In this document: piece by piece, positions 1 to 64,000 of the stretch
How the letters are laid out: each line of letters begins with the position of its first letter
Numbering within the stretch: the stretch's first letter is position 1
Source of the DNA: Candidatus Saccharimonadales bacterium
GTDB lineage: Bacteria; Patescibacteriota; Saccharimonadia; Saccharimonadales; UBA4665
Assembly (NCBI GenBank): GCA_044228525.1
Contig: JBGAUQ010000002.1
Coordinates: 168,367 to 232,366, forward strand
DNA length: 64,000 nt
Direction: 5' to 3'
Position numbers and translations under genes: made by a program
The notes under the pieces: generated by a model
Databases searched by the model: none
Seen by the model: only the letters and a program-made list of their open reading frames with translations
Told to the model about the DNA's origin: nothing

Positions 1-1
1 C

Positions 2-526
2 GGTCTCGTTGAGCAGTACGACATCACACCGGGGGGAAATAATCTAATTGTTAATGTATTTAAGCCGCCTGCTTTTTTCCCTATGTCGTGGGCAATCAAC
101 CATACCAAGAATACTTATTTTTATGGCGCTTTAACTGATGTTGAGCTGAAGCAAGCCAATGCTGACGAAACCGTGGTTTTTCTGAAAGCAAATCCTGACG
201 TCATGTTCGACCTTTTAAGTCGAGTATATAAGGGTACTGACGCTTTGCTAAGACGGTTGGTAGTGGCTACAAGTGGCGCGGCGGTCAGCCGCCTAATGTT
301 TGAATTATTGATAGAGGCTTACCGGTTTGGGGTTGAAATTGATAACAACACGGTGTTAATAAAGGTACGGCAAACTGCTTTAGCCGACCGGAGTGGACTA
401 GCTAGAGAAACAGTCAGTCGTGAATTACACAAGCTTGAACAGCAGGATCTGATAGGACTTAGTGGGCAAAGAATCACTATTGACACTAAAAAACTTGAGC
501 AAAAACTAGGACTTAATCACTTATAA
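2..526 (+). CDS. Crp/Fnr-family transcriptional regulator (5' end cut by window edge)
   Basis: The frame is open from nt 2: GLVEQYDITPGGNNLIVNVFKPPAFFP precedes the listed Met. That fits the end of a cNMP-binding beta-barrel. The C-terminal wHTH 'LARETVSRELHKLEQQDLI' matches the Crp/Fnr recognition-helix pattern. Confidence 0.7.
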   Translation, partial: GLVEQYDITPGGNNLIVNVFKPPAFFPMSWAINHTKNTYFYGALTDVELKQANADETVVFLKANPDVMFDLLSRVYKGTDALLRRLVVATSGAAVSRLMFELLIEAYRFGVEIDNNTVLIKVRQTALADRSGLARETVSRELHKLEQQDLIGLSGQRITIDTKKLEQKLGLNHL

Positions 527-622
527 ACACTTGGGTTTGATCCTTTTTTGTTACCGCCTGCACCTTGTGGAAGCAAGTAAAAAGAGCCGCATGCATCACG
601 GCCCTTTTAGATAACTTTGTGT

Positions 623-1198
623 TTATTGTAAGCTAATCTTTATACCTCCCGAGAACGCACTGTCGTGAAGTTCAGCAGTAGTTGGTGTCTTGTCTTTTGG
701 TAGATCGAAGACGAGGATGCCCGTCACGCTATTGCCTGGGTTGATCTGATTCAGGAAAGTACTTCCTTGTGGGTTCGCATACAGTGAAGCTGTGCCGTCG
801 GCAGAGAACTTGGCGTTTGCTGCATCATACAGATATTGGCTGGAGCTGTCGAAGGTTTGTGCTTCGTTACCTATATTCTTAACCGTCACGTTCACAAGGC
901 AGAACTGTCCCTGTGCCTGCTTGGTAAGGTATTCGTTAGTTCCGACTGATGCCTTGCCACATTCCATACTTGCTACGGTGAACTCGAATTTACCATCTCT
1001 GGCTACTTCGCCAACCTTAGCCATAGCTGGCTTACTATTGGTTTTGGCTGTGTCCGATCGTTTGTCACCACCGCTTGTTGTAGTGGTTGACTTGCTACCA
1101 TCTGCTGCACTGGCAATTATTCCTATAACAATGAAGGCACCTATTACAGTTAGTATTTTGTGTCTTTTAAACCAGTTTCCGGTTTTATCTTTTGACAT
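623..1198 (-). CDS. membrane-anchored DUF4352-like beta-sandwich protein
   Basis: N-terminal TM anchor (ILTVIGAFIVIGIIASAA) and an S/T-rich linker. Then 'FEFTV..MECGK...FCLVNVTVKNIGNEAQTFDSSSQYLYD...NPGNSVTGILVFDLPKD', the pattern I associate with DUF4352. A GGAGGG Shine-Dalgarno lies 7 nt upstream of the ATG. Confidence 0.6.
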   Translation of the reverse strand: MSKDKTGNWFKRHKILTVIGAFIVIGIIASAADGSKSTTTTSGGDKRSDTAKTNSKPAMAKVGEVARDGKFEFTVASMECGKASVGTNEYLTKQAQGQFCLVNVTVKNIGNEAQTFDSSSQYLYDAANAKFSADGTASLYANPQGSTFLNQINPGNSVTGILVFDLPKDKTPTTAELHDSAFSGGIKISLQ

Positions 1199-1200
1199 TT

Positions 1201-1241
1201 GACAGCCCTCCTTAGGCCTAAATTAGTTATTGGAGGCTGTC
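1201..1241 (-). promoter_or_regulatory. Shine-Dalgarno-sequestering hairpin in the leader of the DUF4352-like gene
   Basis: Minus-strand RNA reads GACAGCCUCC (1241-1232), a 20-nt loop, GGAGGGCUGUC (1211-1201), AA, AUG. The 3' arm contains the SD and the 5' arm is a CCUCC anti-SD. Confidence 0.35.
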
Positions 1242-1266
1242 TCTAGATATACAAAAGGACAGCCAC

Positions 1267-1387
1267 GCTAGACTGTCTAGGCCTCGAATAAGCGGTTAAG
1301 CCTACTCTTTTCACGTAGCTGCCCATTCTTATGGCTTAACCACGTGGAAAAACGTGTAACTCACTTATTCGAAACCTAGACTCTAGC
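1267..1387. repeat. long imperfect inverted repeat (cruciform or structured-RNA capable)
   Basis: The left arm is 1267-1302 (gctagactgtctaggcctcgaataagcggttaagcc). It pairs with the right arm 1333-1387 in blocks of 6+7+9+9 bp. There is a 2-nt bulge, a 2-nt mismatch and a 22-nt insertion in the right arm. The central loop is 30 nt. Confidence 0.5.
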
Positions 1388-1440
1388 ATTGTACCGCTAA
1401 CTAGTGTGCCAATGCTAGAGGTGGGGAGCATTTTGAGGCC

Positions 1441-2949
1441 CTATGATCGTTTCTTGTGCTCGTCTAAATATTTAATGGCATAGTACTCAACGGTTCTACC
1501 GTCACGAACGTTGCCAATTGCAAAAGATATCTCCCAACGAACATTCGTTTGAATGTAATTGAGCCCCATAGATATTGCATCGGCAAGATCGTCATATTTT
1601 TCAACCCCAAAGCCCACAAGTTGTTGCACTACTGGTGCTATATTGCGGTCTTTTGGAAAGTATACTTTTCCCATCTGAAACAGCGCACTAGCTAATTGCA
1701 AACGTGCTCGCTTATCCGTATGTACTCGAATACCTTTAGCTTTTAGGTCACGGTCACGCAACTGCTCTGTGACTGCTGCTTGGTATTGCACCTGTTCTAC
1801 CAGCACCATTGGTGTTTGCTTGCTACCTTGTGCCAAGTTCTGGTACATAACGGTAATTCGATCTAGTGTATCCATATGTGTTAGTTTGTCGTTTACATAC
1901 CTAACGTCAATGTAATACCGCCTATCCTCGGGCTTGAAACCGTACAGGTGAATTATGACCACAGCTGTTTTGTCGGCAGTAGCAGCCTGAGAGATAGCAA
2001 GGTCAACAGAAATAAACGAATTAATATACTCGTTGTCGCTGGTGCGAGCTGGTAACTCGCCGTAGTACTGTACCCAACGGGAATCTATCACCTGGTCTTC
2101 GTCAGGGATGATCCTAAGCATATATTCTCGCTCCCACGAGATTTTATTGCCAATTGACCTCCGAAGCTTATTGAGTGACGCCTTGTCAGGATACTTGCCA
2201 ATCCAAAGGCTTTTATTGCCTTTAGCTATTGGCCAAGCGTAGTACTTGCCGTCAATTTCATCATTGTCGATTCGCTCTTTAAGGCGCATTAGTAGCGAAT
2301 CCTCGTGGAGTAAATTACCGACAGCTATTCGTTTGGTATTGGTGTCGCCAGCAGGGATTATCTCGCTGGTGTACCAATCAAAAGTCTTGTTGCGGCCCTC
2401 TCGGGTTTTAACCGAAGCCATATCCTCAACGTCGTCAGCAATTATCAGGTCGGGGCGGTAGCGCCCATGACGGATGCCACGAACACTTTGCTCGGTAGAT
2501 ATCGCCGTAATGCGAGCGTTGAACTTTGGAATGTAGAGCGAGGTTGAACCCCATTCTTCACGCTGTTCGACAAATGGGCCTAAGTCATTTTTGAGTAGTT
2601 CATTGCTTTCTAGCTCACGCTTGATGTTAGTAAGGTGAACTCTGGCCTGGTACTGTGTTTGGCTGGCTATCAGCACAAACTTCTTTTGTTGTTTACCAAG
2701 TACTGCCCATATCGGGTAGGACATGGTCATTATTGTTGATTTACCAGAGCCACGGAAGGCCACCACTACGGATAGCGGATTCTCCTCATCCTCGGTAATC
2801 GCAAACAATGATTTATGCAGTTCCGCCGTTTGGCATGTCAGGTATGCCGCAAAGTAGGTCGAAAAGAACCATTCATGGCTCTCAGACGTTACTGCTGTTC
2901 TAAGTTTCCTATCTACAAATAGTTTGTCTTGTAATTCATCGTTATTCAT
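1441..2949 (-). CDS. phage terminase large subunit
   Basis: P-loop 'AFRGSGKST' and Walker B 'DLIIADDVED'. The C-terminal half has acidic nuclease-type motifs (ISVDLA..., TAVVIIH). Size is 502 aa, and the gene overlaps the small HTH gene upstream. Confidence 0.8.
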   Translation of the reverse strand: MNNDELQDKLFVDRKLRTAVTSESHEWFFSTYFAAYLTCQTAELHKSLFAITEDEENPLSVVVAFRGSGKSTIMTMSYPIWAVLGKQQKKFVLIASQTQYQARVHLTNIKRELESNELLKNDLGPFVEQREEWGSTSLYIPKFNARITAISTEQSVRGIRHGRYRPDLIIADDVEDMASVKTREGRNKTFDWYTSEIIPAGDTNTKRIAVGNLLHEDSLLMRLKERIDNDEIDGKYYAWPIAKGNKSLWIGKYPDKASLNKLRRSIGNKISWEREYMLRIIPDEDQVIDSRWVQYYGELPARTSDNEYINSFISVDLAISQAATADKTAVVIIHLYGFKPEDRRYYIDVRYVNDKLTHMDTLDRITVMYQNLAQGSKQTPMVLVEQVQYQAAVTEQLRDRDLKAKGIRVHTDKRARLQLASALFQMGKVYFPKDRNIAPVVQQLVGFGVEKYDDLADAISMGLNYIQTNVRWEISFAIGNVRDGRTVEYYAIKYLDEHKKRS

Positions 2950-3355
2950 CTTGTGTCTCCTTATTATTTTCGGTTGTTAATCCTGCTAATTTAAGGGCTT
3001 GCGCTACCAGTTCGGCTTGTTCTGGTGTTAATTCCTGCTGAACTGATTCAATCTTGGCGTCGAGTTCAATTCGGGTGCGATAGCTACGGTGATGGTGCTT
3101 AAGCCAGAACATTACCGCCGTCATGTTTTGATCTTTAATGGCACTAATAAGCTGTGACTCTGCTAGGTCATTTACGACACTAGAACTTTGCTCGATCGCT
3201 TCGTCGCAAGCTTCAGCAAAAGCTTCGTCGTCTTTCCGCCACCGGTAATAGGTGCTTCTTGGCACGTTAGCTTGGTTGCAGGCTGCTTCCACAATTGGCG
3301 TTTTAACTAACCGTAGGAGTAGTCGTTTCTTATCGGCTGTTTGATTGCGACTCAC
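2942..3355 (-). CDS. putative terminase small subunit / HTH DNA-binding protein
   Basis: N-terminal HTH 'VPRSTYYRWRKDDEAFAEA'. It is 137 aa and translationally coupled to TerL by an 8-nt overlap. Confidence 0.45.
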   Translation of the reverse strand: MSRNQTADKKRLLLRLVKTPIVEAACNQANVPRSTYYRWRKDDEAFAEACDEAIEQSSSVVNDLAESQLISAIKDQNMTAVMFWLKHHHRSYRTRIELDAKIESVQQELTPEQAELVAQALKLAGLTTENNKETQDE

Positions 3356-4092
3356 GATAGTTTCTCCCGTTCTAAGCCTGTTAATTGCTCCCAGCGAGTT
3401 GCAATAATCTCGCAGTACTCGGGATCAAGTTCAACAGTCAGGCATGTTCGACCAGTCTGTTCAGCGGCCATTAATGTACTACCGCTACCAGCAAAGCCAT
3501 CGAAGATCACACCAGCAACGCTAGAGCTATTCAGAATAAGTCGGCGAAGTAGTCCGACTGGCTTCATGGTCGGGTGTAGTTTGCTTTTATTGGGTCTTGG
3601 GTAGACGAGGATGCTCTTATCTTTGCTTTTAGCAAAGGCGTGAGTCCCGTACCAGCCGTAAAGAATCAGCTCATGCTGAGGTAAGTAGTCTAGCCGTCCG
3701 ATCACGGCGTGAGTTTTTGCCCATATGAGTAGTTGAGCAAATTTACCGCCAGTAGCTTTCAGTGCAGTGACTGTTGGTATCAACATCTTATCGGAGTTGA
3801 AAATGTAGATGGTATTCTTGCGATCTAAGTACGGTTTAACCGCTAACAGCCAGTCTTCGGTGAACTTCTGGTAGGCTGATTCATCAATAATGTTATCGTT
3901 GGCAATAACTTTGTCCGTTGCCAGTTTGGCAATACCACGTTTGCTCTCAACGTAAGAAATTCCGTACGGGGGGTCACAGAGAATCACGGCTATTTTGTCA
4001 TCACCAACTAGTCGTTTTACGAGTTCTTGGTCACTGGAACTGCCACAAGCTAAGCGGTGCCTACCTAGCTGATATATTTCGCCCGACTTCAT
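3352..4092 (-). CDS. DNA methyltransferase (N6-A/N4-C, beta-class motif order)
   Basis: Motif IV 'LCDPPYG' near the N-terminus and motif I 'FDGFAGSGSTLMAAEQTGR' near the C-terminus. Confidence 0.85.
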   Translation of the reverse strand: MKSGEIYQLGRHRLACGSSSDQELVKRLVGDDKIAVILCDPPYGISYVESKRGIAKLATDKVIANDNIIDESAYQKFTEDWLLAVKPYLDRKNTIYIFNSDKMLIPTVTALKATGGKFAQLLIWAKTHAVIGRLDYLPQHELILYGWYGTHAFAKSKDKSILVYPRPNKSKLHPTMKPVGLLRRLILNSSSVAGVIFDGFAGSGSTLMAAEQTGRTCLTVELDPEYCEIIATRWEQLTGLEREKLS

Positions 4093-5354
4093 AGCTTTAC
4101 CGCCTTTTCGCCAGTCATTGCTTCCCAGCGGTCAATAATGACTTGGCAGAACACAGGTTCAATTTCGCTAAGCAAAGCCACTCGCTTCATTTGCTCAGAG
4201 GCAATAAGCGTTGACCCAGAGCCACCGAATACATCAAGCACGACATCACCAACTTTCGTGCAACGCTTTAAGGGCTTTTCGTGGAGTGTGACTGGCTTTT
4301 GAGTCGGGTGTTGGTAATCTTGCCCAGCTTCTCGCTTAGCAAGCCAGATGTCGAAGAGGTCGACTATGTCATCAATACTGCGGTTACCCGAAGCCACGTC
4401 CTTATTGAGAATTTCAGTCAGATTTCTACTGCTGTCAGCTAAATACGGTGTACCTCTTGTTGCGTAAACGCATGGCTCGTAGGCTTTATTGAAAGCAACT
4501 TGTGGCACCACGTTAAAGCCGTTCTTGATCCATAGACAAACTCGTCTATTCTTCAAACTATGTTCGGTCATTAAGGCTTGCAGTAGCCCAATATATGTCT
4601 GGTCGCAGTACATGAATATATGGGCGTTGACCTCTAGGGTTGGTAGCGAGGCTACAAGGATGTTGCCCAAGAAGCTTGAATACTCGACTTCGCTTTTATT
4701 GTCATTTGTTTTTCCGCCATAACCAGCCTTTAGCCCAACACCTTTGTCGTAGTCGAGTCCAATGTTGTAGACGGGATCACTATAGAACATGGTTGGCTTA
4801 CTGTCTCCAACCAGTCTTTTGATAATTGCTGGGTCTGCGGAATCGCCACAAATCAGACGATGTTTGCCCAGCTGAAAAAGATCGCCTAGCTGAATGGTCG
4901 TTTCGGCTGCTTTTTTGACAGCTTTCTCTTGGTCAAAATCGTCGTCATCGGTTTCTAGCGCTTCGTTCCAGATGTCGCCGAGGTCGCTGTCATCAAAGCC
5001 GACGTCGAGTAGCTCGCTAATATCGAAGTTTTTAAGAAGTTCTAGGTCGAATTCACCAGTGTTGCGGTTCAGGCGAAGGTTTAAAGCGCGTTCATGCTTC
5101 TCATCGAGGTCAATAAAGACAACTGGTACTTTTGTGTAGCCGAGATGTAGCGCCGCTTTCAGCCTTTGATGTCCCCCTATGAGGTTTCCATATCTCTCGG
5201 GTTTAGAGTTTACTACTAATGGCTCGACAAACGAGTATTGCCGAAGGCTCTCGACCAGTTGGGCAAAATCTTCGTCTGAAATCTTGCGAGGGTTGTAGGG
5301 AGAGGGCTTTATCTCATTTATGTTGATTTGTTGAACAATTAGTTTGTCTGGCAT
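4089..5354 (-). CDS. ParB-like nuclease domain fused to a DNA methyltransferase
   Basis: ParB N-terminal domain (INEIKPSPYNPRKI...GGHQRLKAALHLG). Then an MTase with the variant motif IV 'YSDPVYN' and motif I 'FGGSGSTLIASEQ'. I prefer the ATG at 5354 because GAAAGGA lies upstream. The listed ORF start at 5399 has no SD. Confidence 0.8.
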   Translation of the reverse strand: MPDKLIVQQININEIKPSPYNPRKISDEDFAQLVESLRQYSFVEPLVVNSKPERYGNLIGGHQRLKAALHLGYTKVPVVFIDLDEKHERALNLRLNRNTGEFDLELLKNFDISELLDVGFDDSDLGDIWNEALETDDDDFDQEKAVKKAAETTIQLGDLFQLGKHRLICGDSADPAIIKRLVGDSKPTMFYSDPVYNIGLDYDKGVGLKAGYGGKTNDNKSEVEYSSFLGNILVASLPTLEVNAHIFMYCDQTYIGLLQALMTEHSLKNRRVCLWIKNGFNVVPQVAFNKAYEPCVYATRGTPYLADSSRNLTEILNKDVASGNRSIDDIVDLFDIWLAKREAGQDYQHPTQKPVTLHEKPLKRCTKVGDVVLDVFGGSGSTLIASEQMKRVALLSEIEPVFCQVIIDRWEAMTGEKAVKL

Positions 5355-5436
5355 AACTTTTCCTTTCGTTATGCCTGTAATTAAAAAGAATCCTGCCATG
5401 TTACGGGAGGACTCTTAAGGGTCTCTACTACTGTTT

Positions 5437-6033
5437 CTAAACTGCTACTATGCCATTTAAGGCGATGCCCTCGGTTCTGACTAGCGTGTAGTCTAGCTCA
5501 TATCCCTCTTGCTTAAGCTTGTACTTCAAATCTTTAAATGCCTTAATGCGATCACCAGCACCAATATGACTTTCTATATCTTCATAGGTCACGACCTCCG
5601 AAATGTTCATAAGAAGCCTATGCAGAAACCTGCCAGTGCGTGATGTACGTGAATGAAGTCTGAAAATAGTTGTGCTACCAAATATAAAATACCCATAAGG
5701 ATTTACGACTGCCTGTAGATACCTATCCTTCGGTTTGTGCTGCTCGGCTGGGGGAGTTACATATATAATAGGCTTCCAACTCAAGGTAGCTAGCAACGGC
5801 TGTACCAGGTTTGCCATAGCTAAACTTAAGGCCTCCATAGTTTTCTTGAAATATTCACTAATCATTTTTAGTGCTTGACGCAATGGCGTTACGTATACGT
5901 CGACTACTTGCTGTGCCATTTTTTGGATGGTTTTTAGTGATTCAGATACCGGCGACATATCCGGAATAATTGGTACTACTAATGCGATCTTAAACTGACT
6001 CGCCACGATTGCTGGTTCGGCAGGGGCACCCAT
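5437..6033 (-). CDS. hypothetical protein, possible C-terminal winged-helix domain
   Basis: A 198-aa ORF inside the operon. The C-terminal ~90 aa (FRLHSRTSRTGRFLHRLLMNISEVVTYEDIESHIG...YELDYTLVRTEGIALNG) resembles an OmpR-type wHTH layout. The similarity is weak. Confidence 0.4.
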   Translation of the reverse strand: MGAPAEPAIVASQFKIALVVPIIPDMSPVSESLKTIQKMAQQVVDVYVTPLRQALKMISEYFKKTMEALSLAMANLVQPLLATLSWKPIIYVTPPAEQHKPKDRYLQAVVNPYGYFIFGSTTIFRLHSRTSRTGRFLHRLLMNISEVVTYEDIESHIGAGDRIKAFKDLKYKLKQEGYELDYTLVRTEGIALNGIVAV

Positions 6034-6039
6034 TACTAG

Positions 6040-6378
6040 CTAAACCTTCCTGCTGACTAGGCAGTAATCAGTTGTTAATTTATCGCCTTTTTCTCTATTG
6101 TTTTGCCACTGTAAGGCTTGTAAATTACCGAGGACATCTGTTCCACCGCGTGCGACGGGATTGATATGATCAATCTCCCAGCCATTACCATTTTCTACGG
6201 TTTTACCATACTCATTCCAAGCAATTAGAGCACCACAGCTATCCATGCGCATAGTACCAGGGTCAAAACCATTTACAGCGCTGGCTTTTTGCCACACGGC
6301 TAGCTTGTCTGAATCTGTAAATCCTCGTCCGCCACTTGTTGTGCCGTAGTTTCTAGTGGAAGGTAAGTTAGGGTACAT
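6040..6378 (-). CDS. HNH endonuclease
   Basis: 'GWEIDHINPVARGGTDVLGNLQALQWQNNREKGD' is a canonical H-N-H core. HNH next to a terminase is a known phage packaging arrangement. Confidence 0.8.
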   Translation of the reverse strand: MYPNLPSTRNYGTTSGGRGFTDSDKLAVWQKASAVNGFDPGTMRMDSCGALIAWNEYGKTVENGNGWEIDHINPVARGGTDVLGNLQALQWQNNREKGDKLTTDYCLVSRKV

Positions 6379-6380
6379 TG

Positions 6381-6518
6381 CTAACCTCGCTTGCCGACTT
6401 TCGCTGGTTTAGCGACAGTCTCTTTTACTGTTGTATTTGGGTGCACCTTAGCATAGCTGGGCTTTACGTACTGTCCAGACTTTGCGCTTCGATACTTTGG
6501 TGTTGGTTGTGTTACCAT
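6381..6518 (-). CDS. small basic protein (45 aa), not in the supplied ORF track
   Basis: ATG at 6518 is preceded by AAGGAGG with a 5-nt spacer. Translation: MVTQPTPKYRSAKSGQYVKPSYAKVHPNTTVKETVAKPAKVGKRG. The TAG stop lies 2 nt before the HNH ATG. The listed + strand ORF 6378..6572 is its antisense shadow. Confidence 0.5.
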   Translation of the reverse strand: MVTQPTPKYRSAKSGQYVKPSYAKVHPNTTVKETVAKPAKVGKRG

Positions 6519-6599
6519 TGTGGCCTCCTTCTGTTTCGGATATACCCTCCGAAGGTGTTAATAAGTTTGTAATTACTATTTTATCAAAACGATAAATCT

Positions 6600-6627
6600 T
6601 TGTAAAGTATTTTGTGTATGTTAATAT
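6600..6627 (+). promoter_or_regulatory. candidate sigma70-type promoter for the XRE gene
   Basis: TTGTAA (6600-6605), a 16-nt spacer, then TAATAT (6622-6627). The ATG at 6634 lies about 7 nt after the -10 box, which would give a leaderless mRNA. A TTATC-N5-GATAA palindrome sits at 6581-6595. Confidence 0.3.
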
Positions 6628-6633
6628 ATCAAT

Positions 6634-6996
6634 ATGATAAACAACCTAGAAAAAAGCCCTTCGACAATAGGGCAACGTATAAAAGCTGCTCGTGAAAAAG
6701 CCGGGTTATCACAAACTCAGTTGGCTGAACTGCTCGGATACAATACGCCGACAGCAATATCACTCATAGAATCAGATGAGCGTAGTGTTAAGGTAGAGAC
6801 ATTAAAAAAAATTGCTGATGTATTACACCAAGATGTCACGTATATTGCTACGGGGAAAAAGAGCGAGCCGACTGTAAAAACGGCCTTGAGAGCTGATGAT
6901 AACTTTGACGCCAGTGATGTAAAACAGATCGAGTCTTTTATAGATTACCTAATGGCTCAAAAAGAGAAGAAAGATGGACGAGGAAAATCAGAGTAA
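6634..6996 (+). CDS. XRE-family HTH transcriptional regulator
   Basis: 'IGQRIKAAREKAGLSQTQLAELLGYNTPTAISLIESDERSVKVETLKKIADVL' is a typical HTH_3 (Cro/CI) domain. Confidence 0.85.
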   Translation: MINNLEKSPSTIGQRIKAAREKAGLSQTQLAELLGYNTPTAISLIESDERSVKVETLKKIADVLHQDVTYIATGKKSEPTVKTALRADDNFDASDVKQIESFIDYLMAQKEKKDGRGKSE

Positions 6997-7492
6997 GGGC
7001 CCCGACCTTGCCAATGCGCGTCATTCGGCAAAGGCATTATTAAAGTCTGCTAAAATCACCTCGACTCCAATAACAATTAAACAAATCATGCCTTTTGTAA
7101 GGGAGACCTTCGACGTAACAGTTGAAGGGTTAGATGATGCTGCATTTAAGGGCAAGGGTGATGCCATGACTCAGACTCGAGGTGACTATGTTTTTATCAT
7201 CTACAATAAATCAAAACCCGAAGTAAGAAAGCGTTTTTCAGTCGCTCACGAGATTGGTCATTTATATCGTGGTCACCTACACGGGAACTCAAGTATAGAT
7301 TTGAATAGTGAAAATTACGACGAAATGGAAGCAAATACATTTGCCGCCCACTTACTGATGCCGCCAGACTTGCTCCGTAAAGATATCAAAGCTGGGATAA
7401 AGAACCCAGAAGAACTAGCAAATAAATATAACGTGAGTCTCGATGCGCTATGGGTGCAGTTACGTAGTACGAACTTATTTAAGATTCTCTAA
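6974..7492 (+). CDS. ImmA/IrrE-family zinc metallopeptidase
   Basis: HEXXH motif 'AHEIGHLYRGH' followed by 'EANTFAAHLLMP'. It overlaps the 3' end of the XRE gene, the usual ImmR/ImmA-type pairing. Confidence 0.85.
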   Translation: MDEENQSKGPDLANARHSAKALLKSAKITSTPITIKQIMPFVRETFDVTVEGLDDAAFKGKGDAMTQTRGDYVFIIYNKSKPEVRKRFSVAHEIGHLYRGHLHGNSSIDLNSENYDEMEANTFAAHLLMPPDLLRKDIKAGIKNPEELANKYNVSLDALWVQLRSTNLFKIL

Positions 7493-7700
7493 ACCTCCAA
7501 GTAATAATCTTTTGAACCCTTTCTCATATGTAACAATGGGACTCCACTTCTCATCGGGGCAATCAACTATACCGGCAAATTCACACATCCACGGTTGATG
7601 AGGGGGGTATAATCTCGTCCCAACTAATAGTGCTTTCATTGACAATAGTAACATTCTCGCCGAAAGCCAAAGTAAATAAGTCTCTGCTAATTTTCATCGG

Positions 7701-8933
7701 TTGCTAGCATATAATAAGCTGGTGATAGATTTACACAAAGACATCAAAATCGGTGAATTACCAAGCATCCTACGACTATTCCTAAAAGATGAAGCCATTG
7801 GCGGCAGACTTATCCTATTGGCTGCCGCTGCAGCCCTTATAGCTACTAATACCATTTGGCAAATCGGCTACGAGAATTTCTGGCACACTCATTTGAGCAT
7901 TGGACTTGGACAATGGTCGCTTACTCAAGATCTGCAACATTGGGTCAACGAAGGCTTAATGACCGTATTCTTCTTAGTAGTGGGGCTAGAGATTAAACGT
8001 GAGATCATCGGCGGGGAGTTAAAAACCCTACAAACTGCTGTTTTACCAGTTGCAGCTGCTATAGGTGGCATGTTAGTCCCAGCAATGCTTTATATGCTCA
8101 TCAATACAAACCAAGCTGGCTTTAACGGCTGGGGAATACCTATGGCTACAGACATTGCTATTGCGCTTGGCTTATTGTTGCTTCTGGGTAAACGAGTGCC
8201 ATCAAAACTCAAGATCTTCCTGTTAACACTGGCTATTGTTGACGATATCGGCGCAATCATTGTTGTCACAGTCTTTTATAATCAACAGGTTAACCTACTA
8301 GCTTTACTAGTGGCGGTTCTGCTGGTCGTAGTTATGGTTATTCTAAGCCGAAGTAAGTTCATGACGATATCAATTTTCGCACTGTTAGGAATCTGCCTAT
8401 GGCTGGCTTTTAACGCTTCGGGCATCAACGCCAGTATCGCTGGCGTAGTACTTGGCCTATTAGCACCACTTACTGCCACTAAAGCGCATAAGCATCCCAT
8501 TGCCGTACGTTTGGAGAGATCGCTATTGCCAGCTGCGACATTCATCATTGTACCGTTGTTTGTCTTTGCCAACGCCGGGCTAACCTTCAAAACAACGGCT
8601 TTCGATGACTCAGGTGCCGTACTGGCAGCTTTCGGCATAATTGTAGGTTTAGTCATTGGTAAGGTAGTTGGTATTACGGGCGCAACCTGGCTAGTCGTAA
8701 AGTTTAGGCTAGGACGCTTACCAACGGGCACTACGTGGTCTCAGTTCATCGGAATTGGCTTCCTAGCCGGAGTTGGCTTTACAATCTCTATCTTTATAAC
8801 TGAGTTAGCCTTTAGCTCAGACAGAAGTCTTATTGACGCCGCCAAGATAGGTATCTTCGTTGGTTCTGTGCTTAGTGCTGGGCTTGGGCTGTATAGTCTC
8901 AGAAAAACAGCTACTCCAGAAACAACAAAATAG
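7701..8933 (+). CDS. nhaA: Na+/H+ antiporter NhaA
   Basis: 'WVNEGLMTVFFLVVGLEIKRE' and 'GIPMATDIAIALG' are signature NhaA segments, with about 11-12 hydrophobic spans. The start is uncertain: TTG at 7701 or GTG at 7722, with no ATG. Confidence 0.9.
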   Translation: MLAYNKLVIDLHKDIKIGELPSILRLFLKDEAIGGRLILLAAAAALIATNTIWQIGYENFWHTHLSIGLGQWSLTQDLQHWVNEGLMTVFFLVVGLEIKREIIGGELKTLQTAVLPVAAAIGGMLVPAMLYMLINTNQAGFNGWGIPMATDIAIALGLLLLLGKRVPSKLKIFLLTLAIVDDIGAIIVVTVFYNQQVNLLALLVAVLLVVVMVILSRSKFMTISIFALLGICLWLAFNASGINASIAGVVLGLLAPLTATKAHKHPIAVRLERSLLPAATFIIVPLFVFANAGLTFKTTAFDDSGAVLAAFGIIVGLVIGKVVGITGATWLVVKFRLGRLPTGTTWSQFIGIGFLAGVGFTISIFITELAFSSDRSLIDAAKIGIFVGSVLSAGLGLYSLRKTATPETTK

Positions 8934-8962
8934 CCCCTCTCTCGCAAGCGAATCAGGGGCTA
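8931..8962 (+). terminator. hairpin after nhaA
   Basis: TAGCCCCT (8931-8938) pairs with AGGGGCTA (8955-8962) across a 16-nt loop. The T-tract is weak (cttgattt). Confidence 0.4.
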
Positions 8963-9225
8963 CTTGATTTCATATTACCATATGTGATTTCAGGGTGCGG
9001 GTTTTGTTCAGCATGACCATCACTCAATTCGATTAATAGCGTACGCAGGGCATGTAATCTGTCGGTTAGCAAGTATTGCTTGCAAAATTGCCTACCCCTG
9101 TTAGCTCACAAGAAATTGGACACGGCTGTATGTGGCTTGCTGTGTCCCATTTGTCTCATTTTACCCCTGAAAGTGCTAAAATATGAGACACTGGTCTAGT
9201 TCCAGACCCGTGTGTTCCGCCAAAT

Positions 9226-9260
9226 AATAACACTGGTTCGCCGGTGTTATTTTAGTTTTT
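9226..9260 (+). terminator. rho-independent terminator (best on + strand)
   Basis: AATAACACTGG-ttcg-CCGGTGTTATT forms an 11-bp stem with one G-U pair, followed by TTTAGTTTTT. It overlaps the stop codon of the convergent 164-aa gene. Confidence 0.55.
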
Positions 9261-9746
9261 GGCTTGGCGGGCGGCTTGACGTTTTTGGTAGGTGCCGTGT
9301 TCTTTGACGATGGCTTTTCCAACTTGGAAACCCAGTCTTGCCGCCGTGGCGCCTGGGCTAGCAGCTGCGTGCTCAGCCGCCTTTGGTTTAATGCGAGGCT
9401 TACCGTTCTCAGGATTGAATTCGACCATACGAGAAGATTTAATCGCAGTATAGCCGACCCTCGCCGCCGTGACCGACATATCGATTAATTTGCCCCTAAA
9501 CTCGGCGTCAGACAGTTTAGCTTTTGTTGACTCAGCTGCTCGCTTGGCGGCATCGACGCCACGGTCAATAAGGCTTGGTACGGTCGGTGCGACGGGCTCT
9601 TCAGTCTGGGCCTTTGGGGCTTCGCCTGAACCAAAAGGTGAATCGGGGCGGGGGATCAGCGGCGTCACAGTGGCGTCGCCGGCTTCGGGAGCTGGTGGTG
9701 TCGCTTGGGCAGGCGCTTCGATTGGTGATGCAGATAACGGTTTCAT
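9252..9746 (-). CDS. hypothetical protein (Pro/Ala-rich N-terminus)
   Basis: This is the longest ORF in a GC-rich patch, and several shadow ORFs overlap it. I recognised no motif. Confidence 0.4.
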   Translation of the reverse strand: MKPLSASPIEAPAQATPPAPEAGDATVTPLIPRPDSPFGSGEAPKAQTEEPVAPTVPSLIDRGVDAAKRAAESTKAKLSDAEFRGKLIDMSVTAARVGYTAIKSSRMVEFNPENGKPRIKPKAAEHAAASPGATAARLGFQVGKAIVKEHGTYQKRQAARQAKN

Positions 9747-9800
9747 ATTTGTTTTTACTTAACAGTACTAATGTATCATACTTATGCTTATTAGTCAATA

Positions 9801-10487
9801 TTATTTTGTTGGAATACTCCTTAATTTAGCTTGGGCAAAGACGATAGCATCAACCGTGGCAGCACCGGCTTGCATTAAAAGCTTAGCCGCAATTTCAAGA
9901 GTCGCACCCGTCGTCACGACATCGTCAACCAAGACAATGTGGCTGTTTTTAATTAGTGCGTCATTCTTTAGACTAAAGGCGTCTTGAAGCTGATATATTC
10001 TTTGCTCTCGTCCCGCTCCAACCTGATGAGCTTGACCCTGTCGGGAGAGACAATTCGCATATCGATGGTTGGACAGTTTTGAAAGTTCTCTTGCTAGCAA
10101 CTTTGCCTGATCATAGCCTCGCTGACGGACACGACTACTGGCCGTAGGGACTGGCACAAATACCGTGTTACTACGGGAGGGAAGCAGGCGAAGCATGCAG
10201 CCGGCCATTATCTGAGCGGCTTCTTGGGCGCCAGAGGACTTTAGTTTCCATATTAGATCCTTGGCAACTCCTTGGTAGACAGTAGCCGAGCTTACTAGAG
10301 ACAGTTCAGCGCATGATAGTTCTTTTGGCGTGGCAATAGGCAAGGAAGCTTGACAGGAATTACAGAGTAAACTGCCCTCGGACTGGCATATCAAGCAGTC
10401 GTGTGGGGCCAAAATGGCAAATATTCTATCGAGAAGGCTCACGTTGTGTTTAATGTGTTGTAAATATGTACTCCACCCGTTGCGCAC
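9801..10487 (-). CDS. comFC: ComF-family protein (ComFC-type phosphoribosyltransferase fold)
   Basis: N-terminal Cys4 'CLICQ...CNSCQ' and the PRTase motif 'IVLVDDVVTTGATL'. Confidence 0.8.
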   Translation of the reverse strand: MRNGWSTYLQHIKHNVSLLDRIFAILAPHDCLICQSEGSLLCNSCQASLPIATPKELSCAELSLVSSATVYQGVAKDLIWKLKSSGAQEAAQIMAGCMLRLLPSRSNTVFVPVPTASSRVRQRGYDQAKLLARELSKLSNHRYANCLSRQGQAHQVGAGREQRIYQLQDAFSLKNDALIKNSHIVLVDDVVTTGATLEIAAKLLMQAGAATVDAIVFAQAKLRSIPTK

Positions 10488-10605
10488 CCTTTACAACCTA
10501 AGCTATACTGCTGGTAATACAAAAACGCAAGGTTTTTAATCTTTCTTTAATCCTTGGCAAACAGCTACAGGATAACAGACACTAATTAACCGGAGGGTAA
10601 CAACT

Positions 10606-11085
10606 ATGGCGCGACGTAATCGCGATGACGATCTTTTGCTCGAGGAAGACGAACTAACTGCGGCTTTCTTAGGCGACGAAGTTGCTCTTCCAGCCGAAGA
10701 CAGCCAACCACAAGCAGCCGCACCAGCTGCCGATGATGAATGGGACGAAGACGACAATGTACCGGGCCAATTGGCTGTTGATGTTTATGAAACTCGTGAG
10801 AAATTGATAGTTAAGGCTCGTACAGCCGGCGTCAACAAGAATGATCTAGATGTCAGCATTTCTGATAACCAACTAACTGTTCGGGGCACCCTAAGCTCAG
10901 GCACAGAAGAGGGCGTTGAGAATTACTTCTTACAGGAATGTTATTGGGGTGAATTCAGCCGCACAATCGCACTACCTGTTCCAGTCAAAGAAGAAGAGAT
11001 CGAAGCTGTCCTTAAAGATGGCGTGCTGACCATCAGCTTTGGCAAGGTTCAACAAGACACTGTCAAAAAGATCCAGGTCCTTTAG
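10606..11085 (+). CDS. hsp20: Hsp20/alpha-crystallin small heat-shock protein with an acidic N-terminal extension
   Basis: Alpha-crystallin domain 'LAVDVYETREKLIVKARTAGVNKNDLDVSISDNQLTVRG...LPVPVKEEEIEAVLKDGVLTISF'. A GGAGGG SD lies upstream. Confidence 0.9.
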   Translation: MARRNRDDDLLLEEDELTAAFLGDEVALPAEDSQPQAAAPAADDEWDEDDNVPGQLAVDVYETREKLIVKARTAGVNKNDLDVSISDNQLTVRGTLSSGTEEGVENYFLQECYWGEFSRTIALPVPVKEEEIEAVLKDGVLTISFGKVQQDTVKKIQVL

Positions 11086-11102
11086 TCTAATCATAGGCAA
11101 CC

Positions 11103-11134
11103 AAAAAGAACCCCTGCAAAGGGGTTCTTTTTTT
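11103..11134. terminator. bidirectional rho-independent terminator between hsp20 and the pilin operon
   Basis: AAAAAGAACCCCT-gcaa-AGGGGTTCTTTTTTT. An A-tract and a T-tract flank an 8-bp GC-rich stem. Confidence 0.7.
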
Positions 11135-11152
11135 GTCTAGCTGAGTATCTAT

Positions 11153-11578
11153 CTATGAAACTGCGTTTGTTGACGCGGTAAGCACATAGTGGACAATGAA
11201 CTGCGACAGAGCCACGATTATCAGACCGATGATGGCGTAAATAAGCGTGTTTTTAGCATTTCCAACCCGGCCACTGTCACCACCAGAAGTGATGTAGCGG
11301 AAGCCGCCGTAAATGATCATGATGATCGCGACTATACCAACAAGCAGTGAAATAAGGTTCACGATTTTTGCCGCTAGGGCCTTTAGATCATCATTGTTAT
11401 CGCCACCGGCACTACAACTAGCATCACCACCACCGGCTGCTGCGTTTGTCCCGGTACAAAGACCTTTGGTTATATTGTTGTCTTCAGCCGCGTAGACTGA
11501 AACTGGCGCGAGCGCTGGTGCAGAAACACCCAGCAACAGTGCCATGCTGACTAGGGCAAGTTTTATTTTTTGGATCAT
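11153..11578 (-). CDS. T4SS pilin-like protein (VirB2/TrbC-type two-helix hairpin), paralog 1 of 6
   Basis: Signal peptide ending VYA|AED and one Cys pair (C-x13-C). Then helix, 'GGFRYITSGGDSGRVGNAKN', helix. Confidence 0.7.
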   Translation of the reverse strand: MIQKIKLALVSMALLLGVSAPALAPVSVYAAEDNNITKGLCTGTNAAAGGGDASCSAGGDNNDDLKALAAKIVNLISLLVGIVAIIMIIYGGFRYITSGGDSGRVGNAKNTLIYAIIGLIIVALSQFIVHYVLTASTNAVS

Positions 11579-11646
11579 TGTTTAATGGACCTTTCTTTAC
11601 GTTTACTTAACTTATACTACATGCTTGTGCTTAGATCAAGCACGGG

Positions 11647-12084
11647 TTAAGGACTAGCTTTCTTAGTTGTCTTTGGCGGATCTGTCGCATTGGTTGCCTC
11701 GGTAAATACAAAGTGCACCATAAACTGCGCCAGCACAACTACCGCGACGCCAATTAGGGCGTATATCAACGCGTTCCTAGCGCTGGCCACCTTGCCGCTG
11801 TCACCCCCAGAGGTCATAAACCTAAATCCGCTGACAATAATCATGATTACCGCTACGATGCCGGCGATATAGCTGATGATTTTTATTATGCCTTGAATGG
11901 TACTTGTTACGGCCGTATCGTCACAATTATTCCCAGTTTGGCCAATGCCTTCATTGACTTTGGCTTTAGCGGAATTCTCGGCGCCACAGTTGTCTGTTGC
12001 AGCATAGCCAGTGCCGGCAAATGCAAAAGCGGGCGTTAGTCCTAGTACGATTAATGCCATGATTGTGATTATTTTTTGTTTCAT
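11647..12084 (-). CDS. T4SS pilin-like protein, paralog 2 of 6
   Basis: Signal peptide (AFAFA|GT) and one Cys pair (C-x20-C). Then helix, 'SGFRFMTSGGDSGKVASARN', helix. Confidence 0.7.
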   Translation of the reverse strand: MKQKIITIMALIVLGLTPAFAFAGTGYAATDNCGAENSAKAKVNEGIGQTGNNCDDTAVTSTIQGIIKIISYIAGIVAVIMIIVSGFRFMTSGGDSGKVASARNALIYALIGVAVVVLAQFMVHFVFTEATNATDPPKTTKKASP

Positions 12085-12093
12085 ATGTGCTCC

Positions 12094-12489
12094 TTATATT
12101 CTTGCGGTCACGAAAAGTATTATAGCGCGGGAAAGTATAATTATAACGATGCCGATAAGGGCATTGATGGTGGTATTTCTGGCGCTCTTGATTTTTTCTG
12201 AGTCACCACCGGCTGTCATAAACTTAATGCCACTGATTATTATGATAATCACAGCCGCGACACCCGCCATGATGGCTATGATATTTGCGACCTGTACTAA
12301 AATACCGTTGTTGCCAGATATGGGATCGATTGTAGTCCTACCTTGGCAGGCTGCTGATTTCGCCAGATCACCAGTACATACATCATTTGGATTTACTAAA
12401 GAGTTTGTCTCTGCGGCCAAAGCAGATATTCCGCTAAACATAACCACTGCAACCAACATTACCGACAATAGCATCGCGACGCGTTTCAT
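12094..12489 (-). CDS. T4SS pilin-like protein, paralog 3 of 6
   Basis: Signal peptide (ISALA|AE) and one Cys pair (C-x9-C). Then helix, 'SGIKFMTAGGDSEKIKSARN', helix. Confidence 0.7.
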   Translation of the reverse strand: MKRVAMLLSVMLVAVVMFSGISALAAETNSLVNPNDVCTGDLAKSAACQGRTTIDPISGNNGILVQVANIIAIMAGVAAVIIIIISGIKFMTAGGDSEKIKSARNTTINALIGIVIIILSRAIILFVTARI

Positions 12490-12779
12490 TTGATGTTGAT
12501 CCTGTTTACGACGAAAGCAACCAAAGCTTGTGCCGAGATCGCGACAACTAGTCCAATCAAAGCGTATATGATACCGCTGCGGGCAGTTGAGGCTTTTTGG
12601 GGGTCACCCGAAGAGGTTATATATTCAAAACCTGACTTTACGATCATCACTAGAGCTATGGCGCCGATTATGCCAAATACAATCCCCAAAATAATCTGAA
12701 TCGTGCTCGGGCCTGCAGAGACTTTAGGCAATGAATGTGGTGCAATTTCTGAAACCGCAATTATTAGTGTGTTTATCAT
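12486..12779 (-). CDS. T4SS pilin-like protein, paralog 4 of 6 (minimal, Cys-free)
   Basis: 97 aa with helix, 'SGFEYITSSGDPQKASTARS', helix. A 4-nt overlap links it to paralog 3. Confidence 0.65.
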   Translation of the reverse strand: MINTLIIAVSEIAPHSLPKVSAGPSTIQIILGIVFGIIGAIALVMIVKSGFEYITSSGDPQKASTARSGIIYALIGLVVAISAQALVAFVVNRINIK

Positions 12780-12792
12780 GCTTATTTCCCCG

Positions 12793-13323
12793 TTAGTTTA
12801 GCCTACTGCCAATAAATGTTACAAAAGCGACAGAAACAAGCGCTACCGCCAAACCTCCGAAGGCATTGATCAGAGTGGAGCGGGCTTTGGCTGTCTGCTC
12901 AGGGTTGCCACTGCTGGTCGTGTACTGAAAAGCGCCGACAAAGACAAAGGCAATAGCCACCATGCCGGCAATTCTGAGCAAATTATCTATAATCGCGAGC
13001 ATCAGAGCAGGCAAATCGCTGCTGGTCTTGCCGCACTCATTCGCCACAGACTGGTTAAATATGTTGAAGCACTTGAAATCACAGGGGGACGCTTCATTGG
13101 CATTGGTCCGGCTACCCGTGAATGATTTGTCCATGTAGTAATACCACGGCACCAGCCCAAAAAATGTTCGTTTGCAGTCGGCGGCGCTGGCTACTTCAGA
13201 GTTTCTGCCACCGTCCTTTGGTTGTACGGCTGATGCTTTTTGTGTCGTGACACCGACAATCCCGGCTACTAATATGGCCATGCATAACGCGGAAAATAAT
13301 ATCGGGAATACTCTTTTAATCAT
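12793..13323 (-). CDS. T4SS pilin-like protein, paralog 5 of 6 (extended ectodomain)
   Basis: Signal anchor, an ~80-aa ectodomain with four Cys, then helix, 'GAFQYTTSSGNPEQTAKARS', helix. Confidence 0.65.
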   Translation of the reverse strand: MIKRVFPILFSALCMAILVAGIVGVTTQKASAVQPKDGGRNSEVASAADCKRTFFGLVPWYYYMDKSFTGSRTNANEASPCDFKCFNIFNQSVANECGKTSSDLPALMLAIIDNLLRIAGMVAIAFVFVGAFQYTTSSGNPEQTAKARSTLINAFGGLAVALVSVAFVTFIGSRLN

Positions 13324-14162
13324 GTCTTAAACAATCCTCCGGGGATTAGGAACTGCAAGAACGAGAATAGCAGCAGATAGGCAATAATTGCCAGCAGGGT
13401 ATTGCTGATACGCTTTTTTGCCTCAGACACTTTTTGCGGGTCACCGGCAGACGCCGAGTATTGAATACCGCCCATAATTAACGACGCGATCGCGATTAGT
13501 CCAAAGATGGCAGTCACGGCTTCAATCGCTGGATTTACATACTTTTTAATCAAGTCGCAGCTGTTTTTTGTGCATTTTTGGTTGGCGTCGCTAGGGCAGC
13601 CTTGCGGCAATGGCTGATTGGCGTTGGCGGCTGCCGTGCAGGCGGCCGGGTCAACCGTGGACTCAATTTTAGCGTTACAGATTTCATCACCGCTCTCACA
13701 GGTTCCTTCGGGGTCCTCATCGACTCCAAACCCTGTGGCAGCCTTTGTGCGACTACCGCCTTCGGCATCAAGCACCGCGTCGAGATTCTTTTTGAAGGCC
13801 GTGACGCTGGCGGGAGTTTTGTCCTTTGCCAAAGCTTTTGTAAAATATGCTTTAGCCTTATCTGTGACACAGCTTTCTTTTACTTCAGCGTCCTTACAAT
13901 GATGCGTCGCGACCGTACGGGCGTAGCCCACATATTTGCCGTCACATACCGAATCAACATTTGTGGGCAGAATTATTCTACAGTCTTGCACTGTTTGGCT
14001 TGGACCCCGAGTACCAGGATCGGTAGGAATAGGTTCAGCGCCCGTTTTGGGAGTAATCACGACAGTAAACAACGCTAAAAATATAATAAGCAACCCAACT
14101 AGCGCTGCTACACGGTGTTTGCTGACGATACTCAGCCGGTTTTTTGAAGTTGTACTTGTCAT
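13320..14162 (-). CDS. T4SS pilin-like protein, paralog 6 of 6 (large Cys-rich ectodomain)
   Basis: N-terminal TM anchor, an ~170-aa ectodomain with ten Cys, then helix, 'GGIQYSASAGDPQKVSEAKK', helix. A 4-nt overlap links it to paralog 5. Confidence 0.6.
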   Translation of the reverse strand: MTSTTSKNRLSIVSKHRVAALVGLLIIFLALFTVVITPKTGAEPIPTDPGTRGPSQTVQDCRIILPTNVDSVCDGKYVGYARTVATHHCKDAEVKESCVTDKAKAYFTKALAKDKTPASVTAFKKNLDAVLDAEGGSRTKAATGFGVDEDPEGTCESGDEICNAKIESTVDPAACTAAANANQPLPQGCPSDANQKCTKNSCDLIKKYVNPAIEAVTAIFGLIAIASLIMGGIQYSASAGDPQKVSEAKKRISNTLLAIIAYLLLFSFLQFLIPGGLFKT

Positions 14163-14291
14163 TATTGTTTTGTTTTAGACGCTTATGCTCCATATTATGC
14201 GTCTGGAGGCGGTCTTTTGCAAGTCGATCGCTGATAAGAGATGCCGCCACTATACCGCTTGTGCTATAGTATTGGTAAAAATGAACAGCGT

Positions 14292-16691
14292 ATGAAAAGA
14301 AAATTATTGTATCTTGTACCCCTTATCGCCTTCGCCTTTATAACTATTGGCACGACTTTTGTGACACCAGCGACAGTTTATGCCGTTGAACCTAATGCGT
14401 CTGAATCAGATCCTGGCGCAAATGTTTCGCCACAGATCGAGTGTCCAAAATTTTCTTTTGATCTAGCCTGGGCATTTTGCCCCGTCATGAAGGCGATGGC
14501 TTTTTCTGTCGCTTCGATGGACAATTTCATAAACAAAGAGATGACTGTGGGCAGCAGCAATGACAGCAGCAATCCCAATCAGATATTTTGCGATAGTCAG
14601 TCCAGCGGCCAGGCCCTAAAGAGCTGTACCGCCTACCATAACGCCTGGACCAGCGTGCGTAACATCGCTCTTGGTCTAATGGGAATTTCGATCATTATCG
14701 TCTTGATTGCTCAGGCATTGGGCTTTGAGTTTCTCGACGCCTATACCATTCGCAAGGTGTTGCCACGACTCTTGATTTCAGCAGTCGGCATAACTTTGTC
14801 ATGGCAATTGATGCAGTTCTTCGTAACTCTATCGAACGATCTGGCCTATGGCATCAGGGTAATTATTTACCAGCCGTTCGTTGATTTTGGTGATGTAACC
14901 CTCGGCAATGGAATTTTTGGTAGTGGCACGGTCGCCAGCTTGTTGGCTATCGGAGCTCTGACGGCCTTGGGCTGGATTGGTCTGCTTAGCTATCTCTTAA
15001 CAGCCTTGTTGGCAGTATTTATTGCTTTGCTAGTACTAATCCTGCGACAGATGCTAATAATTGTCTTAATTATAATGGCGCCTATCGCCATAGCTTGTTA
15101 CGTGCTGCCTAACACCCAGAAAGTTTACAAACTCTGGTGGGAATCATTCAGCAAAGCACTCTTGATGTTCGTCATGATCGCCGCTTTGATCGCCGTTGGT
15201 CGCGTCTTCTCGGTAGTAGCCCTGACTAGCACCACCGGTACTATCGGACAATTGGTCGGTTTTGCGGCGTATTTCTTACCGTATTTCTTGATCCCAGCCA
15301 CCTTCAAATTCGCCGGTTCGGCCATGAGCCAGATTGGTGGCTTCGTCAACGACCGTGGCAAAGGCGGCTTCGACCGTCTACGCGGCTACCGCGGTAATGT
15401 CGCCAAAAAGAATATGAGCGACCTGGCTACAGGGAATCGTCTGCACAACGAGAGCACTCGCTTCTTAGGTTATGGTCGGTTTGCAAGGGGCTTTAACCGA
15501 GCCACCCGCAACACTGCCAACCTGCAAAATGCCGGATACAATCCTCGGCGCATGCGTGAACGTATGCGAGCCGCTTCAGGCACGGCGATTGTGAACCAAG
15601 CCAACGAAGCCGCCGAAAAGAACGAGGCCTTTAAGACCTTGCTCGGCAATGACGACGTCATGGAGGCCGCACTTTATGAATCTATCCACGGCGGCGGTGA
15701 AGCAACCATCCGTTCTATATTGCGAGAGCGCGGCTTCAAAGAAGACATGGTCTCAAATGCTGTCGGCGCCTTTCACAATGCCAAGAATTCTATGGGCACG
15801 GAAGCCTTCAAGACGGCACTTGCGGTTCACAGCTTCGGTACCAGTAGCGGTTGGACGCCTCGTTACAAAAAGAACGCCGCGACCGGGAATTACATTGATG
15901 CGAACGGTAATGATATCGCTGGTGGCGAACAGGGAGATGTCAGCTTGCGCGTGCTAGCGCGCGGTGGCGGCGGTGCGGGTGAGGCCCGCGCGGCAATAGA
16001 TTCCGTTGCTGGCAATGACCGTCTACGCATGATTTCAATGCTTGGCCAAGCCAGGCAGCAAGCCGAATCCAAGGGTCGATTCGATCTAGTTGGTGGCAGC
16101 TTCACCCAAGACGTTCTTAACATGGAAAGATTCCACACTGGGCAGCTTGGCGGTGTCACGCTAGGTCCTAACGGTGAGCCAAGCGGCATACAAACCCTGA
16201 CCAAGCTAACTCATGAGGGCGCGATCGACGGCCAAGCCCGACACCGCATCGCCTCCGGTCACCGCCGCTCGATGGACGCCCTGGCGCCAGAGTTCCGCAA
16301 GGCTATCGAAGCTTCACTATATAACTCCAAGGGACAGGACGGCTGGTCAGCTGACGAAGGGGTCGCCCAGCTAGCCTTTATAGCCAACTCGCTTGACGCC
16401 GCCTCAAACGGCGCGCCAGAGAACGCTCGCGTCATCAAACAGCAAGTCCTTGATCAAACGATAGACGTCAAAAATATGCCTTCCGAAATGGTCCAGGCCA
16501 TCGCCAATACGCCTCAAAAGGCCGAATGGCTGGCCTCGCAAGACAGTGTCACTATCGGCTCACTGATGGAGCAGATGCGTACCGACCCAAGCTTCTCCAG
16601 GTATCGCCGCGAATACAACCGTCCAGAGGATAGCCGACTGGCTGGCACGGCGGCTGAGCTCGAAGCCCAGCAGCAACAAGGCAAGCCTTAA
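14292..16691 (+). CDS. VirB6/TrbL-like polytopic T4SS channel protein with a long hydrophilic C-terminal domain
   Basis: Signal peptide MKRKLLYLVPLIAFAFITIGTTFVTPATVYA when started at 14292 (the listed ORF begins at 14241). About 6-7 hydrophobic spans occupy aa ~130-370, followed by ~430 hydrophilic residues. It is divergent from the pilin operon. The call rests on topology plus context, not on a sharp motif. Confidence 0.55.
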   Translation: MKRKLLYLVPLIAFAFITIGTTFVTPATVYAVEPNASESDPGANVSPQIECPKFSFDLAWAFCPVMKAMAFSVASMDNFINKEMTVGSSNDSSNPNQIFCDSQSSGQALKSCTAYHNAWTSVRNIALGLMGISIIIVLIAQALGFEFLDAYTIRKVLPRLLISAVGITLSWQLMQFFVTLSNDLAYGIRVIIYQPFVDFGDVTLGNGIFGSGTVASLLAIGALTALGWIGLLSYLLTALLAVFIALLVLILRQMLIIVLIIMAPIAIACYVLPNTQKVYKLWWESFSKALLMFVMIAALIAVGRVFSVVALTSTTGTIGQLVGFAAYFLPYFLIPATFKFAGSAMSQIGGFVNDRGKGGFDRLRGYRGNVAKKNMSDLATGNRLHNESTRFLGYGRFARGFNRATRNTANLQNAGYNPRRMRERMRAASGTAIVNQANEAAEKNEAFKTLLGNDDVMEAALYESIHGGGEATIRSILRERGFKEDMVSNAVGAFHNAKNSMGTEAFKTALAVHSFGTSSGWTPRYKKNAATGNYIDANGNDIAGGEQGDVSLRVLARGGGGAGEARAAIDSVAGNDRLRMISMLGQARQQAESKGRFDLVGGSFTQDVLNMERFHTGQLGGVTLGPNGEPSGIQTLTKLTHEGAIDGQARHRIASGHRRSMDALAPEFRKAIEASLYNSKGQDGWSADEGVAQLAFIANSLDAASNGAPENARVIKQQVLDQTIDVKNMPSEMVQAIANTPQKAEWLASQDSVTIGSLMEQMRTDPSFSRYRREYNRPEDSRLAGTAAELEAQQQQGKP

Positions 16692-16705
16692 AGCGGGTTT
16701 ACGGA

Positions 16706-18433
16706 TTATCGACCAAAGAAGTCAGGTCGTAAGTGTGGAGGTATTAATCCCTCCATTGGGTTAGGTGAGCCGGCTGGCACCGTTTCTTGACCAAGAGCAT
16801 ATAGCGCGTTAGCTAGGGCGATTAGCTTAGTAACTTCAACGTCGGTATTGTCGCCTTCAGGCTTATCGCTGCGCGTCCAACGATCGATCGCGTCTTCACC
16901 ATACTGACCAAGGCTGCCCATGCGGCTGCCAACTCCAACTACGGCTGGGCGATCAGTACGACTACCTGGCTGTTGACCAGGGATCCTGACTTCCATACCA
17001 CCACCCCAAGAACGAGCTTTTTGCCCTTTCTTGGCTGGCTTTTCGATGATTAGGTCGGCGTCACGGTTGCGGTTCGGGCTAGTAGTCTTGATATATATCT
17101 GGTCGCCTTCCATCGTGAAGTTCAGAACCCAGCCGGTTGTAACATCAACCAGTTGTGATCGATCAGTTTTACGGTCATGGTTAACTTGGCCTTTGGCGAC
17201 CTGAGCTGGATCAACCGCGCGACGTCGCAAGCCAGCCAGACGAGCCACGTTTGGACGACCTGGCAAGCGAGGCTGAAATACTTTGATCTCAGTTTCGATG
17301 GCAGGCGAAGAGACGTCGGCGAGAGCGTCAATCATTACGTTAACACGCTCAAGAGCAATTCGACGCTGTTCACGCGCATCCATTCGTTCCCATTCCTCAT
17401 GACCCAAGTTGTGGCCAACGAGACGGCCCTCATGAGTATCAGTTGTCGGGTAGACGCCAGCTAGTTCAGGAGGTGTGCCTTCGGGAATCAACCCGCCGAG
17501 CCCAACAAAGTGCATCGTGGCTCGACCGGCCTTGCGGCGACGGACTGCCCATGGGTTTTCTTGGTCACTGCGTCGTTCGCCGTGTGGGCGTGGAGCTGTG
17601 CGGGTCGCTAGTGGAATCAGGGCATCAACAGCGTCAAATGGGTCAGCGCCGCGATTAGGCCGATCAGCGAGTGGCAGCGGGCTTGGGCTGACTTCGCCGC
17701 GTGTTTCAACTTTAGAAATTATGATTCGGTTATGAGGGTCGTTGCCGCGATGACCAGGGAAGATTGTGCGGCCTTCGCTATCGATCCACTCTTCGCCAAT
17801 TCGACCCTGCAATATGTCCTTGCCGATTTTGCGCTGCGGCAGGGCAGAGCCGTCATCACCACGAACCGTTCTATGCAACGGAATGCTGGTTGGGAAGTCA
17901 CGGAAATCAGCCGGCGCTCCGGCAGCTTCTGCGGCAGTTAGGTCATAAACTCGTGAGCCAAAGATGTAATATCGGTTGGCTGGAGTGCCGTCCTCATGGC
18001 TGGTAGTAACGATGTACTCTTGGTCCATCGATTGGTCGCCCCACTTCATTACAGCGCCTTCGGAATCTTCTAAATTCCACTCCGTACCACGTCGTACCGT
18101 GCCGTCAGCGCGATCGTATTGAACTGGGACTTCGTCTTCAAAAGGACTCTCGTAATCTTGTCGTTCAGGCTTGCCAGTTAGTGGATTTAATTTTTTCTCA
18201 GAAGGCCTAAAGCCCTCACCCTCACGGCGACGCTTCAGCTCAGCACGAACTTCGAACTGATTTTCAGTCAGCATTTCGAGCTCATAAGGAGTAAGCTCTT
18301 GCATATTAGTTTTTTTAGTTGCTGGATCAAAAATAGGAACGTAGCCAGTGCCATGCGGATCAAACTGAATCAAATCCCTGACCGATTGAGGGTCTGTAGG
18401 GGTGGTTGAGCCGGGGCGTGGTGCGCGTTCCAT
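16706..18433 (-). CDS. hypothetical 575-aa soluble, Arg/Glu/Pro/Gly-rich protein
   Basis: A long uninterrupted ORF in the most GC-rich part of the window. It has no signal peptide, no TM span and no motif I can assign. Confidence 0.5.
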   Translation of the reverse strand: MERAPRPGSTTPTDPQSVRDLIQFDPHGTGYVPIFDPATKKTNMQELTPYELEMLTENQFEVRAELKRRREGEGFRPSEKKLNPLTGKPERQDYESPFEDEVPVQYDRADGTVRRGTEWNLEDSEGAVMKWGDQSMDQEYIVTTSHEDGTPANRYYIFGSRVYDLTAAEAAGAPADFRDFPTSIPLHRTVRGDDGSALPQRKIGKDILQGRIGEEWIDSEGRTIFPGHRGNDPHNRIIISKVETRGEVSPSPLPLADRPNRGADPFDAVDALIPLATRTAPRPHGERRSDQENPWAVRRRKAGRATMHFVGLGGLIPEGTPPELAGVYPTTDTHEGRLVGHNLGHEEWERMDAREQRRIALERVNVMIDALADVSSPAIETEIKVFQPRLPGRPNVARLAGLRRRAVDPAQVAKGQVNHDRKTDRSQLVDVTTGWVLNFTMEGDQIYIKTTSPNRNRDADLIIEKPAKKGQKARSWGGGMEVRIPGQQPGSRTDRPAVVGVGSRMGSLGQYGEDAIDRWTRSDKPEGDNTDVEVTKLIALANALYALGQETVPAGSPNPMEGLIPPHLRPDFFGR

Positions 18434-18571
18434 GATTATTTACCGCTTGCCTTGTTTAATATGTTTTTTGTTTTATGCATATGTTTATCCGATAGTTATC
18501 TTAGCAAATTATACTGTTTTTGTCAAGTATGTGGGTTTGTTGTTTTTTTGATTTGTTATACTTATGGTTAG

Positions 18572-19564
18572 ATGGCAACATATAAACTTATTCAAGATAT
18601 CGAGGCTGAGGACAAAATCCTAGGTCCCTTAACGTTAAGACAGTTTATTTTTGCCTTGATTACGGTGTTTTTTGGCTATTTGTGCTTTATTGTGCTGACA
18701 AAAGGCGCCGCCTTTATGTTGGTGGTTTTTTTGCCGCCGTTTTTGTTCTTTGGTTTTTTTGCCTTGCCACTGGGACGCGACCAGCCAACAGAGGTCTGGG
18801 CGCTCGCCAAACTGCGTTTTTTGTTTAAGCCGCGTAAGCGAATCTGGAACCAGAGCGGCGTCAAGGAGCTGGTTACAATCACGGCTCCAAAAAAGATTGA
18901 GCGGCATCTAACTAAGGGCTACTCGCAAGTCGAGGTCGACAGCCGCCTGCATGCCTTGGCCGATACGATTGATAGCCGTGGCTGGGCTGTTAAGCACGTG
19001 AATTTGAATGCCTATGCCGCGCCGGTTTATACGCCGCCGGCCTCCGACCGCCTAGTAGACCTGTCGACTTTACCGCAAGTCGTGCCCAACAACGACATCG
19101 TAGCGGCCGACGATATGATGGATATTGATCACAGTCCAATTGCTCAGCAGTTTCAAAACATGATCGAAGAATCTTCGGCCGGCCGCCGCGAGGGCGTGGT
19201 GGAGCGCATGAATAACGCCACTCCTGTTCAGACACCGACCGCCCAGCCCCAGAATAACTACTGGTTTATGGATAATTCCGCTAAGCCTGCCTCTGACGAC
19301 GATAACAGCTTGGCTACAGTCAAGACTGGCGATTCTAGCAAACCTAAACCATATGGCAATTTGCGGTCGGTCAAAACATCTACCAAAAAAGCCCAAAAAG
19401 CGACTACACAAGCCTCTCCACCGCCGATGACAGCCCCGTCTGACCCTGCTATACTATCCTTGGCAGAAAACGACGATCTTAATGTGGCGACACTAGCCCG
19501 CGAAGCCAAGCGTGCAAAGGGTAAAGACAATTCAGACGATGAGGTCGTTGTTTCACTGCATTAG
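18572..19564 (+). CDS. PrgI/VirB3-like membrane protein with a long disordered C-terminal tail
   Basis: The N-terminus 'YKLIQDIEAEDKILGPLTLRQFIFALITVFFGYLCFIV' plus a second TM matches the PrgI-family layout. It sits just upstream of VirB4. The remaining ~230 aa are P/S/T/Q/D-rich. Confidence 0.6.
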   Translation: MATYKLIQDIEAEDKILGPLTLRQFIFALITVFFGYLCFIVLTKGAAFMLVVFLPPFLFFGFFALPLGRDQPTEVWALAKLRFLFKPRKRIWNQSGVKELVTITAPKKIERHLTKGYSQVEVDSRLHALADTIDSRGWAVKHVNLNAYAAPVYTPPASDRLVDLSTLPQVVPNNDIVAADDMMDIDHSPIAQQFQNMIEESSAGRREGVVERMNNATPVQTPTAQPQNNYWFMDNSAKPASDDDNSLATVKTGDSSKPKPYGNLRSVKTSTKKAQKATTQASPPPMTAPSDPAILSLAENDDLNVATLAREAKRAKGKDNSDDEVVVSLH

Positions 19565-19613
19565 TCCGCCAGCCGGACTTAATGCTTATCAGAAACAAAG
19601 GTGGGAACTGTAA

Positions 19614-20507
19614 ATGAATCCTCAGGCACCAAATCAGCAATATCCTGGCCAGGGGCAAATGCCTGCCGGTCAGCCGATGCCAGCGCCTGGTCCGGGGCAA
19701 ATTATTCCACCAAATCAGCGACCCGCCGGCAAAAGGCGTGGTAAAAAAGGCGGCCAGCAAGGCGCTCGCCCGGCCCAAACTCACCCCAACAGCACCCAAA
19801 ACGCGCTGCAAATTGCTGAGGTTCGCGACGGCATAGTAATCATGAACGACGGGTCCTTCCGGTCGGTAGTAATGGTTAAAAGCATCAACTTTGATCTGAT
19901 GAGCCCCCAAGAAAGAGATGCCGTTGAATACAGCTATCAAGGCTTTTTAAACTCGTTGTACTTCCCAATTCAGATATTTATACGTTCCCAAAAAGTTGAT
20001 TTGCGGCCGTATCTCGAAAAACTAGATAAAATCCGCACTGAGCACGACAATATGCTGCTAGCTCTTTTGATGGAGGACTACATCGGTTATATGGATGCTC
20101 TGAGCCAGCAAACCAACATCATGGATAAGAATTTCTACGTCGTCATACCGTTTTTCCCAGCGGTTGACGTGCAAAAGGGCATCGAGCAAAGCAAAACATT
20201 TTTGTCTGGTCTTGGCGGTTTGTTAAAGCCAAAAGAACAGCACGTCGTGATTAACGAACGTGACCTCGAAAACGCCAAAACCGAACTACGCAATCGCGTA
20301 CAGTCTGTTTTGGCAGGGCTGCAGCAATGCGGCGTCAAGGGATTGCCGCTCGACACCCAGGAATTGATCGAGCTTTACTATGACACCTACAACCCAGACA
20401 CGGCGACGCGCCAACAGATCAAGGACTACACTTCACTGACAGCTGACGTCATCACTAAGGGCCAGGGCGACGCGCCGCAAGCGCATCTAGAAAGGGAATT
20501 GCAATAG
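19614..20507 (+). CDS. T4SS-associated protein resembling a free-standing VirB4 N-terminal domain
   Basis: A P/Q/G-rich N-terminus of ~60 aa. Then 'IAEVRDGIVIMNDGSFRSVVMVKSINFDLMSPQERDAVEYSYQGFLNSLYFPIQIFIRSQKVDLRPYLEKL'. This echoes the N-terminal logic of VirB4-family ATPases but has no P-loop. The stop lies 2 nt before the virB4 start. Confidence 0.45.
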   Translation: MNPQAPNQQYPGQGQMPAGQPMPAPGPGQIIPPNQRPAGKRRGKKGGQQGARPAQTHPNSTQNALQIAEVRDGIVIMNDGSFRSVVMVKSINFDLMSPQERDAVEYSYQGFLNSLYFPIQIFIRSQKVDLRPYLEKLDKIRTEHDNMLLALLMEDYIGYMDALSQQTNIMDKNFYVVIPFFPAVDVQKGIEQSKTFLSGLGGLLKPKEQHVVINERDLENAKTELRNRVQSVLAGLQQCGVKGLPLDTQELIELYYDTYNPDTATRQQIKDYTSLTADVITKGQGDAPQAHLERELQ

Positions 20508-20509
20508 CT

Positions 20510-22438
20510 ATGGCTAAGCGTCGAAAACAGCCGAGGATGGATCCGGTCGCTATCGCCCAGGCGCAGCGTGCCCGCGAGCAACAAGAGGTTCAGGCAGCTT
20601 TCCTTAAAGGAGTCACGGCCTTGCGTGACTTCATCGCGCCAAGCTCTTTGGAATTTAGTAGTACTCATTTCCAAATCGGCACTCGTTACGCCCGAACTTA
20701 TTACGTTTACGGCTACCCACGACAGGTCTACACTGGCTGGCTGAGTAGCATGGTTAACCTCGATGAAGTTATCGATATGTCGTTATACATTTATCCGGTA
20801 GAGAGCCAGGTCGTACTAGAAAACCTGCGCAAAAAAGTCACCCAACTCGAAGCCGGTATCCAGCTTGAATCCGAAAAAGGTCACGTCCGCGATCCTGGCA
20901 AACAGGCCGCCATCATGGACGCCGAAGAGATCCGCGACAAGCTTCAGGTTGGCGAAGAACGTTTCTTCCGCTTTGGGCTTTATTTCACGATTTATGGCAG
21001 TAGTCTTGAGGAACTGGAATATATTTCGCACAAAGTCGAATCAATGCTTGGTCAGCAGCTGGTTTATAGCAAGCCGGCAACCTCGCAGCAGGAGCAGGGG
21101 CTCAACAGTACCGTGCCGCAAATGATCGACCAGCTGCAGATTCGCCGCAATATGAGCACTGGTGCCCTCTCGACAAGCTTTCCGTTTACTAGCGCCGATT
21201 TGACGCAGGATAATGGCATCCTATACGGCATTAACATGCACAATTCCGGCCTGGTCATTTTTGATCGTTTCTCTCTGGAAAACGGCAACTCGGTCGTGTT
21301 TGCTAAGTCCGGCGCAGGCAAGAGCTTCACGGTCAAATTGGAGGCCCTGCGCAGCATGATGTTTGGCACTGAAATATTCATTATCGACCCCGAAAACGAG
21401 TACCAACGAATGTGTGACGCGGTTGGCGGTGCCTACGTGCGACTTAGCCTTAACTCGTCGACACGAATCAATCCGTTTGACCTGCCCAAAGTCGTTGATT
21501 CCGATGAAGCCGACAATGCCTTGCGCTCAAATTTGATTACTCTGCATGGCTTGCTACGGCTAATGATGGGTGGCGCACAAATTCAAATGCAAGGTTCGGG
21601 CAGCACAACCATGCCGGCTCTATCACCGACCGAAGAAGCCGATCTAGATTCAGCCCTGATTGATACCTACGCCAAGGCTGGTATAACCAACGACCCACTG
21701 ACGCACACTGCTCGGCCACCGGCTATATCTGACCTCTATGACACCTTGCTGCACATGGGCGGCACTGGCCCACAGCTCGCTCAAAGACTCCGCAAATATA
21801 CTACTGGCACATTCGCAGGAATATTTTCTCAGCAAAGCAATATTGACATCAACAACCCGTTGGTCGTGTTCAACTTGCGCGATCTCGAGGATGAACTACG
21901 ACCAGTCGCCATGTATATAGTCTTGAATTACATCTGGAATAAGACAAAGAGCGACCAGAAACGCCGCCTGCTGTTGATTGACGAGGCATGGCAGCTTATG
22001 AAATATGAGGATTCAGCCAATTTCATGTTTAGCTTAGCCAAGCGAGCGCGCAAATATAATCTTGGCATTACCACGATTAGCCAGGACGTCGAGGATTTTA
22101 TGGGTTCACGGATGGGGCGAGCCATCGTCGCTAACTCTTCGATGCAGTTCCTGCTCAAACAATCGCCATCGGCAGTTGACGTCTTAGCCGATGTATTTAA
22201 GCTCACCAGCGAGGAGAAAAAACGCCTCAGCCAATTCCCGGTCGGCCAGGGTCTGTTTTTTGCAGGACAAAACCACGTCCACCTCCAAGTTGTTGCCAGT
22301 CCAACCGAAACCGGCCTGATTACAACCAACCCACAACAGGTTAAAACCATCAATTCTGCCGATATTGAGGGTAATCTCGATCAAACCCCTGAAGGCACGA
22401 TTGATCTCGAAAATCGCCTATCCCCCGGCAATGCCTAG
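20510..22438 (+). CDS. virB4: VirB4-family T4SS ATPase (Gram-positive PrgJ/TrsE-like)
   Basis: N-terminus 'FQIGTRYARTYYVYGYPRQVYTGWL', Walker A 'FAKSGAGKSF', Walker B 'RRLLLIDEAWQLM', and 'ITTISQDVEDF'. Confidence 0.9.
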   Translation: MAKRRKQPRMDPVAIAQAQRAREQQEVQAAFLKGVTALRDFIAPSSLEFSSTHFQIGTRYARTYYVYGYPRQVYTGWLSSMVNLDEVIDMSLYIYPVESQVVLENLRKKVTQLEAGIQLESEKGHVRDPGKQAAIMDAEEIRDKLQVGEERFFRFGLYFTIYGSSLEELEYISHKVESMLGQQLVYSKPATSQQEQGLNSTVPQMIDQLQIRRNMSTGALSTSFPFTSADLTQDNGILYGINMHNSGLVIFDRFSLENGNSVVFAKSGAGKSFTVKLEALRSMMFGTEIFIIDPENEYQRMCDAVGGAYVRLSLNSSTRINPFDLPKVVDSDEADNALRSNLITLHGLLRLMMGGAQIQMQGSGSTTMPALSPTEEADLDSALIDTYAKAGITNDPLTHTARPPAISDLYDTLLHMGGTGPQLAQRLRKYTTGTFAGIFSQQSNIDINNPLVVFNLRDLEDELRPVAMYIVLNYIWNKTKSDQKRRLLLIDEAWQLMKYEDSANFMFSLAKRARKYNLGITTISQDVEDFMGSRMGRAIVANSSMQFLLKQSPSAVDVLADVFKLTSEEKKRLSQFPVGQGLFFAGQNHVHLQVVASPTETGLITTNPQQVKTINSADIEGNLDQTPEGTIDLENRLSPGNA

Positions 22439-22505
22439 CAATTAGTGCTTTCTGACCACAGTTAGCGTATAATGTAAACTACTAATGCTTTAGGTTGAGA
22501 CAAAA

Positions 22506-25500
22506 ATGGCAAGAGCCGCCAGAAAAAAAGACCCCGTCTATGATCCCGACTCCGACAGACCGATAACCCGGCCTGACCTAAGAGTCATGGAAGGCGGCGG
22601 TCAAGGTGACGGTGTGCCCCAAGGCAACCTCAGCGCTGCCAGCTCGGATTCTGCTTCAGGCGGTCTGTATAACGAGGGCGGCGATAAAGGTGGCGCAGAT
22701 CCCGACTCAAGCGGAAATCAATCCGAGGGTGATGGATCGAGTGAATCCGGCCAGTCCAGTGACGCTGTTGCGCCTGACGACCTAGAATCTAAAGAATCTA
22801 CTGGTGATTCTGGCTACGCTAACGGCTTTGATAACAACCGCCCCAACCGACGAGCCCGCGCCGGCGCCTTCGCCAAACGTAACAAAAACAAGCTAATCTG
22901 GGGCACAGCGGCCGGTGGAGGTATTTTTGGCTTAATTATCGGGGCGATGATCAGCTTGGTGCCTTTAAAAATCGAAAACATGGTTAACAATCTCGAGCAG
23001 CGCTTCATGCATCCGGTAAGCAGCGCAGTTGAGGCAACTAACCGGATTCTCCTAAGCAAATATCTACAAAAACACGTTCTGCCGGCCTATAAAAACTGCG
23101 GAACAGTAATCGATAAAAATTGTAAGATCCTGGTTACAGGCCCGGGCAATCCAGTCAAAAATTTATATAAATCATGGGCAAAAACCAGGCTCGATCTTAC
23201 CCTTAAAAACAAATATGGCATTGAGGTTAGTTATGACCAGTTTGCCAGAAACGGTAGAGGTACATTTATCTTGAGGATAGATGGACAAAACCGGAATTTT
23301 GACGTGGGGCCCAACGGCGAACAGCTCGACACCCTACTGACAGGGAGGAGATCGGACGTTACAGATGAAGTCGACCGTGTTCTGTTAAGAGAAACAAAAT
23401 GGAGACATATGATCGCCCGCTATAAGGTGGGCAGATTGATGACGCAGCTTCACAACACAAAGCGATGTATTGCCTTTTGTGGGGTGCGCGAAACAGTCAA
23501 AATGCCCAAAAAATACCTAGAGCAGCAGGCCAGGATGTTCCTAGCTGAGAGGGTTCTGGGCACACGGAGCGAAGCAACAGTAATCGCCTTACGGTGCGTA
23601 TTGTCAACCACGTGTCACCCGGAACAGGTTGACAGAACACAGTGTACTCCGGGAGTAGATTGTGAGCTTGACGGTAGACCCTTATCTGATACAGAGAGGG
23701 ATATGAGAACAGAGCTACAAAGACTAAGTGCCGGCTTTGGCAGAAATCAGCAAGACGAAATATTCCGGATTTATGGAGAAATGCGCGAGGAAGGTCTCCA
23801 AAAATATATGGTCAGGACCGTTATGACCAAGGTCTTTAATGAAGCAACGGGTAAGGTTGCCGCAAAGTCCATACCTATAATCGGCTGGATGCAAACATAT
23901 GCAGAAGTCGTAAATGGCGCATACGAAGCTGGGCCAAAAATTAAAAAACTTAGTTATGTAGTTGCAGCGGGGGCCGCAGTCCAACACTGGAACAACTACC
24001 GCTCCTACGCAGATGAAATACACACAGGCGAAGTCGACCCTATTGCTGTTGGTTCATGGAATACTTCGCTTGGCCGCGGAGAGGAAAGTGACAAAGACCC
24101 TTTAATTGGAGGGACGGCCGCGGCCGAAGAGACTCCATTGTATGGTGCTTTGATGAACAATGCTGATACTCCCGCACCGTCGGCAGTCGCTTCGCTGCTT
24201 GGCGCATTCCTGCCTGCAAGGGCATACGCGGCAACTGCCGACAACTCTGGCTCAGCCGGTAACCCAGATTATGTATGTGGCAACAACAAGCCGGTGCCTT
24301 CTGGCCAACTTGTCTGTTCAGAGGAACTGATCGGGCAGGGGAACGGGGTTGCAAACTCTGTTCGAGATTTTCTTGAAAGGCCTGAGGCACAACCGTTCGT
24401 TTTAATTGCAAAAGCATGGAAAAATACTGGCGGCTTAGCTTTCGATGCTTTCTATAGTGCTACTGGCTTCGTAGGAGATTTTTTATCGGCAGGTTTTGAG
24501 CAAGCACTTGAGAAAGGTTGCGGAAAAGTCCTCGGGATCCGACCTGCAGACGTTCCACCCTTCAGCGCGCTTGGTGCAGGTCCTGTTTGCGAAGTAAAAG
24601 ATCTTGCTGAACAATACCTGCCACAGGCAATCGAAGCCGCAACTAACTATCTTATTCCGAATCCATTCGGAACAAATATGGGAGGCGGCAGAAATTTTGA
24701 CATGATTGCAGCGGGCGCCAATGTTCAAGGCCTTGATGGCTGTGATCAAATCGGCTGCGAGGCTTCTTCGGATGCCGCTGTCGCGCAGGTAACCCAAGAT
24801 GCGATGAATAAAGAACGTGACATGTTCAAGAAAGAGTCCTTAGCGACTCGGCTGTTTGATACGGAAAGCAGCCATTCTCTTGTAACCCAAGTTGCTATGG
24901 CAACGCCGTTTGATATTCAGGGATCCTTGCAGTCTGGGTTTGCAAGCGTACTAAGCAACCCGATGGGCACCTTAGCTGGGGGCTTTGATTCCGTATTCTC
25001 ATCCGGCAAGGCCTACGCCGCCTCGGCAAAAGCGGCAAATCCATTCGGGGCAGGAGCGAAAACTTTTCCGACTAAAAAGATACCCAAAGACCCTGAGCAG
25101 TACTGGATAGACAATAATTGTGGCGACGAAAGTGAAGACGGGCCGGTTGCTAGGTGGCAAGAAGCCTCCATAAATACAACCGATGATGCCACCGGCATGC
25201 CTAAACACACAGATGTTGAACCATGCCTGCTAATTAAATACACGACAGGTGTAGTCGGGGGCAAAGAAGACACTTCTCTGCTGACAAAGGATGACTTGGC
25301 TGAGATCGGTCCCAGCTCAGGGGACAATGCGGCAGATCCATCTACCGTATCTGGCGAACCTGCTAAATTGGCCAAGGAGCTTATCAGCTCGGGCCGACTA
25401 ACTGGGCCTTCTAAATACATGGATCAAATTAAGGCAGTTTCGGAAGGCGATAACTCCTGCAATGTTAATCCCACGCTTCTCCAAATGCTATACGGGGTTG

Positions 25501-25835
25501 TGGTTAGCGATGGTCATAAGGTAGAAATTAGTTCCTTGAATAGGAAGTGCACCAACAGCCTAGCTGGCGCGGGATCAAATAGTGCCCACTTCAAAGACGG
25601 CGGCGGTCACGCCGTTGATGTTGTTGGCTTTGATGGCGGGTCTGTGGCTGGAGGTAGCGGTGATGCTACTCTTAAATATCTTAAGGCGGCTTCGAAGTAC
25701 TTACCAAAAGGCACCAGCTACGGTCAAGTTCCTAACTGCGGATCGGGTTTTAAGATTCCCGAGGGATCGAGCGCGTTCAGTGAAGACAGCTGCGACCACC
25801 AACACATTGGCGTGCCAGTAAAGCAGCTAGAGTAA
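22506..25835 (+). CDS. giant bitopic T4SS-associated protein; C-terminal LAS/M15-like metallopeptidase-type module (tentative)
   Basis: An ~125-aa G/S/D-rich cytoplasmic N-terminus, one TM (LIWGTAAGGGIFGLIIGAMISLVPL) and an ~950-aa ectodomain. The last ~120 aa carry 'SSLNRKCTNSLAGAGSNSAHFKDGGGHAVDV' and a terminal 'CDHQHIGV'. These resemble SxHxxGxAxD ... HxH zinc-peptidase motifs, but the spacing is non-canonical. Confidence 0.55.
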   Translation: MARAARKKDPVYDPDSDRPITRPDLRVMEGGGQGDGVPQGNLSAASSDSASGGLYNEGGDKGGADPDSSGNQSEGDGSSESGQSSDAVAPDDLESKESTGDSGYANGFDNNRPNRRARAGAFAKRNKNKLIWGTAAGGGIFGLIIGAMISLVPLKIENMVNNLEQRFMHPVSSAVEATNRILLSKYLQKHVLPAYKNCGTVIDKNCKILVTGPGNPVKNLYKSWAKTRLDLTLKNKYGIEVSYDQFARNGRGTFILRIDGQNRNFDVGPNGEQLDTLLTGRRSDVTDEVDRVLLRETKWRHMIARYKVGRLMTQLHNTKRCIAFCGVRETVKMPKKYLEQQARMFLAERVLGTRSEATVIALRCVLSTTCHPEQVDRTQCTPGVDCELDGRPLSDTERDMRTELQRLSAGFGRNQQDEIFRIYGEMREEGLQKYMVRTVMTKVFNEATGKVAAKSIPIIGWMQTYAEVVNGAYEAGPKIKKLSYVVAAGAAVQHWNNYRSYADEIHTGEVDPIAVGSWNTSLGRGEESDKDPLIGGTAAAEETPLYGALMNNADTPAPSAVASLLGAFLPARAYAATADNSGSAGNPDYVCGNNKPVPSGQLVCSEELIGQGNGVANSVRDFLERPEAQPFVLIAKAWKNTGGLAFDAFYSATGFVGDFLSAGFEQALEKGCGKVLGIRPADVPPFSALGAGPVCEVKDLAEQYLPQAIEAATNYLIPNPFGTNMGGGRNFDMIAAGANVQGLDGCDQIGCEASSDAAVAQVTQDAMNKERDMFKKESLATRLFDTESSHSLVTQVAMATPFDIQGSLQSGFASVLSNPMGTLAGGFDSVFSSGKAYAASAKAANPFGAGAKTFPTKKIPKDPEQYWIDNNCGDESEDGPVARWQEASINTTDDATGMPKHTDVEPCLLIKYTTGVVGGKEDTSLLTKDDLAEIGPSSGDNAADPSTVSGEPAKLAKELISSGRLTGPSKYMDQIKAVSEGDNSCNVNPTLLQMLYGVVVSDGHKVEISSLNRKCTNSLAGAGSNSAHFKDGGGHAVDVVGFDGGSVAGGSGDATLKYLKAASKYLPKGTSYGQVPNCGSGFKIPEGSSAFSEDSCDHQHIGVPVKQLE

Positions 25836-25845
25836 ACAATGCCGT

Positions 25846-28800
25846 ATGAATATATCTCGTAATTATACTTGTCCAAAAGGGATCATCCGGAAATGCTTCA
25901 GCCAGCGTTTTGTGTTTGCTTTGCTTGCTTTGCTAATGGCGTGTAACGTCGTATTGCCCGCAGCATATGCCGTACAGGCTGATGGTCCATTGCCGGAATC
26001 TGAAAAAAAGGCACTCGACAATTTCACGCACTGGGTAGGTGTTTGTGGCAGCGACATTTCAGTTGGGGACGCAATCACGGAAGCCGCTAGCATTACACCA
26101 GGTCCGATATATATAATGGGCGACTCAATAACAAATTCGGCTAAAAACTCATACAAAAATAAGTTTAAAAGTCCCTGGAAGCCTACAGTGGAAGGGCTTG
26201 ATAGTCGCCAGATCACAGGATCAAGACCCAGTCCTAGCGGGATTGGTCAAATCCAAAAAGACAAAACCAAGATTGGCGAGGCATCCGCAATCGTTATAGC
26301 TCTCGGCACGAACGGCGTGACTAACCCGGCAGCTACGACAACAGCGCAAGTCAAACAATTTATGGAAAAACTGAAGCCTCTTAACAAAAAAAATGCTCCT
26401 GTGTTTTGGGTAAACGTCATCGACAGCAAGCGCGATGCGGCATCCAAAACAACCAACAAGGCGATTGAGGAGGCCGTAGGCAATGACGCTACGATTATCG
26501 ACTGGTACACTGCCGCTAAGTCAGGCGCGAGCTTGAGCTCATTTGAGTCTGGCATACATCCGACAAAGCAAGAAGATATTTATCTATTGGTGAACACTGT
26601 TTATGAAGCAGTTTCCCAGGCAGCGCCTCCGACAACTGCCGCTGCCGCGAGCCCAGCCACTCCAACTAACGGCCCTGTTAGCACCACCAAACCAACGCCG
26701 AGCACAAACATTAAAGTCGGCGATGCCTTTAAAGGCACAGCGTCTAATTATGGTTGGGACCCTGTTACCAAATACGTAGATCCCAATGACGCGAATGATC
26801 CGGCTTCCGGCATAAGTAATGATAATCCTGGCATTGCCGTATATAACCGCGGCACTCTCAAAGGCTATTGGCTAGTTACAACCGAGGATGGCAAGAGCGC
26901 TATATTACAGCAGACTGACGTAGGGCCTGGCAGCGTAAACGCCTTTATTGATATCAATACCGTAGCCGTTCGATCAGTTTTTGGTATGGAACAAGGAAAC
27001 TCATTTCTAAAGAAGAATTGGACCTTTAAGTATCTCGGCAAAGATAAGCCAGCCGGCGCAATCACTACCGATTCTGGTAAGAAGGAAGATCGAACATCTG
27101 CAAATCCAGAATCCGCTGCTGCTGCCCCAGCACAAACAGCCCAGTTATGCTGCCCGACTTCAACAGAGAACGGTGACGCCGCCCTCGTCGGAGGAGATAA
27201 ACCTGAAAAAGTTTACAACTTTTTTGTAGGTAAGGGGCTTAAGCCTTACCAGGCAGCCGGAATCATGGGTAATATTCAGCACGAATCTGGTTTTGAGCCA
27301 AAAAAGATTGAAGGCGGTAAGCTCAGCGAAGATCCGGCGGATGCTGGGACTGGTGGATACGGTATTGTTCAGTTCACCGCCGGTAACGGCGAGCAGTCAA
27401 AAACCAAGGTAGACGGCATAATTGAAGCAGCTGGCATCACAGGCGCGCCGCATGAGCTTCAAACACAGCTTGAAATGATCTGGGCGCAATTGGAAGGCAA
27501 GGCCGGTAAATGGTCCGAGGAACAGGCAGGCAAAGACATAAAGGCGAGTAAAAACGTCGAGGACGCGACTCGGGCCTGGCAAGGCGATAACCGGGCAGGC
27601 GGTAGCTACATTGGATACGAGCGTCCCGCATCTCAGACAGGAAGCCTGCAAAAGAGAATAAAAGCCGCTAGGGGTTACCTAACTAAGTATGGCAGTGGCG
27701 GCAGTCCGGCGGCAGACGCGGCCGCCAACGACCCCAATGCCCCCGAGCCATCGCCCTCCATACAAGGGTCAGACGCATCGGTTGTTTGCTGTCCACCTGA
27801 AGGCAGCCTCGGGACAGGCGAACCCGTCGAAGACGGCTCACCCGCTGATTGGAAAAAAATGTATACTGGCGCCAACAAGGCCAAAGTCGACCGTATGGCC
27901 CGTGGCAAAATTACTCCAAATACCTTGGTAATTCACTATACAGTTGGCTCACAAGAAGGACAGGCCTTACTAGACTTTTTCACGTCTGGCGGTAGAGTAA
28001 CCGGTATTCAGTTTAATGTTGGCAAGGACGGACAAGTCTACCAGTATTACCCCTTAAATGATATGCAAAAGGTTAATCACGTTGGCAACGCCAACGCTAA
28101 GTCGATCGGCATCGAAATTACCGGTATGGATGTAACTGAAATTATTAATAACGAGAAGCAGTTCCAGGCTGTTGCCGCATTGTCTAAGTTCCTTTGCGAC
28201 AAATATCAAATTCCTTGCTCACAGCCTAAGGGCGACATTACTGGTGACGGTATCGAAGGCATGCAAGGCATGATAGGTCACGACGAGACACCGACTAATG
28301 ACCACACTGACCCAGACGCCACAAAGGCAGAAGCAACAAAAGGCATAGACCGAACCGATTCGAGCAAGCACCCCTACATGAAGAAGCTTCGTACCGCGCT
28401 GGGCTTTGATCCTACTCCAGGCAAACAAGGCGGTGGCGCAAGTGAAGCCGCAGTAACCGACCCATCAACAAATGGTCAGTGCGCCGGAAACGATTCCGCA
28501 AGCGGCACGGGCACAAAAGAAAATCCTGTAGGTGAAGGCCCAAATAAATCGCTGGCACTGGAAGCCGTTAAGTATGACACTAAAGCGAATGACAATAAGT
28601 ACACCTATAAAATGGGTGGGCTCCATGGACCACTGTCTCAGCTAAAAGCTTTCGCACAGAATGGCGGTGAAGCCGACTGTAGTGGTTTTGTAAGATACGT
28701 TATCTGGAAGGTTTATGGCCATGATGTCGGTAGTTTTGTTACCCAAGACTTACCTGGAAACAAGAACTTCCGGGAAGTCGCAGCAGCGGACGTAGCAGCT

Positions 28801-28980
28801 GGCGACATTGGGTGGAGAAGCGAACACGTTGATTTTATTACCGAGAATAAGGGTGGAGGTAAGCTCCACCAGTTCGGCGCCCACTCTACAGCTAACGACC
28901 TTTATGGCGGGGACATACCAGCCAGTGGCTACACTAAGTATTACCGCTATGTCGGCCCTAAGGGTGGAGGAGGTCAGTAG
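25846..28980 (+). CDS. five-domain secreted/anchored peptidoglycan hydrolase (SGNH esterase, RlpA-like DPBB, phage-tail-lysozyme-like, Amidase_2, NlpC/P60)
   Basis: Signal anchor, then five modules. (1) 'IYIMGDSITNS', 'ALGTNG' and 'GIHPT' give SGNH blocks I/III/V. (2) 'GTASNYGWDP...QQTDVGPG...IDIN' is RlpA-like DPBB. (3) 'YQAAGIMGNIQHESGFEP...GYGIVQFT' is lysozyme-like. (4) 'LVIHYTVG', 'NHVGNANAKSIGIEITG' and 'GHDET..DHTDP' indicate a MurNAc-L-Ala amidase. (5) 'YKMGG...ADCSGFVRYVIW...GDIGWRSEHVDFI' is NlpC/P60. Confidence 0.8.
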   Translation: MNISRNYTCPKGIIRKCFSQRFVFALLALLMACNVVLPAAYAVQADGPLPESEKKALDNFTHWVGVCGSDISVGDAITEAASITPGPIYIMGDSITNSAKNSYKNKFKSPWKPTVEGLDSRQITGSRPSPSGIGQIQKDKTKIGEASAIVIALGTNGVTNPAATTTAQVKQFMEKLKPLNKKNAPVFWVNVIDSKRDAASKTTNKAIEEAVGNDATIIDWYTAAKSGASLSSFESGIHPTKQEDIYLLVNTVYEAVSQAAPPTTAAAASPATPTNGPVSTTKPTPSTNIKVGDAFKGTASNYGWDPVTKYVDPNDANDPASGISNDNPGIAVYNRGTLKGYWLVTTEDGKSAILQQTDVGPGSVNAFIDINTVAVRSVFGMEQGNSFLKKNWTFKYLGKDKPAGAITTDSGKKEDRTSANPESAAAAPAQTAQLCCPTSTENGDAALVGGDKPEKVYNFFVGKGLKPYQAAGIMGNIQHESGFEPKKIEGGKLSEDPADAGTGGYGIVQFTAGNGEQSKTKVDGIIEAAGITGAPHELQTQLEMIWAQLEGKAGKWSEEQAGKDIKASKNVEDATRAWQGDNRAGGSYIGYERPASQTGSLQKRIKAARGYLTKYGSGGSPAADAAANDPNAPEPSPSIQGSDASVVCCPPEGSLGTGEPVEDGSPADWKKMYTGANKAKVDRMARGKITPNTLVIHYTVGSQEGQALLDFFTSGGRVTGIQFNVGKDGQVYQYYPLNDMQKVNHVGNANAKSIGIEITGMDVTEIINNEKQFQAVAALSKFLCDKYQIPCSQPKGDITGDGIEGMQGMIGHDETPTNDHTDPDATKAEATKGIDRTDSSKHPYMKKLRTALGFDPTPGKQGGGASEAAVTDPSTNGQCAGNDSASGTGTKENPVGEGPNKSLALEAVKYDTKANDNKYTYKMGGLHGPLSQLKAFAQNGGEADCSGFVRYVIWKVYGHDVGSFVTQDLPGNKNFREVAAADVAAGDIGWRSEHVDFITENKGGGKLHQFGAHSTANDLYGGDIPASGYTKYYRYVGPKGGGGQ

Positions 28981-28982
28981 CT

Positions 28983-29564
28983 ATGAGGATAAACAAGAAG
29001 CTACTTCTCGTAATATTTATTGTATTTGTATTTATAGGCGCCGGCTTATATTTACAAAAAAATACCGGTTCCAATAAAAGAGTTCTGACCGTCAATTCTA
29101 CTACTACGCCACTAACGCTTGAGCTAAATGACAGCACATATGTTATTGACGAAGATGGCCAGGAGATCTCGCTTGAACCTGGTATGTACTACTATAGAAC
29201 TAGCACTAAAATCGACGGTAAGCGTGTAGTTTTGGAGAATAAAATTGATCTCACTGACGAAAAGTCTGCTGAACTGAATTTAGATTTTTCGATATATGAC
29301 AACAAGTCTATTTCTGATGCTATTTGTAATAATTACGCTGAAGCGAAATGTCCGTTTCCGCCATCGAGCCTTAAAGTTACATACGTTGAAAAATATCAAT
29401 GGGCGGTGGTATTTATTGAAAGCCCTCAGCTCGGTGCATCTAAAGCAGTTCTCAACGTTGACCCATATACAGGTGGCTGGATTGTTGCCGGCGGACCAGA
29501 CACCGACCCAACATCAGGCTACTTCCCTGATTCCGTTGAAAGGGCATTAAACAATGCGCAATAA
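28983..29564 (+). CDS. bitopic membrane protein, unknown function (T4SS operon)
   Basis: N-terminal TM (LLLVIFIVFVFIGAGLYL) and a ~165-aa ectodomain. The start lies 2 nt after the hydrolase stop. Confidence 0.45.
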   Translation: MRINKKLLLVIFIVFVFIGAGLYLQKNTGSNKRVLTVNSTTTPLTLELNDSTYVIDEDGQEISLEPGMYYYRTSTKIDGKRVVLENKIDLTDEKSAELNLDFSIYDNKSISDAICNNYAEAKCPFPPSSLKVTYVEKYQWAVVFIESPQLGASKAVLNVDPYTGGWIVAGGPDTDPTSGYFPDSVERALNNAQ

Positions 29565-30897
29565 GAAAACCTTACTTATCCTTGCCGCGTTGTTGGCTAT
29601 CGGAGCGGCTGGATATTACCTTTACTCACACGCTAAGCCAACTAGGGAATACGGTAAGCTCAGTTCAAATCTTCAAAACTCGTATGTAATGAATGACTCG
29701 ATATACTTCTATACTGGGTCCTTTTTTGCCAAATATAACACCAATAACACTGTAACGAGGGTGAGTGATTATTTATATATTGCTAGTGGTATAAATAATG
29801 TTAGCTGGAAGCCCGATGCGGTTTTATTCCAAACAAATCCGCTTCCGCAAGATCGAGATGACATCACTACGGCGGCAAGCGGCTTAGGCTCACAACAATA
29901 CTCGCCTCAGTGGTGGAAATACAGCTTTAAAGACAAACAATATCAGCTGCTTAGCTTCGGCAATATTAGTGGCTGTAAGCTTGTAGCGCAGATAAATGAC
30001 ACTGAGCTCGCCTGTAGTAAAGAGCAAGAACCCGGCAGCAGCGCGACAGACCTATATCTATATGATCTATCGAGCAAAACTTCAAAAAAACTACTTAGCA
30101 GCGATAACCCAATCGATCAGTTGTCGGGTAGCGATAAAACCATTTATTACACCGAAACAAGACTGAGTGGAAAGCAGTCGCTGAAAGCAATTAGCACAAA
30201 ATCATCATCATCCCGACTATTGTATGAGGGGGCAGGTAATATCACATATGCTGTAGCGCCAAATAACGAGGTCCTTGTTAGTGATGCGCTCGGGTCTAAC
30301 GCGTCAGGCAAAACAACCAAAGATGACATATCTCATTCCGAAGAATCCAGTCCTGTAGCTAGCACACAAAAAATTGTATTAATAAATGGCGGTGAAGCCG
30401 TTGTCGAAAAGCAGTTCAAAAGCTTGCCGGTAACGGTTTTTGTGGGCAGTGCAGGGCAGCTAATGTATTCATCGCTAGACGGATCTGTAAATGCCGTTAC
30501 AGAGGACGGTATTGAAACTCTCGATAAAGCCACAAAAAATCAGCTTGAGACTGGCGATACATTGTATAAGCTAAACGAGCGGCTGTACCTAATAAATAAT
30601 AGAAATGAGTTGCTTACGTCACCAGACGATATCAACACAAGTCATCGTAGCCCGGGAAGTTTTGACGGTGTAAAAGACAATGATGACCGTAGCGACTCTT
30701 GGATAGATGACACAGACATGAATTCTCCTGGGGGTTATTTGTATTCAAATAGCGTGCCTTCGTCATTACAGCAATTAGAAATCGATAAGTGGTTGATTAA
30801 ACGCGGTTTTTGGCCATCGGAATTTAGCTTTACTTGGGTAGTAGACGGTGTGGATTTCAATGCGCCCGTCAGACCAAACTACGTAATTATCCAGTAG
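29554..30897 (+). CDS. bitopic membrane protein, possible beta-propeller ectodomain (T4SS operon)
   Basis: N-terminal TM (LLILAALLAIGAAGYYL). Repetitive beta-rich segments such as 'IYYTETRLSGKQSLKAIS' and 'ITYAVAPNNEVLVSD' recall TolB-like propellers. It overlaps the previous gene by 11 nt. Confidence 0.4.
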   Translation: MRNKKTLLILAALLAIGAAGYYLYSHAKPTREYGKLSSNLQNSYVMNDSIYFYTGSFFAKYNTNNTVTRVSDYLYIASGINNVSWKPDAVLFQTNPLPQDRDDITTAASGLGSQQYSPQWWKYSFKDKQYQLLSFGNISGCKLVAQINDTELACSKEQEPGSSATDLYLYDLSSKTSKKLLSSDNPIDQLSGSDKTIYYTETRLSGKQSLKAISTKSSSSRLLYEGAGNITYAVAPNNEVLVSDALGSNASGKTTKDDISHSEESSPVASTQKIVLINGGEAVVEKQFKSLPVTVFVGSAGQLMYSSLDGSVNAVTEDGIETLDKATKNQLETGDTLYKLNERLYLINNRNELLTSPDDINTSHRSPGSFDGVKDNDDRSDSWIDDTDMNSPGGYLYSNSVPSSLQQLEIDKWLIKRGFWPSEFSFTWVVDGVDFNAPVRPNYVIIQ

Positions 30898-31950
30898 TTA
30901 GCTTAGGGCTATGACGTTGCAGGCCTTGGTGAAGTTTTTGACTACGAGGTCGGCGTCGGTGGTGGTGATAAATGTTTGGTAGGGCGCTAGGTAGTCAGTC
31001 AGGGCGTGGCGACGCCGACCGTCCAGCTCGCTAAATACGTCATCCAGTAGCAGTAGGGGCGTCTGGGCGCGGGCGGCCTCGATGATTTTGAGCTCGATTA
31101 TTTTTAAAGCCAGGACGGCTGTGCGAGCCTCGCCGCGCGAGGCGGTCTGCTGGGCCGCCCGCCCGTCAAACAACACCTCTAAATCTTCTCTGTGTGGACC
31201 TACTGAAGTAAAACCCCGAAGTCTGTCATCAGCAAAACTAGTCTCCAGTTTTTTTAGCATTTGGCTTTCATAGCTTTCAACTGGCCACCGATTTTGGTAA
31301 TTTACTGTTACCTTCGTTTTTGTCCCTGATATTTCTTTATATAGCTTGGTAATTTCTTTGTTAATTTCTTGGGTTAAAGCCGCCCGGGCTCTGATTATCT
31401 GACCGGCCAATTGACTCAGGCGCACGTCCCACGGGAAAACCTGTCCTTGCGAACTAGTATGCGATTGTTTTAGTAGACTATTTCTTTGAGCTAATGCTCG
31501 TCGGTACTGCCGCCGGATATTGCCATACCCGCCCGTTGTTTGCTCTATTAGGTCGTCTAGGTAGTCGCGGCGACGTTCCGGGCTACCACCTAGCAACTGC
31601 AGATGGTTTGGCTCAAACAAGACCACGGGTAGGCTGTGTTGAAGGCTCAGGCGTTTAAAGCTTTTTCCTTCTATTTCGTACGTCTTTGCAGCCGGTTCGG
31701 TGACAATTTTAACTGTTCTTTTACCGCCAGTAGATAGGTCGGCGTCAATTCTAGCCCAGGGCTTAGTGAACTTTACCAACTCAGCATCTTTAACTCTATA
31801 GGATTGCCCTCTAGCCAAAACTAGAACAGCTTCTAGGAGATTGGTTTTACCGCTGGCATTTGGCCCTACGACTATATTTACACCTTGGCTCAGTTCGAAT
31901 GAGCCATCTTTATACGAACGAAAGTTCTGCAGGCGCAGATCGGTAATCAT
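30898..31950 (-). CDS. recF: DNA replication/repair protein RecF
   Basis: 'ITDLRLQNFRSY' and the P-loop 'VVGPNASGKTNLLEA', plus a C-terminal 'LLLLDDVFSELD'. Synteny is dnaA-dnaN-recF. Confidence 0.9.
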   Translation of the reverse strand: MITDLRLQNFRSYKDGSFELSQGVNIVVGPNASGKTNLLEAVLVLARGQSYRVKDAELVKFTKPWARIDADLSTGGKRTVKIVTEPAAKTYEIEGKSFKRLSLQHSLPVVLFEPNHLQLLGGSPERRRDYLDDLIEQTTGGYGNIRRQYRRALAQRNSLLKQSHTSSQGQVFPWDVRLSQLAGQIIRARAALTQEINKEITKLYKEISGTKTKVTVNYQNRWPVESYESQMLKKLETSFADDRLRGFTSVGPHREDLEVLFDGRAAQQTASRGEARTAVLALKIIELKIIEAARAQTPLLLLDDVFSELDGRRRHALTDYLAPYQTFITTTDADLVVKNFTKACNVIALS

Positions 31951-31959
31951 TTATCTATT

Positions 31960-33051
31960 TTAACTCTTCAAGGGCATGATAATGTGCCTGTAATCTGGAT
32001 CGTCAGGGCTATACAAAAGTGTCGGTTCAAGCTTTCCGTTAAAACCAAAGATGACATTTTCTCCTGTAACTACGTTTAAAGCGTCTAGCAGGTACCTTGA
32101 ATTAATAGTTATACTACCGCTATCTGTAATCTTCGCTGGCGCAGTGGCTGTATTCTCACCAAGCTGAGATGCTACAGAGCGAATACTTAGTTGTTTTGAT
32201 TCCTTATCGAGCTCTATAGTCACACTACCGGCACTTTCTCGAGCGAATAAACTCGATACTTTGGTTACGTTAACTAGGTCGGCTTTCTTAAGAGTTGCTT
32301 GGGTTTTAAAGGTGGTAGGAATTAGTTTTTTGTAGTCAGGGTATTTACCGTCAACAAGTCTGGTAACTAGTTCGATATCGCCAATTTTAAACATGGCTTG
32401 TTGCTCATTGTGTGAAATTTTTACTTCTTCGTCATCATCACCGACTACTCTCAATAAGTCCTGCATGGCTGAGGCTGGGATCAGTAGGTCAATTTCATTC
32501 TTGTTGGCCCCAAGAGACTTTTCGGCTAATCGGTAGCTGTCTGTCGCCGCCATGTTTAACTTACCTTCTTGGGTTTGTAATAATACTCCTGTCAAAACAG
32601 GTCGTGTTTCATCTGATGAAGCCGCAAATACAACTTGCTGTAGGGATTTTTTAAATATATCACCCTTGATTGACCAGTTTTTACCACCGCTGATTGCTGG
32701 CATAGCAGGGAAGTCGTCAGCAATAATGCCGTTGACGACAGATTTATACTGGTCTGTGTTGACGTGGAGTTTCGTTTCTTGAAGATCTAATTCAATAACA
32801 CCGTCTGGTAAGCTGCTGACAAAATCCTGCATCAAGCGAGCTGGCACTGTTATTGAGCCTTCTTCGCTTACTTTAGCACCGATGTAATGTGTTATTGCAA
32901 TATCGAGGTTGGTAGCCGAAATACTTAGGCGATTATTGCTGGTTTTGATTAAAACATTGGCTAGTATCGGGAGTGTACTTCTGGTATTCGCAACTCTTGC
33001 GACGGCAGCCAAGGCACGGTTAAGGTTTTCTTGAGTTACCTGAAGCTTCAT
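31960..33051 (-). CDS. dnaN: DNA polymerase III beta sliding clamp
   Basis: 363 aa. The N-terminus 'MKLQVTQENLNRALAAVARVANTRSTLPILANVLI' is typical of DnaN. It lies between dnaA and recF. Confidence 0.9.
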   Translation of the reverse strand: MKLQVTQENLNRALAAVARVANTRSTLPILANVLIKTSNNRLSISATNLDIAITHYIGAKVSEEGSITVPARLMQDFVSSLPDGVIELDLQETKLHVNTDQYKSVVNGIIADDFPAMPAISGGKNWSIKGDIFKKSLQQVVFAASSDETRPVLTGVLLQTQEGKLNMAATDSYRLAEKSLGANKNEIDLLIPASAMQDLLRVVGDDDEEVKISHNEQQAMFKIGDIELVTRLVDGKYPDYKKLIPTTFKTQATLKKADLVNVTKVSSLFARESAGSVTIELDKESKQLSIRSVASQLGENTATAPAKITDSGSITINSRYLLDALNVVTGENVIFGFNGKLEPTLLYSPDDPDYRHIIMPLKS

Positions 33052-33330
33052 ACGGACCTCCTGTTACTAATAACAAAGTTATTTATATTAATTAGTTGTA
33101 GTTTGTTGTAGGTGGTGTGGATTGTGGGTATAAGTAAACTATTAACAGATATAAAAAACCTAAAACCTAGGTGTATAACCCGCTGGTAAAAGTCTTGTAT
33201 AAACTTGTATAAACCCCCATTTTTATAAACAGCCATAAAACCGGTATTTTTTACAGCTGAGAATAAGCCCCGCAAAACCCCACAAATACTAAACAGCTTT
33301 CCCACAGGTTGTACTACTAAAATAACTGGC
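33052..33330. promoter_or_regulatory. dnaA-dnaN intergenic region: AT-rich tract, DnaA-box-like sites, tandem 10-mer (candidate oriC half / DUE)
   Basis: The spacer is 279 nt, unusually long for this genome. It holds an AT-rich run at 33075-33110. TGTGGATTG (33116-33124) and TTTCCCACA (33298-33306) resemble the TTATCCACA box. CTTGTATAAA is repeated in tandem at 33194-33213. Confidence 0.4.
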
Positions 33331-34710
33331 TTAAGCATATAAATGATCCCTAATTTCTGTGATTGCCATGCGCAAACTAGCGTCTGTGCGAGCTTCTTTA
33401 TTGATCTTTTCGACTGAATGAATGGCGGTTGTATGGTCTTTGCGGCCAAGTTCGCGGGCAATTTTAGGGAAGCTTAGCTTCAGCTCGTTACGCAGCATAT
33501 ACATAGCGACCTGGCGCGGCACCACTATGTCTTTGTCTCGTTTTGGTCCAACAATATCTTCGACCGGAATCTGGAAATGTCGAGCCGTGCGTTCGATAAT
33601 TTGCTTAGCGCTGAGGTGCTTAGGACGGGTCTTACTTACGTTTAATAGGCTTGAAGCGATGCTTAAGGTTGGCTCTAGGCCGCGCATTTCACAGAAGGCC
33701 AACAACTGGTTTAAAGCGCCTTCTAGCTCTCTAATATTTGTCTGTATATTAGTGGCTAGATATTCGACAACTTCGTGGTCGAGTTCGCTGTCGTGGTTTT
33801 GAGCTTTGGTTTGGATGATGGCGCAGCGGGTTTCAAAATCAGGTATTTGCATATCAATGCTCATTCCCCCGGCGAAGCGCGACTTAAGTCGATCCTCAAG
33901 GCTATCAATATCTCGTGGAGGCCGATCAGAGCTTAGAATGATCTGCCGGTTACCTTGGTGCAAGGTGTTAAAAGTATGGAAGAATTCTTCTTGCATTTTA
34001 TCTTTGCCAGCAATGAATTGGACATCGTCAACTATCAGAACGTCAGCTGATCGATAATATTTTGCAAAAGCAGCCGTTGTGCGATTTCGGAGGGCTTGGA
34101 CGAATTCCTGCACAAACTGCTCAGTGGCAATATATAGAACTTTAGCGTTGGGGTCTCGGGCTTGCAGGGCGTTCCCAAGAGCTTGAATCAGGTGAGTCTT
34201 GCCGATACCAACACCGCCATATAAATGAAGTGGGTTGTATTTTGTGCCTGGTTTTTGCGAAATGGCTTGGCAAGCCGCGAAAGCTAGTTCGTTGCCGTCC
34301 CCAACCACAAAATTATCAAAGGTATAGCGTTCATTTAGAGCTTGTCGGAAGTTTTTTGGTCCGGCAGAGACTCTTGGTGCCTCTGGCTGACTGATGCTGG
34401 AGTGAGTCTGTTGATTAGAAGAGGGTTCAGCCGGGGGGCTAACAGTGCGCTGGTTCATGGCGCTAGCCGGCAGCATTTTATATTCGATTTCTTCGACGTC
34501 TACTCCCTGTTTATTAAGGGTGGATGTTATAAGAGGGCCGTATTTTTTTTCGAGTGTTTGTTTAACAAAAGGATTAGTAACGCCAATAACAATCTTGCCT
34601 TCGTCTTGCTTCAAAAGACGAGTGTTTTTAAACCAAGTCACGAAGTTACCCTGCGATAATGTAACTTCCAGTTCCCCCAAAACCGCCTGCCAGACAGTAT
34701 CTTCCTGCAC
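33331..34710 (-). CDS. dnaA: chromosomal replication initiator DnaA
   Basis: AAA+ 'LHLYGGVGIGKTHL' and 'VLIVDDVQF', plus C-terminal domain IV 'RQVAMYMLRNELKLSFPKIARELGRKDHTTAIHSVEKI'. I prefer the GTG at 34710 because AGGAGG lies 4 nt upstream. The listed ORF starts at a TTG at 34746. Confidence 0.95.
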   Translation of the reverse strand: MQEDTVWQAVLGELEVTLSQGNFVTWFKNTRLLKQDEGKIVIGVTNPFVKQTLEKKYGPLITSTLNKQGVDVEEIEYKMLPASAMNQRTVSPPAEPSSNQQTHSSISQPEAPRVSAGPKNFRQALNERYTFDNFVVGDGNELAFAACQAISQKPGTKYNPLHLYGGVGIGKTHLIQALGNALQARDPNAKVLYIATEQFVQEFVQALRNRTTAAFAKYYRSADVLIVDDVQFIAGKDKMQEEFFHTFNTLHQGNRQIILSSDRPPRDIDSLEDRLKSRFAGGMSIDMQIPDFETRCAIIQTKAQNHDSELDHEVVEYLATNIQTNIRELEGALNQLLAFCEMRGLEPTLSIASSLLNVSKTRPKHLSAKQIIERTARHFQIPVEDIVGPKRDKDIVVPRQVAMYMLRNELKLSFPKIARELGRKDHTTAIHSVEKINKEARTDASLRMAITEIRDHLYA

Positions 34711-34746
34711 TTGTCCTCCTACTCGTAGCAAGTAACTATAAACCAA

Positions 34747-34900
34747 GCCGAGCTAGTTTTCCACACCTTTTTAAGTGTCAATAGGCATATTTACCTCGCC
34801 GAAATTAATTATTTGTGAACTGAGGCAGGTTTGTACACACCTTTAGCTGTCATCTGTGGAATCTGTGGACAATAGCTCAACTTAGGTGGATAAACCAATC
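34747..34900. promoter_or_regulatory. DnaA-box cluster upstream of dnaA (candidate oriC / dnaA autoregulation)
   Basis: TTTTCCACA (34757-34765) is on one strand. TGTGGAATC (34855-34863), TGTGGACAA (34864-34872) and GGTGGATAA (34885-34893) are on the other. All are within 1-2 mismatches of TTATCCACA/TGTGGATAA. Confidence 0.55.
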
Positions 34901-35111
34901 GGATCAGTGACTAAAAGTTGTCAAAAACACGTCGTCAGTCAATTTCACACCATGTAGGGAGTCTGGCAAAGAGACCGCAAACATTTCCATCATCCTTACT
35001 CCCCGGCAAGACATACACAATGTACCCTCTTCGGGGGGTCAACCTGTATGCGCGCCCAGACGGAGACACTAAATTCTTGGCGAAAAATTTTCGTTTGTCG
35101 TTGTTGAGGCT

Positions 35112-35140
35112 TTGACTTTTTGGCGATTAACAGATATAAT
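35112..35140 (+). promoter_or_regulatory. near-consensus sigma70 promoter of the rpmH-rnpA-yidC-jag operon
   Basis: TTGACT (35112-35117), a 17-nt spacer, then TATAAT (35135-35140). It lies 37 nt upstream of the rpmH start. Confidence 0.55.
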
Positions 35141-35176
35141 TTGGTGAAATCATCACAAACTTATAAGGAAAAATAA

Positions 35177-35314
35177 GTGCCTAAACGAACTCATCAGCCT
35201 AAAAAACGATCACGAGCCCGCGAACACGGCTTCTTTAAGCGAATGTCTAGCAAGGCTGGCCGCAACGTCTTGAAGCGTCGTCGTATCAGGGGTCGCGCCA
35301 AACTTTCAGCCTAA
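35177..35314 (+). CDS. rpmH: 50S ribosomal protein L34 (missing from the ORF track because it is under 60 aa)
   Basis: A GTG start gives [45 protein letters not shown], the conserved L34 pattern. It sits immediately upstream of rnpA, as in most bacteria. Confidence 0.9.
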
Positions 35315-35326
35315 GAGAGACCAAGC

Positions 35327-35665
35327 ATGTTTACAAAAAGCCACCGCTTCCACGGCTATGGCAGCCTCAAAGGCGTCTACCAACGCGGTCAAAGTGTCCG
35401 CGGCGGCATGATTAGCCTCAAGTATGTGAAGCGAGATCCAAATAAGCCATATCGCGTGGCGGTTGTCGTTAGTAAAAAGGTTAATAAGTCTGCCGTAAAA
35501 CGCAATCGGATCAGACGACGAGTTTACGAACAGGTTCGCCAGACGGGTCAAACGATCGAACCGGGCACAGACCTGGTTTTTACTGTATTCAGCGATCAGC
35601 TGGCCGAGATCGAAGCGCCAAAATTACAAAAATCGATCGACGAATTACTCCAAAAAGCCAAATAA
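35327..35665 (+). CDS. rnpA: ribonuclease P protein component
   Basis: A 112-aa basic protein. The call rests on the rpmH-rnpA-yidC synteny and on 'VVSKKVNKSAVKRNRIRRRVYE'. Confidence 0.85.
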   Translation: MFTKSHRFHGYGSLKGVYQRGQSVRGGMISLKYVKRDPNKPYRVAVVVSKKVNKSAVKRNRIRRRVYEQVRQTGQTIEPGTDLVFTVFSDQLAEIEAPKLQKSIDELLQKAK

Positions 35666-35721
35666 TCCAACAATTCGCCGACCAAAACACCGGTCGGACA
35701 TGGTATAGTAGGAGTTAAATT

Positions 35722-36654
35722 ATGTTTACGACTCTGATTGTTCAGCCACTTTTTAATTTGTTGACGTTGATCTACGCTATCTTGCCGGGTCACAACTTCG
35801 GCATCGCCTTGATCGTCTTCACGATTATCATCCGTCTGCTGATGTGGCCGCTGGTTAAGAAGCAGCTACACCAGGCTAAAGGCATGCGTAAGCTCCAGCC
35901 AGAGATCAAAAAGATCAAGCAGGCCACCAAAGGCAACCGACAAAAAGAATCTCAGATGCTTATGGAGCTCTATAAAGAGAGAGGCATCAACCCCTTTGCG
36001 ACCTTCCCAATTCTGATTATTCAACTGATTGTATTATTTGGTCTATATAGTGGTCTAACAAAAATTATCAAGGACCCACACACTCTTGTAACTTTCTCCT
36101 ATCCGTTTGTACAAAACCTGAGCTGGATGCAGGAGCTGGCTGGCAATATTCATCTGTTCGACAACACGCTTTTTGGGGTTGTTGACCTTGGTAAAGCTGC
36201 CTGGAGCCAAGCAGGTATTTATTGGCCAGCTATGTTTATTGTCCTTGGTAGCGCTGTAGCGCAATACTTCCAGGCCAAGCAGCTCATGCCACAAGAAAAA
36301 GACCAACGCTCACTGCGAGCCATCCTAAAAGAAGCTGGCACTGGCAAACAAGCCGATCAGTCTGAAATCAACGCCGCTGTAGCCAGTAGCACCCGATTCT
36401 TGATCCCGATCATGATATTTGTCTTCACGGTTGGCATCCCGTCGGCGCTCGGTCTGTACTGGCTGGTGAGCGGTCTGGTGGCCTTCATTCAGCAAAGCAT
36501 AGTCCTAAATCGTGACGAAGAAGAAATGGAAGCCATCGCTGACGGCCCTTCTAAAAACGTCAAAGAAATCCCCGAAGCCGAAATCGTTGAAACCAAACCA
36601 AAAACCAAAAAGAAACCCTCCAAGTCAAAGTCTTCTAAAAAACGGAGGAAATAA
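35722..36654 (+). CDS. yidC: membrane protein insertase YidC (short Gram-positive type)
   Basis: 'IALIVFTIIIRLLMWPLVKKQLHQAKGMRKLQPEIKKIKQ' and 'GINPFA..PILIQLIVLFGLY', with a lysine-rich C-terminal tail. Confidence 0.9.
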   Translation: MFTTLIVQPLFNLLTLIYAILPGHNFGIALIVFTIIIRLLMWPLVKKQLHQAKGMRKLQPEIKKIKQATKGNRQKESQMLMELYKERGINPFATFPILIIQLIVLFGLYSGLTKIIKDPHTLVTFSYPFVQNLSWMQELAGNIHLFDNTLFGVVDLGKAAWSQAGIYWPAMFIVLGSAVAQYFQAKQLMPQEKDQRSLRAILKEAGTGKQADQSEINAAVASSTRFLIPIMIFVFTVGIPSALGLYWLVSGLVAFIQQSIVLNRDEEEMEAIADGPSKNVKEIPEAEIVETKPKTKKKPSKSKSSKKRRK

Positions 36655-37121
36655 TGAACGATTCGATGGAAGAAGCAATTCTGTACGCCAAGAAGTACAT
36701 AGAGGATCTATTGTCATTTTTTGGGCTCAACACTGATGTCTACGCGACCAGCGATGATGAGGTAATTCAGCTGAATGTACCTAGCACGCACCTCAACGGT
36801 TTCTTGATCGGCCAGCGCGGCGACAATATGCGATCACTGCAGTACTTGACTAGCACTGCACTTAAGAATAACGGCTACGCTCACAACCGCGTTAATGTCG
36901 ACATTGCCGAATACAAGAAACAACGGGCTGACCGCCTGCGTGAACGAGCCGAGGAATGGGTTAAACAAGTTCGTGATTCCGGTGAGCCAATGGACCTAGA
37001 CCCAATGAATGCCGCCGATCGTCGTGTCGTTCACCAGCTGGCGGCCGAATATAGCTTGACTAGCGAATCGACCGGCGAGGGTCGTGACCGCCATATCGTG
37101 CTCAAAAAAGCCTCAGAGTAG
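36654..37121 (+). CDS. jag: Jag/KhpB-type RNA-binding protein (KH + R3H)
   Basis: C-terminal R3H 'MNAADRRVVHQLAAEYSLTSESTGEGRDRHIVLK'. It follows yidC as usual. Confidence 0.8.
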   Translation: MNDSMEEAILYAKKYIEDLLSFFGLNTDVYATSDDEVIQLNVPSTHLNGFLIGQRGDNMRSLQYLTSTALKNNGYAHNRVNVDIAEYKKQRADRLRERAEEWVKQVRDSGEPMDLDPMNAADRRVVHQLAAEYSLTSESTGEGRDRHIVLKKASE

Positions 37122-38204
37122 GGCTTTTTTATATACCTCGAGCGTTTGCTCGGCTGTCTTTTGCCATGAATATTTAGCGGCCTGCGCTTTGCCCTTAGCG
37201 ACTAAGTCGTTACGCAGCCCTTTATCTGTTAAAACTTCATTGATGGCATCGGCCATGGCGCGCGTATCAAGTGGGTCAAAGTAGTGCGCAGCCTCGGCAT
37301 AAACTTCGGGCAGACAAGTCGCGTTGCTGCTGACCACCGGCGCGCCGTGCAGCATGGCTTCGAGACCCGGTAGGCCGAAACCTTCGCTAAGGCTGGGAAA
37401 GACGTAGGCCGCGCAATTTTCGTACAGCCAGCGCAGGCGGCCCTCACTGACAAAATCCGTAAAGACCACGCCCTTGATGGCTTGTCGTCTGACATCGGCC
37501 TCGATTCGTTCGTAGTTGGCGTCTTTTTTGCCGGCTAAAACCAACATCAGTTCGGGGTGCTGAGCTCGGAGGGTCGCGTAAGCCTTGATCAATCGCTCCA
37601 GGTTCTTGTGTGGCGTCGGTCGGCCAATATACATAATGAACTGCTTGCCTTCCAGGGCGTGTAAGGCTTCGGCTGGCTCGGCGATTTGATCGGCAGCTAA
37701 TGGAATTGCAGTAATTTTATCTGGACTAACTCCGGTGTAGCTTGCCACATCTTCTTTAACAAACTGGCTGTAAGTAATTATTTGAGAAGATTTTTTGGCG
37801 GCAACTCGGTTGACCCAACTATAGACAAGCTGCTTGAACTTATAAATCAGGCTATTTTTAGAAGGGTTATCAAATCGTAGTGTCGTTAGGTCATTCATGG
37901 TGGTGACTGTTTTGCCTCTGTAACGGACAGGCTGTTGTACCATTCCAAAATGAACCAAGTCAGCCTTCAGCCCAGTCAACTGCTTCTTAAAGCCCAGCTG
38001 CTCGGAGAAAGTAAATTCTTTATAAGGGCAGGCTAATTTGTGGAAATTCGAGGCTTCAGGCTGGTATTTTTCAAAGTCGCGAGGTTTTACCAAAACTGTG
38101 TAGTCGTTCTCGGAGTTGATCTTTTCTAAATGGCGAACCAGTCCACTGATGTACCGGCCGGTGCTGGTGCTCCATTCGCGGGCATCAATAACGATCTTAC
38201 TCAT
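37113..38204 (-). CDS. glycosyltransferase family 4
   Basis: 'VFPSLSEGFGLPGLEAMLHGAPVVSSNATCLPEV' is the GT4 EX7E region. Confidence 0.8.
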   Translation of the reverse strand: MSKIVIDAREWSTSTGRYISGLVRHLEKINSENDYTVLVKPRDFEKYQPEASNFHKLACPYKEFTFSEQLGFKKQLTGLKADLVHFGMVQQPVRYRGKTVTTMNDLTTLRFDNPSKNSLIYKFKQLVYSWVNRVAAKKSSQIITYSQFVKEDVASYTGVSPDKITAIPLAADQIAEPAEALHALEGKQFIMYIGRPTPHKNLERLIKAYATLRAQHPELMLVLAGKKDANYERIEADVRRQAIKGVVFTDFVSEGRLRWLYENCAAYVFPSLSEGFGLPGLEAMLHGAPVVSSNATCLPEVYAEAAHYFDPLDTRAMADAINEVLTDKGLRNDLVAKGKAQAAKYSWQKTAEQTLEVYKKALL

Positions 38205-38300
38205 GTATATATACTAAACACTGTTTATAAATAAAACTACGAAATCCGGCCATTTACAGGTATAATTTCTAGTATTCATCATCGAAAGCGGAGGACTTAA

Positions 38301-39296
38301 GTGGCGAAAACAGCACTGATTACAGGCATTACCGGACAAGACGGCTACCATCTCGCCGAATTACTGAACGAAAAGGACTACAAAATCTATGGCATTATCC
38401 GCGGCCAGCACAATCCTAAGCGCCTGCGTATCGAGCAAGAGCAGCCATACATCCATCTAATTGAAGGCGATCTAACTGATCCCTCGTCGATTGTTCACGC
38501 GATTGAAGTATCAAAGCCCGATGAAGTCTATAACCTCGGCGCTATTAGTCACGTTGGCTACTCATTTAAAGCTCCTCAATTGGTAGCGGATGTTACCGGC
38601 AAAGGTGTTTTAAACGTCCTTGAAGCTATCCGACAAACCGGTGGCACCAAATCAATTCGTTTTTACCAAGCCTCAACTTCAGAGATGTTTGGCGGTCTAG
38701 ATTACAATCGACCTGGCAGGGGCTATGACGAAGAGGCCTTGTTTCATCCGCGTAGCCCATACGGCGTCGCTAAGCTATACGGTCATTGGATCACCAAAAA
38801 CTACCGTGAAAGCTACGGTATGCACGCTACTTCAGGAATTCTGTTTAATCACGAAGGTCCGCGCCGTGGCGTCGAATTCGTCACCCGCAAAATCAGTAAC
38901 GCTGTCGCCCGCATTCACCTAGGTAAGCAAACCCACATCGAGCTGGGTAACCTGGACGCTAAGCGTGACTGGGGCTACGCCGGTGACTACGTTGAGGGAA
39001 TGTGGCGTATGCTGCAGCAAGACAAGCCTGACGACTACGTCTTGGCCACTGGCGAAACGCATTCAATCGAAGAATATCTTGAGCTGGCATTTAAAGAAAT
39101 CGGTATCAACGACTGGCGCCCATACGTCAAGCAAAATCCCGAGTTTATGCGCCCTGCCGAGGTCGACATTTTGCTCGGCAACCCAACTAAGGCAGAACAA
39201 GTCTTAGGCTGGAAGCGCCAAGTCGACTTCCCTGGTCTTGTAAAAATGATGGTCGAATACGACCTCGGTCACGAATCAGCCACAACCCTAGAATAA
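38301..39296 (+). CDS. gmd: GDP-mannose 4,6-dehydratase
   Basis: 'ALITGITGQDGYHLAELL', 'FYQASTSEMFG', 'SPYGVAKLYGHW' and 'GILFNHEGPRRG'. Confidence 0.9.
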   Translation: MAKTALITGITGQDGYHLAELLNEKDYKIYGIIRGQHNPKRLRIEQEQPYIHLIEGDLTDPSSIVHAIEVSKPDEVYNLGAISHVGYSFKAPQLVADVTGKGVLNVLEAIRQTGGTKSIRFYQASTSEMFGGLDYNRPGRGYDEEALFHPRSPYGVAKLYGHWITKNYRESYGMHATSGILFNHEGPRRGVEFVTRKISNAVARIHLGKQTHIELGNLDAKRDWGYAGDYVEGMWRMLQQDKPDDYVLATGETHSIEEYLELAFKEIGINDWRPYVKQNPEFMRPAEVDILLGNPTKAEQVLGWKRQVDFPGLVKMMVEYDLGHESATTLE

Positions 39297-40226
39297 TTAG
39301 CTTCGGCCACGCCAGTCAGCAATAACGTCTGACAAAGTAGTTTCAAGTGGAATTTCAGGCTGCCAGCCCGTGTCGGCGCTGAGCTTATCGTGGCTACCAT
39401 ACACTAGTGGGTTATCTGACGGTCGCATCTTGGCCGGATCTTGCTTAACTTCGGGCTTAACTTCAGTAGAAGCTAATAAACCTTCAAGAATCTCGTGCCC
39501 GCTGCGAGGCGTACCGGAACAGACATTATAAGTTTCGCCTGACTTGCCCTTTTCGAGTAGCAAACGATAGGCCCGCACGATGTCTCTGACATCAGTGTAA
39601 TCACGTTTAGCGTCCAAATTACCGGCCATTAATTCACTAGCTTTGCCTTTTTCGATCTCAATAATCTGCTGAGCTAGATCAGGCACAATAAAGCCTGGAC
39701 CTTGCCCCGGCCCGATGTGGTTGAAGGGGCGGGCAATTATCGACTCAAGTCCCCGGTTTTGGTAATACAGCGCCATCTGCTCCTGTCCGATCTTGCTTAC
39801 GGCGTAGGGGTTACTAGGGTTTACGGGCGAACTTTCGACTAGGGGTAACTCGGCGTTAATGTCGTAGAGGTTGCTACTACTAATAACCAAAAATCTCGGT
39901 TTTTCGCCTTGTGACAATGCAGCTTCAAACAAATTAACTTCAATGCCAACATTAGTAGTCATATATTGCAAGGGTTTATCAAACGAAGGACCGACGGAGG
40001 CTAGGCCGGCTAGGTGTATAACTCCGTCAATATCTTTAAATATAATTTTATGAGCATCGGCAGGTTTGGTAAGATCAAGCTCCATATACTTAGCTAAAAA
40101 CGGGGACTGCGTTCGTGTGCCCAAAGCACCTCCAACTCCTATAACTGTAGAGCCGCTATCCGCCAACTCTTTAGCTAGATGCTGTCCAACAAAACCATTA
40201 ACACCGGTAATCAAAATTTTAGACAT
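39297..40226 (-). CDS. rmd: GDP-4-dehydro-6-deoxy-D-mannose reductase (Rmd-like SDR)
   Basis: 'ILITGVNGFVGQHL', 'NPYAVSKIGQE', 'ARPFNHIGPGQ', 'YNVCSG', 'KQDPAKMRPSD' and 'TGWQPEI'. Each segment parallels the Pseudomonas Rmd sequence as I recall it. Confidence 0.7.
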   Translation of the reverse strand: MSKILITGVNGFVGQHLAKELADSGSTVIGVGGALGTRTQSPFLAKYMELDLTKPADAHKIIFKDIDGVIHLAGLASVGPSFDKPLQYMTTNVGIEVNLFEAALSQGEKPRFLVISSSNLYDINAELPLVESSPVNPSNPYAVSKIGQEQMALYYQNRGLESIIARPFNHIGPGQGPGFIVPDLAQQIIEIEKGKASELMAGNLDAKRDYTDVRDIVRAYRLLLEKGKSGETYNVCSGTPRSGHEILEGLLASTEVKPEVKQDPAKMRPSDNPLVYGSHDKLSADTGWQPEIPLETTLSDVIADWRGRS

Positions 40227-40267
40227 ATAAATAGCCTACATTAGCTAAACGCCATTGCCAAACAACG

Positions 40268-40296
40268 TTGCTTCAGAGGTAGCTAAACTGTAAAAT
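40268..40296 (+). promoter_or_regulatory. candidate promoter upstream of wzm
   Basis: TTGCTT, a 17-nt spacer, then TAAAAT. The -10 box ends only 8 nt before the ATG, so either the mRNA is leaderless or the match is fortuitous. Confidence 0.3.
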
Positions 40297-40304
40297 GAGG
40301 TGTA

Positions 40305-41111
40305 ATGCACAAGCTGACAAAGCGTTATCGCTACTCATTTATTTTGCTCAAACAGCTTGTTAAAACCGACTTTAAATTACGCTATCAAGGATCAGTTCTC
40401 GGCTATACCTGGTCGCTACTAAGACCACTATTTCTCTTCGGAATTTTGTATGTAATATTTGCTCGATTTCTGAAGTTTGGTGAAGGAATGCCGCATTATC
40501 CTCTTTATTTACTTCTTGGTATAGTGCTGTGGAATTATTTTGCTGAAGTAACTACTGGAAGCGTGAGCGCCATAGTTGGCAAAGGTGAGGTCTTACGCAA
40601 AATTAACTTTCCGAAGTATGTGATAATTTTAGCCGGATCATTTGCAGCGTTTATCAACCTACTACTCAATTTTGTCGTAATTGGTGTCTTTATGGCGTTG
40701 AGTGGAGTCACTATTTCATGGAACGCGTTACTAATAATTCCACTTGTGGCGGAATTGTTTGTGATTTCAATTGCGCTAGCCTTTTTCCTCAGTGCTCTCT
40801 TCGTGAAATTCCGAGACGTCTCGTACATTTGGGAAGTTATCATGCAGGCAGCGTTTTATGCCACGCCAATACTTTATCTTTTGAGTATGATTCCAGATAA
40901 AGCAGCAAAAATTCTTTTGCTGAGTCCCGTCGCTCAAATTATGCAAGATTCTCGCTATGTTCTTGTTACCAATAAGACCGAGACTATTTACCAGCTCTAT
41001 GATGGAAACATTAAAGTCTGGGCAATACCAATTGGCTTCACGATTATATTAGCTATATTTTCCAGTATTTATTTCAGGAAGCGATCTCGCTTCTTCGCGG
41101 AGGAAGTGTAA
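40305..41111 (+). CDS. wzm: ABC-2 type polysaccharide export permease
   Basis: 'LLKQLVKTDFKLRYQGSVLGYTWSLLRPLF' and six hydrophobic spans. Confidence 0.85.
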   Translation: MHKLTKRYRYSFILLKQLVKTDFKLRYQGSVLGYTWSLLRPLFLFGILYVIFARFLKFGEGMPHYPLYLLLGIVLWNYFAEVTTGSVSAIVGKGEVLRKINFPKYVIILAGSFAAFINLLLNFVVIGVFMALSGVTISWNALLIIPLVAELFVISIALAFFLSALFVKFRDVSYIWEVIMQAAFYATPILYLLSMIPDKAAKILLLSPVAQIMQDSRYVLVTNKTETIYQLYDGNIKVWAIPIGFTIILAIFSSIYFRKRSRFFAEEV

Positions 41112-41112
41112 T

Positions 41113-42300
41113 ATGTCGTCTGAAGAAATCGCCATCAAGGTTGATAATGTTTCAAAAAACTTTATATTGCCACACGAAAAAGTAAATTCCGTCAAAGGCC
41201 TGTTTACAAGCGCGACAAAACGTAAGGCAAAAAAATCCAGCGAAATCCAACATGCCCTCAAGGACATTTCATTTGAAGTAAAAAAAGGCGAGTTCTTTGG
41301 GATTGTAGGGCGGAATGGAAGCGGCAAAAGCACACTCCTTAAAATATTGGCGGGGATTTATCAGGCAACTTCAGGGGAAGTTCACACTCGCGGCAAACTT
41401 GTACCGTTCATCGAACTTGGAGTGGGCTTCAATCCTGAACTTACAGGTCGGGAAAATGTCTATTTGAACGGCGCATTACTTGGTTTTTCTGAGAAGGAGA
41501 TTGACGTGATGTACGATGACATTGTTTCGTTTGCTGAGCTTGAAAGATTTATGGATCAAAAGCTAAAAAACTACTCTTCAGGCATGCAAGTGCGGCTTGC
41601 TTTTTCGATGGCTACGCGTTCGGATGCTGATATATTGCTGATTGATGAAGTACTGGCGGTCGGAGACGCAGATTTTCAGCGCAAGTGCTTCGAGTATTTC
41701 AAAAAACTTAAAAAAGAGCATATCACGGTTGTTTTTGTAACACATGATATGGGAGCAGTTCGCGAATTTTGCGACAGAGCAATGCTTATTGATAACAATG
41801 TCCTTGTAGAAATTGATGATCCTGAAATTATTGCGAGGGATTATGCAAAACTTTTTGTGCACGATGATCCTTCCAAGAAGGATGCTTCTGATGGAAAAAG
41901 GTGGGGTAATAAAAAAGCCGTATACAGCAATGTTAAAGCTGAGTTTGTTGATGACAAGAAGAATGTGTTGCTGACAATGAAGGTAGAAGTAAACGAAGAT
42001 ATACCGGATCCTACACACGGTTTTATGCTCTCAAATGAAGCAAGGCAGCCAATGCTCGGAAGCAATACCAAGATTGAGCAAGTAAAAGCCAAGCCGCTTA
42101 AAGCAGGACAGGATCAAGAAATAAGCTGGAAATTTCCAAATATTTTTAACGAAGGAACAGTCTACGTTGAACTTGTTTTAATGTACAACTCAATCACTGA
42201 AGTTGCTGATTGGTGGGAAAACGCAGCAATTTTCTCAGTAAATAATGACAAAAGAACGCCCTATATCGTTAATCCGCCAATTGAATTTTCGGGTAAGTAG
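41113..42300 (+). CDS. wzt: polysaccharide-export ABC ATPase with a C-terminal beta-sandwich (Wzt_C-like) domain
   Basis: Walker A 'GIVGRNGSGKSTL', signature 'YSSGMQVRLAF' and Walker B 'ILLIDEVLAVGD'. About 140 extra C-terminal residues follow. Confidence 0.85.
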   Translation: MSSEEIAIKVDNVSKNFILPHEKVNSVKGLFTSATKRKAKKSSEIQHALKDISFEVKKGEFFGIVGRNGSGKSTLLKILAGIYQATSGEVHTRGKLVPFIELGVGFNPELTGRENVYLNGALLGFSEKEIDVMYDDIVSFAELERFMDQKLKNYSSGMQVRLAFSMATRSDADILLIDEVLAVGDADFQRKCFEYFKKLKKEHITVVFVTHDMGAVREFCDRAMLIDNNVLVEIDDPEIIARDYAKLFVHDDPSKKDASDGKRWGNKKAVYSNVKAEFVDDKKNVLLTMKVEVNEDIPDPTHGFMLSNEARQPMLGSNTKIEQVKAKPLKAGQDQEISWKFPNIFNEGTVYVELVLMYNSITEVADWWENAAIFSVNNDKRTPYIVNPPIEFSGK

Positions 42301-42305
42301 GCATA

Positions 42306-43157
42306 ATGAATATTCGCGAAGACAGAATATACTATGCCCAGAACCGAGAAGACCTTATCCTAGAATCATTTTTTGGAGACACAAAAAAAGGCTTTTACGT
42401 TGATGTTGGAGCTTGTCACCCGCATGTTGCCTCGGTGACAAAGCGATTTTACCTAAAAGGCTGGCATGGTATTAACATCGAGCCACAAAAGGAACTATGT
42501 GCGCTTTTTGATGACGAGCGCCCGCGTGATATAAATCTGAATATCGGTGTCTCAGATGAGGAAACAACAATCATGCTGAGGGCATATATCAAAGACCGTG
42601 GTCGTTCGACGACAGCTCAAGAAATAAAAACCGACTATGAAGACGAAAAGGGAGAAACCACCGACGAGTACGAAGATATCCCAACAGCCGCGAAAACCCT
42701 CAAAACAATTTTTACTGATCAAAAGGTTAGCTCGATTCAGTTCCTGAAGGTTGATGTTGAGGGATTTGAATATGAAGTACTGAAAGGCAACGATTGGTCA
42801 AAATTCCGCCCAGAAGTAATTTGTATAGAGGCGGACCACATTGTCAAAGACTGGCGCCCGATGTTGATAAAAAATAACTACGAAAAAGTTTTTTTTGATG
42901 GGCTGAATGAATATTATGCTGACTCTAAAACAAACCGGGCCCAGCAGTTTAATTTAATAAACCATATCTTGCTAGACCTAAAAGGTGGAATATCTGCCGA
43001 TGATTATGATGTAGTCAAAGAACTTCAGGATGAGCTAGATGACACATCAAGTGAGCTTCAGAGCCTTAAAAAGTTGCTTAAAAGAGCCGCTCATCTCGCA
43101 CCTGCGCGCGCGAAAGGAATTCTCATGAAGGCCAAGACAAAAAGCGCAAAGGACTGA
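42306..43157 (+). CDS. FkbM-family methyltransferase
   Basis: 'GFYVDVGACHP' and 'IQFLKVDVEGFEYEVLKG'. Confidence 0.8.
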   Translation: MNIREDRIYYAQNREDLILESFFGDTKKGFYVDVGACHPHVASVTKRFYLKGWHGINIEPQKELCALFDDERPRDINLNIGVSDEETTIMLRAYIKDRGRSTTAQEIKTDYEDEKGETTDEYEDIPTAAKTLKTIFTDQKVSSIQFLKVDVEGFEYEVLKGNDWSKFRPEVICIEADHIVKDWRPMLIKNNYEKVFFDGLNEYYADSKTNRAQQFNLINHILLDLKGGISADDYDVVKELQDELDDTSSELQSLKKLLKRAAHLAPARAKGILMKAKTKSAKD

Positions 43158-43160
43158 GCT

Positions 43161-44459
43161 ATGCAGCAGAAAAATATTCTAATTGTAGCGCCCTATCCAA
43201 TCGCCAACCCGTTGCATGGCGGGCAAAAAAGAGCTGATGCAATCTTCAAGTTTTACAAAACAATAACTGCCGAGGTGAAATTTGTCGGTGTTTTTCATAG
43301 GGGGCAATATCCAGATTGGGGCAAAGACGATATCCTACTAGGCCAACCCGATTTAATAAAAAAAATTGACGAAAACCCCTACGCATCCGAATTGATTAGT
43401 GGAAAAGCAATTGATAATGACATACATGTGCGTAGTCATTTTGCAAAGCTTCTTATGGAATTTCAGCCAGATATTATTCATATCGAACAACCCTATCCAT
43501 ATCTTGGCTTAGAGCCTCTCTTGCTAGAGTTGGGCATGAGTCCTAAGATCGTGCTTGGCTCCCAGAATATCGAATACGTAATGAAGCAAAGAATTTATGA
43601 AGGGCTCGAAATAGCTCCTGAAATTCGTGATCCACTTGTTGCGCAGACAAAGCAGCTAGAAGAAAAATTTTCGAAAAAAGCCGACCTTATAATCGCCGTT
43701 AACGAACAAGATGCTGCAGACCACAAAAAGATGGGAGCCAAGAAGTGCGTAGTTGTGCCTAATGGTATTGATAGCAAAGTCGCTTCTAAGGCAGCTAGCG
43801 GGTACTGGGACAAGATTAAAAAGGAAAAATCTATTAGCAAGATCGTAACTTTTGTTGGTAGTGGTCACCCACCGAATTGGGTTGGATTTCTCGGAATGAT
43901 AGGTGCAGACCTCAGCTTTATTCCGAAAGACTGCAAAATATTTATTGTTGGCGGAGTGGCTGATTATTTTGAAAAGGAATTCGAAGATAAAGAAAAATAT
44001 TCGAGTTTTTGGAGTGGAGCAGAAATAGCTGGAAAAATCGATGATGATAAGCTAGCCGGACTACTTGAGGTTAGTGATGTAGTACTCCTACCAATAAGTA
44101 TTGGCGGTGGCTCTAATCTTAAAACCGCAGAAGCGATTCTATCAGGGAAGAAAATTGTGGCTACCCCATATGCTTTTCATGGTTTTGAAAAATTCAGAAA
44201 CCTTCCAAATATATTTGTGGCTGACAACAAAGACGATTTTAGGGAAGCTCTAACTGAGGCACTTAATGCTGAATATCAGGCTCCCACTGATGCGGAAAAG
44301 AAATTATCCGAAAAAGTACAATGGAAATATTGCCTCGAACCACTACGCATAGTTCTAGGTATTAGAGATACACCGTACGCTAGGCTAACTAAAGCCTTCT
44401 CTCATCGCAAGCACGCGCTAGTGATTTGGACAAAACGTGCCCTATCTAAGCTAAGGTGA
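43161..44459 (+). CDS. glycosyltransferase (GT-B fold, GT4-like)
   Basis: N-terminus 'ILIVAPYPIANPLHGGQKR' and C-terminus 'VVLLPISIGGGSNLKTAEAILSGKKIVAT'. Confidence 0.6.
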   Translation: MQQKNILIVAPYPIANPLHGGQKRADAIFKFYKTITAEVKFVGVFHRGQYPDWGKDDILLGQPDLIKKIDENPYASELISGKAIDNDIHVRSHFAKLLMEFQPDIIHIEQPYPYLGLEPLLLELGMSPKIVLGSQNIEYVMKQRIYEGLEIAPEIRDPLVAQTKQLEEKFSKKADLIIAVNEQDAADHKKMGAKKCVVVPNGIDSKVASKAASGYWDKIKKEKSISKIVTFVGSGHPPNWVGFLGMIGADLSFIPKDCKIFIVGGVADYFEKEFEDKEKYSSFWSGAEIAGKIDDDKLAGLLEVSDVVLLPISIGGGSNLKTAEAILSGKKIVATPYAFHGFEKFRNLPNIFVADNKDDFREALTEALNAEYQAPTDAEKKLSEKVQWKYCLEPLRIVLGIRDTPYARLTKAFSHRKHALVIWTKRALSKLR

Positions 44460-44468
44460 GTGCAGAAT

Positions 44469-45206
44469 CTATCTTCTGATGCGTCTTTTTAACTGAGCTA
44501 GGAGCGTTCTAACAATCTTTTTATTAGAGATATAATTCTCAGGTGATTCTAGGATTTGATCTGAAAGCGAAATTGCATTATTAAGCTCCTTCTGCGCATA
44601 ATCCGTATATATTTTTGAAAAATCCTTTAGAATAACGTCTGAATTTACAGGGGAGAGTGCAAAATAATAATTTAATCCATCAAAAAACGCAACCGTATAG
44701 CCTTGTTTCTTCATCGTATCCATCCATTTCCCAGGCGTGTTCTCGATAACCACAATCTCGGGTCTCCACTTACTCCAGTTGTTACTTTGCAAGACCTCAC
44801 TCTCCATGCCCTCAACATCAATTTTTAAGAAATCAATATGTTTTACGCCATGTTTCCTAAAGACATGTTCTAGTGGCTCAACATCAACTGTGATGTCTTT
44901 GTACGGCTGTTTTCTTCTGGATTCGAGGTTTTTTATTGAGCGCGAGAATGTTGACCAGCCGTGGTATCCATTTTGGTACTCCCTTAGTTTTAAAACGCCT
45001 TTTGTTTTTGCAATACCGATATTCAGATTGATGTCTTTAGGTCGAGCCGCAACAAGCTTTTCATAAAGATGAGGGATAGGCTCTATATTGATACCTCTCC
45101 AGCCTCTATCATAAAAGAATTTTGTAACTGAATCAGTTGCGGGCAAATTCGCGCCAACATCTACGTAGAAACCCTTTTTTTGGGGAAGCAGGATGCTTAT
45201 TAGCAA
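44469..45206 (-). CDS. FkbM-family methyltransferase (paralog; start codon problematic)
   Basis: 'GFYVDVGAN' and 'IDFLKIDVEGMESEVLQS'. Homology to the paralog's N-terminus (YAQNxEDL) continues upstream of the first canonical start codon. Confidence 0.7.
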   Translation of the reverse strand: MLISILLPQKKGFYVDVGANLPATDSVTKFFYDRGWRGINIEPIPHLYEKLVAARPKDINLNIGIAKTKGVLKLREYQNGYHGWSTFSRSIKNLESRRKQPYKDITVDVEPLEHVFRKHGVKHIDFLKIDVEGMESEVLQSNNWSKWRPEIVVIENTPGKWMDTMKKQGYTVAFFDGLNYYFALSPVNSDVILKDFSKIYTDYAQKELNNAISLSDQILESPENYISNKKIVRTLLAQLKRRIRR

Positions 45207-45376
45207 GTCCTCGCAGTTTTGCGCATAGCTTAGTGGCTGTAATTTTGCTACAGTTTTGGCCTTAATAGTTGAATAATTCCCAACACATTATTTTCATAGA
45301 TAAAGCATAGCATGCATTCATCAAGAGAAGCCGAAGGTCCGTTTTTTGTTCCCCTTAGGTTTGTTTGGTAGTATAG

Positions 45377-46636
45377 GTGTCTATGACTGAGTATAAAAAG
45401 AGTGTGGTTTCTGGTGCCAAATTAGTGCCACTATTTAGCGTTGGCGAATTATATGTTTCTGATTTTTTGGAAAAAGGCGAAAAGCCGAAGGGTCCACCCT
45501 GCGAAATGGAGCTGGGGTTTGATCCTATAAGTAAGGCCGTACAACTCACAAAACAGCCTGACGCGTCACTTATGTGGGGTAGTATGTATTACTATCGAAG
45601 TGCAGTGAACCCAGCGATGTGTATAGCCTTAGAAGATTTAGCTGAAAAAACATGTAAGTCAGTCCCAGAAAGCGATAAAAAATCTGTCTATTTGGATATT
45701 GCGTCAAATGACGGGTACCTGTTGTCGACGGTTGACAAAAAGAAGTACCAGCGAGTAGGCATAGATCCGTCTGATTATCCCGAAGCCAAAGATAACACAG
45801 ACACAAACATTCAAGAGTATTTTTCTGCAAAAGCTTTCAAGAAAGCGGGTTTCACCAAAGCATCAAGGGTTAGCTGCGCGGCCTGTTTTTACGACGTAGA
45901 CAACCCGAATGAGTTTCTACAAGATGTCCATAAAATACTTGAAGACGATGGGTTATTTACCCTCCAGGTTTCTTATACGCCGGCCAATATTCTGCAGACT
46001 GAGCTAGGCGTAATTTGTCATGAGCACCTCAGCTATTACAATCTCACTTCACTTAAATGGATGACGGACCGAGCTGGCTTTGTAATCAGAGACGTAGAGC
46101 TTAACAATGTGAACGGCGGCTCCATTCGCCTTTATTTGCAAAAGCAAACAGCAGCAAATAACTATCTAACTCCTGCAGATCGTGATATTTGTAAGATCAG
46201 GGTTGAGTCGTTGTTACAGTGGGAAGAGCAAGCAGGCTTTAATGATCCGACAATATACAAGAATTTTTACAAGCAAATTCTAAAACTTAAAAATGAGACG
46301 GTCGATTTTATTAAAAAAGCTAAGTCTGACGGGAAAACTGTCTGGGGATACGGTGCAAGTACAAAAGGGAATACCCTACTGCAGATGTTTGAGATAGATG
46401 ACAAGTTGATTGATGGTATTGCCGAAAAACAAGAATTTAAATGGGGTCGTCGTACCATAGGTAGCAACATACCAATATTCTCTGAAGCTGATATGCGCAA
46501 GGCGCAACCTGACTACCTGCTTATTTTACCTTGGTTTTTCCGCGACACTTTTATTGAACGTGAGCAGGCTTATCTTAAAAAAGGCGGCACCATGATCTTT
46601 CCCGCGCCGGATTTTTCAACCTATTCTCTGAAGTAG
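45377..46636 (+). CDS. class I SAM methyltransferase of the NDP-hexose C-methyltransferase (TylCIII-like) architecture
   Basis: Motif I 'YLDIASNDGYLL' and a C-terminal Rossmann-like 'VWGYGASTKGNTLLQMF'. Confidence 0.6.
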   Translation: MSMTEYKKSVVSGAKLVPLFSVGELYVSDFLEKGEKPKGPPCEMELGFDPISKAVQLTKQPDASLMWGSMYYYRSAVNPAMCIALEDLAEKTCKSVPESDKKSVYLDIASNDGYLLSTVDKKKYQRVGIDPSDYPEAKDNTDTNIQEYFSAKAFKKAGFTKASRVSCAACFYDVDNPNEFLQDVHKILEDDGLFTLQVSYTPANILQTELGVICHEHLSYYNLTSLKWMTDRAGFVIRDVELNNVNGGSIRLYLQKQTAANNYLTPADRDICKIRVESLLQWEEQAGFNDPTIYKNFYKQILKLKNETVDFIKKAKSDGKTVWGYGASTKGNTLLQMFEIDDKLIDGIAEKQEFKWGRRTIGSNIPIFSEADMRKAQPDYLLILPWFFRDTFIEREQAYLKKGGTMIFPAPDFSTYSLK

Positions 46637-46646
46637 TTTCTTTGTC

Positions 46647-47945
46647 TTAAGTTGTCAGAATGGTGTCTATGATTTGCTCCGAGGTTTTACTCCATTGCCA
46701 CTGTTTTGCTTGAGCTATATTCGCCGAGCGTTCGGCCTTTGAAGCAGTCGTTCCTTCGTGCAAGCTGGTTCTCATAGCATCTGAAAGCTCCAATATGCCG
46801 TCGACATATGTTGGTCGATCTCCAGCAACTTCCTTAACAGCCGCGTTTTTATAACTTATTAATGGCGTGCCATAGCTCATAGCTTCCAGCACGGGTAGTC
46901 CAAAGCCTTCATACATACTTGGGAAAACAAACACGCGCGCTTTTTTATAAAGCCAATCGCGAGCATTGTCATCAACGAAGCCCATAAAAATAATATCGTC
47001 GATATACGAAGAAGACTGTAGCGCGTATTGATTTTCAGCAGTTGATATATTGAGTGGACCCTGCATGCTATCGCCTGCTAAGATCAGTTTGAAATCTTGA
47101 CCTTGGGCTCGCAAGAGATTAAAGGCGGCAACCAAGTCGTCTAGCCGGCGTCTTCTATCAGCACCACCAACGTACAAAATAAATGGGGTTTCTGGATCAA
47201 AATCAAACTCTCGCCCCATATAGCCCCAACTTGTTTTTACGTAGCGCCGATGGGGTGCTTTTTTGGCCGAGTTGTCTGTCGGTAGATTTACGCCTAATTG
47301 AGTTACCTTAATTTTCGCTTCTTTTGTTCCTAAAAATGACACAAAGTCGTTTTTGGTATGTTCTGAGATAGATAAGAGAACGTCTGCTCGTCTGGTGTTT
47401 ACCTTGAGTTTATGAGCGTATAAGCCACGTCGAACATGAACGCGTAGGGCAGCCTTTCTTGAAAATCCGTGTCGCCGAGCGGTTTTATATCCCCACATGT
47501 ATTCCCACTCTAAAACGTAAGGAATAATATCGTATATTATCAGTCCTGTTTTTAGATTTTTGTGCCCACGTGGCAGATATTGAGATTGATCGGTCTGTAA
47601 GAAAAAATCAACTCCTTTAAGATCCTTCACTCTGGAATCTCCAAAATATAGATCGCTGATTTCATAAATCTGATTAGCCGCACTTACAAAGATGTTCAGC
47701 CTTCCGGGGAGCTTTTTATTAAGTTTTTTGGGCGGCTCAAGCGGCCTCATTTCATATTTCACACCCTCCAGGTTAAGTAATGAAGTAGGATCTTGAACGT
47801 CTTTACCGACATAAGTATAAAAAACAAACGTGTGTTTTTCTCGGTCAGTACTCGACAAGTTATTTATTAAATTGATAAGGGTGTAGCCAATACCGCGCAT
47901 TCGATGGGCGCCCTGTAGTGAAGATAAGTCTATGCCAATCGTCAT
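46647..47945 (-). CDS. glycosyltransferase family 4
   Basis: 'VFPSMYEGFGLPVLEAMSYGTPLISYKNAAVKEV'. Confidence 0.8.
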   Translation of the reverse strand: MTIGIDLSSLQGAHRMRGIGYTLINLINNLSSTDREKHTFVFYTYVGKDVQDPTSLLNLEGVKYEMRPLEPPKKLNKKLPGRLNIFVSAANQIYEISDLYFGDSRVKDLKGVDFFLQTDQSQYLPRGHKNLKTGLIIYDIIPYVLEWEYMWGYKTARRHGFSRKAALRVHVRRGLYAHKLKVNTRRADVLLSISEHTKNDFVSFLGTKEAKIKVTQLGVNLPTDNSAKKAPHRRYVKTSWGYMGREFDFDPETPFILYVGGADRRRRLDDLVAAFNLLRAQGQDFKLILAGDSMQGPLNISTAENQYALQSSSYIDDIIFMGFVDDNARDWLYKKARVFVFPSMYEGFGLPVLEAMSYGTPLISYKNAAVKEVAGDRPTYVDGILELSDAMRTSLHEGTTASKAERSANIAQAKQWQWSKTSEQIIDTILTT

Positions 47946-49114
47946 AGTGAACTCCCCGTCGCGGCTTCAAGAAAAATCTTAGCGCTTTCTTTCCATGAGA
48001 AGTTCCGGGCCTGTTCTGGACCCTTCATCTTAGCATTTTCAGATATTGCTTTGTTGTCCTGCAGACAATCTATCACAGCATCGTAGAGTTTATCCGGTTC
48101 ATTGCTTGATATCATGATCCCCGCAGTTCCCACAACTTCCGGTAAAGACGAATTGTCAGCCGAAATAACAGGAGTGCCGCAAGCCAACGCTTCAAGCGGC
48201 GGCATGCCAAAACCTTCGTAGTGGCTAGGATATACCAGCATTTTAGCTCCGCTAATTATTGCTGGTTTGTCTATATCGAGCACATATTTGGAAGGCCGGA
48301 TGATATTGTAGCCTTCATCAACACGTGCGACTATTTTATTAAAAAGCTCCTCAGTTTTCCATCCATTTACTCCAACGAGTAGCAGTGCCGTTTTGTCTGT
48401 AATACTTTTTGGTAGCTTGCAGTATGCATCCACCAAGGCATCCAGATTCTTGCGGGGTTCTAGATTAGATAAGGCAAGGATGTAATCACCTTCGACTTCA
48501 TATTTTTGTTTAACTCGCTTGATTTCATTTTCACTTCGTCTATAAAACAGTCGTGGGTCAGCTGCGGGGTAAGCAACCACAACATCCTTAGGGGGCAGTT
48601 TATAGAAATCAATAATCTCCTGTCTGGCATTCTCGGATATTGCGATAACTTTATTAGTATTTTTTATAGAACGCTTCACCTCTCTAGATAAGAAAACAGC
48701 GTTTTGCTCGTCAGAATACTGTCTGTGGAGTTCAAAGGACAGATCAAAAATTACAAGGGCCGCAGACTTATTGAAAAGCAGAGGCATATCTACAAAACGC
48801 GGAAAGATATAGGTTCCTGGTCCGCACCATAGATCGATTGGAGGCAGCCTTTTCCTATGCCAGAGTGCGCTCATAACACGAAAAGTTAACGGGAAGGATT
48901 TATATCCAATATGCTTAAAAGCGAACTTTTTAAATCTTCGCCTAGAATTATAAGGAATAATTACTTTTATTTCTGGCACAGGCCTGCCGGCAAACTTAGC
49001 TTCTTCAATAAGTTCATCAAGGCCTCGTAGAATACCCAGTGTGTACTGACCTATACCGCTGAAGTGACCCTCAACGAGGGCAAGGCCTTCAATATATATT
49101 TTATTCGATCTCAC
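47942..49114 (-). CDS. glycosyltransferase family 4
   Basis: 'VYPSHYEGFGMPPLEALACGTPVISADNSSLPEV'. A 4-nt overlap links it to the next GT4. Confidence 0.8.
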   Translation of the reverse strand: MRSNKIYIEGLALVEGHFSGIGQYTLGILRGLDELIEEAKFAGRPVPEIKVIIPYNSRRRFKKFAFKHIGYKSFPLTFRVMSALWHRKRLPPIDLWCGPGTYIFPRFVDMPLLFNKSAALVIFDLSFELHRQYSDEQNAVFLSREVKRSIKNTNKVIAISENARQEIIDFYKLPPKDVVVAYPAADPRLFYRRSENEIKRVKQKYEVEGDYILALSNLEPRKNLDALVDAYCKLPKSITDKTALLLVGVNGWKTEELFNKIVARVDEGYNIIRPSKYVLDIDKPAIISGAKMLVYPSHYEGFGMPPLEALACGTPVISADNSSLPEVVGTAGIMISSNEPDKLYDAVIDCLQDNKAISENAKMKGPEQARNFSWKESAKIFLEAATGSSL

Positions 49115-49173
49115 GTGAACCTAATTATATCAGAATAACAGGGGGTTGAGCGCGAACCATCTCTTTAAATGGA

Positions 49174-50499
49174 ATGATTTCAATATGTGTGAATATGTTT
49201 CGATCAACGCTATACTACTTGCATGTATATAAAAAGGCATATAAGTTGAAAAAACTGTACATTGATATCACCGAATCCTATGCTTGGGAAGGGGAAGTAA
49301 CGGGGATCATTCGCGTTATGGATGAGCTCTCTTCAAGATTTGCCAAGGACACTAGCATTAGCCCTAATTTTGTAATTTGGGACGAAGCAGCGGGCGTGTT
49401 TCGCTCGGTTGAGTTTAATGATATGCCTCATCTAGCGCCAAATGGCAAAATATCAAAACAATCTGAGTTCGAGACGAATCAAAACAATTTAGTATCTCCA
49501 GAAAATGAAAAATCTGGCCTCTCGCAGTCAGTTAAACGTATCTTTAAGGCCAGAACCGGCAAGGCCGTAAACGTTATTGAAGATAAGCCAGAAGCGTTTA
49601 TAAACGATAATGCCGTACTTTTTATGCCACATGGCGGCGTATGGGGATCGGACAAATATGTACAGAAATTATTTGTGCTTCAAGAAAGCCACAATGTTAG
49701 TGTTGCACCTATTCTTTATGATCTATGCCCAGTTGTTACGCCACAGTTTTGCTCAGCAGGGGTCAGGAAGATTTTTAATAACTACATGAGTAGGGTATTA
49801 AGCAGAGCAAGTCTTGTTTTAGCTATTTCAGAGAATACGGCAAGTGATGCGAAAACCTGGACAAAATCAATCGGAGCAGGCGAAATTAAAGCCATAGATG
49901 TTTTTAGGCTCGGAGATGAAATAAGTACAAAGTCATCAAAACCCCAAGAGATCTCACTGCCCGGAAAGTATGTACTGTGTGTAGGCACTATTGAAGCACG
50001 CAAAAATCACATAAGTATTTATCTTGCGTATAAACTAGCCCACCAACAAAACATAAAACTTCCACCGCTCCTTATTGTTGGCAGAAAAGGTTGGCTCGCC
50101 GAAGATATTTACGAAATTATGATTACGGACCCAGAAATAAAGGACAGCATTATTTTTATGCATAATGCGACAGACGATGAACTTGCTTGGCTCTATCAGA
50201 ACGCAGAATTTTCAGTTTACCCTTCGTTTTATGAGGGTTGGGGTTTACCTGTAGCGGAAAGTCTATTGCACGGTGTGCCATGTATCGCAAGCGATCAATC
50301 TTCTATACCCGAAATTGCAGGGGATTTAATCGAATACTTTTCGCCCTTTTCTCCGGCGGAACTACTTACTCGTATACAAAACTTAATCACTGACCAGTCG
50401 AAGCTTTCAAAAATGCGTGATGAGATTGCTGAAAAGTATAGAGCAACTTCTTGGGACGAATCATATCAGCAGGTGTTTAAAGCCCTGCAAAAACTCTAG
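49174..50499 (+). CDS. glycosyltransferase family 4
   Basis: 'VYPSFYEGWGLPVAESLLHGVPCIASDQSSIPEI'. The real start may be the TTG at 49246 (KKLYIDIT...). Confidence 0.75.
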   Translation: MISICVNMFRSTLYYLHVYKKAYKLKKLYIDITESYAWEGEVTGIIRVMDELSSRFAKDTSISPNFVIWDEAAGVFRSVEFNDMPHLAPNGKISKQSEFETNQNNLVSPENEKSGLSQSVKRIFKARTGKAVNVIEDKPEAFINDNAVLFMPHGGVWGSDKYVQKLFVLQESHNVSVAPILYDLCPVVTPQFCSAGVRKIFNNYMSRVLSRASLVLAISENTASDAKTWTKSIGAGEIKAIDVFRLGDEISTKSSKPQEISLPGKYVLCVGTIEARKNHISIYLAYKLAHQQNIKLPPLLIVGRKGWLAEDIYEIMITDPEIKDSIIFMHNATDDELAWLYQNAEFSVYPSFYEGWGLPVAESLLHGVPCIASDQSSIPEIAGDLIEYFSPFSPAELLTRIQNLITDQSKLSKMRDEIAEKYRATSWDESYQQVFKALQKL

Positions 50500-50502
50500 C
50501 TA

Positions 50503-51876
50503 TCAGACAGAAACCTTTACAGAAATCTCACTTCCCTCAAGATGAGCGTTTCCTTCTTGTACAATAACAAATCTTTCCGTGTAGGTTCCCTTTTTTATAC
50601 CTTTAGCACGTAGTTTAAGTCTATAAGCAAATTCCGCTCGTGGCCTGATGTAGTCTGCTTTTATCCAGCCTAGCTTTTTGTCTTTTACGCATAGAGCAAT
50701 GGAAGGGCGATTTTCGTTAAACCATTCATCGGATTTAAAGGTACTGGTACGATCAAAAGGATCAGACGTCGAGAGTGCAATCGGCTTTGTTGTATAAAGG
50801 CGGTCATGCATTCCAAAGACTGGGTATTGAGTTGTGTTTTTAAACTCTAAATAAATTGTATCCGTTATGTTGGTGAGCTTAATGGTTCGAGTCTTTTTTA
50901 ATGGGATAATGCTATTTGATTCGAGGAGTATATTTTCGTATTCGCGGATAGACTGGAGCAGTTTATTATCTTTGGAGAAAGCATTTTGCTTGCGAATATT
51001 ATTACGATAAGCCAACTGGTCTTTGACCCTATCAATCAAATTCTCTACTGGATCATTCTCGTCCATACGGCTGATAATCAATACGACTTGAGTCAAAATA
51101 TAGCCGCCAACTTGAAGCTTAGAGTAGTCGTTGCCGTGTTGAGGGCTGATTGAGATTCTCTGATCTTTGGCTGTTTTTCCGAAATCAAGCCTAAGAGGAC
51201 TGAGCCTGAAGCCTTCTTTTCGAAGCATTGATGAGAGGCGGTGAATGTCGCGTGGACGAAAGATTACGGTTTCGGGGTTGTTATCCAGGGTAATTTTATT
51301 ACTGATCACATTGACTTCTGTCGTATGGACTGCATAACCACCAGACTTTAGGCACTTAGCAGACTCAACGATAAACTTTAGACCGTTCTCAATTGAGCCG
51401 AGGTGCCCGAGTGCGCAGTTGCTCCAGACGATATCATACTTGCCTCGAAACTTTTTTGGGACACGGTTCATATCAACTGCTTGATAACTGACATTTTCTT
51501 TAAAGTTTTTCGGATCACATATGCCAAGCTTATTTAAGGATTGGGCTCCCGTTGCAAGCTCGTGCTTTTGCCAGTGCTTGGCTTTTTCGGTTCGATAATC
51601 TTGGTCAGTTGCTGTGACTTTTACTCCATGTTTGGCGAAAAGGGCAGGTAGGCGTTCGCGGCCAACACCAAAACCAATCGCCGTCTTACCTTCTTGGATA
51701 AGGCCTCTTTCATACAATGATTGAACCATGACAGCGTTCTGCCAGAATTTATTTGCCTTTAGCTGATGTCCCTCGAGATTGTCTTTGTCTTGCTTTAGTT
51801 CTTTTGCCCACCGCTTGTACCAGCTAGTTGTGAAATCTGAAAAAATCAGTGAATGACTTTTAAGCATGGGCTCCAA
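50503..51876 (-). CDS. class I SAM-dependent methyltransferase with a ~200-aa C-terminal extension
   Basis: 'AIGFGVGRERLPALFAKHGVKVTATD' is a motif I-like segment, and 'YDIVWSNCALGHL' follows. Confidence 0.55.
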   Translation of the reverse strand: MEPMLKSHSLIFSDFTTSWYKRWAKELKQDKDNLEGHQLKANKFWQNAVMVQSLYERGLIQEGKTAIGFGVGRERLPALFAKHGVKVTATDQDYRTEKAKHWQKHELATGAQSLNKLGICDPKNFKENVSYQAVDMNRVPKKFRGKYDIVWSNCALGHLGSIENGLKFIVESAKCLKSGGYAVHTTEVNVISNKITLDNNPETVIFRPRDIHRLSSMLRKEGFRLSPLRLDFGKTAKDQRISISPQHGNDYSKLQVGGYILTQVVLIISRMDENDPVENLIDRVKDQLAYRNNIRKQNAFSKDNKLLQSIREYENILLESNSIIPLKKTRTIKLTNITDTIYLEFKNTTQYPVFGMHDRLYTTKPIALSTSDPFDRTSTFKSDEWFNENRPSIALCVKDKKLGWIKADYIRPRAEFAYRLKLRAKGIKKGTYTERFVIVQEGNAHLEGSEISVKVSV

Positions 51877-51949
51877 TACTGATCAAAAAGGTAATATTAC
51901 TAAAATTATACACGATCGAAAATCGTCAAAACTTCTAATTTCTTAAAGC

Positions 51950-53680
51950 CTAAAGATATTCCCAGCCGCGCCAACCAGTTGCGTCTGGCAAGTAATACAT
52001 ATGCCTGACTGTACCGTCTCCGGTGGTTTCAAAAAGATCAATGTGACCATTGCCCCACGAGATTGCGGCTGGCGTTGAATTAACAGAAGACCCTGTTACG
52101 TTGTTCCAGGGGTTGTTCCAATTTGTGCCATCAAACCACTTTTCCCAAAGTCTGCCATCACTACCCTTAGCAAATATGTTAATTCGGCCATAAGCTGATG
52201 TTACGGCTGCCGGTGGAGAAGCGATGTATGGTCCGTTTGGTCTACCAAGTCCTTCCCAGCCGCGCCAACCAATTGCGTCTGGTAAGTAATACCTGTGCCA
52301 TATAGTTCCGTCACTGGCAGTTTGGAAGAGATCTACGTGACCATTGCCCCAGGAAATTGCCGACATACTAGAGTTGACCATATCACCACCTAAGTTATTC
52401 CACGTATTAACCCAGCCATGTCCATCAAACCATTTTTCCCAAAGCCGACCGTCAGCTCCCTTTACGAAAACATTAATTTTGCCCGGGCCAGATGAAATCA
52501 CGGCAGGGGAATATATTAACGTAGAATTTCCAGGATGACCTAGATTTTCCCAACCGCGCCAACCGGTTGCATCAGGCAGATAATACCTATGGCGGAGATT
52601 TCCGTCGGCAGTTACTTCAAACAAGTCCATGTGCCCATTCCCCCATGATACGCCAGCCGGTGTAGAGTTGATTGTAGTACCAGCCAAATTGTCCCAAGTT
52701 GTCAGCCAGCTACTGCCATCAAACCATTTTTGTAATAACCTGCCGTCATTAGCGCGCGTAAAAACGTTTGTCCGACCACTTGAGGCAGACAGGGCAAACG
52801 GTGCGGAGGCGACCATGGTTCTTGTGCTTCCAAACCAATCATTAAAATACTTCCAGAAATTCCGATTGCCATACGCACTACAAGCATCGCCGGTGCCGCT
52901 AAGATTGGCTAGGGCTGCTGCGTTGGGCTGGTAGGGCGTGTAGTTATATAGAGCGGCCGTTGCGCCATTTTGGATGTTGACGTTAGTGCCACCACAATCT
53001 GGCCTATTTGCCTGATAAGCAATAAAGCTAGTTCTGTTTACGGCGTAGTTAAAGTTGCTCGGTTGCTTAACATAGCGTTGGAATTGCCGAGCAGCATTAT
53101 ATACCTGATTAAAGAAACCGTAGTAGGTTGAATCGCAGGCGCTTGTATCTGGGCAACCATAGCCGGTTGCCCCTCTGTACTGGCCTGGCCATGGCCATTC
53201 GTCGGTAACTAAGCCCTGTTCTTTTTGAAGCAGGACAATGATGGCCTTAGGATTTACTCCGCAAGCTTGTGAAACATCGTATATGATTTGGGCGGCGTTC
53301 TTAGTTCCGGCACTGATACCGCCAGAACAGTAGCTGTCGGCTGTAGTACCCGGAACACTCTGTGGGTAGTCTTTTAAGCATGTGTATGGTGGCGGATTGC
53401 CGTTGGCGCGTCCCCAATCGGCTCGTGTCGCATAGCCACTTCGACCGGACGGCTGTGTGCCATTTGTGTCACAAACCGGAACTTTAGCATTCAAAAATGC
53501 CTGTATATCAGACACGCTCATACCGTCTTTGTTGAAAAACACGTTGTTATCAACAATATTCGCAGCATTGAAATCGCTGCCCGATAAGGCCGAGGCTTGG
53601 CCTTGTGCCAAAGCAGACGCAAAAGCAATCGAGCAAATCGCTAGGGCGAGCATCGCGAGTTTTGATTGCAAAATGTTCAT
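51950..53680 (-). CDS. secreted protein: Cys-containing N-terminal domain plus a six-bladed lectin-like beta-propeller
   Basis: Signal peptide ending ALA|QG. The last 279 aa are three copies of a two-blade unit: '..INVFxKGxDGRLWEKWFDGxxW...WNNLGG' and 'ISWGNGHxDLFxxxxDGxxxHRYYLPDAxGWRGWExLG'. Confidence 0.7.
   Translation of the reverse strand: MNILQSKLAMLALAICSIAFASALAQGQASALSGSDFNAANIVDNNVFFNKDGMSVSDIQAFLNAKVPVCDTNGTQPSGRSGYATRADWGRANGNPPPYTCLKDYPQSVPGTTADSYCSGGISAGTKNAAQIIYDVSQACGVNPKAIIVLLQKEQGLVTDEWPWPGQYRGATGYGCPDTSACDSTYYGFFNQVYNAARQFQRYVKQPSNFNYAVNRTSFIAYQANRPDCGGTNVNIQNGATAALYNYTPYQPNAAALANLSGTGDACSAYGNRNFWKYFNDWFGSTRTMVASAPFALSASSGRTNVFTRANDGRLLQKWFDGSSWLTTWDNLAGTTINSTPAGVSWGNGHMDLFEVTADGNLRHRYYLPDATGWRGWENLGHPGNSTLIYSPAVISSGPGKINVFVKGADGRLWEKWFDGHGWVNTWNNLGGDMVNSSMSAISWGNGHVDLFQTASDGTIWHRYYLPDAIGWRGWEGLGRPNGPYIASPPAAVTSAYGRINIFAKGSDGRLWEKWFDGTNWNNPWNNVTGSSVNSTPAAISWGNGHIDLFETTGDGTVRHMYYLPDATGWRGWEYL
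51953..52789 (-). repeat. in-frame tandem repeat, three ~294-nt units encoding the propeller blades
   Basis: The near-identical string cccaRccgcgccaacc recurs at 51961, 52255 and 52549, a spacing of 294 nt. Confidence 0.8.
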
Positions 53681-53695
53681 ACTACCATTGTACCT

Positions 53696-54208
53696 CTAAA
53701 GGTAAGTCTTTTGAGATGTTCCCTCTGATGTGGAGGAGCTATATTTAACGGTTACTGACCACGAACCACCGCTTGGCAGGCTAGGAGTTATTGGAGCGCA
53801 TTGAGTGTACGAGACATTACTAAAGCCAGCTGAAGTTCGAGTAACAGTGGTTGAGCCTTGGGTGAATGTCGCTGTGCATGTGCCGCCCTCTTCCAAAACG
53901 CCTGAAACGTAGGAACTTACATTATCAGTAGTTGCATTGGTTATAGTAACTGTAACCTGTTTCTTGCCGTTGTTTGTTGTGTTGGCGTCCTCTTGTTGGT
54001 CAACGATTTTTTGTTTGCTGTCTTCGGACTGCTGCTTTTCCTCTTCGGTCGGAGGAGCTAATTTTACGCCGGATGGTGTTTCAGGAACTGGATCAGGCTT
54101 TGTCGCATAATGATAGATGCCATAACCAATACCAATTGCTGCAATAACTGCGAGTGATATAAGAATAACTTTAGATTTCGATGACTTTTTGTTTGTTTTC
54201 TTAACCAT
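53696..54208 (-). CDS. membrane-anchored small protein, unknown function
   Basis: N-terminal TM (VILISLAVIAAIGIGYGIY), an acidic linker, then a T/S-rich ~90-aa beta-type domain with two Cys. Confidence 0.45.
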   Translation of the reverse strand: MVKKTNKKSSKSKVILISLAVIAAIGIGYGIYHYATKPDPVPETPSGVKLAPPTEEEKQQSEDSKQKIVDQQEDANTTNNGKKQVTVTITNATTDNVSSYVSGVLEEGGTCTATFTQGSTTVTRTSAGFSNVSYTQCAPITPSLPSGGSWSVTVKYSSSTSEGTSQKTYL

Positions 54209-54268
54209 GTTTGATTTTAACCATTAACAGATTAATATTAGCACACGATTATGGAAAAATCAAAAGCT

Positions 54269-56080
54269 CTATATCTTGAAAAGTACGTAGCGGCTGTCTT
54301 CGTAGACCTTTTTCTGGGCCGAAGCCTCAACATTGTTGTCTAGCGCAGGATTAGAAGTAGAAAGCTTTTTGTCAACGATGATGTACTTCAACCCGAGTGC
54401 TTTAAGCTTTGTTATGTCATCAGATTGAAAATCGACAAAGTCGATATACTGCTGGGCATATTGCTTTGGCTCGTAGCCGCTATAGCCATTAAAAATGTTG
54501 CGATTATGGTATCCAGCCCAAAGTGTGTCTTCTGCTCTCGCAACTGGTATTGGTGCACCAGGGTAGTCTTTATCAGATCTTAGGATGATAATATTGTCTA
54601 TATTTGGTTGCTTAACCACATAGGTATATACGCCTGGTATTTTGACACCTGTCGCATAAGCTGCAGTACTGATTCTGTATTGGTGCGGTGGCATAAGCTC
54701 AAAAAAGAATACGACAAACAAGACAGCCGTGGCCAAAATACGCTGTTTCTTTGTGAGTCTCTTGAGGAGAATTGCTGCTATCGCAAGAATGCACAGCATG
54801 GCCAGCAGCATGATTACGCTAGCTCGGCCAATCGCACGGATGAAAGATAGTTGAGGTAAAAATTTATCGACAAGTATATACGGCATTGGCAGCACAATAC
54901 TTTGGGTTATACCCGGTACGGTATAGGCGAAATCTTTACCTGCTTTAAGCAGTGGTCCAAGAGATGCAATAAAACCAATCAGTGCAATTCCGTACAATGT
55001 GAACAGTAATTTCACATCAGTTTTAGGAAATTGTTTTCTGCCGAATTTAGTAAGTAAGAAGACAAAAACCGCTCCGACCAATAGGTAAACGCTATAGCCG
55101 TGGAAGGAGGAGCTATCTGGGTTATAACCATTTACTTGCGAATGCGGCCTAATCTTGTAATAAGCTCTTCCTTCGAGTGTGTCGCTATAGGGGATGCCGT
55201 AGTCTTTAAGGCTAGACGAGAAGAGCGCTTGTTCGGCTATTTGGAAGCTTGCTTTGTTGGTTTTAGAGAAGCGAACGTACTCCTTGGCTAACGGAAGAGT
55301 CGCAACGATTGCTAAAATACATGCTAGTGCAAGTACGCCTATTCTTTTGGGGCTGAAAGCCTTCGATATAAGTAGCCCAAACAGCAAAGGGAATATGAAC
55401 ATTAACCCAAAAACCATCTGGTACCATGATGCGTAAAACAACAATACCATTGCAATAAAGCCGCCGATTAAGTAGCCTTTCTTTGCTTCTTTAGTTGATA
55501 GATATTTCAAAAATAGAAGTATGACTAAAGGAAGATAAAAAATACTTAAGTTTTGTAAATGTCCCATGGCGGTCATCTTGAGAGGCGCGAATTCAAAGAC
55601 TAGTGCCAATAATATTGAAATAGCTTCATTGTTTTTACTGAGAAATTTGGCCAGTAAGTACATAAAGATGCCGGACATGAGCACACTTGCTATTAACCAC
55701 ATGTTGTATGAAAAGATCGGATTGTGATTCATGAAGTAGAAAGGCAGCGTCAAGAAGCCAGCCGATAGCTGGGTTTCTGAGTAGAGCATGCTGTCTTTGT
55801 TAGGGAAATATATATTGCCGTCGCTATAGTTGGGGCAGGCCTGCTGGAGTATACAGTGCTGATCACGAGCTAGAGTCCAAGCATTAAACATTGAATCACC
55901 GCCATCACTATAGGATGTGGCGCGTATTAGTAAAGGTCCGAAAAATACCAAAGTAATGGCTGTGATTACAGCCAGCCCAATCCAGTTTTTCTTCAAAAAA
56001 GAGGCTGCTATGCTAACCAGCCCGCGCAGATAAATCACTAAGCTGTTGGCTCTTTGCTTTGATTTATTATTTGAAGACAT
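54269..56080 (-). CDS. polytopic membrane protein, probable GT-C-fold glycosyltransferase
   Basis: At least 10 hydrophobic spans in the first ~470 aa. The first loop is acidic (SYSDGGDSMFNAW) and a soluble C-terminal domain follows. It overlaps the GT2 gene by 14 nt. Confidence 0.5.
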   Translation of the reverse strand: MSSNNKSKQRANSLVIYLRGLVSIAASFLKKNWIGLAVITAITLVFFGPLLIRATSYSDGGDSMFNAWTLARDQHCILQQACPNYSDGNIYFPNKDSMLYSETQLSAGFLTLPFYFMNHNPIFSYNMWLIASVLMSGIFMYLLAKFLSKNNEAISILLALVFEFAPLKMTAMGHLQNLSIFYLPLVILLFLKYLSTKEAKKGYLIGGFIAMVLLFYASWYQMVFGLMFIFPLLFGLLISKAFSPKRIGVLALACILAIVATLPLAKEYVRFSKTNKASFQIAEQALFSSSLKDYGIPYSDTLEGRAYYKIRPHSQVNGYNPDSSSFHGYSVYLLVGAVFVFLLTKFGRKQFPKTDVKLLFTLYGIALIGFIASLGPLLKAGKDFAYTVPGITQSIVLPMPYILVDKFLPQLSFIRAIGRASVIMLLAMLCILAIAAILLKRLTKKQRILATAVLFVVFFFELMPPHQYRISTAAYATGVKIPGVYTYVVKQPNIDNIIILRSDKDYPGAPIPVARAEDTLWAGYHNRNIFNGYSGYEPKQYAQQYIDFVDFQSDDITKLKALGLKYIIVDKKLSTSNPALDNNVEASAQKKVYEDSRYVLFKI

Positions 56081-56783
56081 TAAACTTGATTATCTCCCAT
56101 ATTGCCTTAATGCCGTCTTTCATGCCAATTTTTTTGCCTTCTTCTTTGCTGCGGCCATAATAACTGATTCCGATTTCATATACGCGCGCTTTACTCTTGG
56201 CTACTCGCGCGGTAATCTCAGGCTCGAAACCAAATCGTTGAGCCTTAAGATCCTTGCCTAGCTCACGAACCAAATCACCCTGAAACATTTTGTAGCAGGT
56301 TTCCATATCGGTAAGGTTGAGGCCCGTGAAAATATTTGAAAGCATAGTCAGGAATTTATTGGCAACCTGATTGCGATAATAAATAATCCTGCGCGGTTCG
56401 CCTCCTATGAATCTTGAGCCGTAGACTACGTCTGCATGTCCACGCTCAATAGGATATAAAAGACGGGTATACTCTTGCGGATCATACTCGAGGTCAGCAT
56501 CTTGTATGACAACTACATCTCCTGTTGATTCTAGAATGCCCCTCTTTAAGGCCGCGCCCTTTCCCTGATTTTCTGCTTGGAAGATAAGCTTCAAGCTCTT
56601 GTTGTTGCTTGCGAGTTTCTTTACGATTTCTCTAGTGCCATCCTTAGAACCGTCATCAATGATAATAATTTCTTTTTTGGTTGCACCTAAGTCAACGTCC
56701 ATGATTTCATCAAGGATTTTTTCAATTGTAGCCTTCTCGTTGTAGCAAGGCACAATAATAGAAAGTTTCTCAGTTTTGGGCAT
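56067..56783 (-). CDS. GT2 polyprenyl-phosphate glycosyltransferase (DPM1/ArnC/GtrB-like)
   Basis: 'LSIIVPCYNE', 'IIIIDDGSKDGT' and 'VVIQDADLEYDP'. Confidence 0.8.
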   Translation of the reverse strand: MPKTEKLSIIVPCYNEKATIEKILDEIMDVDLGATKKEIIIIDDGSKDGTREIVKKLASNNKSLKLIFQAENQGKGAALKRGILESTGDVVVIQDADLEYDPQEYTRLLYPIERGHADVVYGSRFIGGEPRRIIYYRNQVANKFLTMLSNIFTGLNLTDMETCYKMFQGDLVRELGKDLKAQRFGFEPEITARVAKSKARVYEIGISYYGRSKEEGKKIGMKDGIKAIWEIIKFNVFK

Positions 56784-56829
56784 ATTTCCTCAGAGGTTAC
56801 TGCTTAGAATATGCTAACATATCTAGAAC

Positions 56830-57279
56830 ATGGTTGCATACACGAAGGCCAGGTTCCGCCACCTGATTAGGATTGATTTTGTTCGTTTTTGTATTGTTGG
56901 TGGGTTGGGGTTTGTTATCAACTTCGCAATACTGACACTAATGAATAAAGTCCTGGGTTTGCCAATATTTATCTCGCAGCTTATCGGCGCAGAAATTGCG
57001 CTGTTTAGTAACTTTATGTTACATCACCACTGGACCTATATAGATCATAATGTCCAGAAGTCTATTCCCAAGCTTTTGGTACAATTTCATGCGAGTACTT
57101 GGCCAGCTATTTTAGGAAGTGCTGTCATGGTTACTGCGGCTGAAAGATATCTGCATTTCAGTAACCTTTTAGCGCTTATGACGAGTTCGGCCATTGCACT
57201 TTTCTGGAATTTCGGATGGTCAAAATATGTAATTTGGCGTAAAGTAACGCGAGCAGAAATTGAAAGGATTGCAGAGTGA
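56830..57279 (+). CDS. GtrA-family small membrane protein
   Basis: 149 aa with four hydrophobic spans. 'FVRFCIVGGLGFVINFAIL' is the typical GtrA N-terminus. Confidence 0.75.
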   Translation: MVAYTKARFRHLIRIDFVRFCIVGGLGFVINFAILTLMNKVLGLPIFISQLIGAEIALFSNFMLHHHWTYIDHNVQKSIPKLLVQFHASTWPAILGSAVMVTAAERYLHFSNLLALMTSSAIALFWNFGWSKYVIWRKVTRAEIERIAE

Positions 57280-58604
57280 AAATTGCAGTAGTTGGTACAG
57301 GGTATGTTGGTTTAGTGACAGGAACGTGCTTTGCCGAGGCGGGTAATGATGTCGCTTGCGTTGATGTAGACGAAGCCAAAGTTAAGCGAATGCAGTCGGG
57401 CGAAGTGCCGATCTATGAGCCAGGTCTTGAGGAGCTATTTGCTAACAACGCCAAAGCCGGTCGGCTTACTTTTGGCACAAGTCTGGCCGAGGGGATCAAA
57501 GATGCCAAAGTTATCTTTCTCGCACTTCCAACCCCTCCGGGCGAGGACGGCTCGGCAGATTTATCTTACATTCTGGGGGTCGCCGACGATCTAGGAGGGC
57601 TGCTGTCAGAATACGCAGTGATCGTTGATAAGAGCACCGTGCCGGTTGGTACGGCTGACAAAGTTATTGAGCGCATCGCCAAAAACGCCAAGGTCGAATT
57701 TGATGTCGTGTCTAACCCTGAGTTTTTGCGCGAAGGTCATGCTGTCGAGGATTTCCAAAAACCCGACCGTGTCGTGATCGGCGCTTCTTCGTCTAAGGCG
57801 CAAGAAGTCATCACCGAACTCTATGAGCCATTTGTGACTAAAGAAAACCCAGTGCTATTTATGGACGAGCGTTCTGCTGAGATGACAAAGTACGCCGCCA
57901 ACTCATTCTTAGCTACAAAAATCTCGTTTATGAACCAGATGGCAAACTTGGCTGAAATACTCGGTGCAGATATTGATAGCGTGCGACTTGGCGTGGGTTC
58001 TGACCCCCGCATTGGCAAACAGTTCTTGTACTCAGGCATCGGCTATGGCGGGAGCTGTTTTCCTAAAGATGTCATGGCCATTCAGCAGACTGCTCACCAA
58101 AATAACTATGACCTCAAGATATTACATGCTGTTTCGGAAGTAAATGAAGCGCAAAAGTTGCGATTAGTCGAGAAAGTCTCCGACTATTACAAATCAGATC
58201 TAAGCGGCAAGACTTTCGCTCTGTGGGGCTTAGCTTTCAAGCCTGATACAGACGACATCCGCGAAGCACCGGCGCTTGAAATCATCAAAGGCTTGCTGAG
58301 TAAAGGCGCGAACGTAGTGGCATATGACCCAGAAGCTGCTGACAACGTTAAGAAATTCTATCCGGATCTAAAAATAACTTTTGCGGGAGATATGTACGCT
58401 GCACTCGAAGGAGCTGATGCATTGCTGGTAGCAACCGAATGGAAGCAATTCCGTGAGGCCGATCTAGGCAAGATAAAGTCAGCGCTCAAGACGCCAGTTG
58501 TATTTGATGGCCGTAATATTTATACTCCCGAAGAGATGAAGAAACTCGGATTTTACTATGCCAGTATTGGCCGTCCAACCGTAAATGGTAATCAAAATGG
58601 CTAA
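57276..58604 (+). CDS. ugd: UDP-glucose 6-dehydrogenase
   Basis: '[20 protein letters not shown]', catalytic '[10 protein letters not shown]' and '[15 protein letters not shown]'. Confidence 0.9.
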
Positions 58605-59550
58605 AACCATACTTGTTACTGGCGGCGCTGGGTTCATTGGGTCGCATCTTTGCGAAAGGCTGTTAAGTGAAGGCAATAAAGTCATCTGCCTCGACAATTT
58701 CTTTACGGGTACCCGTGAGAATATCCAAAAATTAACGGCCAACCCTGATTTTGAAGTTATCGAGCACGATGTTACTGAACCGATTGATCTAAAAGTAGAT
58801 GAAATTTACAACTTGGCGTGTCCGGCATCACCGCCACACTATCAATACGATCCGATCAAGACGACCAAGACTAGCGTACTCGGCGCTATTAACATGCTGG
58901 AGCTAGCCAAGAAGCTTAATATAAAGATCTTGCAGGCCTCAACTAGTGAAGTTTATGGTGATCCTGACGTCCACCCTCAACCGGAAAGCTATTGGGGAAG
59001 GGTTAATCCAATTGGAATTCGTTCTTGCTATGACGAGGGGAAGCGCGTGGCCGAGACATTATTTTTTGATTACAATCGACAGGCTAAACTCGATATCAGA
59101 GTGGTGCGTATTTTTAATACGTATGGTCCAAATATGGATCCGAACGATGGACGCGTGGTTTCTAACTTCATTGTCCAGGCTCTGAAAGACGAAGACATCA
59201 CGATTTACGGTGATGGCTCACAAACTCGCAGCTTTCAATATGTCGATGATTTAGTCGAAGCAATGGTGCGGATGATGAATAATGACAAAGCTTTCCTCGG
59301 CCCCGTTAACACCGGTAATCCTAACGAATTCACCATCAAACAGCTAGCCGAAAAAGTGCTTGAAATGATTCCTGGCAGCAAGAGCCAAATTGTATATAAA
59401 GATTTGCCGCAGGATGATCCTAAACAGCGTCAGCCTGACATTTCTCTTGCCAAAGACAAGTTAGGCTGGGAGCCGACAATCGAGCTTCAAGACGGTCTGA
59501 CAAAGACAATTGCATATTTTAGAGAAATTGTCGCTGCGACTGCCAAATAA
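58597..59550 (+). CDS. UDP-glucuronate decarboxylase (UDP-xylose synthase-type SDR)
   Basis: '[18 protein letters not shown]', '[12 protein letters not shown]', '[10 protein letters not shown]' and 'RIFNTYGP'. I prefer the ATG at 58597 (MAKTILV). The listed ORF starts at 58585. Confidence 0.85.
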
Positions 59551-59565
59551 TATATACTTGTACGG

Positions 59566-60603
59566 ATGATAGTTGTAATAATCGCAGGCGGTTCGGGGAC
59601 GCGCCTTTGGCCATTGTCGACCCCCGACTACCCCAAACACCTTCTAAAGATTAATGGTGATGACCGCTCGCTTCTGCAGCACACCTATGACCGCGCTAAA
59701 CAGCTAACCGACAAAATCTATGTGGTTTCTGATAAAAGTCACATTGAGCATGTCCGTGAGCAGCTGTCTGAGTTGCCTCAGGAAGCCTTTATAGTCGAGC
59801 CAGCTCGACGCGGCACCGCCAACTGCATCATGGCGGCACTGGCGACCATTAGCAAGCTCCATGACCCCGATGAGCCGATGGCTTCAATCGCGGCTGATCA
59901 TTACGTGCGTGATACAGCCGGCTTTACGCACAGTTTTGAAACAGCCAATAAAGTTTCGGTATCCGAGAAACGCATCGTCTTGGTTGGAGTCGAACCAGAC
60001 CACCCAGCAACCGGGCTTGGCTATATTCAGAAGGGTGACTTATTGAATGAAGAAAAATTCGTGTATAACGTCCACTCTTTTACGGAGAAGCCAGAATTTG
60101 AGTTAGCCAAACAATACGTCGAAAGCGGGAATTACCTCTGGAACTGCAGTTATTTTGTCGGCTCAGTCAATACGTTTAAAGACAAGATGCAGAAATACGC
60201 GCCCGACTTGCTAGCAAATTACGAGAAGCTTGTTAACGCCACGCCCGAAACTTTCGAAGATGCTTATTTAAGCCTAGAAAATGACGCCATAGATTACGCT
60301 CTAATCGAAAAAGTTGAAGACCTGCTAGTTGTGCCAGCTTCGTTTGACTGGATGGATTTGGGCTCATTCGGCGATCTACATAAAGCTATCGGCAGCGACG
60401 AACAAGGCAATCACGTCAGTGGCAATACTGAAATAGAAGAAGTTCAAAATTCCTACATTCATAATGAAGAAAGCAAGCCCGTCGCGGTCATCGGCCTAGA
60501 CAATGTGGCAGTTATTAACACCCCGCAAGGATTATTGGTAACTCGCAAAGACCTGTCGCAAAAAGTTGGCGAAGTCAGTAAGCGCATTGGAGGCAAATCG
60601 TGA
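59566..60603 (+). CDS. manC: mannose-1-phosphate guanylyltransferase (short form, no PMI domain)
   Basis: 'VIIAGGSGTRLWPLS' and 'EKPE...A..Y..SGNYLWN'. Confidence 0.8.
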   Translation: MIVVIIAGGSGTRLWPLSTPDYPKHLLKINGDDRSLLQHTYDRAKQLTDKIYVVSDKSHIEHVREQLSELPQEAFIVEPARRGTANCIMAALATISKLHDPDEPMASIAADHYVRDTAGFTHSFETANKVSVSEKRIVLVGVEPDHPATGLGYIQKGDLLNEEKFVYNVHSFTEKPEFELAKQYVESGNYLWNCSYFVGSVNTFKDKMQKYAPDLLANYEKLVNATPETFEDAYLSLENDAIDYALIEKVEDLLVVPASFDWMDLGSFGDLHKAIGSDEQGNHVSGNTEIEEVQNSYIHNEESKPVAVIGLDNVAVINTPQGLLVTRKDLSQKVGEVSKRIGGKS

Positions 60604-61373
60604 AGAAAGTTATAGCTTTTGACCTTGACGGTACGCTGGCTGACAGCAAATCGCCGGCCGATGACCGCATGACAAGTCTGCTCAACCAGCTGTTAGAGAA
60701 ATTTCATGTCTGTGTAATTTCAGGCGGTAAGTTTGAGCAATTCGAAAAACAACTACTCAGCAACCTAAAGGCTGATCCTGATAAACTCGAAAAACTTCAT
60801 CTTATGCCGACATGCGGTACGCGATATTACGCCTATGACATGACAAAACCCGGCTGGCATAAGGTTTATGCCGAGAACTTTACCGAAGCACAAAAAGACA
60901 AGATTATTAAAGCGCTCAACAAGGGCTTCGATGATTTGGGTTACCGTGAAAAAAAGACTTACGGGGAGACGATCGAAGATCGTGGCAGCCAAGTTACTTT
61001 TTCGGTTCTTGGGCAGGACATCGTCGACGTACTGGGCAAAGAAGGCGTTCGCATCAAAGAAGAATGGGACCCAGACAACAAGAAAAAACTTGAATTGCGC
61101 GACTACATTTCTCCGTTAATACCAGAATTCGAGGTTCGCGTCGGCGGAGTTACATCAATCGATGTGACTAAGCTCGGCATCGATAAAGCCTATGGCATGA
61201 AAAAACTTTGTGAAATTCTAGAAATTGATAAAGACGAAATTTTGTTTATTGGTGATCGACTGCAGGAAGGCGGCAATGATTATCCGGTTAAAGCTATGGG
61301 TATCGATAGTCTAGAAATTTCACGCTGGCAAGAAACGGCTGTTGCCGTTGAAACCATCATCCACGTAGTCTAA
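60600..61373 (+). CDS. HAD-IIB phosphatase-fold protein with eukaryote-type phosphomannomutase (PMM) layout
   Basis: 'AFDLDGTLA', 'VCVISGGKFEQFEKQL', 'GSQVTFSVLGQD', 'VGGVTSIDVT' and 'ILFIGDRLQEGGNDYP' align segment by segment with the PMM1/2 pattern. The GTGA start overlaps the manC stop. Confidence 0.6.
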   Translation: MKKVIAFDLDGTLADSKSPADDRMTSLLNQLLEKFHVCVISGGKFEQFEKQLLSNLKADPDKLEKLHLMPTCGTRYYAYDMTKPGWHKVYAENFTEAQKDKIIKALNKGFDDLGYREKKTYGETIEDRGSQVTFSVLGQDIVDVLGKEGVRIKEEWDPDNKKKLELRDYISPLIPEFEVRVGGVTSIDVTKLGIDKAYGMKKLCEILEIDKDEILFIGDRLQEGGNDYPVKAMGIDSLEISRWQETAVAVETIIHVV

Positions 61374-63203
61374 TTATTCTACGGTAACGGATTTGGCGAG
61401 GTTGCGTGGGCGGTCGACGTCGAGGCCTTTGGCCATGGCGATGTAGTAAGCGAATAGCTGAGTTGCGACCGCGTGAAGAACTGGCTGGAGCTCATCCATG
61501 ACCTTCGGCAGATAGATTACATCGTTAGCTAACTCGTGGATGTTTTCATTGCCCTCGGTTGCCAGGACGACTACGTGACCTTCACGGGCACGAATTTCCT
61601 GAATGTTGGAATATGTTTTTTCTAGGAGCGGCGAATCGGTCGCAATTGCGAAAGTCGGGAAATTCTCGTCAATCATAGCCAACGGTCCATGTTTCATTTC
61701 TCCGGCGGCGTAGCCCTCGGCGTGTATGTAGGAAATTTCTTTTAGCTTTAAGGCTCCTTCGAGCGCTGAAGGGAAGGCGTTATGGCGGCCGATAAACAGA
61801 AAGTCGCGGTGATGAGCGTATTTTTCGGCGATAGCTTTGATGGTTTCGGCTTGATCGAGCACGCGCTTGGCCTTTTCGGGCAGTTCATTGAGCTCCTTAA
61901 GCATTGGATCAAACAAATCGGTCTTGCCATCGCTTAAGTGGAGGGCAACTTCCGCCAGAATCGTGACTTGAGCGATAAATGCCTTGGTGCTGGCGACTGC
62001 TTTCTCTGGACCTGCATGGCAATACACACCAGCGTCTGTCATGCGAGCGATCGTGCTGCCGACAGCATTGACGATGCCCAGGCGCAACACGCCGTAATCC
62101 TCTACCTTTTTTAGTGCGGCGATGGTGTCGGCAGTTTCGCCAGACTGTGAAATGGCCAGCATTAGTGTACTGCGCGAAAAAGGCTCGTCTCGGTACTTAA
62201 ATTCGCTAGCTAAGTGGACTTCAACTGGGATGCCAGCAAGCTCCTCGATTAAGTATTCGCCAACCATGCCAGCATAGTAAGAAGTCCCGCAAGCGACTAC
62301 CACGATCCTATCAATGTGCTTCAATTGCCGTAAAACGCCTTCAAGGCCGCCAAGTTTAACCACGCCTTTTTCGATATCTGCGCGACCTAAGGTAGCTGAC
62401 TTAATGGTAGCCGGTGCCTCAAAGATCTCCTTGAGCATAAAGTTTGGATAATCACCAAGTAGGGCTTTTTCATTTTCGAAATCTAGTAATTCTTCTTTTG
62501 GTTCAACCGCTTGACCTTCTTTAAGGTTGTGGACGTTAACACCGTCGCGGGTAATAACAGCAACGTCGTAATCTTCGAGATAAATGACTTTTTTGGTGTG
62601 CTCCATGATGGCTGACGGGTCTGAGGCTAGATAATTTTCGCCTTCACCAACTCCAATCACCAGTGGACTAGAAAGGCGAGCGGCATACAAGGTATCGGGG
62701 TCTTTGGTAGAACTAGCCACGATCGAGTAAGCGCCACGCACGTCGTTTAAGGCGGCCTTAAAGGCATCTTCAAACGAAGGCAGTTGCTTCAAATAGTAGT
62801 CGATAAGGTTAGGTACTACTTCAGTGTCGGTTTCTGACTCAAAGTGATAACCTTCCCCTTGTAAGCGGTCACGAATTTCACCAAAGTTTTCGATAATGCC
62901 ATTGTGGACGACAAATATCGAGTGGTCGTTGTTGGTTTGCGGATGAGCGTTTTGGACGGTGACGCCGCCGTGAGTAGCCCAGCGGGTATGGCCGATCACC
63001 AGTTCGGCATTTAAATGTTCCTGTCCGGATAATTCTTGGATGAGGCCGCTAACACGCCCAACCTGCTTAAAAACCTGACCGTTGTCATGGTCGATCAAGG
63101 CAATTCCAGCCGAGTCGTAGCCGCGGTATTCTAGAGCTTCAAGACCCTTTATTACGATGTCTTTGCCTGGTTTATTGCCTATATAGCCGACGATTCCGCA
63201 CAT
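61374..63203 (-). CDS. glmS: glutamine--fructose-6-phosphate aminotransferase
   Basis: 'MCGIVGYIG', two SIS domains and the C-terminal 'DRPRNLAKSVTVE'. Confidence 0.95.
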   Translation of the reverse strand: MCGIVGYIGNKPGKDIVIKGLEALEYRGYDSAGIALIDHDNGQVFKQVGRVSGLIQELSGQEHLNAELVIGHTRWATHGGVTVQNAHPQTNNDHSIFVVHNGIIENFGEIRDRLQGEGYHFESETDTEVVPNLIDYYLKQLPSFEDAFKAALNDVRGAYSIVASSTKDPDTLYAARLSSPLVIGVGEGENYLASDPSAIMEHTKKVIYLEDYDVAVITRDGVNVHNLKEGQAVEPKEELLDFENEKALLGDYPNFMLKEIFEAPATIKSATLGRADIEKGVVKLGGLEGVLRQLKHIDRIVVVACGTSYYAGMVGEYLIEELAGIPVEVHLASEFKYRDEPFSRSTLMLAISQSGETADTIAALKKVEDYGVLRLGIVNAVGSTIARMTDAGVYCHAGPEKAVASTKAFIAQVTILAEVALHLSDGKTDLFDPMLKELNELPEKAKRVLDQAETIKAIAEKYAHHRDFLFIGRHNAFPSALEGALKLKEISYIHAEGYAAGEMKHGPLAMIDENFPTFAIATDSPLLEKTYSNIQEIRAREGHVVVLATEGNENIHELANDVIYLPKVMDELQPVLHAVATQLFAYYIAMAKGLDVDRPRNLAKSVTVE

Positions 63204-63210
63204 GTTTTAT

Positions 63211-64000
63211 TTAGGACCTTTCAGATAAACGGTTGTTGATATATTTTTGCATACTTTCGGTAAATCTGTTTACTGAAAACGCTTGCGCATGTTCGGCAAT
63301 GGCATTGTGGTCAAAACTCTTGGTGGCAGCAACCTCCAGTGTTTTGGCGAGCGTTTCGACATCCTGCTTGTCAAAAAACAAACCCGTCTTGCCTTCTATG
63401 ATGTAATCAAGTGTGCCTCCCTGATTAAACCCAATAACTGGTGTACCGGCGGACATTGCTTCGACCGCGACGATGCCGAAATCATCCATGCTTGGCATGA
63501 TAAATCCAAGTGCTGTCTGGAAATGTTCGGCCATGTCAGCGTCGCTTACGCTGGTTAAAAAGGTAGTGCCGCGGCCGGCAAGTTTCTTTTCAATTTTTTC
63601 TAAGCGTTTGTGATCCGGTCCATCGCCAATAACAACTAAAGGGATGCCTAGCTGGTCGCAGGCCTCAATTGCCAGGTCAAACCGCTTGTAGGGCACCTGA
63701 CGGCCGGCTACGACGAAGCCATGACGCTGGGCTGGCTTGCCTCTGACTTTAAAGCGCTCGGTATCAACGGGCGGGTGGATTACTTTAGCATCACGATTGT
63801 AATACTTTTTGATCATCGTCTGGGTGTATGAAGAGTTCGTTACGAAATAGTCTGGTTGTTTTGCGGCTCTTTTGTCCCAGCGGCGTAGCGGCTCAACCAT
63901 TAGTTTTAGGCCAAGCCTTGCGAGCCAGTTCAGACCACGCGGGAAGCCAGGGTTAGCCAGATACTCGTCGTGGCGGATCCAATAGTAATGGGTCGGGGCA
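63211..64000 (-). CDS. glycosyltransferase family 4 (N-terminus beyond window edge)
   Basis: The frame stays open upstream of the listed Met to nt 64000 (..PTHYYWIRHDEYLANPGFPRGLNWLARLGLKL-MVEP..). C-terminal 'IMPSMDDFGIVAVEAMSAGTPVIGFNQGGTLD'. Confidence 0.75.
   Translation of the reverse strand, partial: APTHYYWIRHDEYLANPGFPRGLNWLARLGLKLMVEPLRRWDKRAAKQPDYFVTNSSYTQTMIKKYYNRDAKVIHPPVDTERFKVRGKPAQRHGFVVAGRQVPYKRFDLAIEACDQLGIPLVVIGDGPDHKRLEKIEKKLAGRGTTFLTSVSDADMAEHFQTALGFIMPSMDDFGIVAVEAMSAGTPVIGFNQGGTLDYIIEGKTGLFFDKQDVETLAKTLEVAATKSFDHNAIAEHAQAFSVNRFTESMQKYINNRLSERS

Follow-up and report, generated by a model that had tools for sequence, protein, structure and literature searches.

The T4SS of Southlakia epibionticum resembles Gram-positive conjugative T4SSs, has essential pilins and encodes no recognisable coupling or relaxase proteins; in the Tn-seq table for this species, SEML1_0004-0011 and SEML1_0013-0019 are essential (Wang 2023, PMC10633639). 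Quinonero-Coronel 2025 (PMC12102498) surveyed the composition of such systems, their missing relaxase and coupling protein (T4CP) and their position near dnaA, and a FEMS 2025 review covers the same points. The locus analyzed here is a gene-for-gene match to SEML1_0004-0019 and is the known chromosomal, origin-adjacent six-pilin T4SS found across Saccharibacteria; it is not new. The novelty implied by the preliminary description must be withdrawn, as both the Gram-positive-like core with a pilin series but no coupling or relaxase protein (PMC10633639) and the dnaA proximity (PMC12102498) were already published. We consider it very probable (roughly 0.85) that the locus is a vertically inherited chromosomal Saccharibacteria T4SS, orthologous to the Southlakia genes and derived from monoderm (MPF-FATA) conjugation machinery.

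The window, that is, the whole 64-kb stretch of DNA analyzed, comes from a Saccharibacteria/Saccharimonadales bacterium, because the closest VirB4 relatives (81-97% identity) are almost entirely MAGs of these groups; the CPR origin proposed earlier is thus correct. Fifteen contiguous genes occupy positions 11153-30897 (Table 1), and all ORFs of the preliminary description were found at their coordinates: six VirB2-type pilins, a VirB6-like protein, a 575-aa soluble protein, PrgI/VirB3, a TrsD-like protein, VirB4, two wall hydrolases of ~1,000 aa and two bitopic proteins. On one side lie comFC and hsp20, in the order of SEML1_0020/0021, and on the other recF-dnaN-dnaA. The zero spacer claimed against recF is real, because no nucleotide separates the 447-aa ORF, whose last position is 30897, from the convergent recF ORF, which starts at 30898. 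Among 41 species loci with full flanks, recF-dnaN-dnaA adjoins the locus in 40, and comFC and hsp20 occupy the same position in 19 and 24, respectively, counts that are limited by flank length. Three DnaA-box-like 9-mers cluster within 137 bp (Poisson P ~2e-6) and mark a probable oriC ~3.9 kb from the locus end, for which GC skew was not decisive.

Table 1. Features of the T4SS locus and its flanks (positions counted from the first nucleotide of the window)
Feature	Position	Strand	Basis or remark
comFC (minus strand) and hsp20 (plus strand), conserved flank	9801..11085	.	Pfam
VirB2-type pilin paralog 1, 141 aa	11153..11578	-	T4SS_pilin 7.1e-17, TrbC 1.1e-6 (Pfam)
VirB2-type pilin paralog 2, 145 aa	11647..12084	-	T4SS_pilin 2e-14
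VirB2-type pilin paralog 3, 131 aa	12094..12489	-	T4SS_pilin 1.4e-7, 31.9 bits (cutoff 26.6)
VirB2-type pilin paralog 4, 97 aa	12486..12779	-	T4SS_pilin 8.2e-13; without long N-terminal extension
VirB2-type pilin paralog 5, 176 aa	12793..13323	-	T4SS_pilin 5.2e-8; extended N-terminal ectodomain
VirB2-type pilin paralog 6, 280 aa	13320..14162	-	T4SS_pilin 7.4e-8; N-terminal ectodomain ~180 aa
Extended VirB6-like polytopic membrane protein, 816 aa	14241..16691	+	Topology, precomputed Pfam, orthologs
575-aa soluble protein, proline-rich N-terminus	16706..18433	- (against VirB6/PrgI strand)	Occupant of VirB6-PrgI slot
PrgI/VirB3-like, 330 aa	18572..19564	+	Pfam PrgI 3.2e-12, 47.3 bits (cutoff 27)
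TrsD-like protein, 297 aa	19614..20507	+	Stand-alone VirB4 N-terminal domain homolog
VirB4 ATPase, 642 aa	20510..22438	+	P-loop_TraG 1.8e-27, AAA_10, DUF87 (Pfam)
Bitopic 1109-aa protein	22506..25835	+	C-terminal LAS/M15 (VanY-like) peptidase-type domain
Membrane-anchored multi-domain peptidoglycan hydrolase, 1044 aa	25846..28980	+	Lysozyme-like, MurNAc-L-Ala amidase, NlpC/P60-like
Bitopic 193-aa protein	28983..29564	+	N-terminal TM helix, beta-sandwich (PEGA/transthyretin-like), small alpha/beta domain
Bitopic 447-aa protein, last gene of operon, abuts recF	29554..30897	+	N-terminal TM helix
recF-dnaN-dnaA, conserved flank	30898..34746	-	Pfam
Three DnaA-box-like 9-mers upstream of dnaA	34757..34893	.	

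The core is of the Gram-positive type, as had been suggested, with a CD1110-family VirB4, PrgI and TrsD-like matches. VirB4 passes the NCBIfam model conju_CD1110 (359 bits against a cutoff of 325, profile positions 185-733), and it looks active because its Walker A (AKSGAGKS) and Walker B (LLLIDE) motifs are intact, so that its description as a bona fide VirB4 ATPase holds. The preceding 297-aa protein, with a disordered, Pro/Gln-rich N-terminus, aligns to the N-terminal part only of VirB4 models; its NCBIfam matches to conju_CD1110 (positions 9-79, E 1e-5) and TrsD (2.4e-5) are both below cutoff, and an identical protein carries PF26593 (TraC-like) in precomputed Pfam. Because the CD1110 model covers both proteins in succession, VirB4 is predicted to be encoded in two pieces, the 642-aa ATPase lacking an N-terminal domain that the preceding gene supplies, in agreement with the earlier VirB4-N-domain-like label. 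The PrgI/VirB3-like assignment was likewise reproduced; this protein has an N-terminal TM hairpin (two TM helices, residues 16-65) and a C-terminal extension of ~240 aa.

In the profile search, all six proteins previously called VirB2-type pilins exceed the Pfam T4SS_pilin gathering score (26.6), with 31.9-61.7 bits. Five of them, including paralog 1, are predicted to have a signal peptide-like N-terminus followed by two TM helices, and the 97-aa paralog 4 shows the two TM helices only. Paralogs 1 and 2 are 62% identical over the C-terminal 75 aa. Paralog 6, which also passes the NCBIfam model Mbov_0395 for a pilin-like conjugal transfer protein (cutoff 40 bits, score 40.8), opens the pilin operon, with a promoter-like site at 14222-14194; a terminator-like site (11123-11111) lies just past paralog 1. 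A block swap between two otherwise identical strains was also observed, spanning the pilin array and the VirB6 N-terminus.

The VirB6-like protein is predicted to comprise a signal/anchor segment, an extracellular Cys-containing loop, ~5 TM helices and a soluble C-terminal tail of ~450 aa. It had no match in the local Pfam or PDB profile search; PF19590 (TrbL_3) is given in precomputed Pfam for near-identical proteins, four of 45 orthologs match Pfam TrbL, and the positional ortholog SEML1_0013 is annotated TrbL/VirB6. The VirB6 assignment made earlier is supported to this extent, and both it and the TrsD assignment are sub-threshold or precomputed matches absent from the local Pfam scan.

The slot between VirB6 and PrgI holds the 575-aa protein, which the preliminary description took for a soluble orphan. 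It is soluble and has no Pfam, NCBIfam or PHROG match, but it is not a strict orphan: five homologs exist in 5.8e9 proteins, with two further partial matches in an exhaustive search, and all three homolog contigs inspected carry the gene in this slot. Its identity to these homologs is 53-66%, compared with 87-95% for the flanking VirB6 and PrgI on the same contigs. The gene region has 56% GC, and the AF2 model is of low confidence (pLDDT 52). The protein may be a substrate of the system or assist it in the cytoplasm. Across species the slot is hypervariable, being filled by unrelated soluble proteins that have proline-rich N-termini in common.

Both giant proteins proposed as wall hydrolases are supported as such, the 1044-aa protein by Pfam and the 1109-aa protein by its ortholog profile and motifs. 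In the former, Phage_lysozyme2 (3.6e-25, residues 454-615) and Amidase_2 (1.7e-17, 690-823) follow a membrane anchor at residues 22-40, and the C-terminus carries a DCSGF motif with a weak PDB match to NLP/P60 (E 0.0017). In the latter, 130 cytoplasmic residues precede one TM helix (131-149) and a large ectodomain; it has no direct Pfam match of its own. Its ortholog profile matches VanY/LdcB structures at 1.4e-9, its C-terminus contains HFKDGGGHAVD (HxnD) and HQH (HxH), and its ortholog SEML1_0007 has a Hedgehog/DD-peptidase fold. The 49 orthologs yielded VanY in 10, M23 in three, GDSL in two, and Amidase_2 and CHAP in one each. Hydrolase domains are shuffled and exchanged between species. 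Neither this shuffling, nor the proline-rich N-termini common to slot proteins, nor the block swap of pilins and VirB6 N-terminus was found described in Wang 2023, Quinonero-Coronel 2025 or the FEMS 2025 review.

The last two proteins each have a single N-terminal TM segment, in line with their earlier classification as bitopic. The AF2 model of the 193-aa protein (pLDDT 81) gave only weak beta-sandwich matches in Foldseek. A VirB8-like identity was considered and rejected, as the model is a beta-sandwich with no NTF2/VirB8 match in Foldseek, and no VirB8-like component was found among the locus proteins. Its family recurs at the same position (58 ORFs by iterative HMM search), with SEML1_0005, an essential PEGA/Ig-like protein, as its positional ortholog. 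The 447-aa protein, with weak DUF5050/Kelch matches only, may be beta-propeller-like; it is 73% identical in one locus (L087) and undetectable in 80 species loci.

Could the locus be a present or recent conjugative element (ICE), with its relaxase, coupling protein and attachment sites outside the window? Its core is homologous to Gram-positive conjugation systems, a phage-like module lies ~4 kb upstream, and many Patescibacteria carry VirD4-like genes at a distance from virB4 (Quinonero-Coronel 2025, PMC12102498). In agreement with the preliminary description, a scan of the window ORFs of at least 120 aa revealed no T4CP, relaxase, VirB11 or integrase, and the window showed no bracketing direct repeats; for T4CP and relaxase, the absence holds for the 64-kb window, not the whole genome. 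However, the order comFC-hsp20-pilins-VirB6-PrgI-TrsD-VirB4-hydrolases-recF-dnaN-dnaA is kept, origin-proximal, in ~38 of 41 Saccharimonadales species representatives (species loci with full flanks), which contradicts a patchy, ICE-like distribution, and the 81-97% identity of VirB4 among hundreds of species indicates vertical descent. Furthermore, nhaA, comFC and hsp20 separate the phage-like module from the locus, and only 109 relaxases, few of them near virB4, occur in 103 Patescibacteria genomes (Quinonero-Coronel 2025, PMC12102498). The ICE reading is largely refuted and highly improbable, and the earlier view of a chromosomally fixed, non-conjugative machine is sustained by this synteny.

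A close VirB4 relative is encoded by at least 570 GTDB species representatives. Median cross-species identity is 85% for VirB4, 68% for the TrsD-like protein, 46% for PrgI, 35-47% for the pilins, 31% for the VirB6-like protein and 26-31% for the hydrolases, and is undetectable for the terminal bitopic proteins. Conservation drops from cytoplasm to surface, as would be expected for a host-facing machine. In such a machine, the two-piece VirB4 would be anchored at the membrane by PrgI/VirB3 and the extended VirB6-like channel protein, and would power assembly of the six divergent pilins into a surface filament or conduit. The two membrane-anchored hydrolases, with four kinds of peptidoglycan-cleaving domain (lysozyme, amidase, NlpC/P60-like, M15/VanY-like), would open the cell's own wall and probably the host's, and the two small bitopic proteins would round off the extracytoplasmic part. 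The role would be host-bacterium contact through protein export or uptake of host material, not conjugation. The host-contact function proposed earlier gains support by analogy: the T4SS is essential for epibiotic growth in S. epibionticum, a different genus, from which essentiality is extrapolated here. The pilus, attack on the host wall, the substrate and the direction of transport are inferred.

A tentative alternative, which we regard as possible but on the unlikely side, is an import machine like H. pylori ComB or archaeal Ced, in which VirB4 and the pilus would bring in nucleic acids or other macromolecules from the host for which the epibiont has no synthesis of its own. Uptake of this type needs neither T4CP nor relaxase, comFC is a conserved neighbour, uptake through the pilus has been speculated in a review, and a 2026 preprint on another Patescibacterium reports tubular structures, possibly T4SS pili, together with host-RNA feeding. 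VirB4 also matches CedB (4.8e-14) and CedD weakly, but these scores are far below cutoffs and reflect the shared ATPase fold, and none of the locus proteins was identified as a nucleic-acid-binding component. S. epibionticum without comEC is no longer competent but is as viable as before, whereas its T4SS is essential; therefore, DNA uptake through ComEC cannot explain essentiality. A filament serving only host attachment, with no substrate translocation, is less probable still. Six pilins dominate the locus, the array was swapped between otherwise identical strains in the manner of an adhesin, and the window lacks a T4CP; yet two type IV pili already serve adhesion and motility in Saccharibacteria (PMC12206443), a mere filament would not need a VirB6 channel protein and four conserved domains for wall degradation, and in S. 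epibionticum each of the hydrolases is essential by itself.

Tandem divergent VirB2 paralogs are also found in Bartonella and Anaplasma, and paralog 6 passes the model of the Mycoplasma ICE pilin-like protein Mbov_0395, but those systems have eukaryotic hosts or are mobile ICEs, whereas the array described here lies in a core locus, and its bearer is a monoderm epibiont of bacteria. Bordetella Ptl, Brucella VirB, H. pylori ComB and archaeal Ced are likewise VirB4-based with neither T4CP nor relaxase and serve protein export or DNA import; unlike the locus, they are diderm or archaeal, have other accessory sets, and none is essential for its bearer's growth. The Gram-positive MPF-FATA systems (pCF10 Prg, pIP501 Tra, pGO1 Trs and the C. 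difficile CTn CD1110 family) have in common with it a CD1110-family VirB4, PrgI/VirB3, TrsD, a VirB6-like protein and a large multi-domain wall hydrolase directly after VirB4. In contrast to them, the locus has no relaxase or T4CP in the window and no identified VirB8-like protein or PrgB-type adhesin, and it has a VirB2 pilin array, two hydrolases instead of one, and a chromosomal, core, origin-adjacent position.

The Southlakia ML1 T4SS (SEML1_0004/0006-0019; PMC10633639) has the same order: dnaA-dnaN-recF, two small exported proteins, a lysozyme protein, a ~1,100-aa protein with a C-terminal DD-peptidase fold, VirB4, a ~295-aa protein, PrgI, the slot, VirB6, six pilins and hsp20, again with no recognisable T4CP or relaxase. 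Where one 575-aa minus-strand protein fills the slot here, it encodes SEML1_0011 (998 aa) and SEML1_0012 (NTF2-like, non-essential); its lysozyme protein has a second lysozyme-like domain (glucosaminidase, PF01832) and a Cys protease where Amidase_2 and NlpC/P60-like domains are found here, and its recF-adjacent gene encodes 249 rather than 447 aa. The Patescibacteria-clade T4SSs (PMC12102498) combine an MPF-FATA-related VirB4, TrsD, PrgI, VirB6 and VirB2 arrays of 2-11 genes with rare relaxases, a T4CP far from virB4 and dnaA/dnaN proximity. The locus shows no essential difference from these and is one more Saccharimonadia example.

All fifteen genes of the preliminary description were present as exactly those ORFs. 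The pilin array is an uninterrupted run of six minus-strand ORFs (97-280 aa), and every one of them scores above the Pfam T4SS_pilin gathering score (E = 7e-17 to 1.4e-7), as expected of the VirB2-type pilins they had been taken for. In five of the six, two hydrophobic helices come after a signal-peptide-like N-terminus, and the sixth, the 97-aa pil4, consists of the two helices only; the paralogs are mutually 25-62% identical over their C-terminal cores. From PrgI to orf447 the genes are tightly spaced (gaps of at most 67 nt, one overlap), and orf447 abuts recF, which lies on the other strand, with zero spacer, as had been reported. The two proteins at this end of the locus, orf193 and orf447, were described as bitopic, and each carries one N-terminal TM segment. 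Positions of the features discussed here are collected in the table below.

Positions of features in the window and, where a locus is named, in homologous loci; L085 is the locus of the strain assembled as GCA_964589265.1
Feature	Position	Strand	Size or content	Nucleotide identity to L085
Phage-like module	1441-7492			
hsp20	10500-10996			98-100%
Six pilins and first ~75 codons of VirB6	10997-14467			62-81%
T4SS-like locus	11153-30897		15 genes	
VirB6-like protein	14241-16691	plus	816 aa	
VirB6, next part	14468-15467			94-97%
Rest of locus through VirB4	15468-22438			97-100%
Inverted repeat, first arm	16675-16692		18 nt	
orf575	16706-18433	minus	575 aa	
Inverted repeat, second arm	18439-18456		18 nt	
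TrsD-like protein	19614-20507		297 aa	
Proteins downstream of VirB4 with varying catalytic domains	22506-28980			
orf447, end	30897			
recF, start	30898			
DnaA-box-like sites	34757-34893		three sites	
Surface-glycan biosynthesis cluster	37113-63900			
Stretch of lowered GC	40-52 kb		~41% GC	
Slot insertion, L004	5392-7662		AdoHcy hydrolase, PfkB kinase	
Slot insertion, L026	5510-6940		riboflavin biosynthesis genes	

The VirB4 protein (642 aa) matches P-loop_TraG (1.8e-27), AAA_10 and DUF87 in Pfam, has intact Walker A and Walker B motifs, and passes the NCBIfam model conju_CD1110 (359 bits against a cutoff of 325) over profile positions 185-733 only. It can thus be regarded, as proposed, as a bona fide VirB4 ATPase. 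The best NCBIfam models are CD1110, from a C. difficile CTn, and VirB4_plasma, ahead of TraC-F and VirB4_CagE; judged by these profile affinities, VirB4 is affiliated with the conjugation ATPases of monoderms (MPF-FATA), and in a published tree the Patescibacteria VirB4 clade adjoins MPF-FATA (Quinonero-Coronel et al. 2025, PMC12102498). The TrsD-like protein preceding VirB4, earlier called VirB4-N-domain-like, weakly covers CD1110 positions 9-79 (E = 1e-5) and matches NCBIfam TrsD at E = 2.4e-5 (24 bits, well below the cutoff of 200). Since the two proteins cover separate parts of the same profile, VirB4 appears to be effectively encoded by two genes, as in pGO1-type systems. The 330-aa PrgI protein passes the Pfam PrgI model (47.3 bits against a cutoff of 27) and has a TM hairpin, as a VirB3-like partner would. 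Together with the CD1110 affinity of VirB4, this upholds the Gram-positive-type core and the PrgI/VirB3-like assignment of the preliminary description.

The VirB6-like protein combines a signal/anchor segment and about five TM helices with a ~450-aa soluble tail, a topology compatible with a polytopic channel protein. No significant match to it was found in local Pfam and NCBIfam, and a profile of 45 VirB6-like orthologs found nothing among PDB sequences; the family matches are either precomputed or confined to a few orthologs, TrbL_3 (PF19590) being assigned to near-identical proteins and TrbL being matched by 4 of the 45 orthologs. Likewise, the precomputed Pfam annotation of the contig index places TraC-like (PF26593) on the TrsD-like protein. 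A local Pfam-A hmmscan returned neither TrbL_3 nor TraC-like, even at E = 10, which is a discrepancy of library or version and not a refutation.

Two giant proteins downstream of VirB4 were described as wall hydrolases. In the 1044-aa protein, an N-terminal anchor is followed by Phage_lysozyme2 and Amidase_2 domains above Pfam cutoffs and by a C-terminal DCSGF motif with a weak match to an NLP/P60 structure. The other, big1109 (1109 aa, with a single TM helix at residues 131-149), gave no direct family match, and phmmer of its C-terminus against the PDB returned noise only. A profile of 49 positional orthologs of big1109 matches VanY/LdcB-type DD-/LD-carboxypeptidase structures (1.4e-9), 10 of these 49 match Pfam VanY directly, and the matching HxnD and HxH motifs occur in big1109 itself; it is on this profile and these motifs that its link to VanY is drawn. 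Four kinds of wall-cleaving domain are thereby predicted across the two hydrolases, and a VirB1-like peptidoglycan hydrolase is present near virB4 (Phage_lysozyme2/Amidase_2, and VanY-type via the big1109 orthologs).

We considered whether the locus could be an ICE or another conjugative element. Among the window's ORFs of at least 120 aa, a Pfam scan identified no coupling protein, relaxase, VirB11 or integrase, in agreement with the absences noted previously. For the coupling protein (VirD4/TcpA), no T4SS-DNA_transf, TraG-D_C or TrwB match was obtained among the window's candidate ORFs, and the sole TrwB_AAD_bind match (0.046, on DnaA) is spurious. No meaningful direct repeats flank the locus, as had also been stated; a search for att repeats bracketing it yielded only short, chance-level repeats in the window. 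No VirB8-like (NTF2-fold) bitopic protein was found in the locus either. In the AF2 model of orf193 (pLDDT 81), a TM helix is joined by a PEGA/transthyretin-like beta-sandwich and one small alpha/beta domain; a Foldseek search with this model gave no VirB8, TraM, TcpC or NTF2 match, and orf193 was ruled out as VirB8.

The distribution of the system is not patchy. VirB4 relatives number in the thousands at 86-97% identity, where a source is named it is Saccharibacteria, Saccharimonadales or Patescibacteria, and a close relative occurs in at least 570 species when one genome per GTDB species is scanned. The synteny comparison that had been suggested was carried out on 41 loci with full 10-kb flanks, and about 38 of them keep both the order and the housekeeping flanks: comFC, hsp20, five to nine pilins, the VirB6-like protein, a variable slot, PrgI, the TrsD-like protein, VirB4, a ~1,000-aa protein, the lysozyme protein, one or two small bitopic proteins, recF, dnaN and dnaA. 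With this conserved synteny, and with mobilisation genes absent from the window, the genomic evidence argues that the locus is a core, vertically inherited chromosomal system, not an ICE, and the earlier view of a chromosomally fixed machine is borne out. One Saccharibacteria-type locus (L012, DATLRC010000014.1), with a VirB4 87% identical to that of the window, is labelled Candidatus Dormiibacterota and is probably a mis-binned contig.

A 137-bp stretch immediately upstream of dnaA holds a cluster of three DnaA-box-like sites, each with one mismatch, which points to a probable origin of replication ~3.9 kb away from the locus end. Counted across the window, DnaA boxes occur at chance level and only this cluster stands out; no clear origin signal or switch was found in GC skew across the window. 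Elsewhere in the window, a phage-like module, probably a prophage remnant, encodes a large terminase (Terminase_6C), a small-terminase-like HTH protein, two DNA methylases (one fused to ParB-N) and an XRE-type HTH protein with an M78/ImmA peptidase, and it is separated from the T4SS by nhaA, comFC and hsp20. A large surface-glycan biosynthesis cluster contains a Wzm/Wzt-type ABC exporter, many GT4 and GT2 glycosyltransferases, FkbM methyltransferases, GDP-mannose dehydratase-type enzymes and a UDP-glucose dehydrogenase, along with proteins of 576 and 603 aa for which no family match was found. Within this cluster, GC falls to ~41% over 40-52 kb.

Median identity across species declines steeply along the system, from 85% for VirB4 and 68% for the TrsD-like protein to 46% for PrgI, 35-47% for the pilins, 31% for the VirB6-like protein and 26-31% for the hydrolases. 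The last two proteins, orf193 and orf447, are undetectable across species by tblastn, and an iterative HMM search from orf447 found no relatives in 80 loci. This drop from cytoplasmic to exposed parts would fit a host-facing surface.

The gap between VirB6 and PrgI (the slot) holds a BLAST-unrelated soluble protein that differs in nearly every species (L003-L078) and ranges from 130 to 770 aa. Slot proteins lack TM segments in 28 of 29 cases and share a proline-rich N-terminus, with 17% proline in residues 2-25 compared with 3% in housekeeping proteins (p ~1e-17). Housekeeping genes are inserted in the slot of two species, and thus the slot tolerates insertions. The slot protein of the window, orf575, lies on the opposite strand in a stretch of 56% GC. 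It had been described as an orphan, but five homologs were recovered from 5.8 billion proteins, and the three read in context all occupy the slot, with a divergence far more rapid than that of the flanking genes. An exhaustive HMMER search added two partial matches only, one of which, next to a DDE transposase on a contig of 2 kb, is uninformative, and an iterative HMM search against 80 loci found no relatives. The AF2 model of orf575, from a six-sequence alignment, reaches a pLDDT of 52 only. orf575 lies exactly between the arms of an 18-nt inverted repeat (89% complementary); no counterpart was found in the homologous loci L081-L083, and the repeat is probably due to chance.

The pilin array was compared at the nucleotide level with L085 (contig CAZPRC010000009.1). 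A divergent block of ~3.4 kb, comprising the array and the VirB6 N-terminus, is embedded in nearly identical sequence. The dS values are 1.6 to saturated for the pilins and 0-0.13 for flanking genes, so that either the array was replaced by recombination or two coexisting haplotypes were merged in the assembly. The catalytic domains of the proteins downstream of VirB4 also vary among orthologs (L001-L088), with VanY, M23, CHAP, Amidase_2 and GDSL lipase all represented. In L088, Beta-lactamase2 stands in place of the window's Amidase_2 despite a 97%-identical VirB4.

The outward-facing parts could be exchangeable host-specificity modules, since the array swap, the slot variability and the shuffling of hydrolase domains all point that way; we hold this reading tentatively, at a probability of roughly 0.3. 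The slot proteins could be translocated effectors, or substrate adaptors replacing the missing coupling protein, and the shuffling of VanY, M23, CHAP, amidase, GDSL lipase and beta-lactamase-like domains perhaps tracks host wall chemistry. In the working model, VirB4 and the TrsD-like protein would dock on PrgI and VirB6 and power the extraction of pilins and their polymerisation into a filament crossing the wall of the epibiont, peptidoglycan would be opened by the two anchored hydrolases, and the assembly would mediate transfer between epibiont and host. Transport may run in either direction by analogy with other systems. The machine may export substrates, for which the T4CP-less Ptl and Brucella systems are precedents, or it may import host material, for which ComB and Ced are precedents and which the auxotrophies of the organism would also favor; the comEC result in Southlakia epibionticum speaks against DNA uptake through ComEC being the essential function.

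The closest comparison is with S. epibionticum, in which an "apparent T4SS (SEML1_0006-0019)" was reported to resemble Gram-positive conjugative systems, to include an essential pilin series, and to have no recognisable coupling protein or relaxase (Wang et al. 2023, PMC10633639). By Tn-seq, all of SEML1_0004-0019 are essential except SEML1_0012 (Wang et al. 2023, PMC10633639). That epibiotic growth requires the system is known from this Tn-seq experiment in S. epibionticum only.

Genes of the orthologous locus in S. epibionticum
Gene	Product	Tn-seq
SEML1_0004	Prealbumin-like protein	essential
SEML1_0005	PEGA/Ig-like exported protein	essential
SEML1_0006	lysozyme and Cys-protease protein	essential
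SEML1_0007	1113 aa, C-terminal Hedgehog/DD-peptidase fold	essential
SEML1_0008	VirB4	essential
SEML1_0009	293 aa	essential
SEML1_0010	PrgI	essential
SEML1_0011	slot protein	essential
SEML1_0012	slot protein, NTF2-like	non-essential
SEML1_0013	VirB6	essential
SEML1_0014-0019	six pilins	essential

The window reproduces the gene content and order of SEML1_0004-0019, including the pilin array and the proximity to dnaA; the S. epibionticum order, mirrored, runs dnaA, dnaN, recF, SEML1_0004-0019, hsp20. The slot differs, holding SEML1_0011 and the NTF2-like, non-essential SEML1_0012 in S. epibionticum and orf575 in the window. A survey of 2,474 virB4 genes has inferred MPF-FATA ancestry, with TrsD, PrgI, VirB6 and VirB2 arrays of 2-11 genes, scarce relaxases, VirD4 homologs distant from virB4, and a position near dnaA and dnaN (Quinonero-Coronel et al. 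2025, PMC12102498). A 2025 FEMS review regards this as the first case of a T4SS that is essential to its bearer and speculates that exchange or uptake passes through the pilus, and a 2026 preprint describes tubular structures, possibly T4SS pili, where another Patescibacterium meets its host. Thus, every element of the preliminary finding was correct, yet in print beforehand, and the locus adds a further ortholog to a system that has been both published and reviewed, already known as the only monoderm T4SS with VirB2 pilins and as the foremost candidate for what physically connects CPR epibionts to their hosts. We found no description of the array swap, the Pro-rich slot proteins or the hydrolase shuffling in Wang et al. 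(2023), Quinonero-Coronel et al. (2025) or the 2025 FEMS review. Array exchange, slot proteins and domain shuffling are modest leads to host-range determinants and candidate substrates, and such leads are testable in the genetically tractable S. epibionticum.

Follow-up and report, generated by a model that had tools for sequence, protein, structure and literature searches.

A conserved array of six VirB2-like pilin genes in a chromosomal monoderm-type type IV secretion locus of an uncultured Saccharimonadales bacterium

The six-gene array and its neighbourhood

The window (the whole stretch of DNA analysed here, 64,000 nucleotides of contig JBGAUQ010000002.1, positions 168,367 to 232,366) belongs to the genome of an uncultured Saccharimonadales bacterium and contains, ~20 kb from dnaA, dnaN and recF, six tandem genes on the minus strand, referred to here as P1 to P6. 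P1 (11153..11578; 141 aa) comprises a Sec-type leader (approximately residues 1-30), a C-x13-C loop and a C-terminal two-helix pilin module; the same organization is found in P2 (11647..12084; 145 aa), with a C-x20-C loop, and in P3 (12094..12489; 131 aa), with a C-x9-C loop. P4 (12486..12779; 97 aa) is devoid of a leader and of cysteines, its module being preceded by a 24-aa N-terminal tail with a conserved 'LP' motif. P5 (12793..13323; 176 aa) has a leader, a 72-aa ectodomain with four cysteines (a fifth lies within the leader) and the module, while P6 (13320..14162; 280 aa) combines a long leader, an ectodomain of ~160-170 aa with ten cysteines and the module. An earlier note, made from the sequence alone, had described six minus-strand genes ending in one two-helix module, and the open reading frame lengths, the module alignment and the Pfam scores agree with this description, as do the 4-nt overlaps joining P3 to P4 and P5 to P6 and the cysteine counts and spacings of all six proteins. 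Its picture of graded lengths does not hold: P1 to P3 are of nearly equal size, P4 is short and leaderless, and enlargement is confined to P5 and P6.

The six modules align over ~76 columns with pairwise identities of 20-55%, the highest value being shared by P1 and its P1-like paralog P2, and are strongly hydrophobic in both the alignment and the AF2 models. The loop between the two helices follows the form G-F/I-x-Y/F-x-T/S-S/A-G/S-G-D/N-...-A-K/R, as the earlier note had largely seen, but the literal TSGGD that it gave occurs in P1 and P2 only and is replaced elsewhere by TAGGD, TSSGD, TSSGN or SASAGD. All six proteins score above the gathering threshold of Pfam family PF18895 (T4SS_pilin; 26.6 bits), with 61.7, 53.9, 31.9, 48.7, 33.3 and 32.8 bits for P1 to P6 (E-values from 7e-17 to 1.4e-7), and the resemblance is therefore not due to chance. 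The TrbC/VirB2 family PF04956 (threshold 27.9 bits) is passed by P1 at 29.2 bits and is on record for many P1 orthologs; P2 (22.2), P3 (13.4) and P4 (14.1) fall below the cut-off, and P5 and P6 gave no PF04956 match in a Pfam scan at E-values up to 1. The NCBIfam model NF045849 is matched by all six, P6 reaching 40.8 bits against a cut-off of 40. The proteins also have the build of VirB2-type subunits, i.e. small size, a leader and two hydrophobic helices separated by a short charged loop, the exceptions being the leaderless P4 and the over-large P5 and P6. The AF2 models predict helix-loop-helix hairpins (residues 62-97 and 102-140 in P1; 204-237 and 242-272 in P6). Foldseek searches of the PDB, which discriminate helical hairpins poorly, returned nothing significant for the P1 and P6 models (best E=2.1 and 1.3, respectively), and a profile of P1 orthologs searched against PDB sequences found no solved pilin; the predicted structures thus amount only to a generic helical hairpin. 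The assignment to the VirB2/TrbC type, proposed in the earlier note, is upheld by the Pfam and NCBIfam profiles and by the gene context.

This context is that of a type IV secretion system (T4SS) with VirB6-, VirB3- and VirB4-like components. Upstream of P6 and across a divergent intergenic region (14163..14240) lies a plus-strand gene (14241..16691) for an 816-aa multi-pass membrane protein that resembles VirB6/TrbL and is presumed to be the assembly platform. This protein has no Pfam match itself; PF19590 (TrbL_3) is on record for its orthologs in two related genomes, L083 (91% identical) and L086. Promoter-like sites in and around the spacer, identified as consensus matches, include one on the minus strand just upstream of P6 (14222-14194), another on the minus strand starting just inside the VirB6-like reading frame (14278-14249) and a third on the plus strand within P6 (14059-14087). 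The VirB6-like gene is followed on the plus strand by genes for a PrgI-family, VirB3-like protein (18572..19564; 330 aa; PF12666, 47.3 bits), a VirB4 ATPase of the CD1110 (monoderm) family (20510..22438; NF045971, 359 bits against a cut-off of 325; PF19044), which is 87-97% identical to other Saccharimonadales proteins, and a functionally VirB1-like cell-wall hydrolase with lysozyme-like and amidase domains (25846..28980; 1044 aa; PF18013, 89 bits; PF01510, 64 bits). The six PF18895 genes sit between the VirB6-like gene on one side and hsp20 and comFC-like genes on the other, and diverge from the VirB6-VirB4 operon. The same layout is found in L086 and in 35 genome loci, and the arrangement of VirB4, VirB6 and VirB3 is kept in the Saccharimonadales loci for which this flank was recovered. 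An Rfam scan of the whole window found nothing.

The P2-P1 intergenic region (11579..11646, minus strand) contains a promoter-like consensus match, TTGATC (11639-11634) and TATAAG (11616-11611) separated by a 17-nt spacer, followed by a GAAAGG ribosome-binding site. Of 34 loci, 33 have a TATAA sequence ~30 nt ahead of P1, compared with 26% of shuffles, and in 27 this sequence is extended to TGnTATAA. The gap between P2 and P1 has a median of 74 nt, the medians of the four other gaps ranging from -4 to 6 nt, and P1 alone is preceded by such a gap together with a conserved -35/-10-like element. No conserved RNA structure was detected in this spacer (mean z-score of 0 across 33 loci). At the other end of P1, between this gene and the convergent hsp20, a minus-strand hairpin followed by a T-run (11101..11131) matches the consensus of a terminator.

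Position-specific conservation in Saccharimonadales

We compared the array across 35 species-level genomes, with 1190 best-hit comparisons for each position. The gene order 6-5-4-3-2-1 is constant in every complete array, and P1, P4, P5 and P6 form clean ortholog groups with best hits at their own position in 81-99% of the comparisons (1183 of 1190 for P5, the cleanest group, 1151 for P6 and 966 for P4). P2 and P3 are not cleanly separated from P1 by best hits, and so their roles may overlap with that of P1. In arrays of seven to nine genes every extra copy is of the P1 type. As to the question raised in the earlier note, whether the set of six is conserved or lineage-specifically expanded, the six types are kept in order in the 35 genomes, with additions of P1-type copies only. 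P1, with 1764 homologs found, also has the highest module identity among orthologs (69%).

Cysteines follow a simple rule. Ectodomain counts are even in 32-34 of the 35 orthologs at positions 1, 2, 3, 5 and 6, and position 4 has zero or two cysteines in 32 of 35. Two ectodomain cysteines are the usual complement of P2 (33/35), P3 (31/35, with four in another 3) and P5 (30/35, with four in another 3). P6 orthologs range from 129 to 301 aa and from 2 to 10 cysteines, the number being even in 33 of 35, and the protein described here (280 aa, ten cysteines) lies near the top of this range. An N-terminal hydrophobic leader was not detected in 32 of the 35 P4 orthologs by a crude hydropathy test, even when the longest reading frame was considered. 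The N-terminal regions of P1 to P4 are short (24-33 aa), and wide variation in ectodomain length is restricted to P6 and, to a lesser extent, P5.

Each subunit type carries its own conserved signature motifs. For instance, the N-termini of P5 orthologs contain a specific C-x-FFGLxPWYxYM/L motif, and P6 has an invariant C-x4-C-D-LIKKYVNP segment ahead of helix 1 and a C-terminal LQFLIPGG motif. In the AF2 model of P6, residues 56-134 are predicted to form a helical bundle (pLDDT above 90). A phmmer search with the P6 ectodomain against 1.84 billion representatives yielded 13 matches, of which twelve are P6-type pilins, and no relative was detectable outside the P6 pilin position; the thirteenth match (P0361, with 14 'repeats') was rejected as a spurious Ala/Arg-rich repetitive reading frame. 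An identity of P6 as a VirB5-type tip protein was also discarded, since the Pfam scan found no VirB5/TraC family at E-values up to 1 and the P6 model had no such match in the PDB. To our knowledge, a 160-aa ectodomain on a VirB2 fold is without structural precedent.

The earlier note had held that the filament idea would weaken if only one paralog were ever expressed and the others carried disabling changes in relatives. No disabling change was observed, all six genes being intact in close relatives with none lost. Across the six genes, silent change is much more frequent in these relatives than amino-acid change; apparent dN/dS values against the two closest available relatives are 0.03-0.15, with dS saturated (>1), so that the constraint is to be read as qualitative only. 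In the closest relative the pilins are 76-87% identical versus 96% for VirB4, and evolve several-fold faster. In four of the six proteins (P1, P4, P5 and P6) the ectodomain has diverged faster than the module, P2 and P3 being the exceptions. Neither repeats nor recombination cassettes were noticed.

Relation to known systems

The novelty implied by the earlier note does not stand, six-gene VirB2-like arrays being a published hallmark of Saccharibacteria T4SSs, and the array described here is this known array seen in one more genome. It corresponds to the six-gene 'secreted protein array' of TM7x (Nanosynbacter lyticus; McLean et al. 2020, PMC7427843) and to the six pilins SEML1_0014-0019 of Southlakia epibionticum ML1 (Wang et al. 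2023, PMC10633639), all of which belong to PF18895, are essential by Tn-seq and are flanked by Hsp20 and a ComFC-like gene. SEML1_0013, annotated as TrbL/VirB6-like, is the counterpart of the 816-aa protein (PMC10633639). In both organisms, as here, six tandem PF18895 genes extend from a VirB6-like gene to Hsp20 and ComFC-like genes, near PrgI/VirB4 and oriC; the species and the sequences differ. The size pattern of ML1 is also similar, with a short gene (~100 aa) fourth from last. However, the ML1 gene adjoining VirB6 encodes 132 aa and the second 185 aa, whereas P6 here has 280 aa and ten cysteines. Essentiality for epibiotic growth is known only in ML1 (Tn-seq; PMC10633639). The Tn-seq essentiality of upstream operon genes could stem from polar effects.

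More broadly, 441 arrays of 2-11 pilins are reported in Patescibacteria (Quinonero-Coronel et al. 2025, PMC12102498), described as tandem, with a mean identity of 25%, near virB4 and found especially in Saccharimonadia; a role in host-range versatility is suggested there, as it was in the earlier note. To the account of the arrays given in that survey the present analysis adds position-specific orthology, the cysteine pairing rule, the promoter-like element of P1 and the P1-only duplication. Several divergent virB2 copies inside one T4SS locus are likewise known from Bartonella and Anaplasma (as cited in PMC12102498), where they are regarded as variants with a single role that differ in antigenicity or host range, whereas the types described here are orthologous across the order and are not interchangeable by signature.

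Like the VirB2, TrbC and TraA pilins and PrgF of pCF10, these proteins have two hydrophobic helices with a short charged loop and VirB6, VirB3 and VirB4 neighbours. Those systems have one pilin, and in many Gram-negative cases VirB5; the present locus encodes six paralogs and lacks VirB5, disulfides occur in the N-terminal ectodomains, which extend to ~160 aa in P6, and no solved pilin is matched in sequence (PDB profile search) or fold (Foldseek). Among Gram-positive T4SSs, conjugation requires the VirB2-like PrgF, and a pilus assembled on a VirB6 pentamer is supported by modelling and labelling (ter Beek et al. 2025 preprint). Also related are the pilin-like proteins of the Mbov_0395 family, known from conjugative elements of Mycoplasma and Bacillota, whose model (NF045849) all six match; these elements carry such genes singly or in pairs, not as sets of six, and lack the P4, P5 and P6 types. 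For instance, a Pontibacillus megaplasmid has two tandem pilin-like genes (40% identity; hmmsearch 8.6e-22 and 4.8e-15), each encoding the module together with a leader and a cysteine pair; genes for VirB6-like, VirB4 and hydrolase proteins lie downstream of them. The CPR 'Pam' pilus (preprint) was considered and set aside, being an unrelated Ig-fold, donor-strand pilus.

A probable heteromeric pilus or conduit and its alternatives

The array consists of VirB2-like pilin genes of a chromosomal monoderm-type T4SS near oriC, and we consider it probable that they encode a heteromeric pilus or conduit built from distinct subunits with fixed roles. The comparative data favour such a structure, with non-redundant subunits, P1 as the major one and P5 and P6 as specialised ones. 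The major and minor subunits put forward in the earlier note fit the position-specific orthology in 35 genomes, the promoter-like element of P1 and the essentiality of the six genes in Southlakia; the filament itself, with its polymerisation, stoichiometry and subunit positions, is what we infer. Each subunit would be inserted in the membrane by its two C-terminal helices, with the N-terminal part facing outward and stabilised by disulfide pairs, and would then be pulled out of the membrane and added to a stack on the VirB6-like platform in a VirB4-powered process, giving a short pilus or conduit that crosses the cell wall in the direction of the host bacterium. The six would represent distinct, anciently diverged types rather than spare copies. 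P1 is the candidate major subunit, presumably the bulk one, since it is the most conserved paralog, the only one to pass the TrbC/VirB2 threshold, the only duplicated type and the sole owner of a conserved promoter-like element. P2 and P3 may be P1-like shaft or minor subunits, and P4, leaderless and with almost no ectodomain, may act as an adaptor or initiator. P5, with its conserved FFGLxPWYxYL disulfide loop, and P6, with its large, fast-evolving, cysteine-rich helical ectodomain, would be specialised subunits present in few copies, most probably located where the distal end meets the host.

Cryo-electron tomography of the Saccharibacterium Mycosynbacter amalyticus has revealed a 'lance' ~9 nm wide and 60-70 nm long with a barbed tip, to which no genes are assigned and which looks like a conduit that was observed extending into the host. 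It is conceivable, and we propose it tentatively, that the six types form in a fixed architecture one heteropolymeric VirB2-type tube, with P1, P2 and P3 in the shaft and the P6 and P5 ectodomains as a distal host-contacting cap, and that this tube is the M. amalyticus lance.

A more modest structure is rather unlikely: the six proteins could be parts of a translocation channel embedded in membrane or cell wall, assembled on VirB6 as a short stalk or ring within the envelope, with no long pilus outside the cell. No monoderm T4SS has yet been imaged with a conjugative pilus, and for PrgF ter Beek et al. (2025 preprint) suggest a structure that is short or transient. The module is strongly hydrophobic, and the 24-33-aa N-terminal regions of P1 to P4 would barely clear the cell wall. 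Nevertheless, the disulfide-rich ectodomains of P5 and P6 outpace their own modules, which suggests exposure to the exterior or to the host, and the tubes seen by tomography do reach into the host, even though their genes are not assigned. The possibility that the paralogs are interchangeable alternatives, used singly or in varying mixtures so as to match different host strains or escape recognition, an idea put forward for the VirB2 paralogs of Bartonella and Anaplasma, appears weaker still. It has been suggested for the Patescibacteria arrays (PMC12102498) and accords with the lower conservation of the pilins relative to VirB4 in the closest relative, the hypervariable length of the P6 ectodomain and the occasional duplication of P1-type genes. 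But it is at odds with the constant order of six types in 35 species, four of them clean ortholog groups, with the type-specific signature motifs, with the absence of any lost or disabled type in close relatives, with the essentiality of all six genes in Southlakia (PMC10633639) and with the lack of noticeable repeats or recombination cassettes. The interchangeable subunits offered as an option in the earlier note are therefore disfavoured by the fixed order in every complete array and by the intact genes of relatives.

Two further readings concern the nature of the proteins. The original interpretation in TM7x, proposed in 2020 from the signal peptides and the T4SS gene neighbours (PMC7427843), is that of Sec-exported effector or toxin subunits subsequently secreted by the T4SS, as in the pertussis toxin ptx/ptl locus; it is very improbable, given that every member terminates in two transmembrane helices matching pilin profiles, that P4 is leaderless and that later structure-based annotation reassigned the proteins as pilins (PMC10633639). 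It is hardly credible that the module represents some other, unrelated membrane fold of two helices. Foldseek cannot tell helical hairpins apart, and the top match of P1 is ATP synthase subunit c (E=2.1). However, the check proposed in the earlier note, a holin or bacteriocin-immunity fold versus a pilin, came out on the pilin side, with pilin profiles reaching 62 bits and no holin or immunity family in Pfam at E-values up to 1, and synteny with VirB6, VirB3 and VirB4 is kept in Saccharimonadales and on a Bacillota plasmid.

Only a few systems have been shown to be indispensable to Saccharibacteria living as epibionts. The T4SS is one of them, and the pilin array is its clearest distinction from Gram-positive conjugation machines. 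To this picture we add six fixed types, paired cysteines, a duplicable P1 with its own promoter-like element, a hypervariable P6 ectodomain and a conserved aromatic loop in P5. Such comparative rules turn a vaguely defined divergent array into subunit-specific hypotheses, testable in the genetically tractable Southlakia and TM7x. If the heteropolymeric tube is indeed the lance, it would represent the first T4SS pilus of heteromeric make-up and the physical route through which these epibionts draw food from their hosts, and variation in P6 would set host specificity.

The pilin array and its T4SS neighbourhood

ORF listing of the window places six tandem pilin genes on the minus strand at 11153-14162, here P1 to P6, with P6 nearest the gene for a VirB6-like protein and P1 nearest hsp20. 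It agrees with the earlier note on their lengths (141, 145, 131, 97, 176 and 280 aa), on the 4-nt overlaps, which join P3 to P4 and P5 to P6, and on the cysteines: C-x13-C in P1, C-x20-C in P2, C-x9-C in P3, none in P4, four after the leader in P5 and ten in P6. Public assemblies already contain sequences identical to P6 and P1. The shared C-terminal helix-loop-helix (the module) holds for all six proteins, whose MAFFT alignment stays in register for about 76 columns, with pairwise identities of 20-55%; the literal TSGGD ascribed to its loop is restricted to P1 and P2. Nor do the sizes form the gradient that had been described: P1-P3 are similar, P4 is short and leaderless, and P5 and P6 are enlarged. 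The VirB2-like identity had been correctly recognised, since all six proteins pass the curated Pfam threshold of PF18895 (T4SS_pilin; E-values 7e-17 to 1.4e-7) and P1 also passes that of PF04956 (TrbC/VirB2). The NCBIfam model 'Mbov_0395 family pilin-like conjugal transfer protein' matches all six, its cut-off being reached by P6.

AF2 models built from ortholog alignments were of moderate confidence overall. In P1 (pLDDT 72) a leader helix and a short helix within the cysteine loop precede a long hairpin (H62-97/H102-140), and P6 (pLDDT 75) combines a helical bundle (residues 56-134, pLDDT above 90), a cysteine-rich linker of low confidence and a hairpin (H204-237/H242-272). Foldseek returned no significant PDB fold match for either model; the models thus speak neither for nor against a VirB2 fold, and the predicted VirB2-type assignment is based on profiles and context. 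Among 1.84 billion representatives, the P6 ectodomain (the part ahead of helix 1) had no homologs beyond P6-type pilins. One match, P0361, was rejected: this 1069-aa Ala/Arg-rich perfect-repeat ORF, matched in 14 stretches, appears to be a high-GC tandem repeat translated spuriously.

Divergent from the array lie genes for an 816-aa multi-pass, VirB6-like membrane protein (14241-16691), a PrgI/VirB3-family protein (18572-19564), a VirB4 ATPase of the monoderm CD1110 family (20510-22438; 359 bits vs a cut-off of 325) and a 1044-aa cell-wall hydrolase with lysozyme and amidase domains (25846-28980). Genes for Hsp20 and a ComFC-like phosphoribosyltransferase occupy the opposite flank of the array. 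The genes recF, dnaN and dnaA (30898-34746) directly follow the T4SS cluster, which puts the array some 20 kb away from the replication origin region, a closeness also reported for Patescibacteria T4SSs. The 816-aa protein has no Pfam match even at E = 1, and PF19590 (TrbL_3, VirB6-like) is on record for its orthologs in close relatives, including a 91%-identical one in locus L083; the missing match may come from differing Pfam versions or thresholds. VirB4 shares 87-97% identity with more than 120 protein clusters, the named ones being Candidatus Saccharimonadales/Saccharibacteria or Patescibacteria. Within the cluster, a 575-aa ORF without Pfam match (16706-18433) runs on the minus strand; it is kept in a close relative (581 aa, 69% identity) and replaced in locus L086 by a 275-aa plus-strand gene. 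Near the start of the window, a terminase-like ORF (Terminase_6C; 1441-2949) and a ParB_N plus N6/N4 DNA methylase fusion (4089-5399) may be prophage or mobile-element remnants.

Subunit types and their constraint across genomes

With each species represented by a single genome, the scan gave 80 loci, nearly all titled Saccharibacteria/Saccharimonadales MAGs, in whose called ORFs an HMM of the six modules found 286 pilin ORFs. In 35 loci the array upstream of the VirB6-like gene is clean, with six minus-strand genes and no interruption; most of the other loci are truncated at the end of a contig or flank. When orthology was measured by the array position of each protein's best BLAST hit in every other genome, the same position was recovered in 96% of comparisons for position 1, 81% for position 4, 99% for position 5 and 97% for position 6. 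Best hits of positions 2 and 3 often fall at position 1, so that P1-P3 form a closer sub-family. Module identity between orthologs is 69, 52, 40, 46, 52 and 45% for P1 to P6, respectively; that of P6 with its other same-genome paralogs is only 25-28%. Median lengths are 141, 134, 131, 102, 133 and 175 aa, and strong variation is confined to P6 (129-301 aa) and P5 (109-217 aa). Where arrays hold seven to nine genes, the surplus copies are solely of the P1 type (two P1-like genes in L029, four in L068, two in L078), positions 4, 5 and 6 being single-copy in these three loci. Almost all P4 orthologs lack a hydrophobic leader, and they carry an 'LP' motif; P5 is marked by C-x-FFGLxPWYxYL-...-C, and P6 by C-x4-C-D-LIKKYVNP ahead of helix 1 and LQFLIPGG at the C-terminus.

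The ectodomain cysteines follow a pairing rule. Two are found in 31/35 orthologs at position 1, 33/35 at position 2, 31/35 at position 3 (four in 3/35) and 30/35 at position 5 (four in 3/35); position 4 has none in 21/35 and two in 11/35, and position 6 an even number, from 2 to 10, in 33/35. Such pairing is as expected of extracytoplasmic disulfides, which are predicted here from sequence.

None of the six genes is disrupted in the closest relative, whose VirB4 shares 96% identity with that of the window. Identity to this relative is 75-83% for P1-P5 and 87% over the last 127 aa of P6, with an apparent dN/dS of 0.03-0.15 at saturated dS. Against a relative with VirB4 at 93%, identity of P2-P6 drops to 32-47%. 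In the closest-relative comparison the ectodomain diverges faster than the module in P1 (66% vs 87%), P4 (58% vs 92%) and P5 (75% vs 92%), not in P2 or P3; for P6, compared with the proteins P0123-P0125, the values are 62-73% vs 82-92%. Other T4SS surface proteins (orf1109, the hydrolase and the VirB6-like protein) match or exceed the pilins in rate of divergence, and rapid change therefore concerns the exposed parts of the whole machine rather than the pilins alone. Between the window (22506-28980) and the relative with 96%-identical VirB4, orf1109 is 68% and the hydrolase only 37.5% identical. The catalytic domain of the hydrolase is swapped among loci: Amidase_2 in the window, beta-lactamase-like in L083 (region 8631-15124) and Amidase_3 in L086 (region 12023-17433).

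The P2-P1 gap is the sole sizeable one in the array (median 74 nt vs -4 to 6 nt for the other four). It contains a conserved CTTG(A/C), about 17 nt and TGnTATAA, located about 30 nt ahead of the P1 start; TATAA occurs in 33/34 loci vs 26% of shuffles, TGnTATAA in 27/34, and a GAAAGG ribosome-binding site in 32/35. In the window this promoter-like element, found ahead of P1 only, reads TTGATC-17-TATAAG on the minus strand (11639-11611, within 11579-11646), followed by GAAAGG. No conserved RNA structure was found in this gap; a terminator-like hairpin lies 3' of P1.

Related systems and a possible heteromeric pilus

Comparable arrays have been published. In Southlakia epibionticum ML1, the tables of Wang et al. 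(PMC10633639) list six PF18895 proteins (SEML1_0014-0019), each GD/ES/ES by Tn-seq, then Hsp20 (0020) and a ComFC-like K02242 protein (0021), the same synteny as in the window. Quinonero-Coronel et al. 2025 (PMC12102498) counted 441 arrays in 383 Patescibacteria assemblies, each with 2-11 VirB2-like genes, whose identity averages 25%. The array studied here is thus an orthologous instance of a published system, real and of little novelty, and the central observation and most hypotheses of the earlier note were already in the literature. Beyond this phylum, tblastn of P1 against plasmids identified a gene annotated as pilin-like (40% identity over the module) on the Pontibacillus sp. megaplasmid NZ_CP062975. 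Its locus (11779-21332) contains a tandem pair of pilin-like genes, each encoding a leader, a cysteine pair and the module; next come genes for a 779-aa VirB6-like membrane protein, several small proteins, a VirB4 of the CD1110 family and a peptidoglycan hydrolase of 1050 aa, the same architecture as in the window. This suggests that the Saccharimonadales array is an expansion of a disulfide-pair pilin type found in Bacillota T4SS loci.

Homology, context, orthology, constraint and cysteine pairing, together with the essentiality published for a relative, are the grounds for the following scheme. P1-P6 would insert into the membrane so that their N-termini face outward; the VirB4-driven machine would then pull them out and stack them on the VirB6-like platform as a heteromeric pilus or conduit. 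P1 would be the bulk subunit, P2 and P3 P1-like minor subunits, P4 an adaptor without leader, and P5 and P6 specialised low-copy subunits. The F pilus has a diameter of about 8.7 nm, and the tube of the Saccharibacterium Mycosynbacter amalyticus matches this conjugative-pilus diameter. By cryo-ET this tube has a width of about 9 nm, a length of 60-70 nm and a barbed tip, and it resembles a conduit seen to enter the host; that it could be a product of this array is plausible, as we infer. According to a December 2025 preprint, PrgF, a VirB2-like protein of Gram-positive T4SSs, is essential for conjugation, modelling and labelling support a pilus on a VirB6 pentamer, and N-termini lie on the outer surface in known pilus structures. 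A domain of about 160 aa is then hard to fit on every subunit, which points to a tip or cap position for P5/P6.

It is also quite possible that P1-P6 form an envelope-embedded channel with no extended filament. Host-range versatility and an analogy with Bartonella/Anaplasma are raised by Quinonero-Coronel et al. 2025 (PMC12102498), and the earlier note had likewise considered interchangeable host-range or antigenic variants; fixed orthology, fixed order and essentiality disfavour this reading. McLean et al. 2020 (PMC7427843) described 'six small secreted proteins' adjoining VirB4/VirB6 in Nanosynbacter lyticus TM7x, conserved across Saccharibacteria, and likened them to pertussis toxin subunits; for P1-P6, a role as Sec-exported toxin subunits is contradicted by the two transmembrane helices. 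The holin or bacteriocin-immunity fold named earlier as an alternative for the module is excluded by profiles and synteny, and no such families appear among the Pfam matches of P1-P6, even at E = 1. What the comparison across genomes adds is a fixed set of six subunit types, paired cysteines, a promoter-like element and duplication specific to P1, the motif of P5 and a hypervariable ectodomain in P6; these increments leave the overall picture unchanged and sharpen testable hypotheses.

Follow-up and report, generated by a model that had tools for sequence, protein, structure and literature searches.

The Patescibacteria, Saccharibacteria among them, live attached to host bacteria, and their T4SS is the first that has been shown to be essential for the growth of its bearer. 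The locus described here raises the question why such an organism encodes, beside its T4SS genes, one protein with five peptidoglycan-related modules, and whose cell wall this protein may open. It lies in a 64-kb stretch of DNA (64,000 nucleotides, the window) from Candidatus Saccharibacteria; the 1044-aa protein is called HYD (Table 1). An earlier note on this DNA had proposed that five peptidoglycan-active domains are concatenated on one chain. Using HMM and profile searches together with AF2 models and Foldseek, we could place five distinct peptidoglycan-related modules, all of them where that note had put them. The open reading frame starts with ATG and has exactly the extent given before.

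Table 1. Features of the HYD locus, with positions counted from the first nucleotide of the window.
Feature	Position	Strand	Basis
Four VirB2-like T4SS pilin genes	11153..14162	-	Pfam T4SS_pilin, E 7e-17 to 7e-8
PrgI (VirB3-like), 297-aa TraC-like protein, VirB4 ATPase	18572..22438	+	Pfam; L011 annotation for the TraC-like protein
1109-aa protein upstream of HYD, positional counterpart of SEML1_0007	22506..25835	+	Synteny
HYD, 1044-aa five-module peptidoglycan hydrolase gene	25846..28980	+	ORF listing, translation, AF2 whole-protein model
N-terminal hydrophobic helix, aa 11-44, AYA-VQ site	25876..25977	+	Sequence reading; AF2 helix 11-44
SGNH (GDSL) module, aa 81-260	26086..26625	+	Sub-threshold Pfam, family alignment A7, profile, Foldseek
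Double-psi beta-barrel (DPBB) module, aa 285-417	26698..27096	+	AF2, Foldseek, profile
Phage_lysozyme2 module, aa 445-617	27178..27696	+	Pfam PF18013, AF2, Foldseek
Amidase_2 (PGRP/AmpD-type) module, aa 689-860	27910..28425	+	Pfam PF01510, PDB, Foldseek
NlpC/P60-like cysteine peptidase module, aa 895-1037	28528..28956	+	Sub-threshold Pfam, profile A3, motifs
g193 (193 aa) and g447 (447 aa), downstream genes	28983..30897	+	ORFs

From its sequence and the AF2 model, HYD consists of an N-terminal signal/anchor helix, a candidate Sec signal peptide or membrane anchor, followed by five folded modules on disordered linkers. The linkers at aa 261-275, 418-444, 618-688 (for the most part) and 861-887 have a pLDDT below 50. 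They had been described as P/T/A-rich, which is true of the first two, both P/T/A/S/G-rich on reading of the sequence, but not clearly of the other two. A fusion caused by an assembly error could be rejected, because a five-domain homologue (P0002, 72% identical to HYD) recurs with identical sequence on at least five contigs, four listed contigs coming from four samples with the same context, and because the order DPBB-lysozyme-amidase-P60 is also found in P0040. As to whether relatives keep the order of the domains, the full form is present in P0002 and the DPBB-lysozyme-amidase-P60 core is common to three sequence clusters, while the five-module architecture is rare.

When the alignments were inspected module by module, plausible catalytic residues were found in each of them. 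The nucleophile or general-base positions are conserved in the SGNH (S94/N156/H238), DPBB (D358/D369), Phage_lysozyme2 (E480), Amidase_2 (H697/E757/H812/D822) and NlpC/P60 (C945/H994/H1008) modules, with the qualification that the triad acid of the SGNH module is non-canonical, that catalysis by the DPBB module is putative and that the evidence for NlpC/P60 comes from profiles.

The Phage_lysozyme2 module passes the Pfam gathering threshold of PF18013 by a wide margin (aa 454-615, E 3.6e-25, 89.2 bits, cut-off 28.2). It is modelled with a pLDDT of about 95 and matches phi29 gp13 (3csq/3csr) in Foldseek, and its putative catalytic Glu lies in the motif GNIQHESGF, at least 90% conserved among 26 homologues. 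The viral structure library BFVD gives as closest analogues phage tail lysozymes and multi-domain hydrolases, some of them on tail proteins. The Amidase_2/PGRP-type assignment stands equally: PF01510 is matched at aa 690-823 above its gathering threshold (E 1.7e-17, 64.4 bits, cut-off 26), the sequence matches PDB 6srt (E 8e-7), and the structural matches are 6ssc, 6srt, 7f5i and PGRPs. H697, H812 and E757 are invariant, D822 is present in six of the seven homologues and H820 is also conserved. The His/His/Asp set H697, H812 and D822 we take to be candidate Zn ligands, by motif comparison with T7 lysozyme and AmpD.

For the NlpC/P60 module the Cys and His motifs announced in the earlier note are indeed invariant in six sequences (DCSGF with D944-C945-S946, H994, and H1008/H1013), but NLPC_P60 (PF00877) scores only 12.3 and 15.8 bits (E 0.17 and 0.014) against a cut-off of 23, and the profile evidence is weak. 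A profile of five sequences (A3) matches the NLP/P60 structure 6b8c at E 1.1e-4 over the Cys motif, and RipB (3pbi) at E 0.056 in an alignment from the Cys to the His motif. The AF2 pLDDT of this module is low (50-65).

Lipase_GDSL_2 matches the SGNH module below threshold (E 1.6e-5, 25.9 bits, cut-off 32.9). Of the residues typical of the SGNH superfamily, the Ser of Block I, the Asn of Block III and the His of Block V are all present; the motifs are GDS in Block I, S120-R121 in Block II, GTNG in Block III and the H238 of Block V, and in the family alignment (A7) S94 and N156 do not vary, while H238 is kept in at least 90% of the sequences. In this alignment Block II reads D-S-R, where Ser replaces the usual Gly, and Block V reads ESGIH, with Ser at H-3 and Glu (E234) at H-4 instead of the canonical D-x-x-H; at H-3 the more distant relatives carry D or E. 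Both deviations occur in active SGNH enzymes, which include examples with a Ser-His dyad and with Ser in Block II (PMC9487903). The profile of the 15-sequence family matches GDSL/SGNH structures, SaOatA_C (6wn9/6vjp) at E 5e-9, and the best Foldseek match is 6vjp (E 6e-6, TMt 0.78). The nearest solved structure is that of the OatA peptidoglycan O-acetyltransferase domain.

[quoted passage not shown] Unlike the OatA group, HYD has neither an AT3 nor an MBOAT partner and lacks the Block V Asp; a Pfam scan found no AT3 (Acyl_transf_3) domain in HYD, which is therefore not a member of the SGNH-AT3 (OatA-type) family. Since such a partner is missing there is no path for an acetyl donor, so that hydrolysis, i.e. 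de-O-acetylation, is the more likely direction and the module presumably works as an esterase. The proposal of a de-O-acetylating esterase is in line with the relationship to enzymes acting on O-acetyl groups of peptidoglycan (OatA_C, PatB, Cj0610c), but its nearest relatives are O-acetyltransferases and the Block V acid is shifted.

The second module had been called an RlpA-like double-psi beta-barrel. The fold is well predicted (pLDDT 93.5), and most of the top matches in Foldseek are DPBB proteins, namely kiwellin, loosenin, PA4485, papain inhibitor and EXLX1; however, an RlpA-like lytic transglycosylase is not established, since the closest structures are non-enzymatic or uncharacterised and the SPOR domain is absent from HYD. 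The fold is that of RlpA, PA4485 and the expansin-loosenin-kiwellin proteins, and D-x-G-P...D of HYD aligns to NDRGP...IDVS of PA4485, which the family profile matches at E 0.0099. In contrast to this group, the HYD module has long insertions, with query-normalised TM-scores of just 0.4-0.5, and stays below the threshold of Pfam DPBB_1. The Pfam scan gave no match to the module in HYD itself, and 12 of its 44 relatives match DPBB_1 weakly (best E 2.6e-4). Among these 44, D358, within the motif QTDxGP, is at least 90% conserved and D369 is invariant. We found 187 relatives of the module among 1.84 billion representative proteins, and no nucleotide or tblastn match to it in 50,697 phage records. 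Members of the family co-occur with SLT, CHAP, M23, M15 and Amidase_2 domains.

The genes around HYD place it in a T4SS cluster. The order is PrgI, TraC-like, VirB4, the 1109-aa protein, HYD, two exported proteins and recF-dnaN-dnaA, with PrgI matched at E 3e-12 and P-loop_TraG at E 1.8e-27, and four VirB2-like pilin genes belong to the same cluster. VirB4 lies two genes upstream of HYD, an order kept in 14 loci, and all ten related genome loci (L001-L010) are from Candidatus Saccharibacteria and have one common gene order. HYD combines several features of the VirB1 functional class: a T4SS cluster near virB4, an N-terminus of the exported or anchored type, and modules of glycan- and peptide-cleaving families. 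For the 1109-aa protein no Pfam or PDB sequence match was obtained; its counterpart SEML1_0007 is listed as Hedgehog/DD-peptidase (Wang 2023 Table S2; PMC10633639). The genes g193 and g447 each encode an N-terminal hydrophobic segment and abut or overlap their neighbours, g447 overlapping the end of g193.

The same order, dnaA-dnaN-recF, two small exported genes, hydrolase, a protein of about 1110 aa, VirB4, a protein of about 295 aa and PrgI, is found in SEML1_0001-0010 of Candidatus Southlakia epibionticum ML1. There, SEML1_0006 combines a glucosaminidase, Phage_lysozyme2 and a Cys proteinase and is essential by Tn-seq, and both SEML1_0006 and SEML1_0007 are needed for epibiotic growth (PMC10633639 and its Tables S1/S2). 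From the shared gene order it follows that HYD is the positional counterpart of SEML1_0006 and belongs to a known kind, the VirB1/PrgK-type T4SS hydrolases; likewise, peptidase and lysozyme homologues downstream of virB4 have been considered a likely VirB1 substitute (PMC12102498). By position and annotated domains, the two proteins share Phage_lysozyme2 and a cysteine peptidase domain, whereas SEML1_0006 has 643 aa and three modules, among them a GH73-type glucosaminidase, and no SGNH, DPBB or Amidase_2. What is new in HYD is the rare five-module form, the OatA-like SGNH module and the hypervariable cassette described below. That an essential counterpart is already on record in Ca. Southlakia epibionticum had escaped the earlier note.

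PrgK, CwlT and TcpG, with which HYD had been compared, have two or three domains each, and its five modules do exceed this number. Together with TraG they draw two or three modules from SLT, GH73, LytM, CHAP or NlpC/P60, and to our knowledge none of the four has been described with an SGNH, DPBB or Amidase_2 module. PrgK (pCF10), CwlT (ICEBs1), TcpG (pCW3) and TraG (pIP501) resemble HYD in belonging to MPF-FATA-type T4SS clusters, in their N-terminal anchor or signal and in combining a glycan-cleaving with a peptidase domain (in part from PMC12102498). They serve DNA conjugation, whereas the Saccharibacteria system has no nearby relaxase or coupling protein and epibiotic growth depends on it (PMC10633639). 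A second likeness is to phage hydrolases, i.e. virion-associated enzymes (phi29 gp13, tail lysozymes, tape-measure-borne lysins) and actinophage LysA: the Phage_lysozyme2 fold is that of phi29 gp13 and the best BFVD matches of HYD are multi-domain phage hydrolases. In LysA endolysins catalytic modules are shuffled as mosaics, and phage enzymes with more than three of them are rare. Unlike these phage enzymes, HYD is cellular, chromosomal and T4SS-linked.

HYD, the C-terminus of the 1109-aa protein, g193 and g447 form a hypervariable, co-varying cassette within the conserved locus. The nine complete proteins in the HYD slot of L001-L010 have eight different Pfam combinations (L007 and L009 being alike), including beta-lactamase-like, Amidase_3, GH75-like, C39_2, GH3, M15_4, M23 and other domains. 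L001 and L011 are equally close to the window in core genes (VirB4 97%, DnaN 93%), but the five-module hydrolase is retained in L011 (72% identity) and L001 shares the SGNH part only, at 56%, nucleotide similarity to L001 being absent across 25274-30881. The C-terminal ~170 aa of the 1109-aa protein, with a LAS-like H-x6-D...H-x-H motif, fall into this variable block. Where the hydrolase is of the same type (L011-L014), g193 and g447 are conserved at 61% and 58%; in L001-L010, where it differs, they are undetectable.

We propose, with a probability of roughly 70%, that HYD is the wall-breaching hydrolase of the Saccharibacteria T4SS, a functional analogue of VirB1, PrgK and CwlT, and plausibly tuned to the host wall too. 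The protein would be exported by its N-terminal signal/anchor helix and would display five independently folded modules on flexible linkers. Judged by their families, these could together break all the main classes of peptidoglycan bond: the SGNH module the MurNAc 6-O-acetyl ester, Phage_lysozyme2 the glycan backbone, with the DPBB either cleaving glycan or loosening and binding it, Amidase_2 the MurNAc-L-Ala amide bond and NlpC/P60 the stem peptide. The job is probably local passage through a thick Gram-positive-type wall, where T4SS and pili would span the junction of epibiont and host. Because the cassette is exchanged and evolves much more rapidly than the flanking T4SS and replication genes, the target would include the wall of the host, beyond that of the producer, an idea that the co-variation makes more plausible. 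Against our proposal it counts that essentiality was measured for a three-domain counterpart from another genus, that fast divergence of surface proteins may also result from phage or immune pressure, that the SGNH Block V acid is displaced with transferases as nearest structures, that the best DPBB matches are non-catalytic and that NlpC/P60 is sub-threshold and poorly modelled.

HYD might instead be a housekeeping autolysin that remodels only the producer's own wall for assembly of T4SS and pilus, its extra modules being redundant. The T4SS-linked hydrolases of Gram-positive systems are known for such remodelling (PMC12102498). The anchor-like helix would hold HYD at the producer surface and its gene lies within the T4SS operon, but relatives with 93-97% identical core proteins have differing module sets, which is hard to reconcile with a presumably conserved own wall, and the viral proteins closest to HYD are the tail lysozymes and multi-domain hydrolases of phages. 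Such phage enzymes act on the wall from outside, and we regard the autolysin as rather unlikely. Somewhat easier to entertain, although still tentative, is that one or more modules are binding-only pseudo-enzymes, so that HYD has fewer than five activities and DPBB and/or SGNH serve as glycan-binding or targeting domains. The DPBB neighbours (kiwellin, loosenin, expansin, papain inhibitor, PA4485) either lack hydrolytic activity or are uncharacterised, the SGNH module has a non-canonical acid and a Block II Gly-to-Ser change, and the NlpC/P60 model is of low confidence. The conservation of nucleophile and general-base positions in all five modules speaks against it, as do the active SGNH enzymes with Ser-His dyads and Block II Ser (PMC9487903).

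Digestion of host peptidoglycan for amino sugars and amino acids that the epibiont cannot make would suit the lack of de novo amino-acid and nucleotide synthesis in Saccharibacteria (PMC10633639) and the exo-acting or recycling-type modules of same-slot relatives (GH3, NagZ-like; beta-lactamase/DD-peptidase fold; M15). The modules of HYD are of endo-acting types, however, its gene is tightly embedded among co-oriented T4SS genes and no muropeptide uptake or catabolic genes adjoin it within the 64-kb window, which makes nutrient harvesting improbable. About as improbable is an antibacterial effector against competitors or hosts with g193 and g447 as cognate immunity or inhibitor proteins. The two genes do stand in tandem behind HYD, have hydrophobic N-termini and co-vary with the hydrolase type, and SEML1_0004 and SEML1_0005, which hold their positions in S. 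epibionticum, are essential (PMC10633639), as expected for immunity genes. They gave no match to a known immunity or inhibitor family, though; the Sec-type N-terminus suggests that HYD is not a T4SS-translocated substrate, and the S. epibionticum counterparts, annotated as PEGA/Ig-like and prealbumin-like (PMC10633639), could equally be adhesins.

If the proposed activities are real, HYD is a testable candidate for how an epibiont of ~0.2 µm crosses a thick actinobacterial wall. More speculatively, and we consider this doubtful, the block at ~25.3-30.9 kb may be a swappable wall-opener kit that sets which host walls can be breached, its modules matched to the host peptidoglycan chemotype including O-acetylation and g193 and g447 acting as inhibitors, immunity proteins or targeting factors. 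Were this true, a single recombining cassette of the T4SS locus would encode part of the host range of the epibiont. Lying between near-identical T4SS and replication genes, the cassette can serve as a genomic marker to be set against the identity of the host in cultured strains, and it is open to manipulation by the existing genetics of Saccharibacteria. Against O-acetylated Gram-positive walls that resist lysozyme, the modules of HYD are candidate lysins as well.

Five modules were found on the 1044-aa product of one ORF, as the earlier note had read from its translation, and their presence was confirmed by Pfam, profile searches and AF2/Foldseek. The coordinates proposed there match the boundaries in the whole-protein AF2 model (Table), for which co-linear full-length proteins were used as input; a fragment-based alignment, in which the amidase and P60 fragments were misplaced, was dropped. 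The linkers (aa 261-275, 418-444, most of 618-688, and 861-887) were modelled at low confidence. Their description as P/T/A-rich clearly holds only for linkers 1 and 2, which are P/T/A/S/G-rich.

Table. Modules of the hydrolase and further features of the window
Feature	Position (strand)	Remark
Phage-like genes	1441-5399 (-)	terminase large subunit (Terminase_6C), ParB-N6/N4 DNA methylase fusion
Four T4SS_pilin (VirB2-like) genes	11153-14162 (-)	gap between second and third
816-aa gene	14241-16691 (+)	no Pfam match
575-aa gene	16706-18433 (-)	no Pfam match
1109-aa protein	22506-25835 (+)	between VirB4 and hydrolase
Hydrolase, 1044 aa	25846-28980 (+)	ATG start, 11 nt past stop of 1109-aa ORF
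Helix, signal or anchor	aa 11-44	whole-protein AF2 model
SGNH	aa 81-260	whole-protein AF2 model
DPBB	aa about 280-417	whole-protein AF2 model
Phage_lysozyme2	aa 445-617	whole-protein AF2 model
Amidase_2	aa 689-860	whole-protein AF2 model
NlpC/P60	aa 895-1037	whole-protein AF2 model
CC or CxC motif	aa 435-436	nt about 27148-27153
Cys motif	aa 648-649	nt about 27787-27792
193-aa gene	28983-29564 (+)
447-aa gene	29554-30897 (+)	tandem; overlaps end of 193-aa gene
Surface-polysaccharide cluster	about 37100-61400
GlmS	61374-63203	next to polysaccharide cluster

In the Pfam search of the whole protein, only Phage_lysozyme2 (aa 454-615, E 3.6e-25) and Amidase_2 (aa 690-823, E 1.7e-17) gave strong matches; Pfam alone thus settles two of the five modules, and the other three called for further work. 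An NCBIfam scan yielded a single AmpD match, far below threshold. The lysozyme module matches the phi29 tail enzyme gp13 (3csq/3csr) in structure, and its E480, within GNIQHESGF, is at least 90% conserved among 26 homologues; no match to it was found among PDB sequences. The amidase module aligns with clostridial endolysin amidases (6srt, E 8e-7) and retains H697, E757, H812, H820 and D822, which we take, by comparison with the T7 lysozyme/AmpD motif, to serve as zinc ligands and general base.

For the SGNH module, Lipase_GDSL_2 matched the fragment with E 1.6e-5 and 25.9 bits, under the cut-off of 32.9. Among 15 aligned homologous N-terminal domains, S94 (GDS) and N156 (GTNG) are invariant and H238 is at least 90% conserved, and a profile from this alignment matches SGNH structures. 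The structural search with the whole-protein model gave 6vjp (E 6e-6, TM 0.78 on target), which is SaOatA_C (PMC9487903), followed by S. pneumoniae OatA_C (5ufy), PatB from both N. gonorrhoeae and C. jejuni, and Cj0610c, a GDSL esterase of C. jejuni. Block II has Ser-Arg at the usual Gly position, and Block V reads ESGIH, placing the acid at H-4 and not at H-3, where more distant relatives carry D or E; active SGNH enzymes include Ser-His dyads and enzymes with a Block II Ser (PMC9487903). By alignment and model, the module is related specifically to peptidoglycan O-acetyl enzymes and is OatA_C-like.

The NlpC/P60 module gave a weak NLPC_P60 match (aa 921-987; E 0.17 on the whole protein, 0.014 on the fragment), and a word-indexed homologue search with the isolated domain returned only four proteins. 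A profile of its homologues matched the NLP/P60 protein 6b8c (E 1.1e-4) and M. tuberculosis RipB (3pbi, E 0.056), the latter alignment extending from the Cys to the His motif. Six sequences all carry D944-C945-S946-G, H994, H1008 and H1013. The module was poorly modelled by AF2 (pLDDT 50-65), even with the co-linear full-length alignment, and the structural search with the whole-protein model gave nothing for it in the top 50.

The barrel region has no Pfam match in the hydrolase itself. With aa 285-415 as query, HMMER run exhaustively against 1.84 billion representative proteins found 187 relatives; a word-indexed search with the isolated domain found one protein only. In a 44-sequence alignment, D358 (QTDxGP) is at least 90% conserved and D369 invariant, and 12 of the 44 sequences are touched by Pfam DPBB_1. 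The profile from this alignment reached PA4485 (4avr, E 0.0099) and cerato-platanin (E 0.36). The corresponding AF2 model (pLDDT 93.5) had mostly double-psi beta-barrels among its best Foldseek matches, namely kiwellin, loosenin, PA4485 (TM 0.69 on target), the Streptomyces papain inhibitor, B. subtilis EXLX1 and cerato-platanin; MltA ranked much lower. The DPBB call is right at the fold level; any catalysis is putative. Fusion in relatives to SLT, CHAP, M23, M15 or Amidase_2 marks the domain as a wall-associated module. A tblastn search of 50,697 phage records gave no match to it. The family (P0032-P0175, about 187 representative proteins) lies under Pfam DPBB_1 detection. Where it is not fused to the above partners, the domain is often N-terminal in short proteins of 150-400 aa; it also occurs in a 3020-aa protein and in another with six repeats.

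The five-module order is rare. The DPBB-lysozyme-amidase-P60 core was found in only three sequence clusters, two of which hold all five modules. The hydrolase differs from its database cluster representative, P0001, at three residues. A second homologue, P0002, is 72% identical, has all five modules and recurs unaltered on at least five contigs, four of which come from four samples and share one gene context. A third, P0040 (996 aa), is built as lysozyme2-DPBB-lysozyme2-amidase-P60 and is 57% identical over aa 275-1041. An assembly chimera, which the earlier note had named as a possible source of the fusion, was rejected: P0002 recurs unchanged across the four samples, and P0040 shares the core order.

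The hydrolase gene lies with four VirB2-like pilin genes, PrgI, a TraC-like protein, VirB4 and the 1109-aa protein, and is followed by two small exported proteins, recF, dnaN, dnaA and then yidC. All ten related loci in the reference genome collection belong to Candidatus Saccharibacteria MAGs and have this gene order too. A prophage or ICE-borne lysin was rejected, the locus being chromosomal, next to dnaA and syntenic across Saccharibacteria. The gene order is that of SEML1_0001-0010 of Ca. Southlakia epibionticum ML1, where SEML1_0006 (643 aa; glucosaminidase, Phage_lysozyme2, cysteine proteinase) and SEML1_0007 (1113 aa; C-terminal Hedgehog/DD-peptidase fold) were both scored essential (PMC10633639, supplementary tables). 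The T4SS of that organism as a whole is needed for epibiotic growth and has no nearby relaxase or coupling protein (PMC10633639). 'Peptidase and lysozyme homologues' probably substitute for VirB1 according to Quiñonero-Coronel et al. (PMC12102498), and a 2025 review includes a VirB1-like component in the Saccharibacteria T4SS. Hence, the kind of gene, a T4SS-linked multi-domain peptidoglycan hydrolase, is already known; a literature search on hydrolase-module diversity in Saccharibacteria turned up passing mentions only. What is new compared with known T4SS-linked hydrolases is the five modules, the OatA_C-like esterase module and the behaviour of the gene as part of a cassette.

The position of the hydrolase in the conserved gene order is occupied by different module combinations in related loci: SGNH, lysozyme2 and a beta-lactamase-like module (L001), GH75-like, Amidase_3 and lysozyme2 (L002), GDSL and C39_2 (L004), or GDSL and lysozyme2 with GH3 (L005, between the two), M15_4 (L006) or M23 (L010). 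CHAP, VanY and glucosaminidase occur in further database homologues. In core proteins, two loci, L001 and L011, are equally near to the window (VirB4 97%, a 297-aa protein 95-96%, DnaN 93%, RecF 89-90%). The hydrolase is 72% identical over its full length in L011 and 56% in L001, there in the SGNH part only; the downstream 193-aa and 447-aa genes have homologues in L011 (61% and 58%) and no detectable ones in L001; the 1109-aa protein is 71% identical over its full length in L011 and has a divergent C-terminus in L001. By blastn, nothing similar to L001 was found across 25274-30881, with flanks at 73-81%. The two downstream genes thus co-vary with the hydrolase, as they are kept only in loci with the same hydrolase type.

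We read the hydrolase as the enzyme with which the Saccharibacteria T4SS breaches the wall. The N-terminal helix would serve its export. In principle, the modules could take O-acetyl groups off MurNAc, cleave or loosen glycan, and split both the MurNAc-L-Ala bond and the stem peptide. We favour, and infer, a target that includes the host wall, because the cassette varies among close relatives, because the nearest viral-library structures are phage tail lysozymes and multi-domain hydrolases, and because the specific relatives of the SGNH module are peptidoglycan O-acetyl enzymes. The interpretation of the earlier note, which had considered the host sacculus, is supported in part.

Action on the producer's own wall only, in a VirB1-like role, would agree with the literature cited for the T4SS; we consider it rather unlikely. 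The co-varying downstream genes might instead form an effector-immunity arrangement with the hydrolase. Both products have a hydrophobic segment at the N-terminus and could not be assigned to a family with confidence, and an immunity protein is only one of their candidate roles, beside inhibitor, adhesin or targeting factor; we hold this arrangement to be improbable, and hydrolysis serving nutrient harvesting to be hardly more probable. The hydrolase should be of moderate to high interest to Patescibacteria researchers, since it gives them a way to test how epibionts get through host walls and, perhaps, what sets host specificity.

By its position, the 1109-aa protein corresponds to the essential SEML1_0007. 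A LAS-like motif (SAHFKDGGGHAVDV ... CDHQHIGV) is present in the C-terminus of the 1109-aa protein, whose last ~170 aa lie within the variable block. Comparison of the C-terminus with PDB sequences and Pfam gave no meaningful match, and the DD-peptidase assignment therefore rests on the motif and the counterpart literature. The protein may contribute a sixth wall-active domain to the system.

Across homologues, CC or CxC occurs ~20 residues N-terminal of Phage_lysozyme2 in 24 of 30 instances and is followed by the pattern (S/T)-L-x-G-x-x-N-x-E-K. Amidase_2 is preceded by a CCPP motif, and P60 and C39 modules by a single Cys. These residues may form a disulfide, act in processing or mark the junctions between modules.

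The four-pilin array is unusual for a monoderm T4SS and agrees with the pilin arrangement that Ca. S. epibionticum is described to have. Of the two large T4SS-locus genes that lack a Pfam match, the 575-aa one occupies the part of the window richest in G+C (0.56) and shares only 66% identity with its counterpart in L001, with neighbouring genes at 95-97%; it, too, is a fast-evolving part of the locus. Scans of the 64-kb window for tRNAs and Rfam families found none. To judge by the phage-like genes there, its left end seems to hold a prophage remnant or mobile element. The surface-polysaccharide cluster contains several GT4 glycosyltransferases, a Wzm/Wzt ABC exporter, GDP-mannose 4,6-dehydratase and epimerases, as well as methyltransferases, UDP-glucose dehydrogenase and a nucleotidyl transferase.
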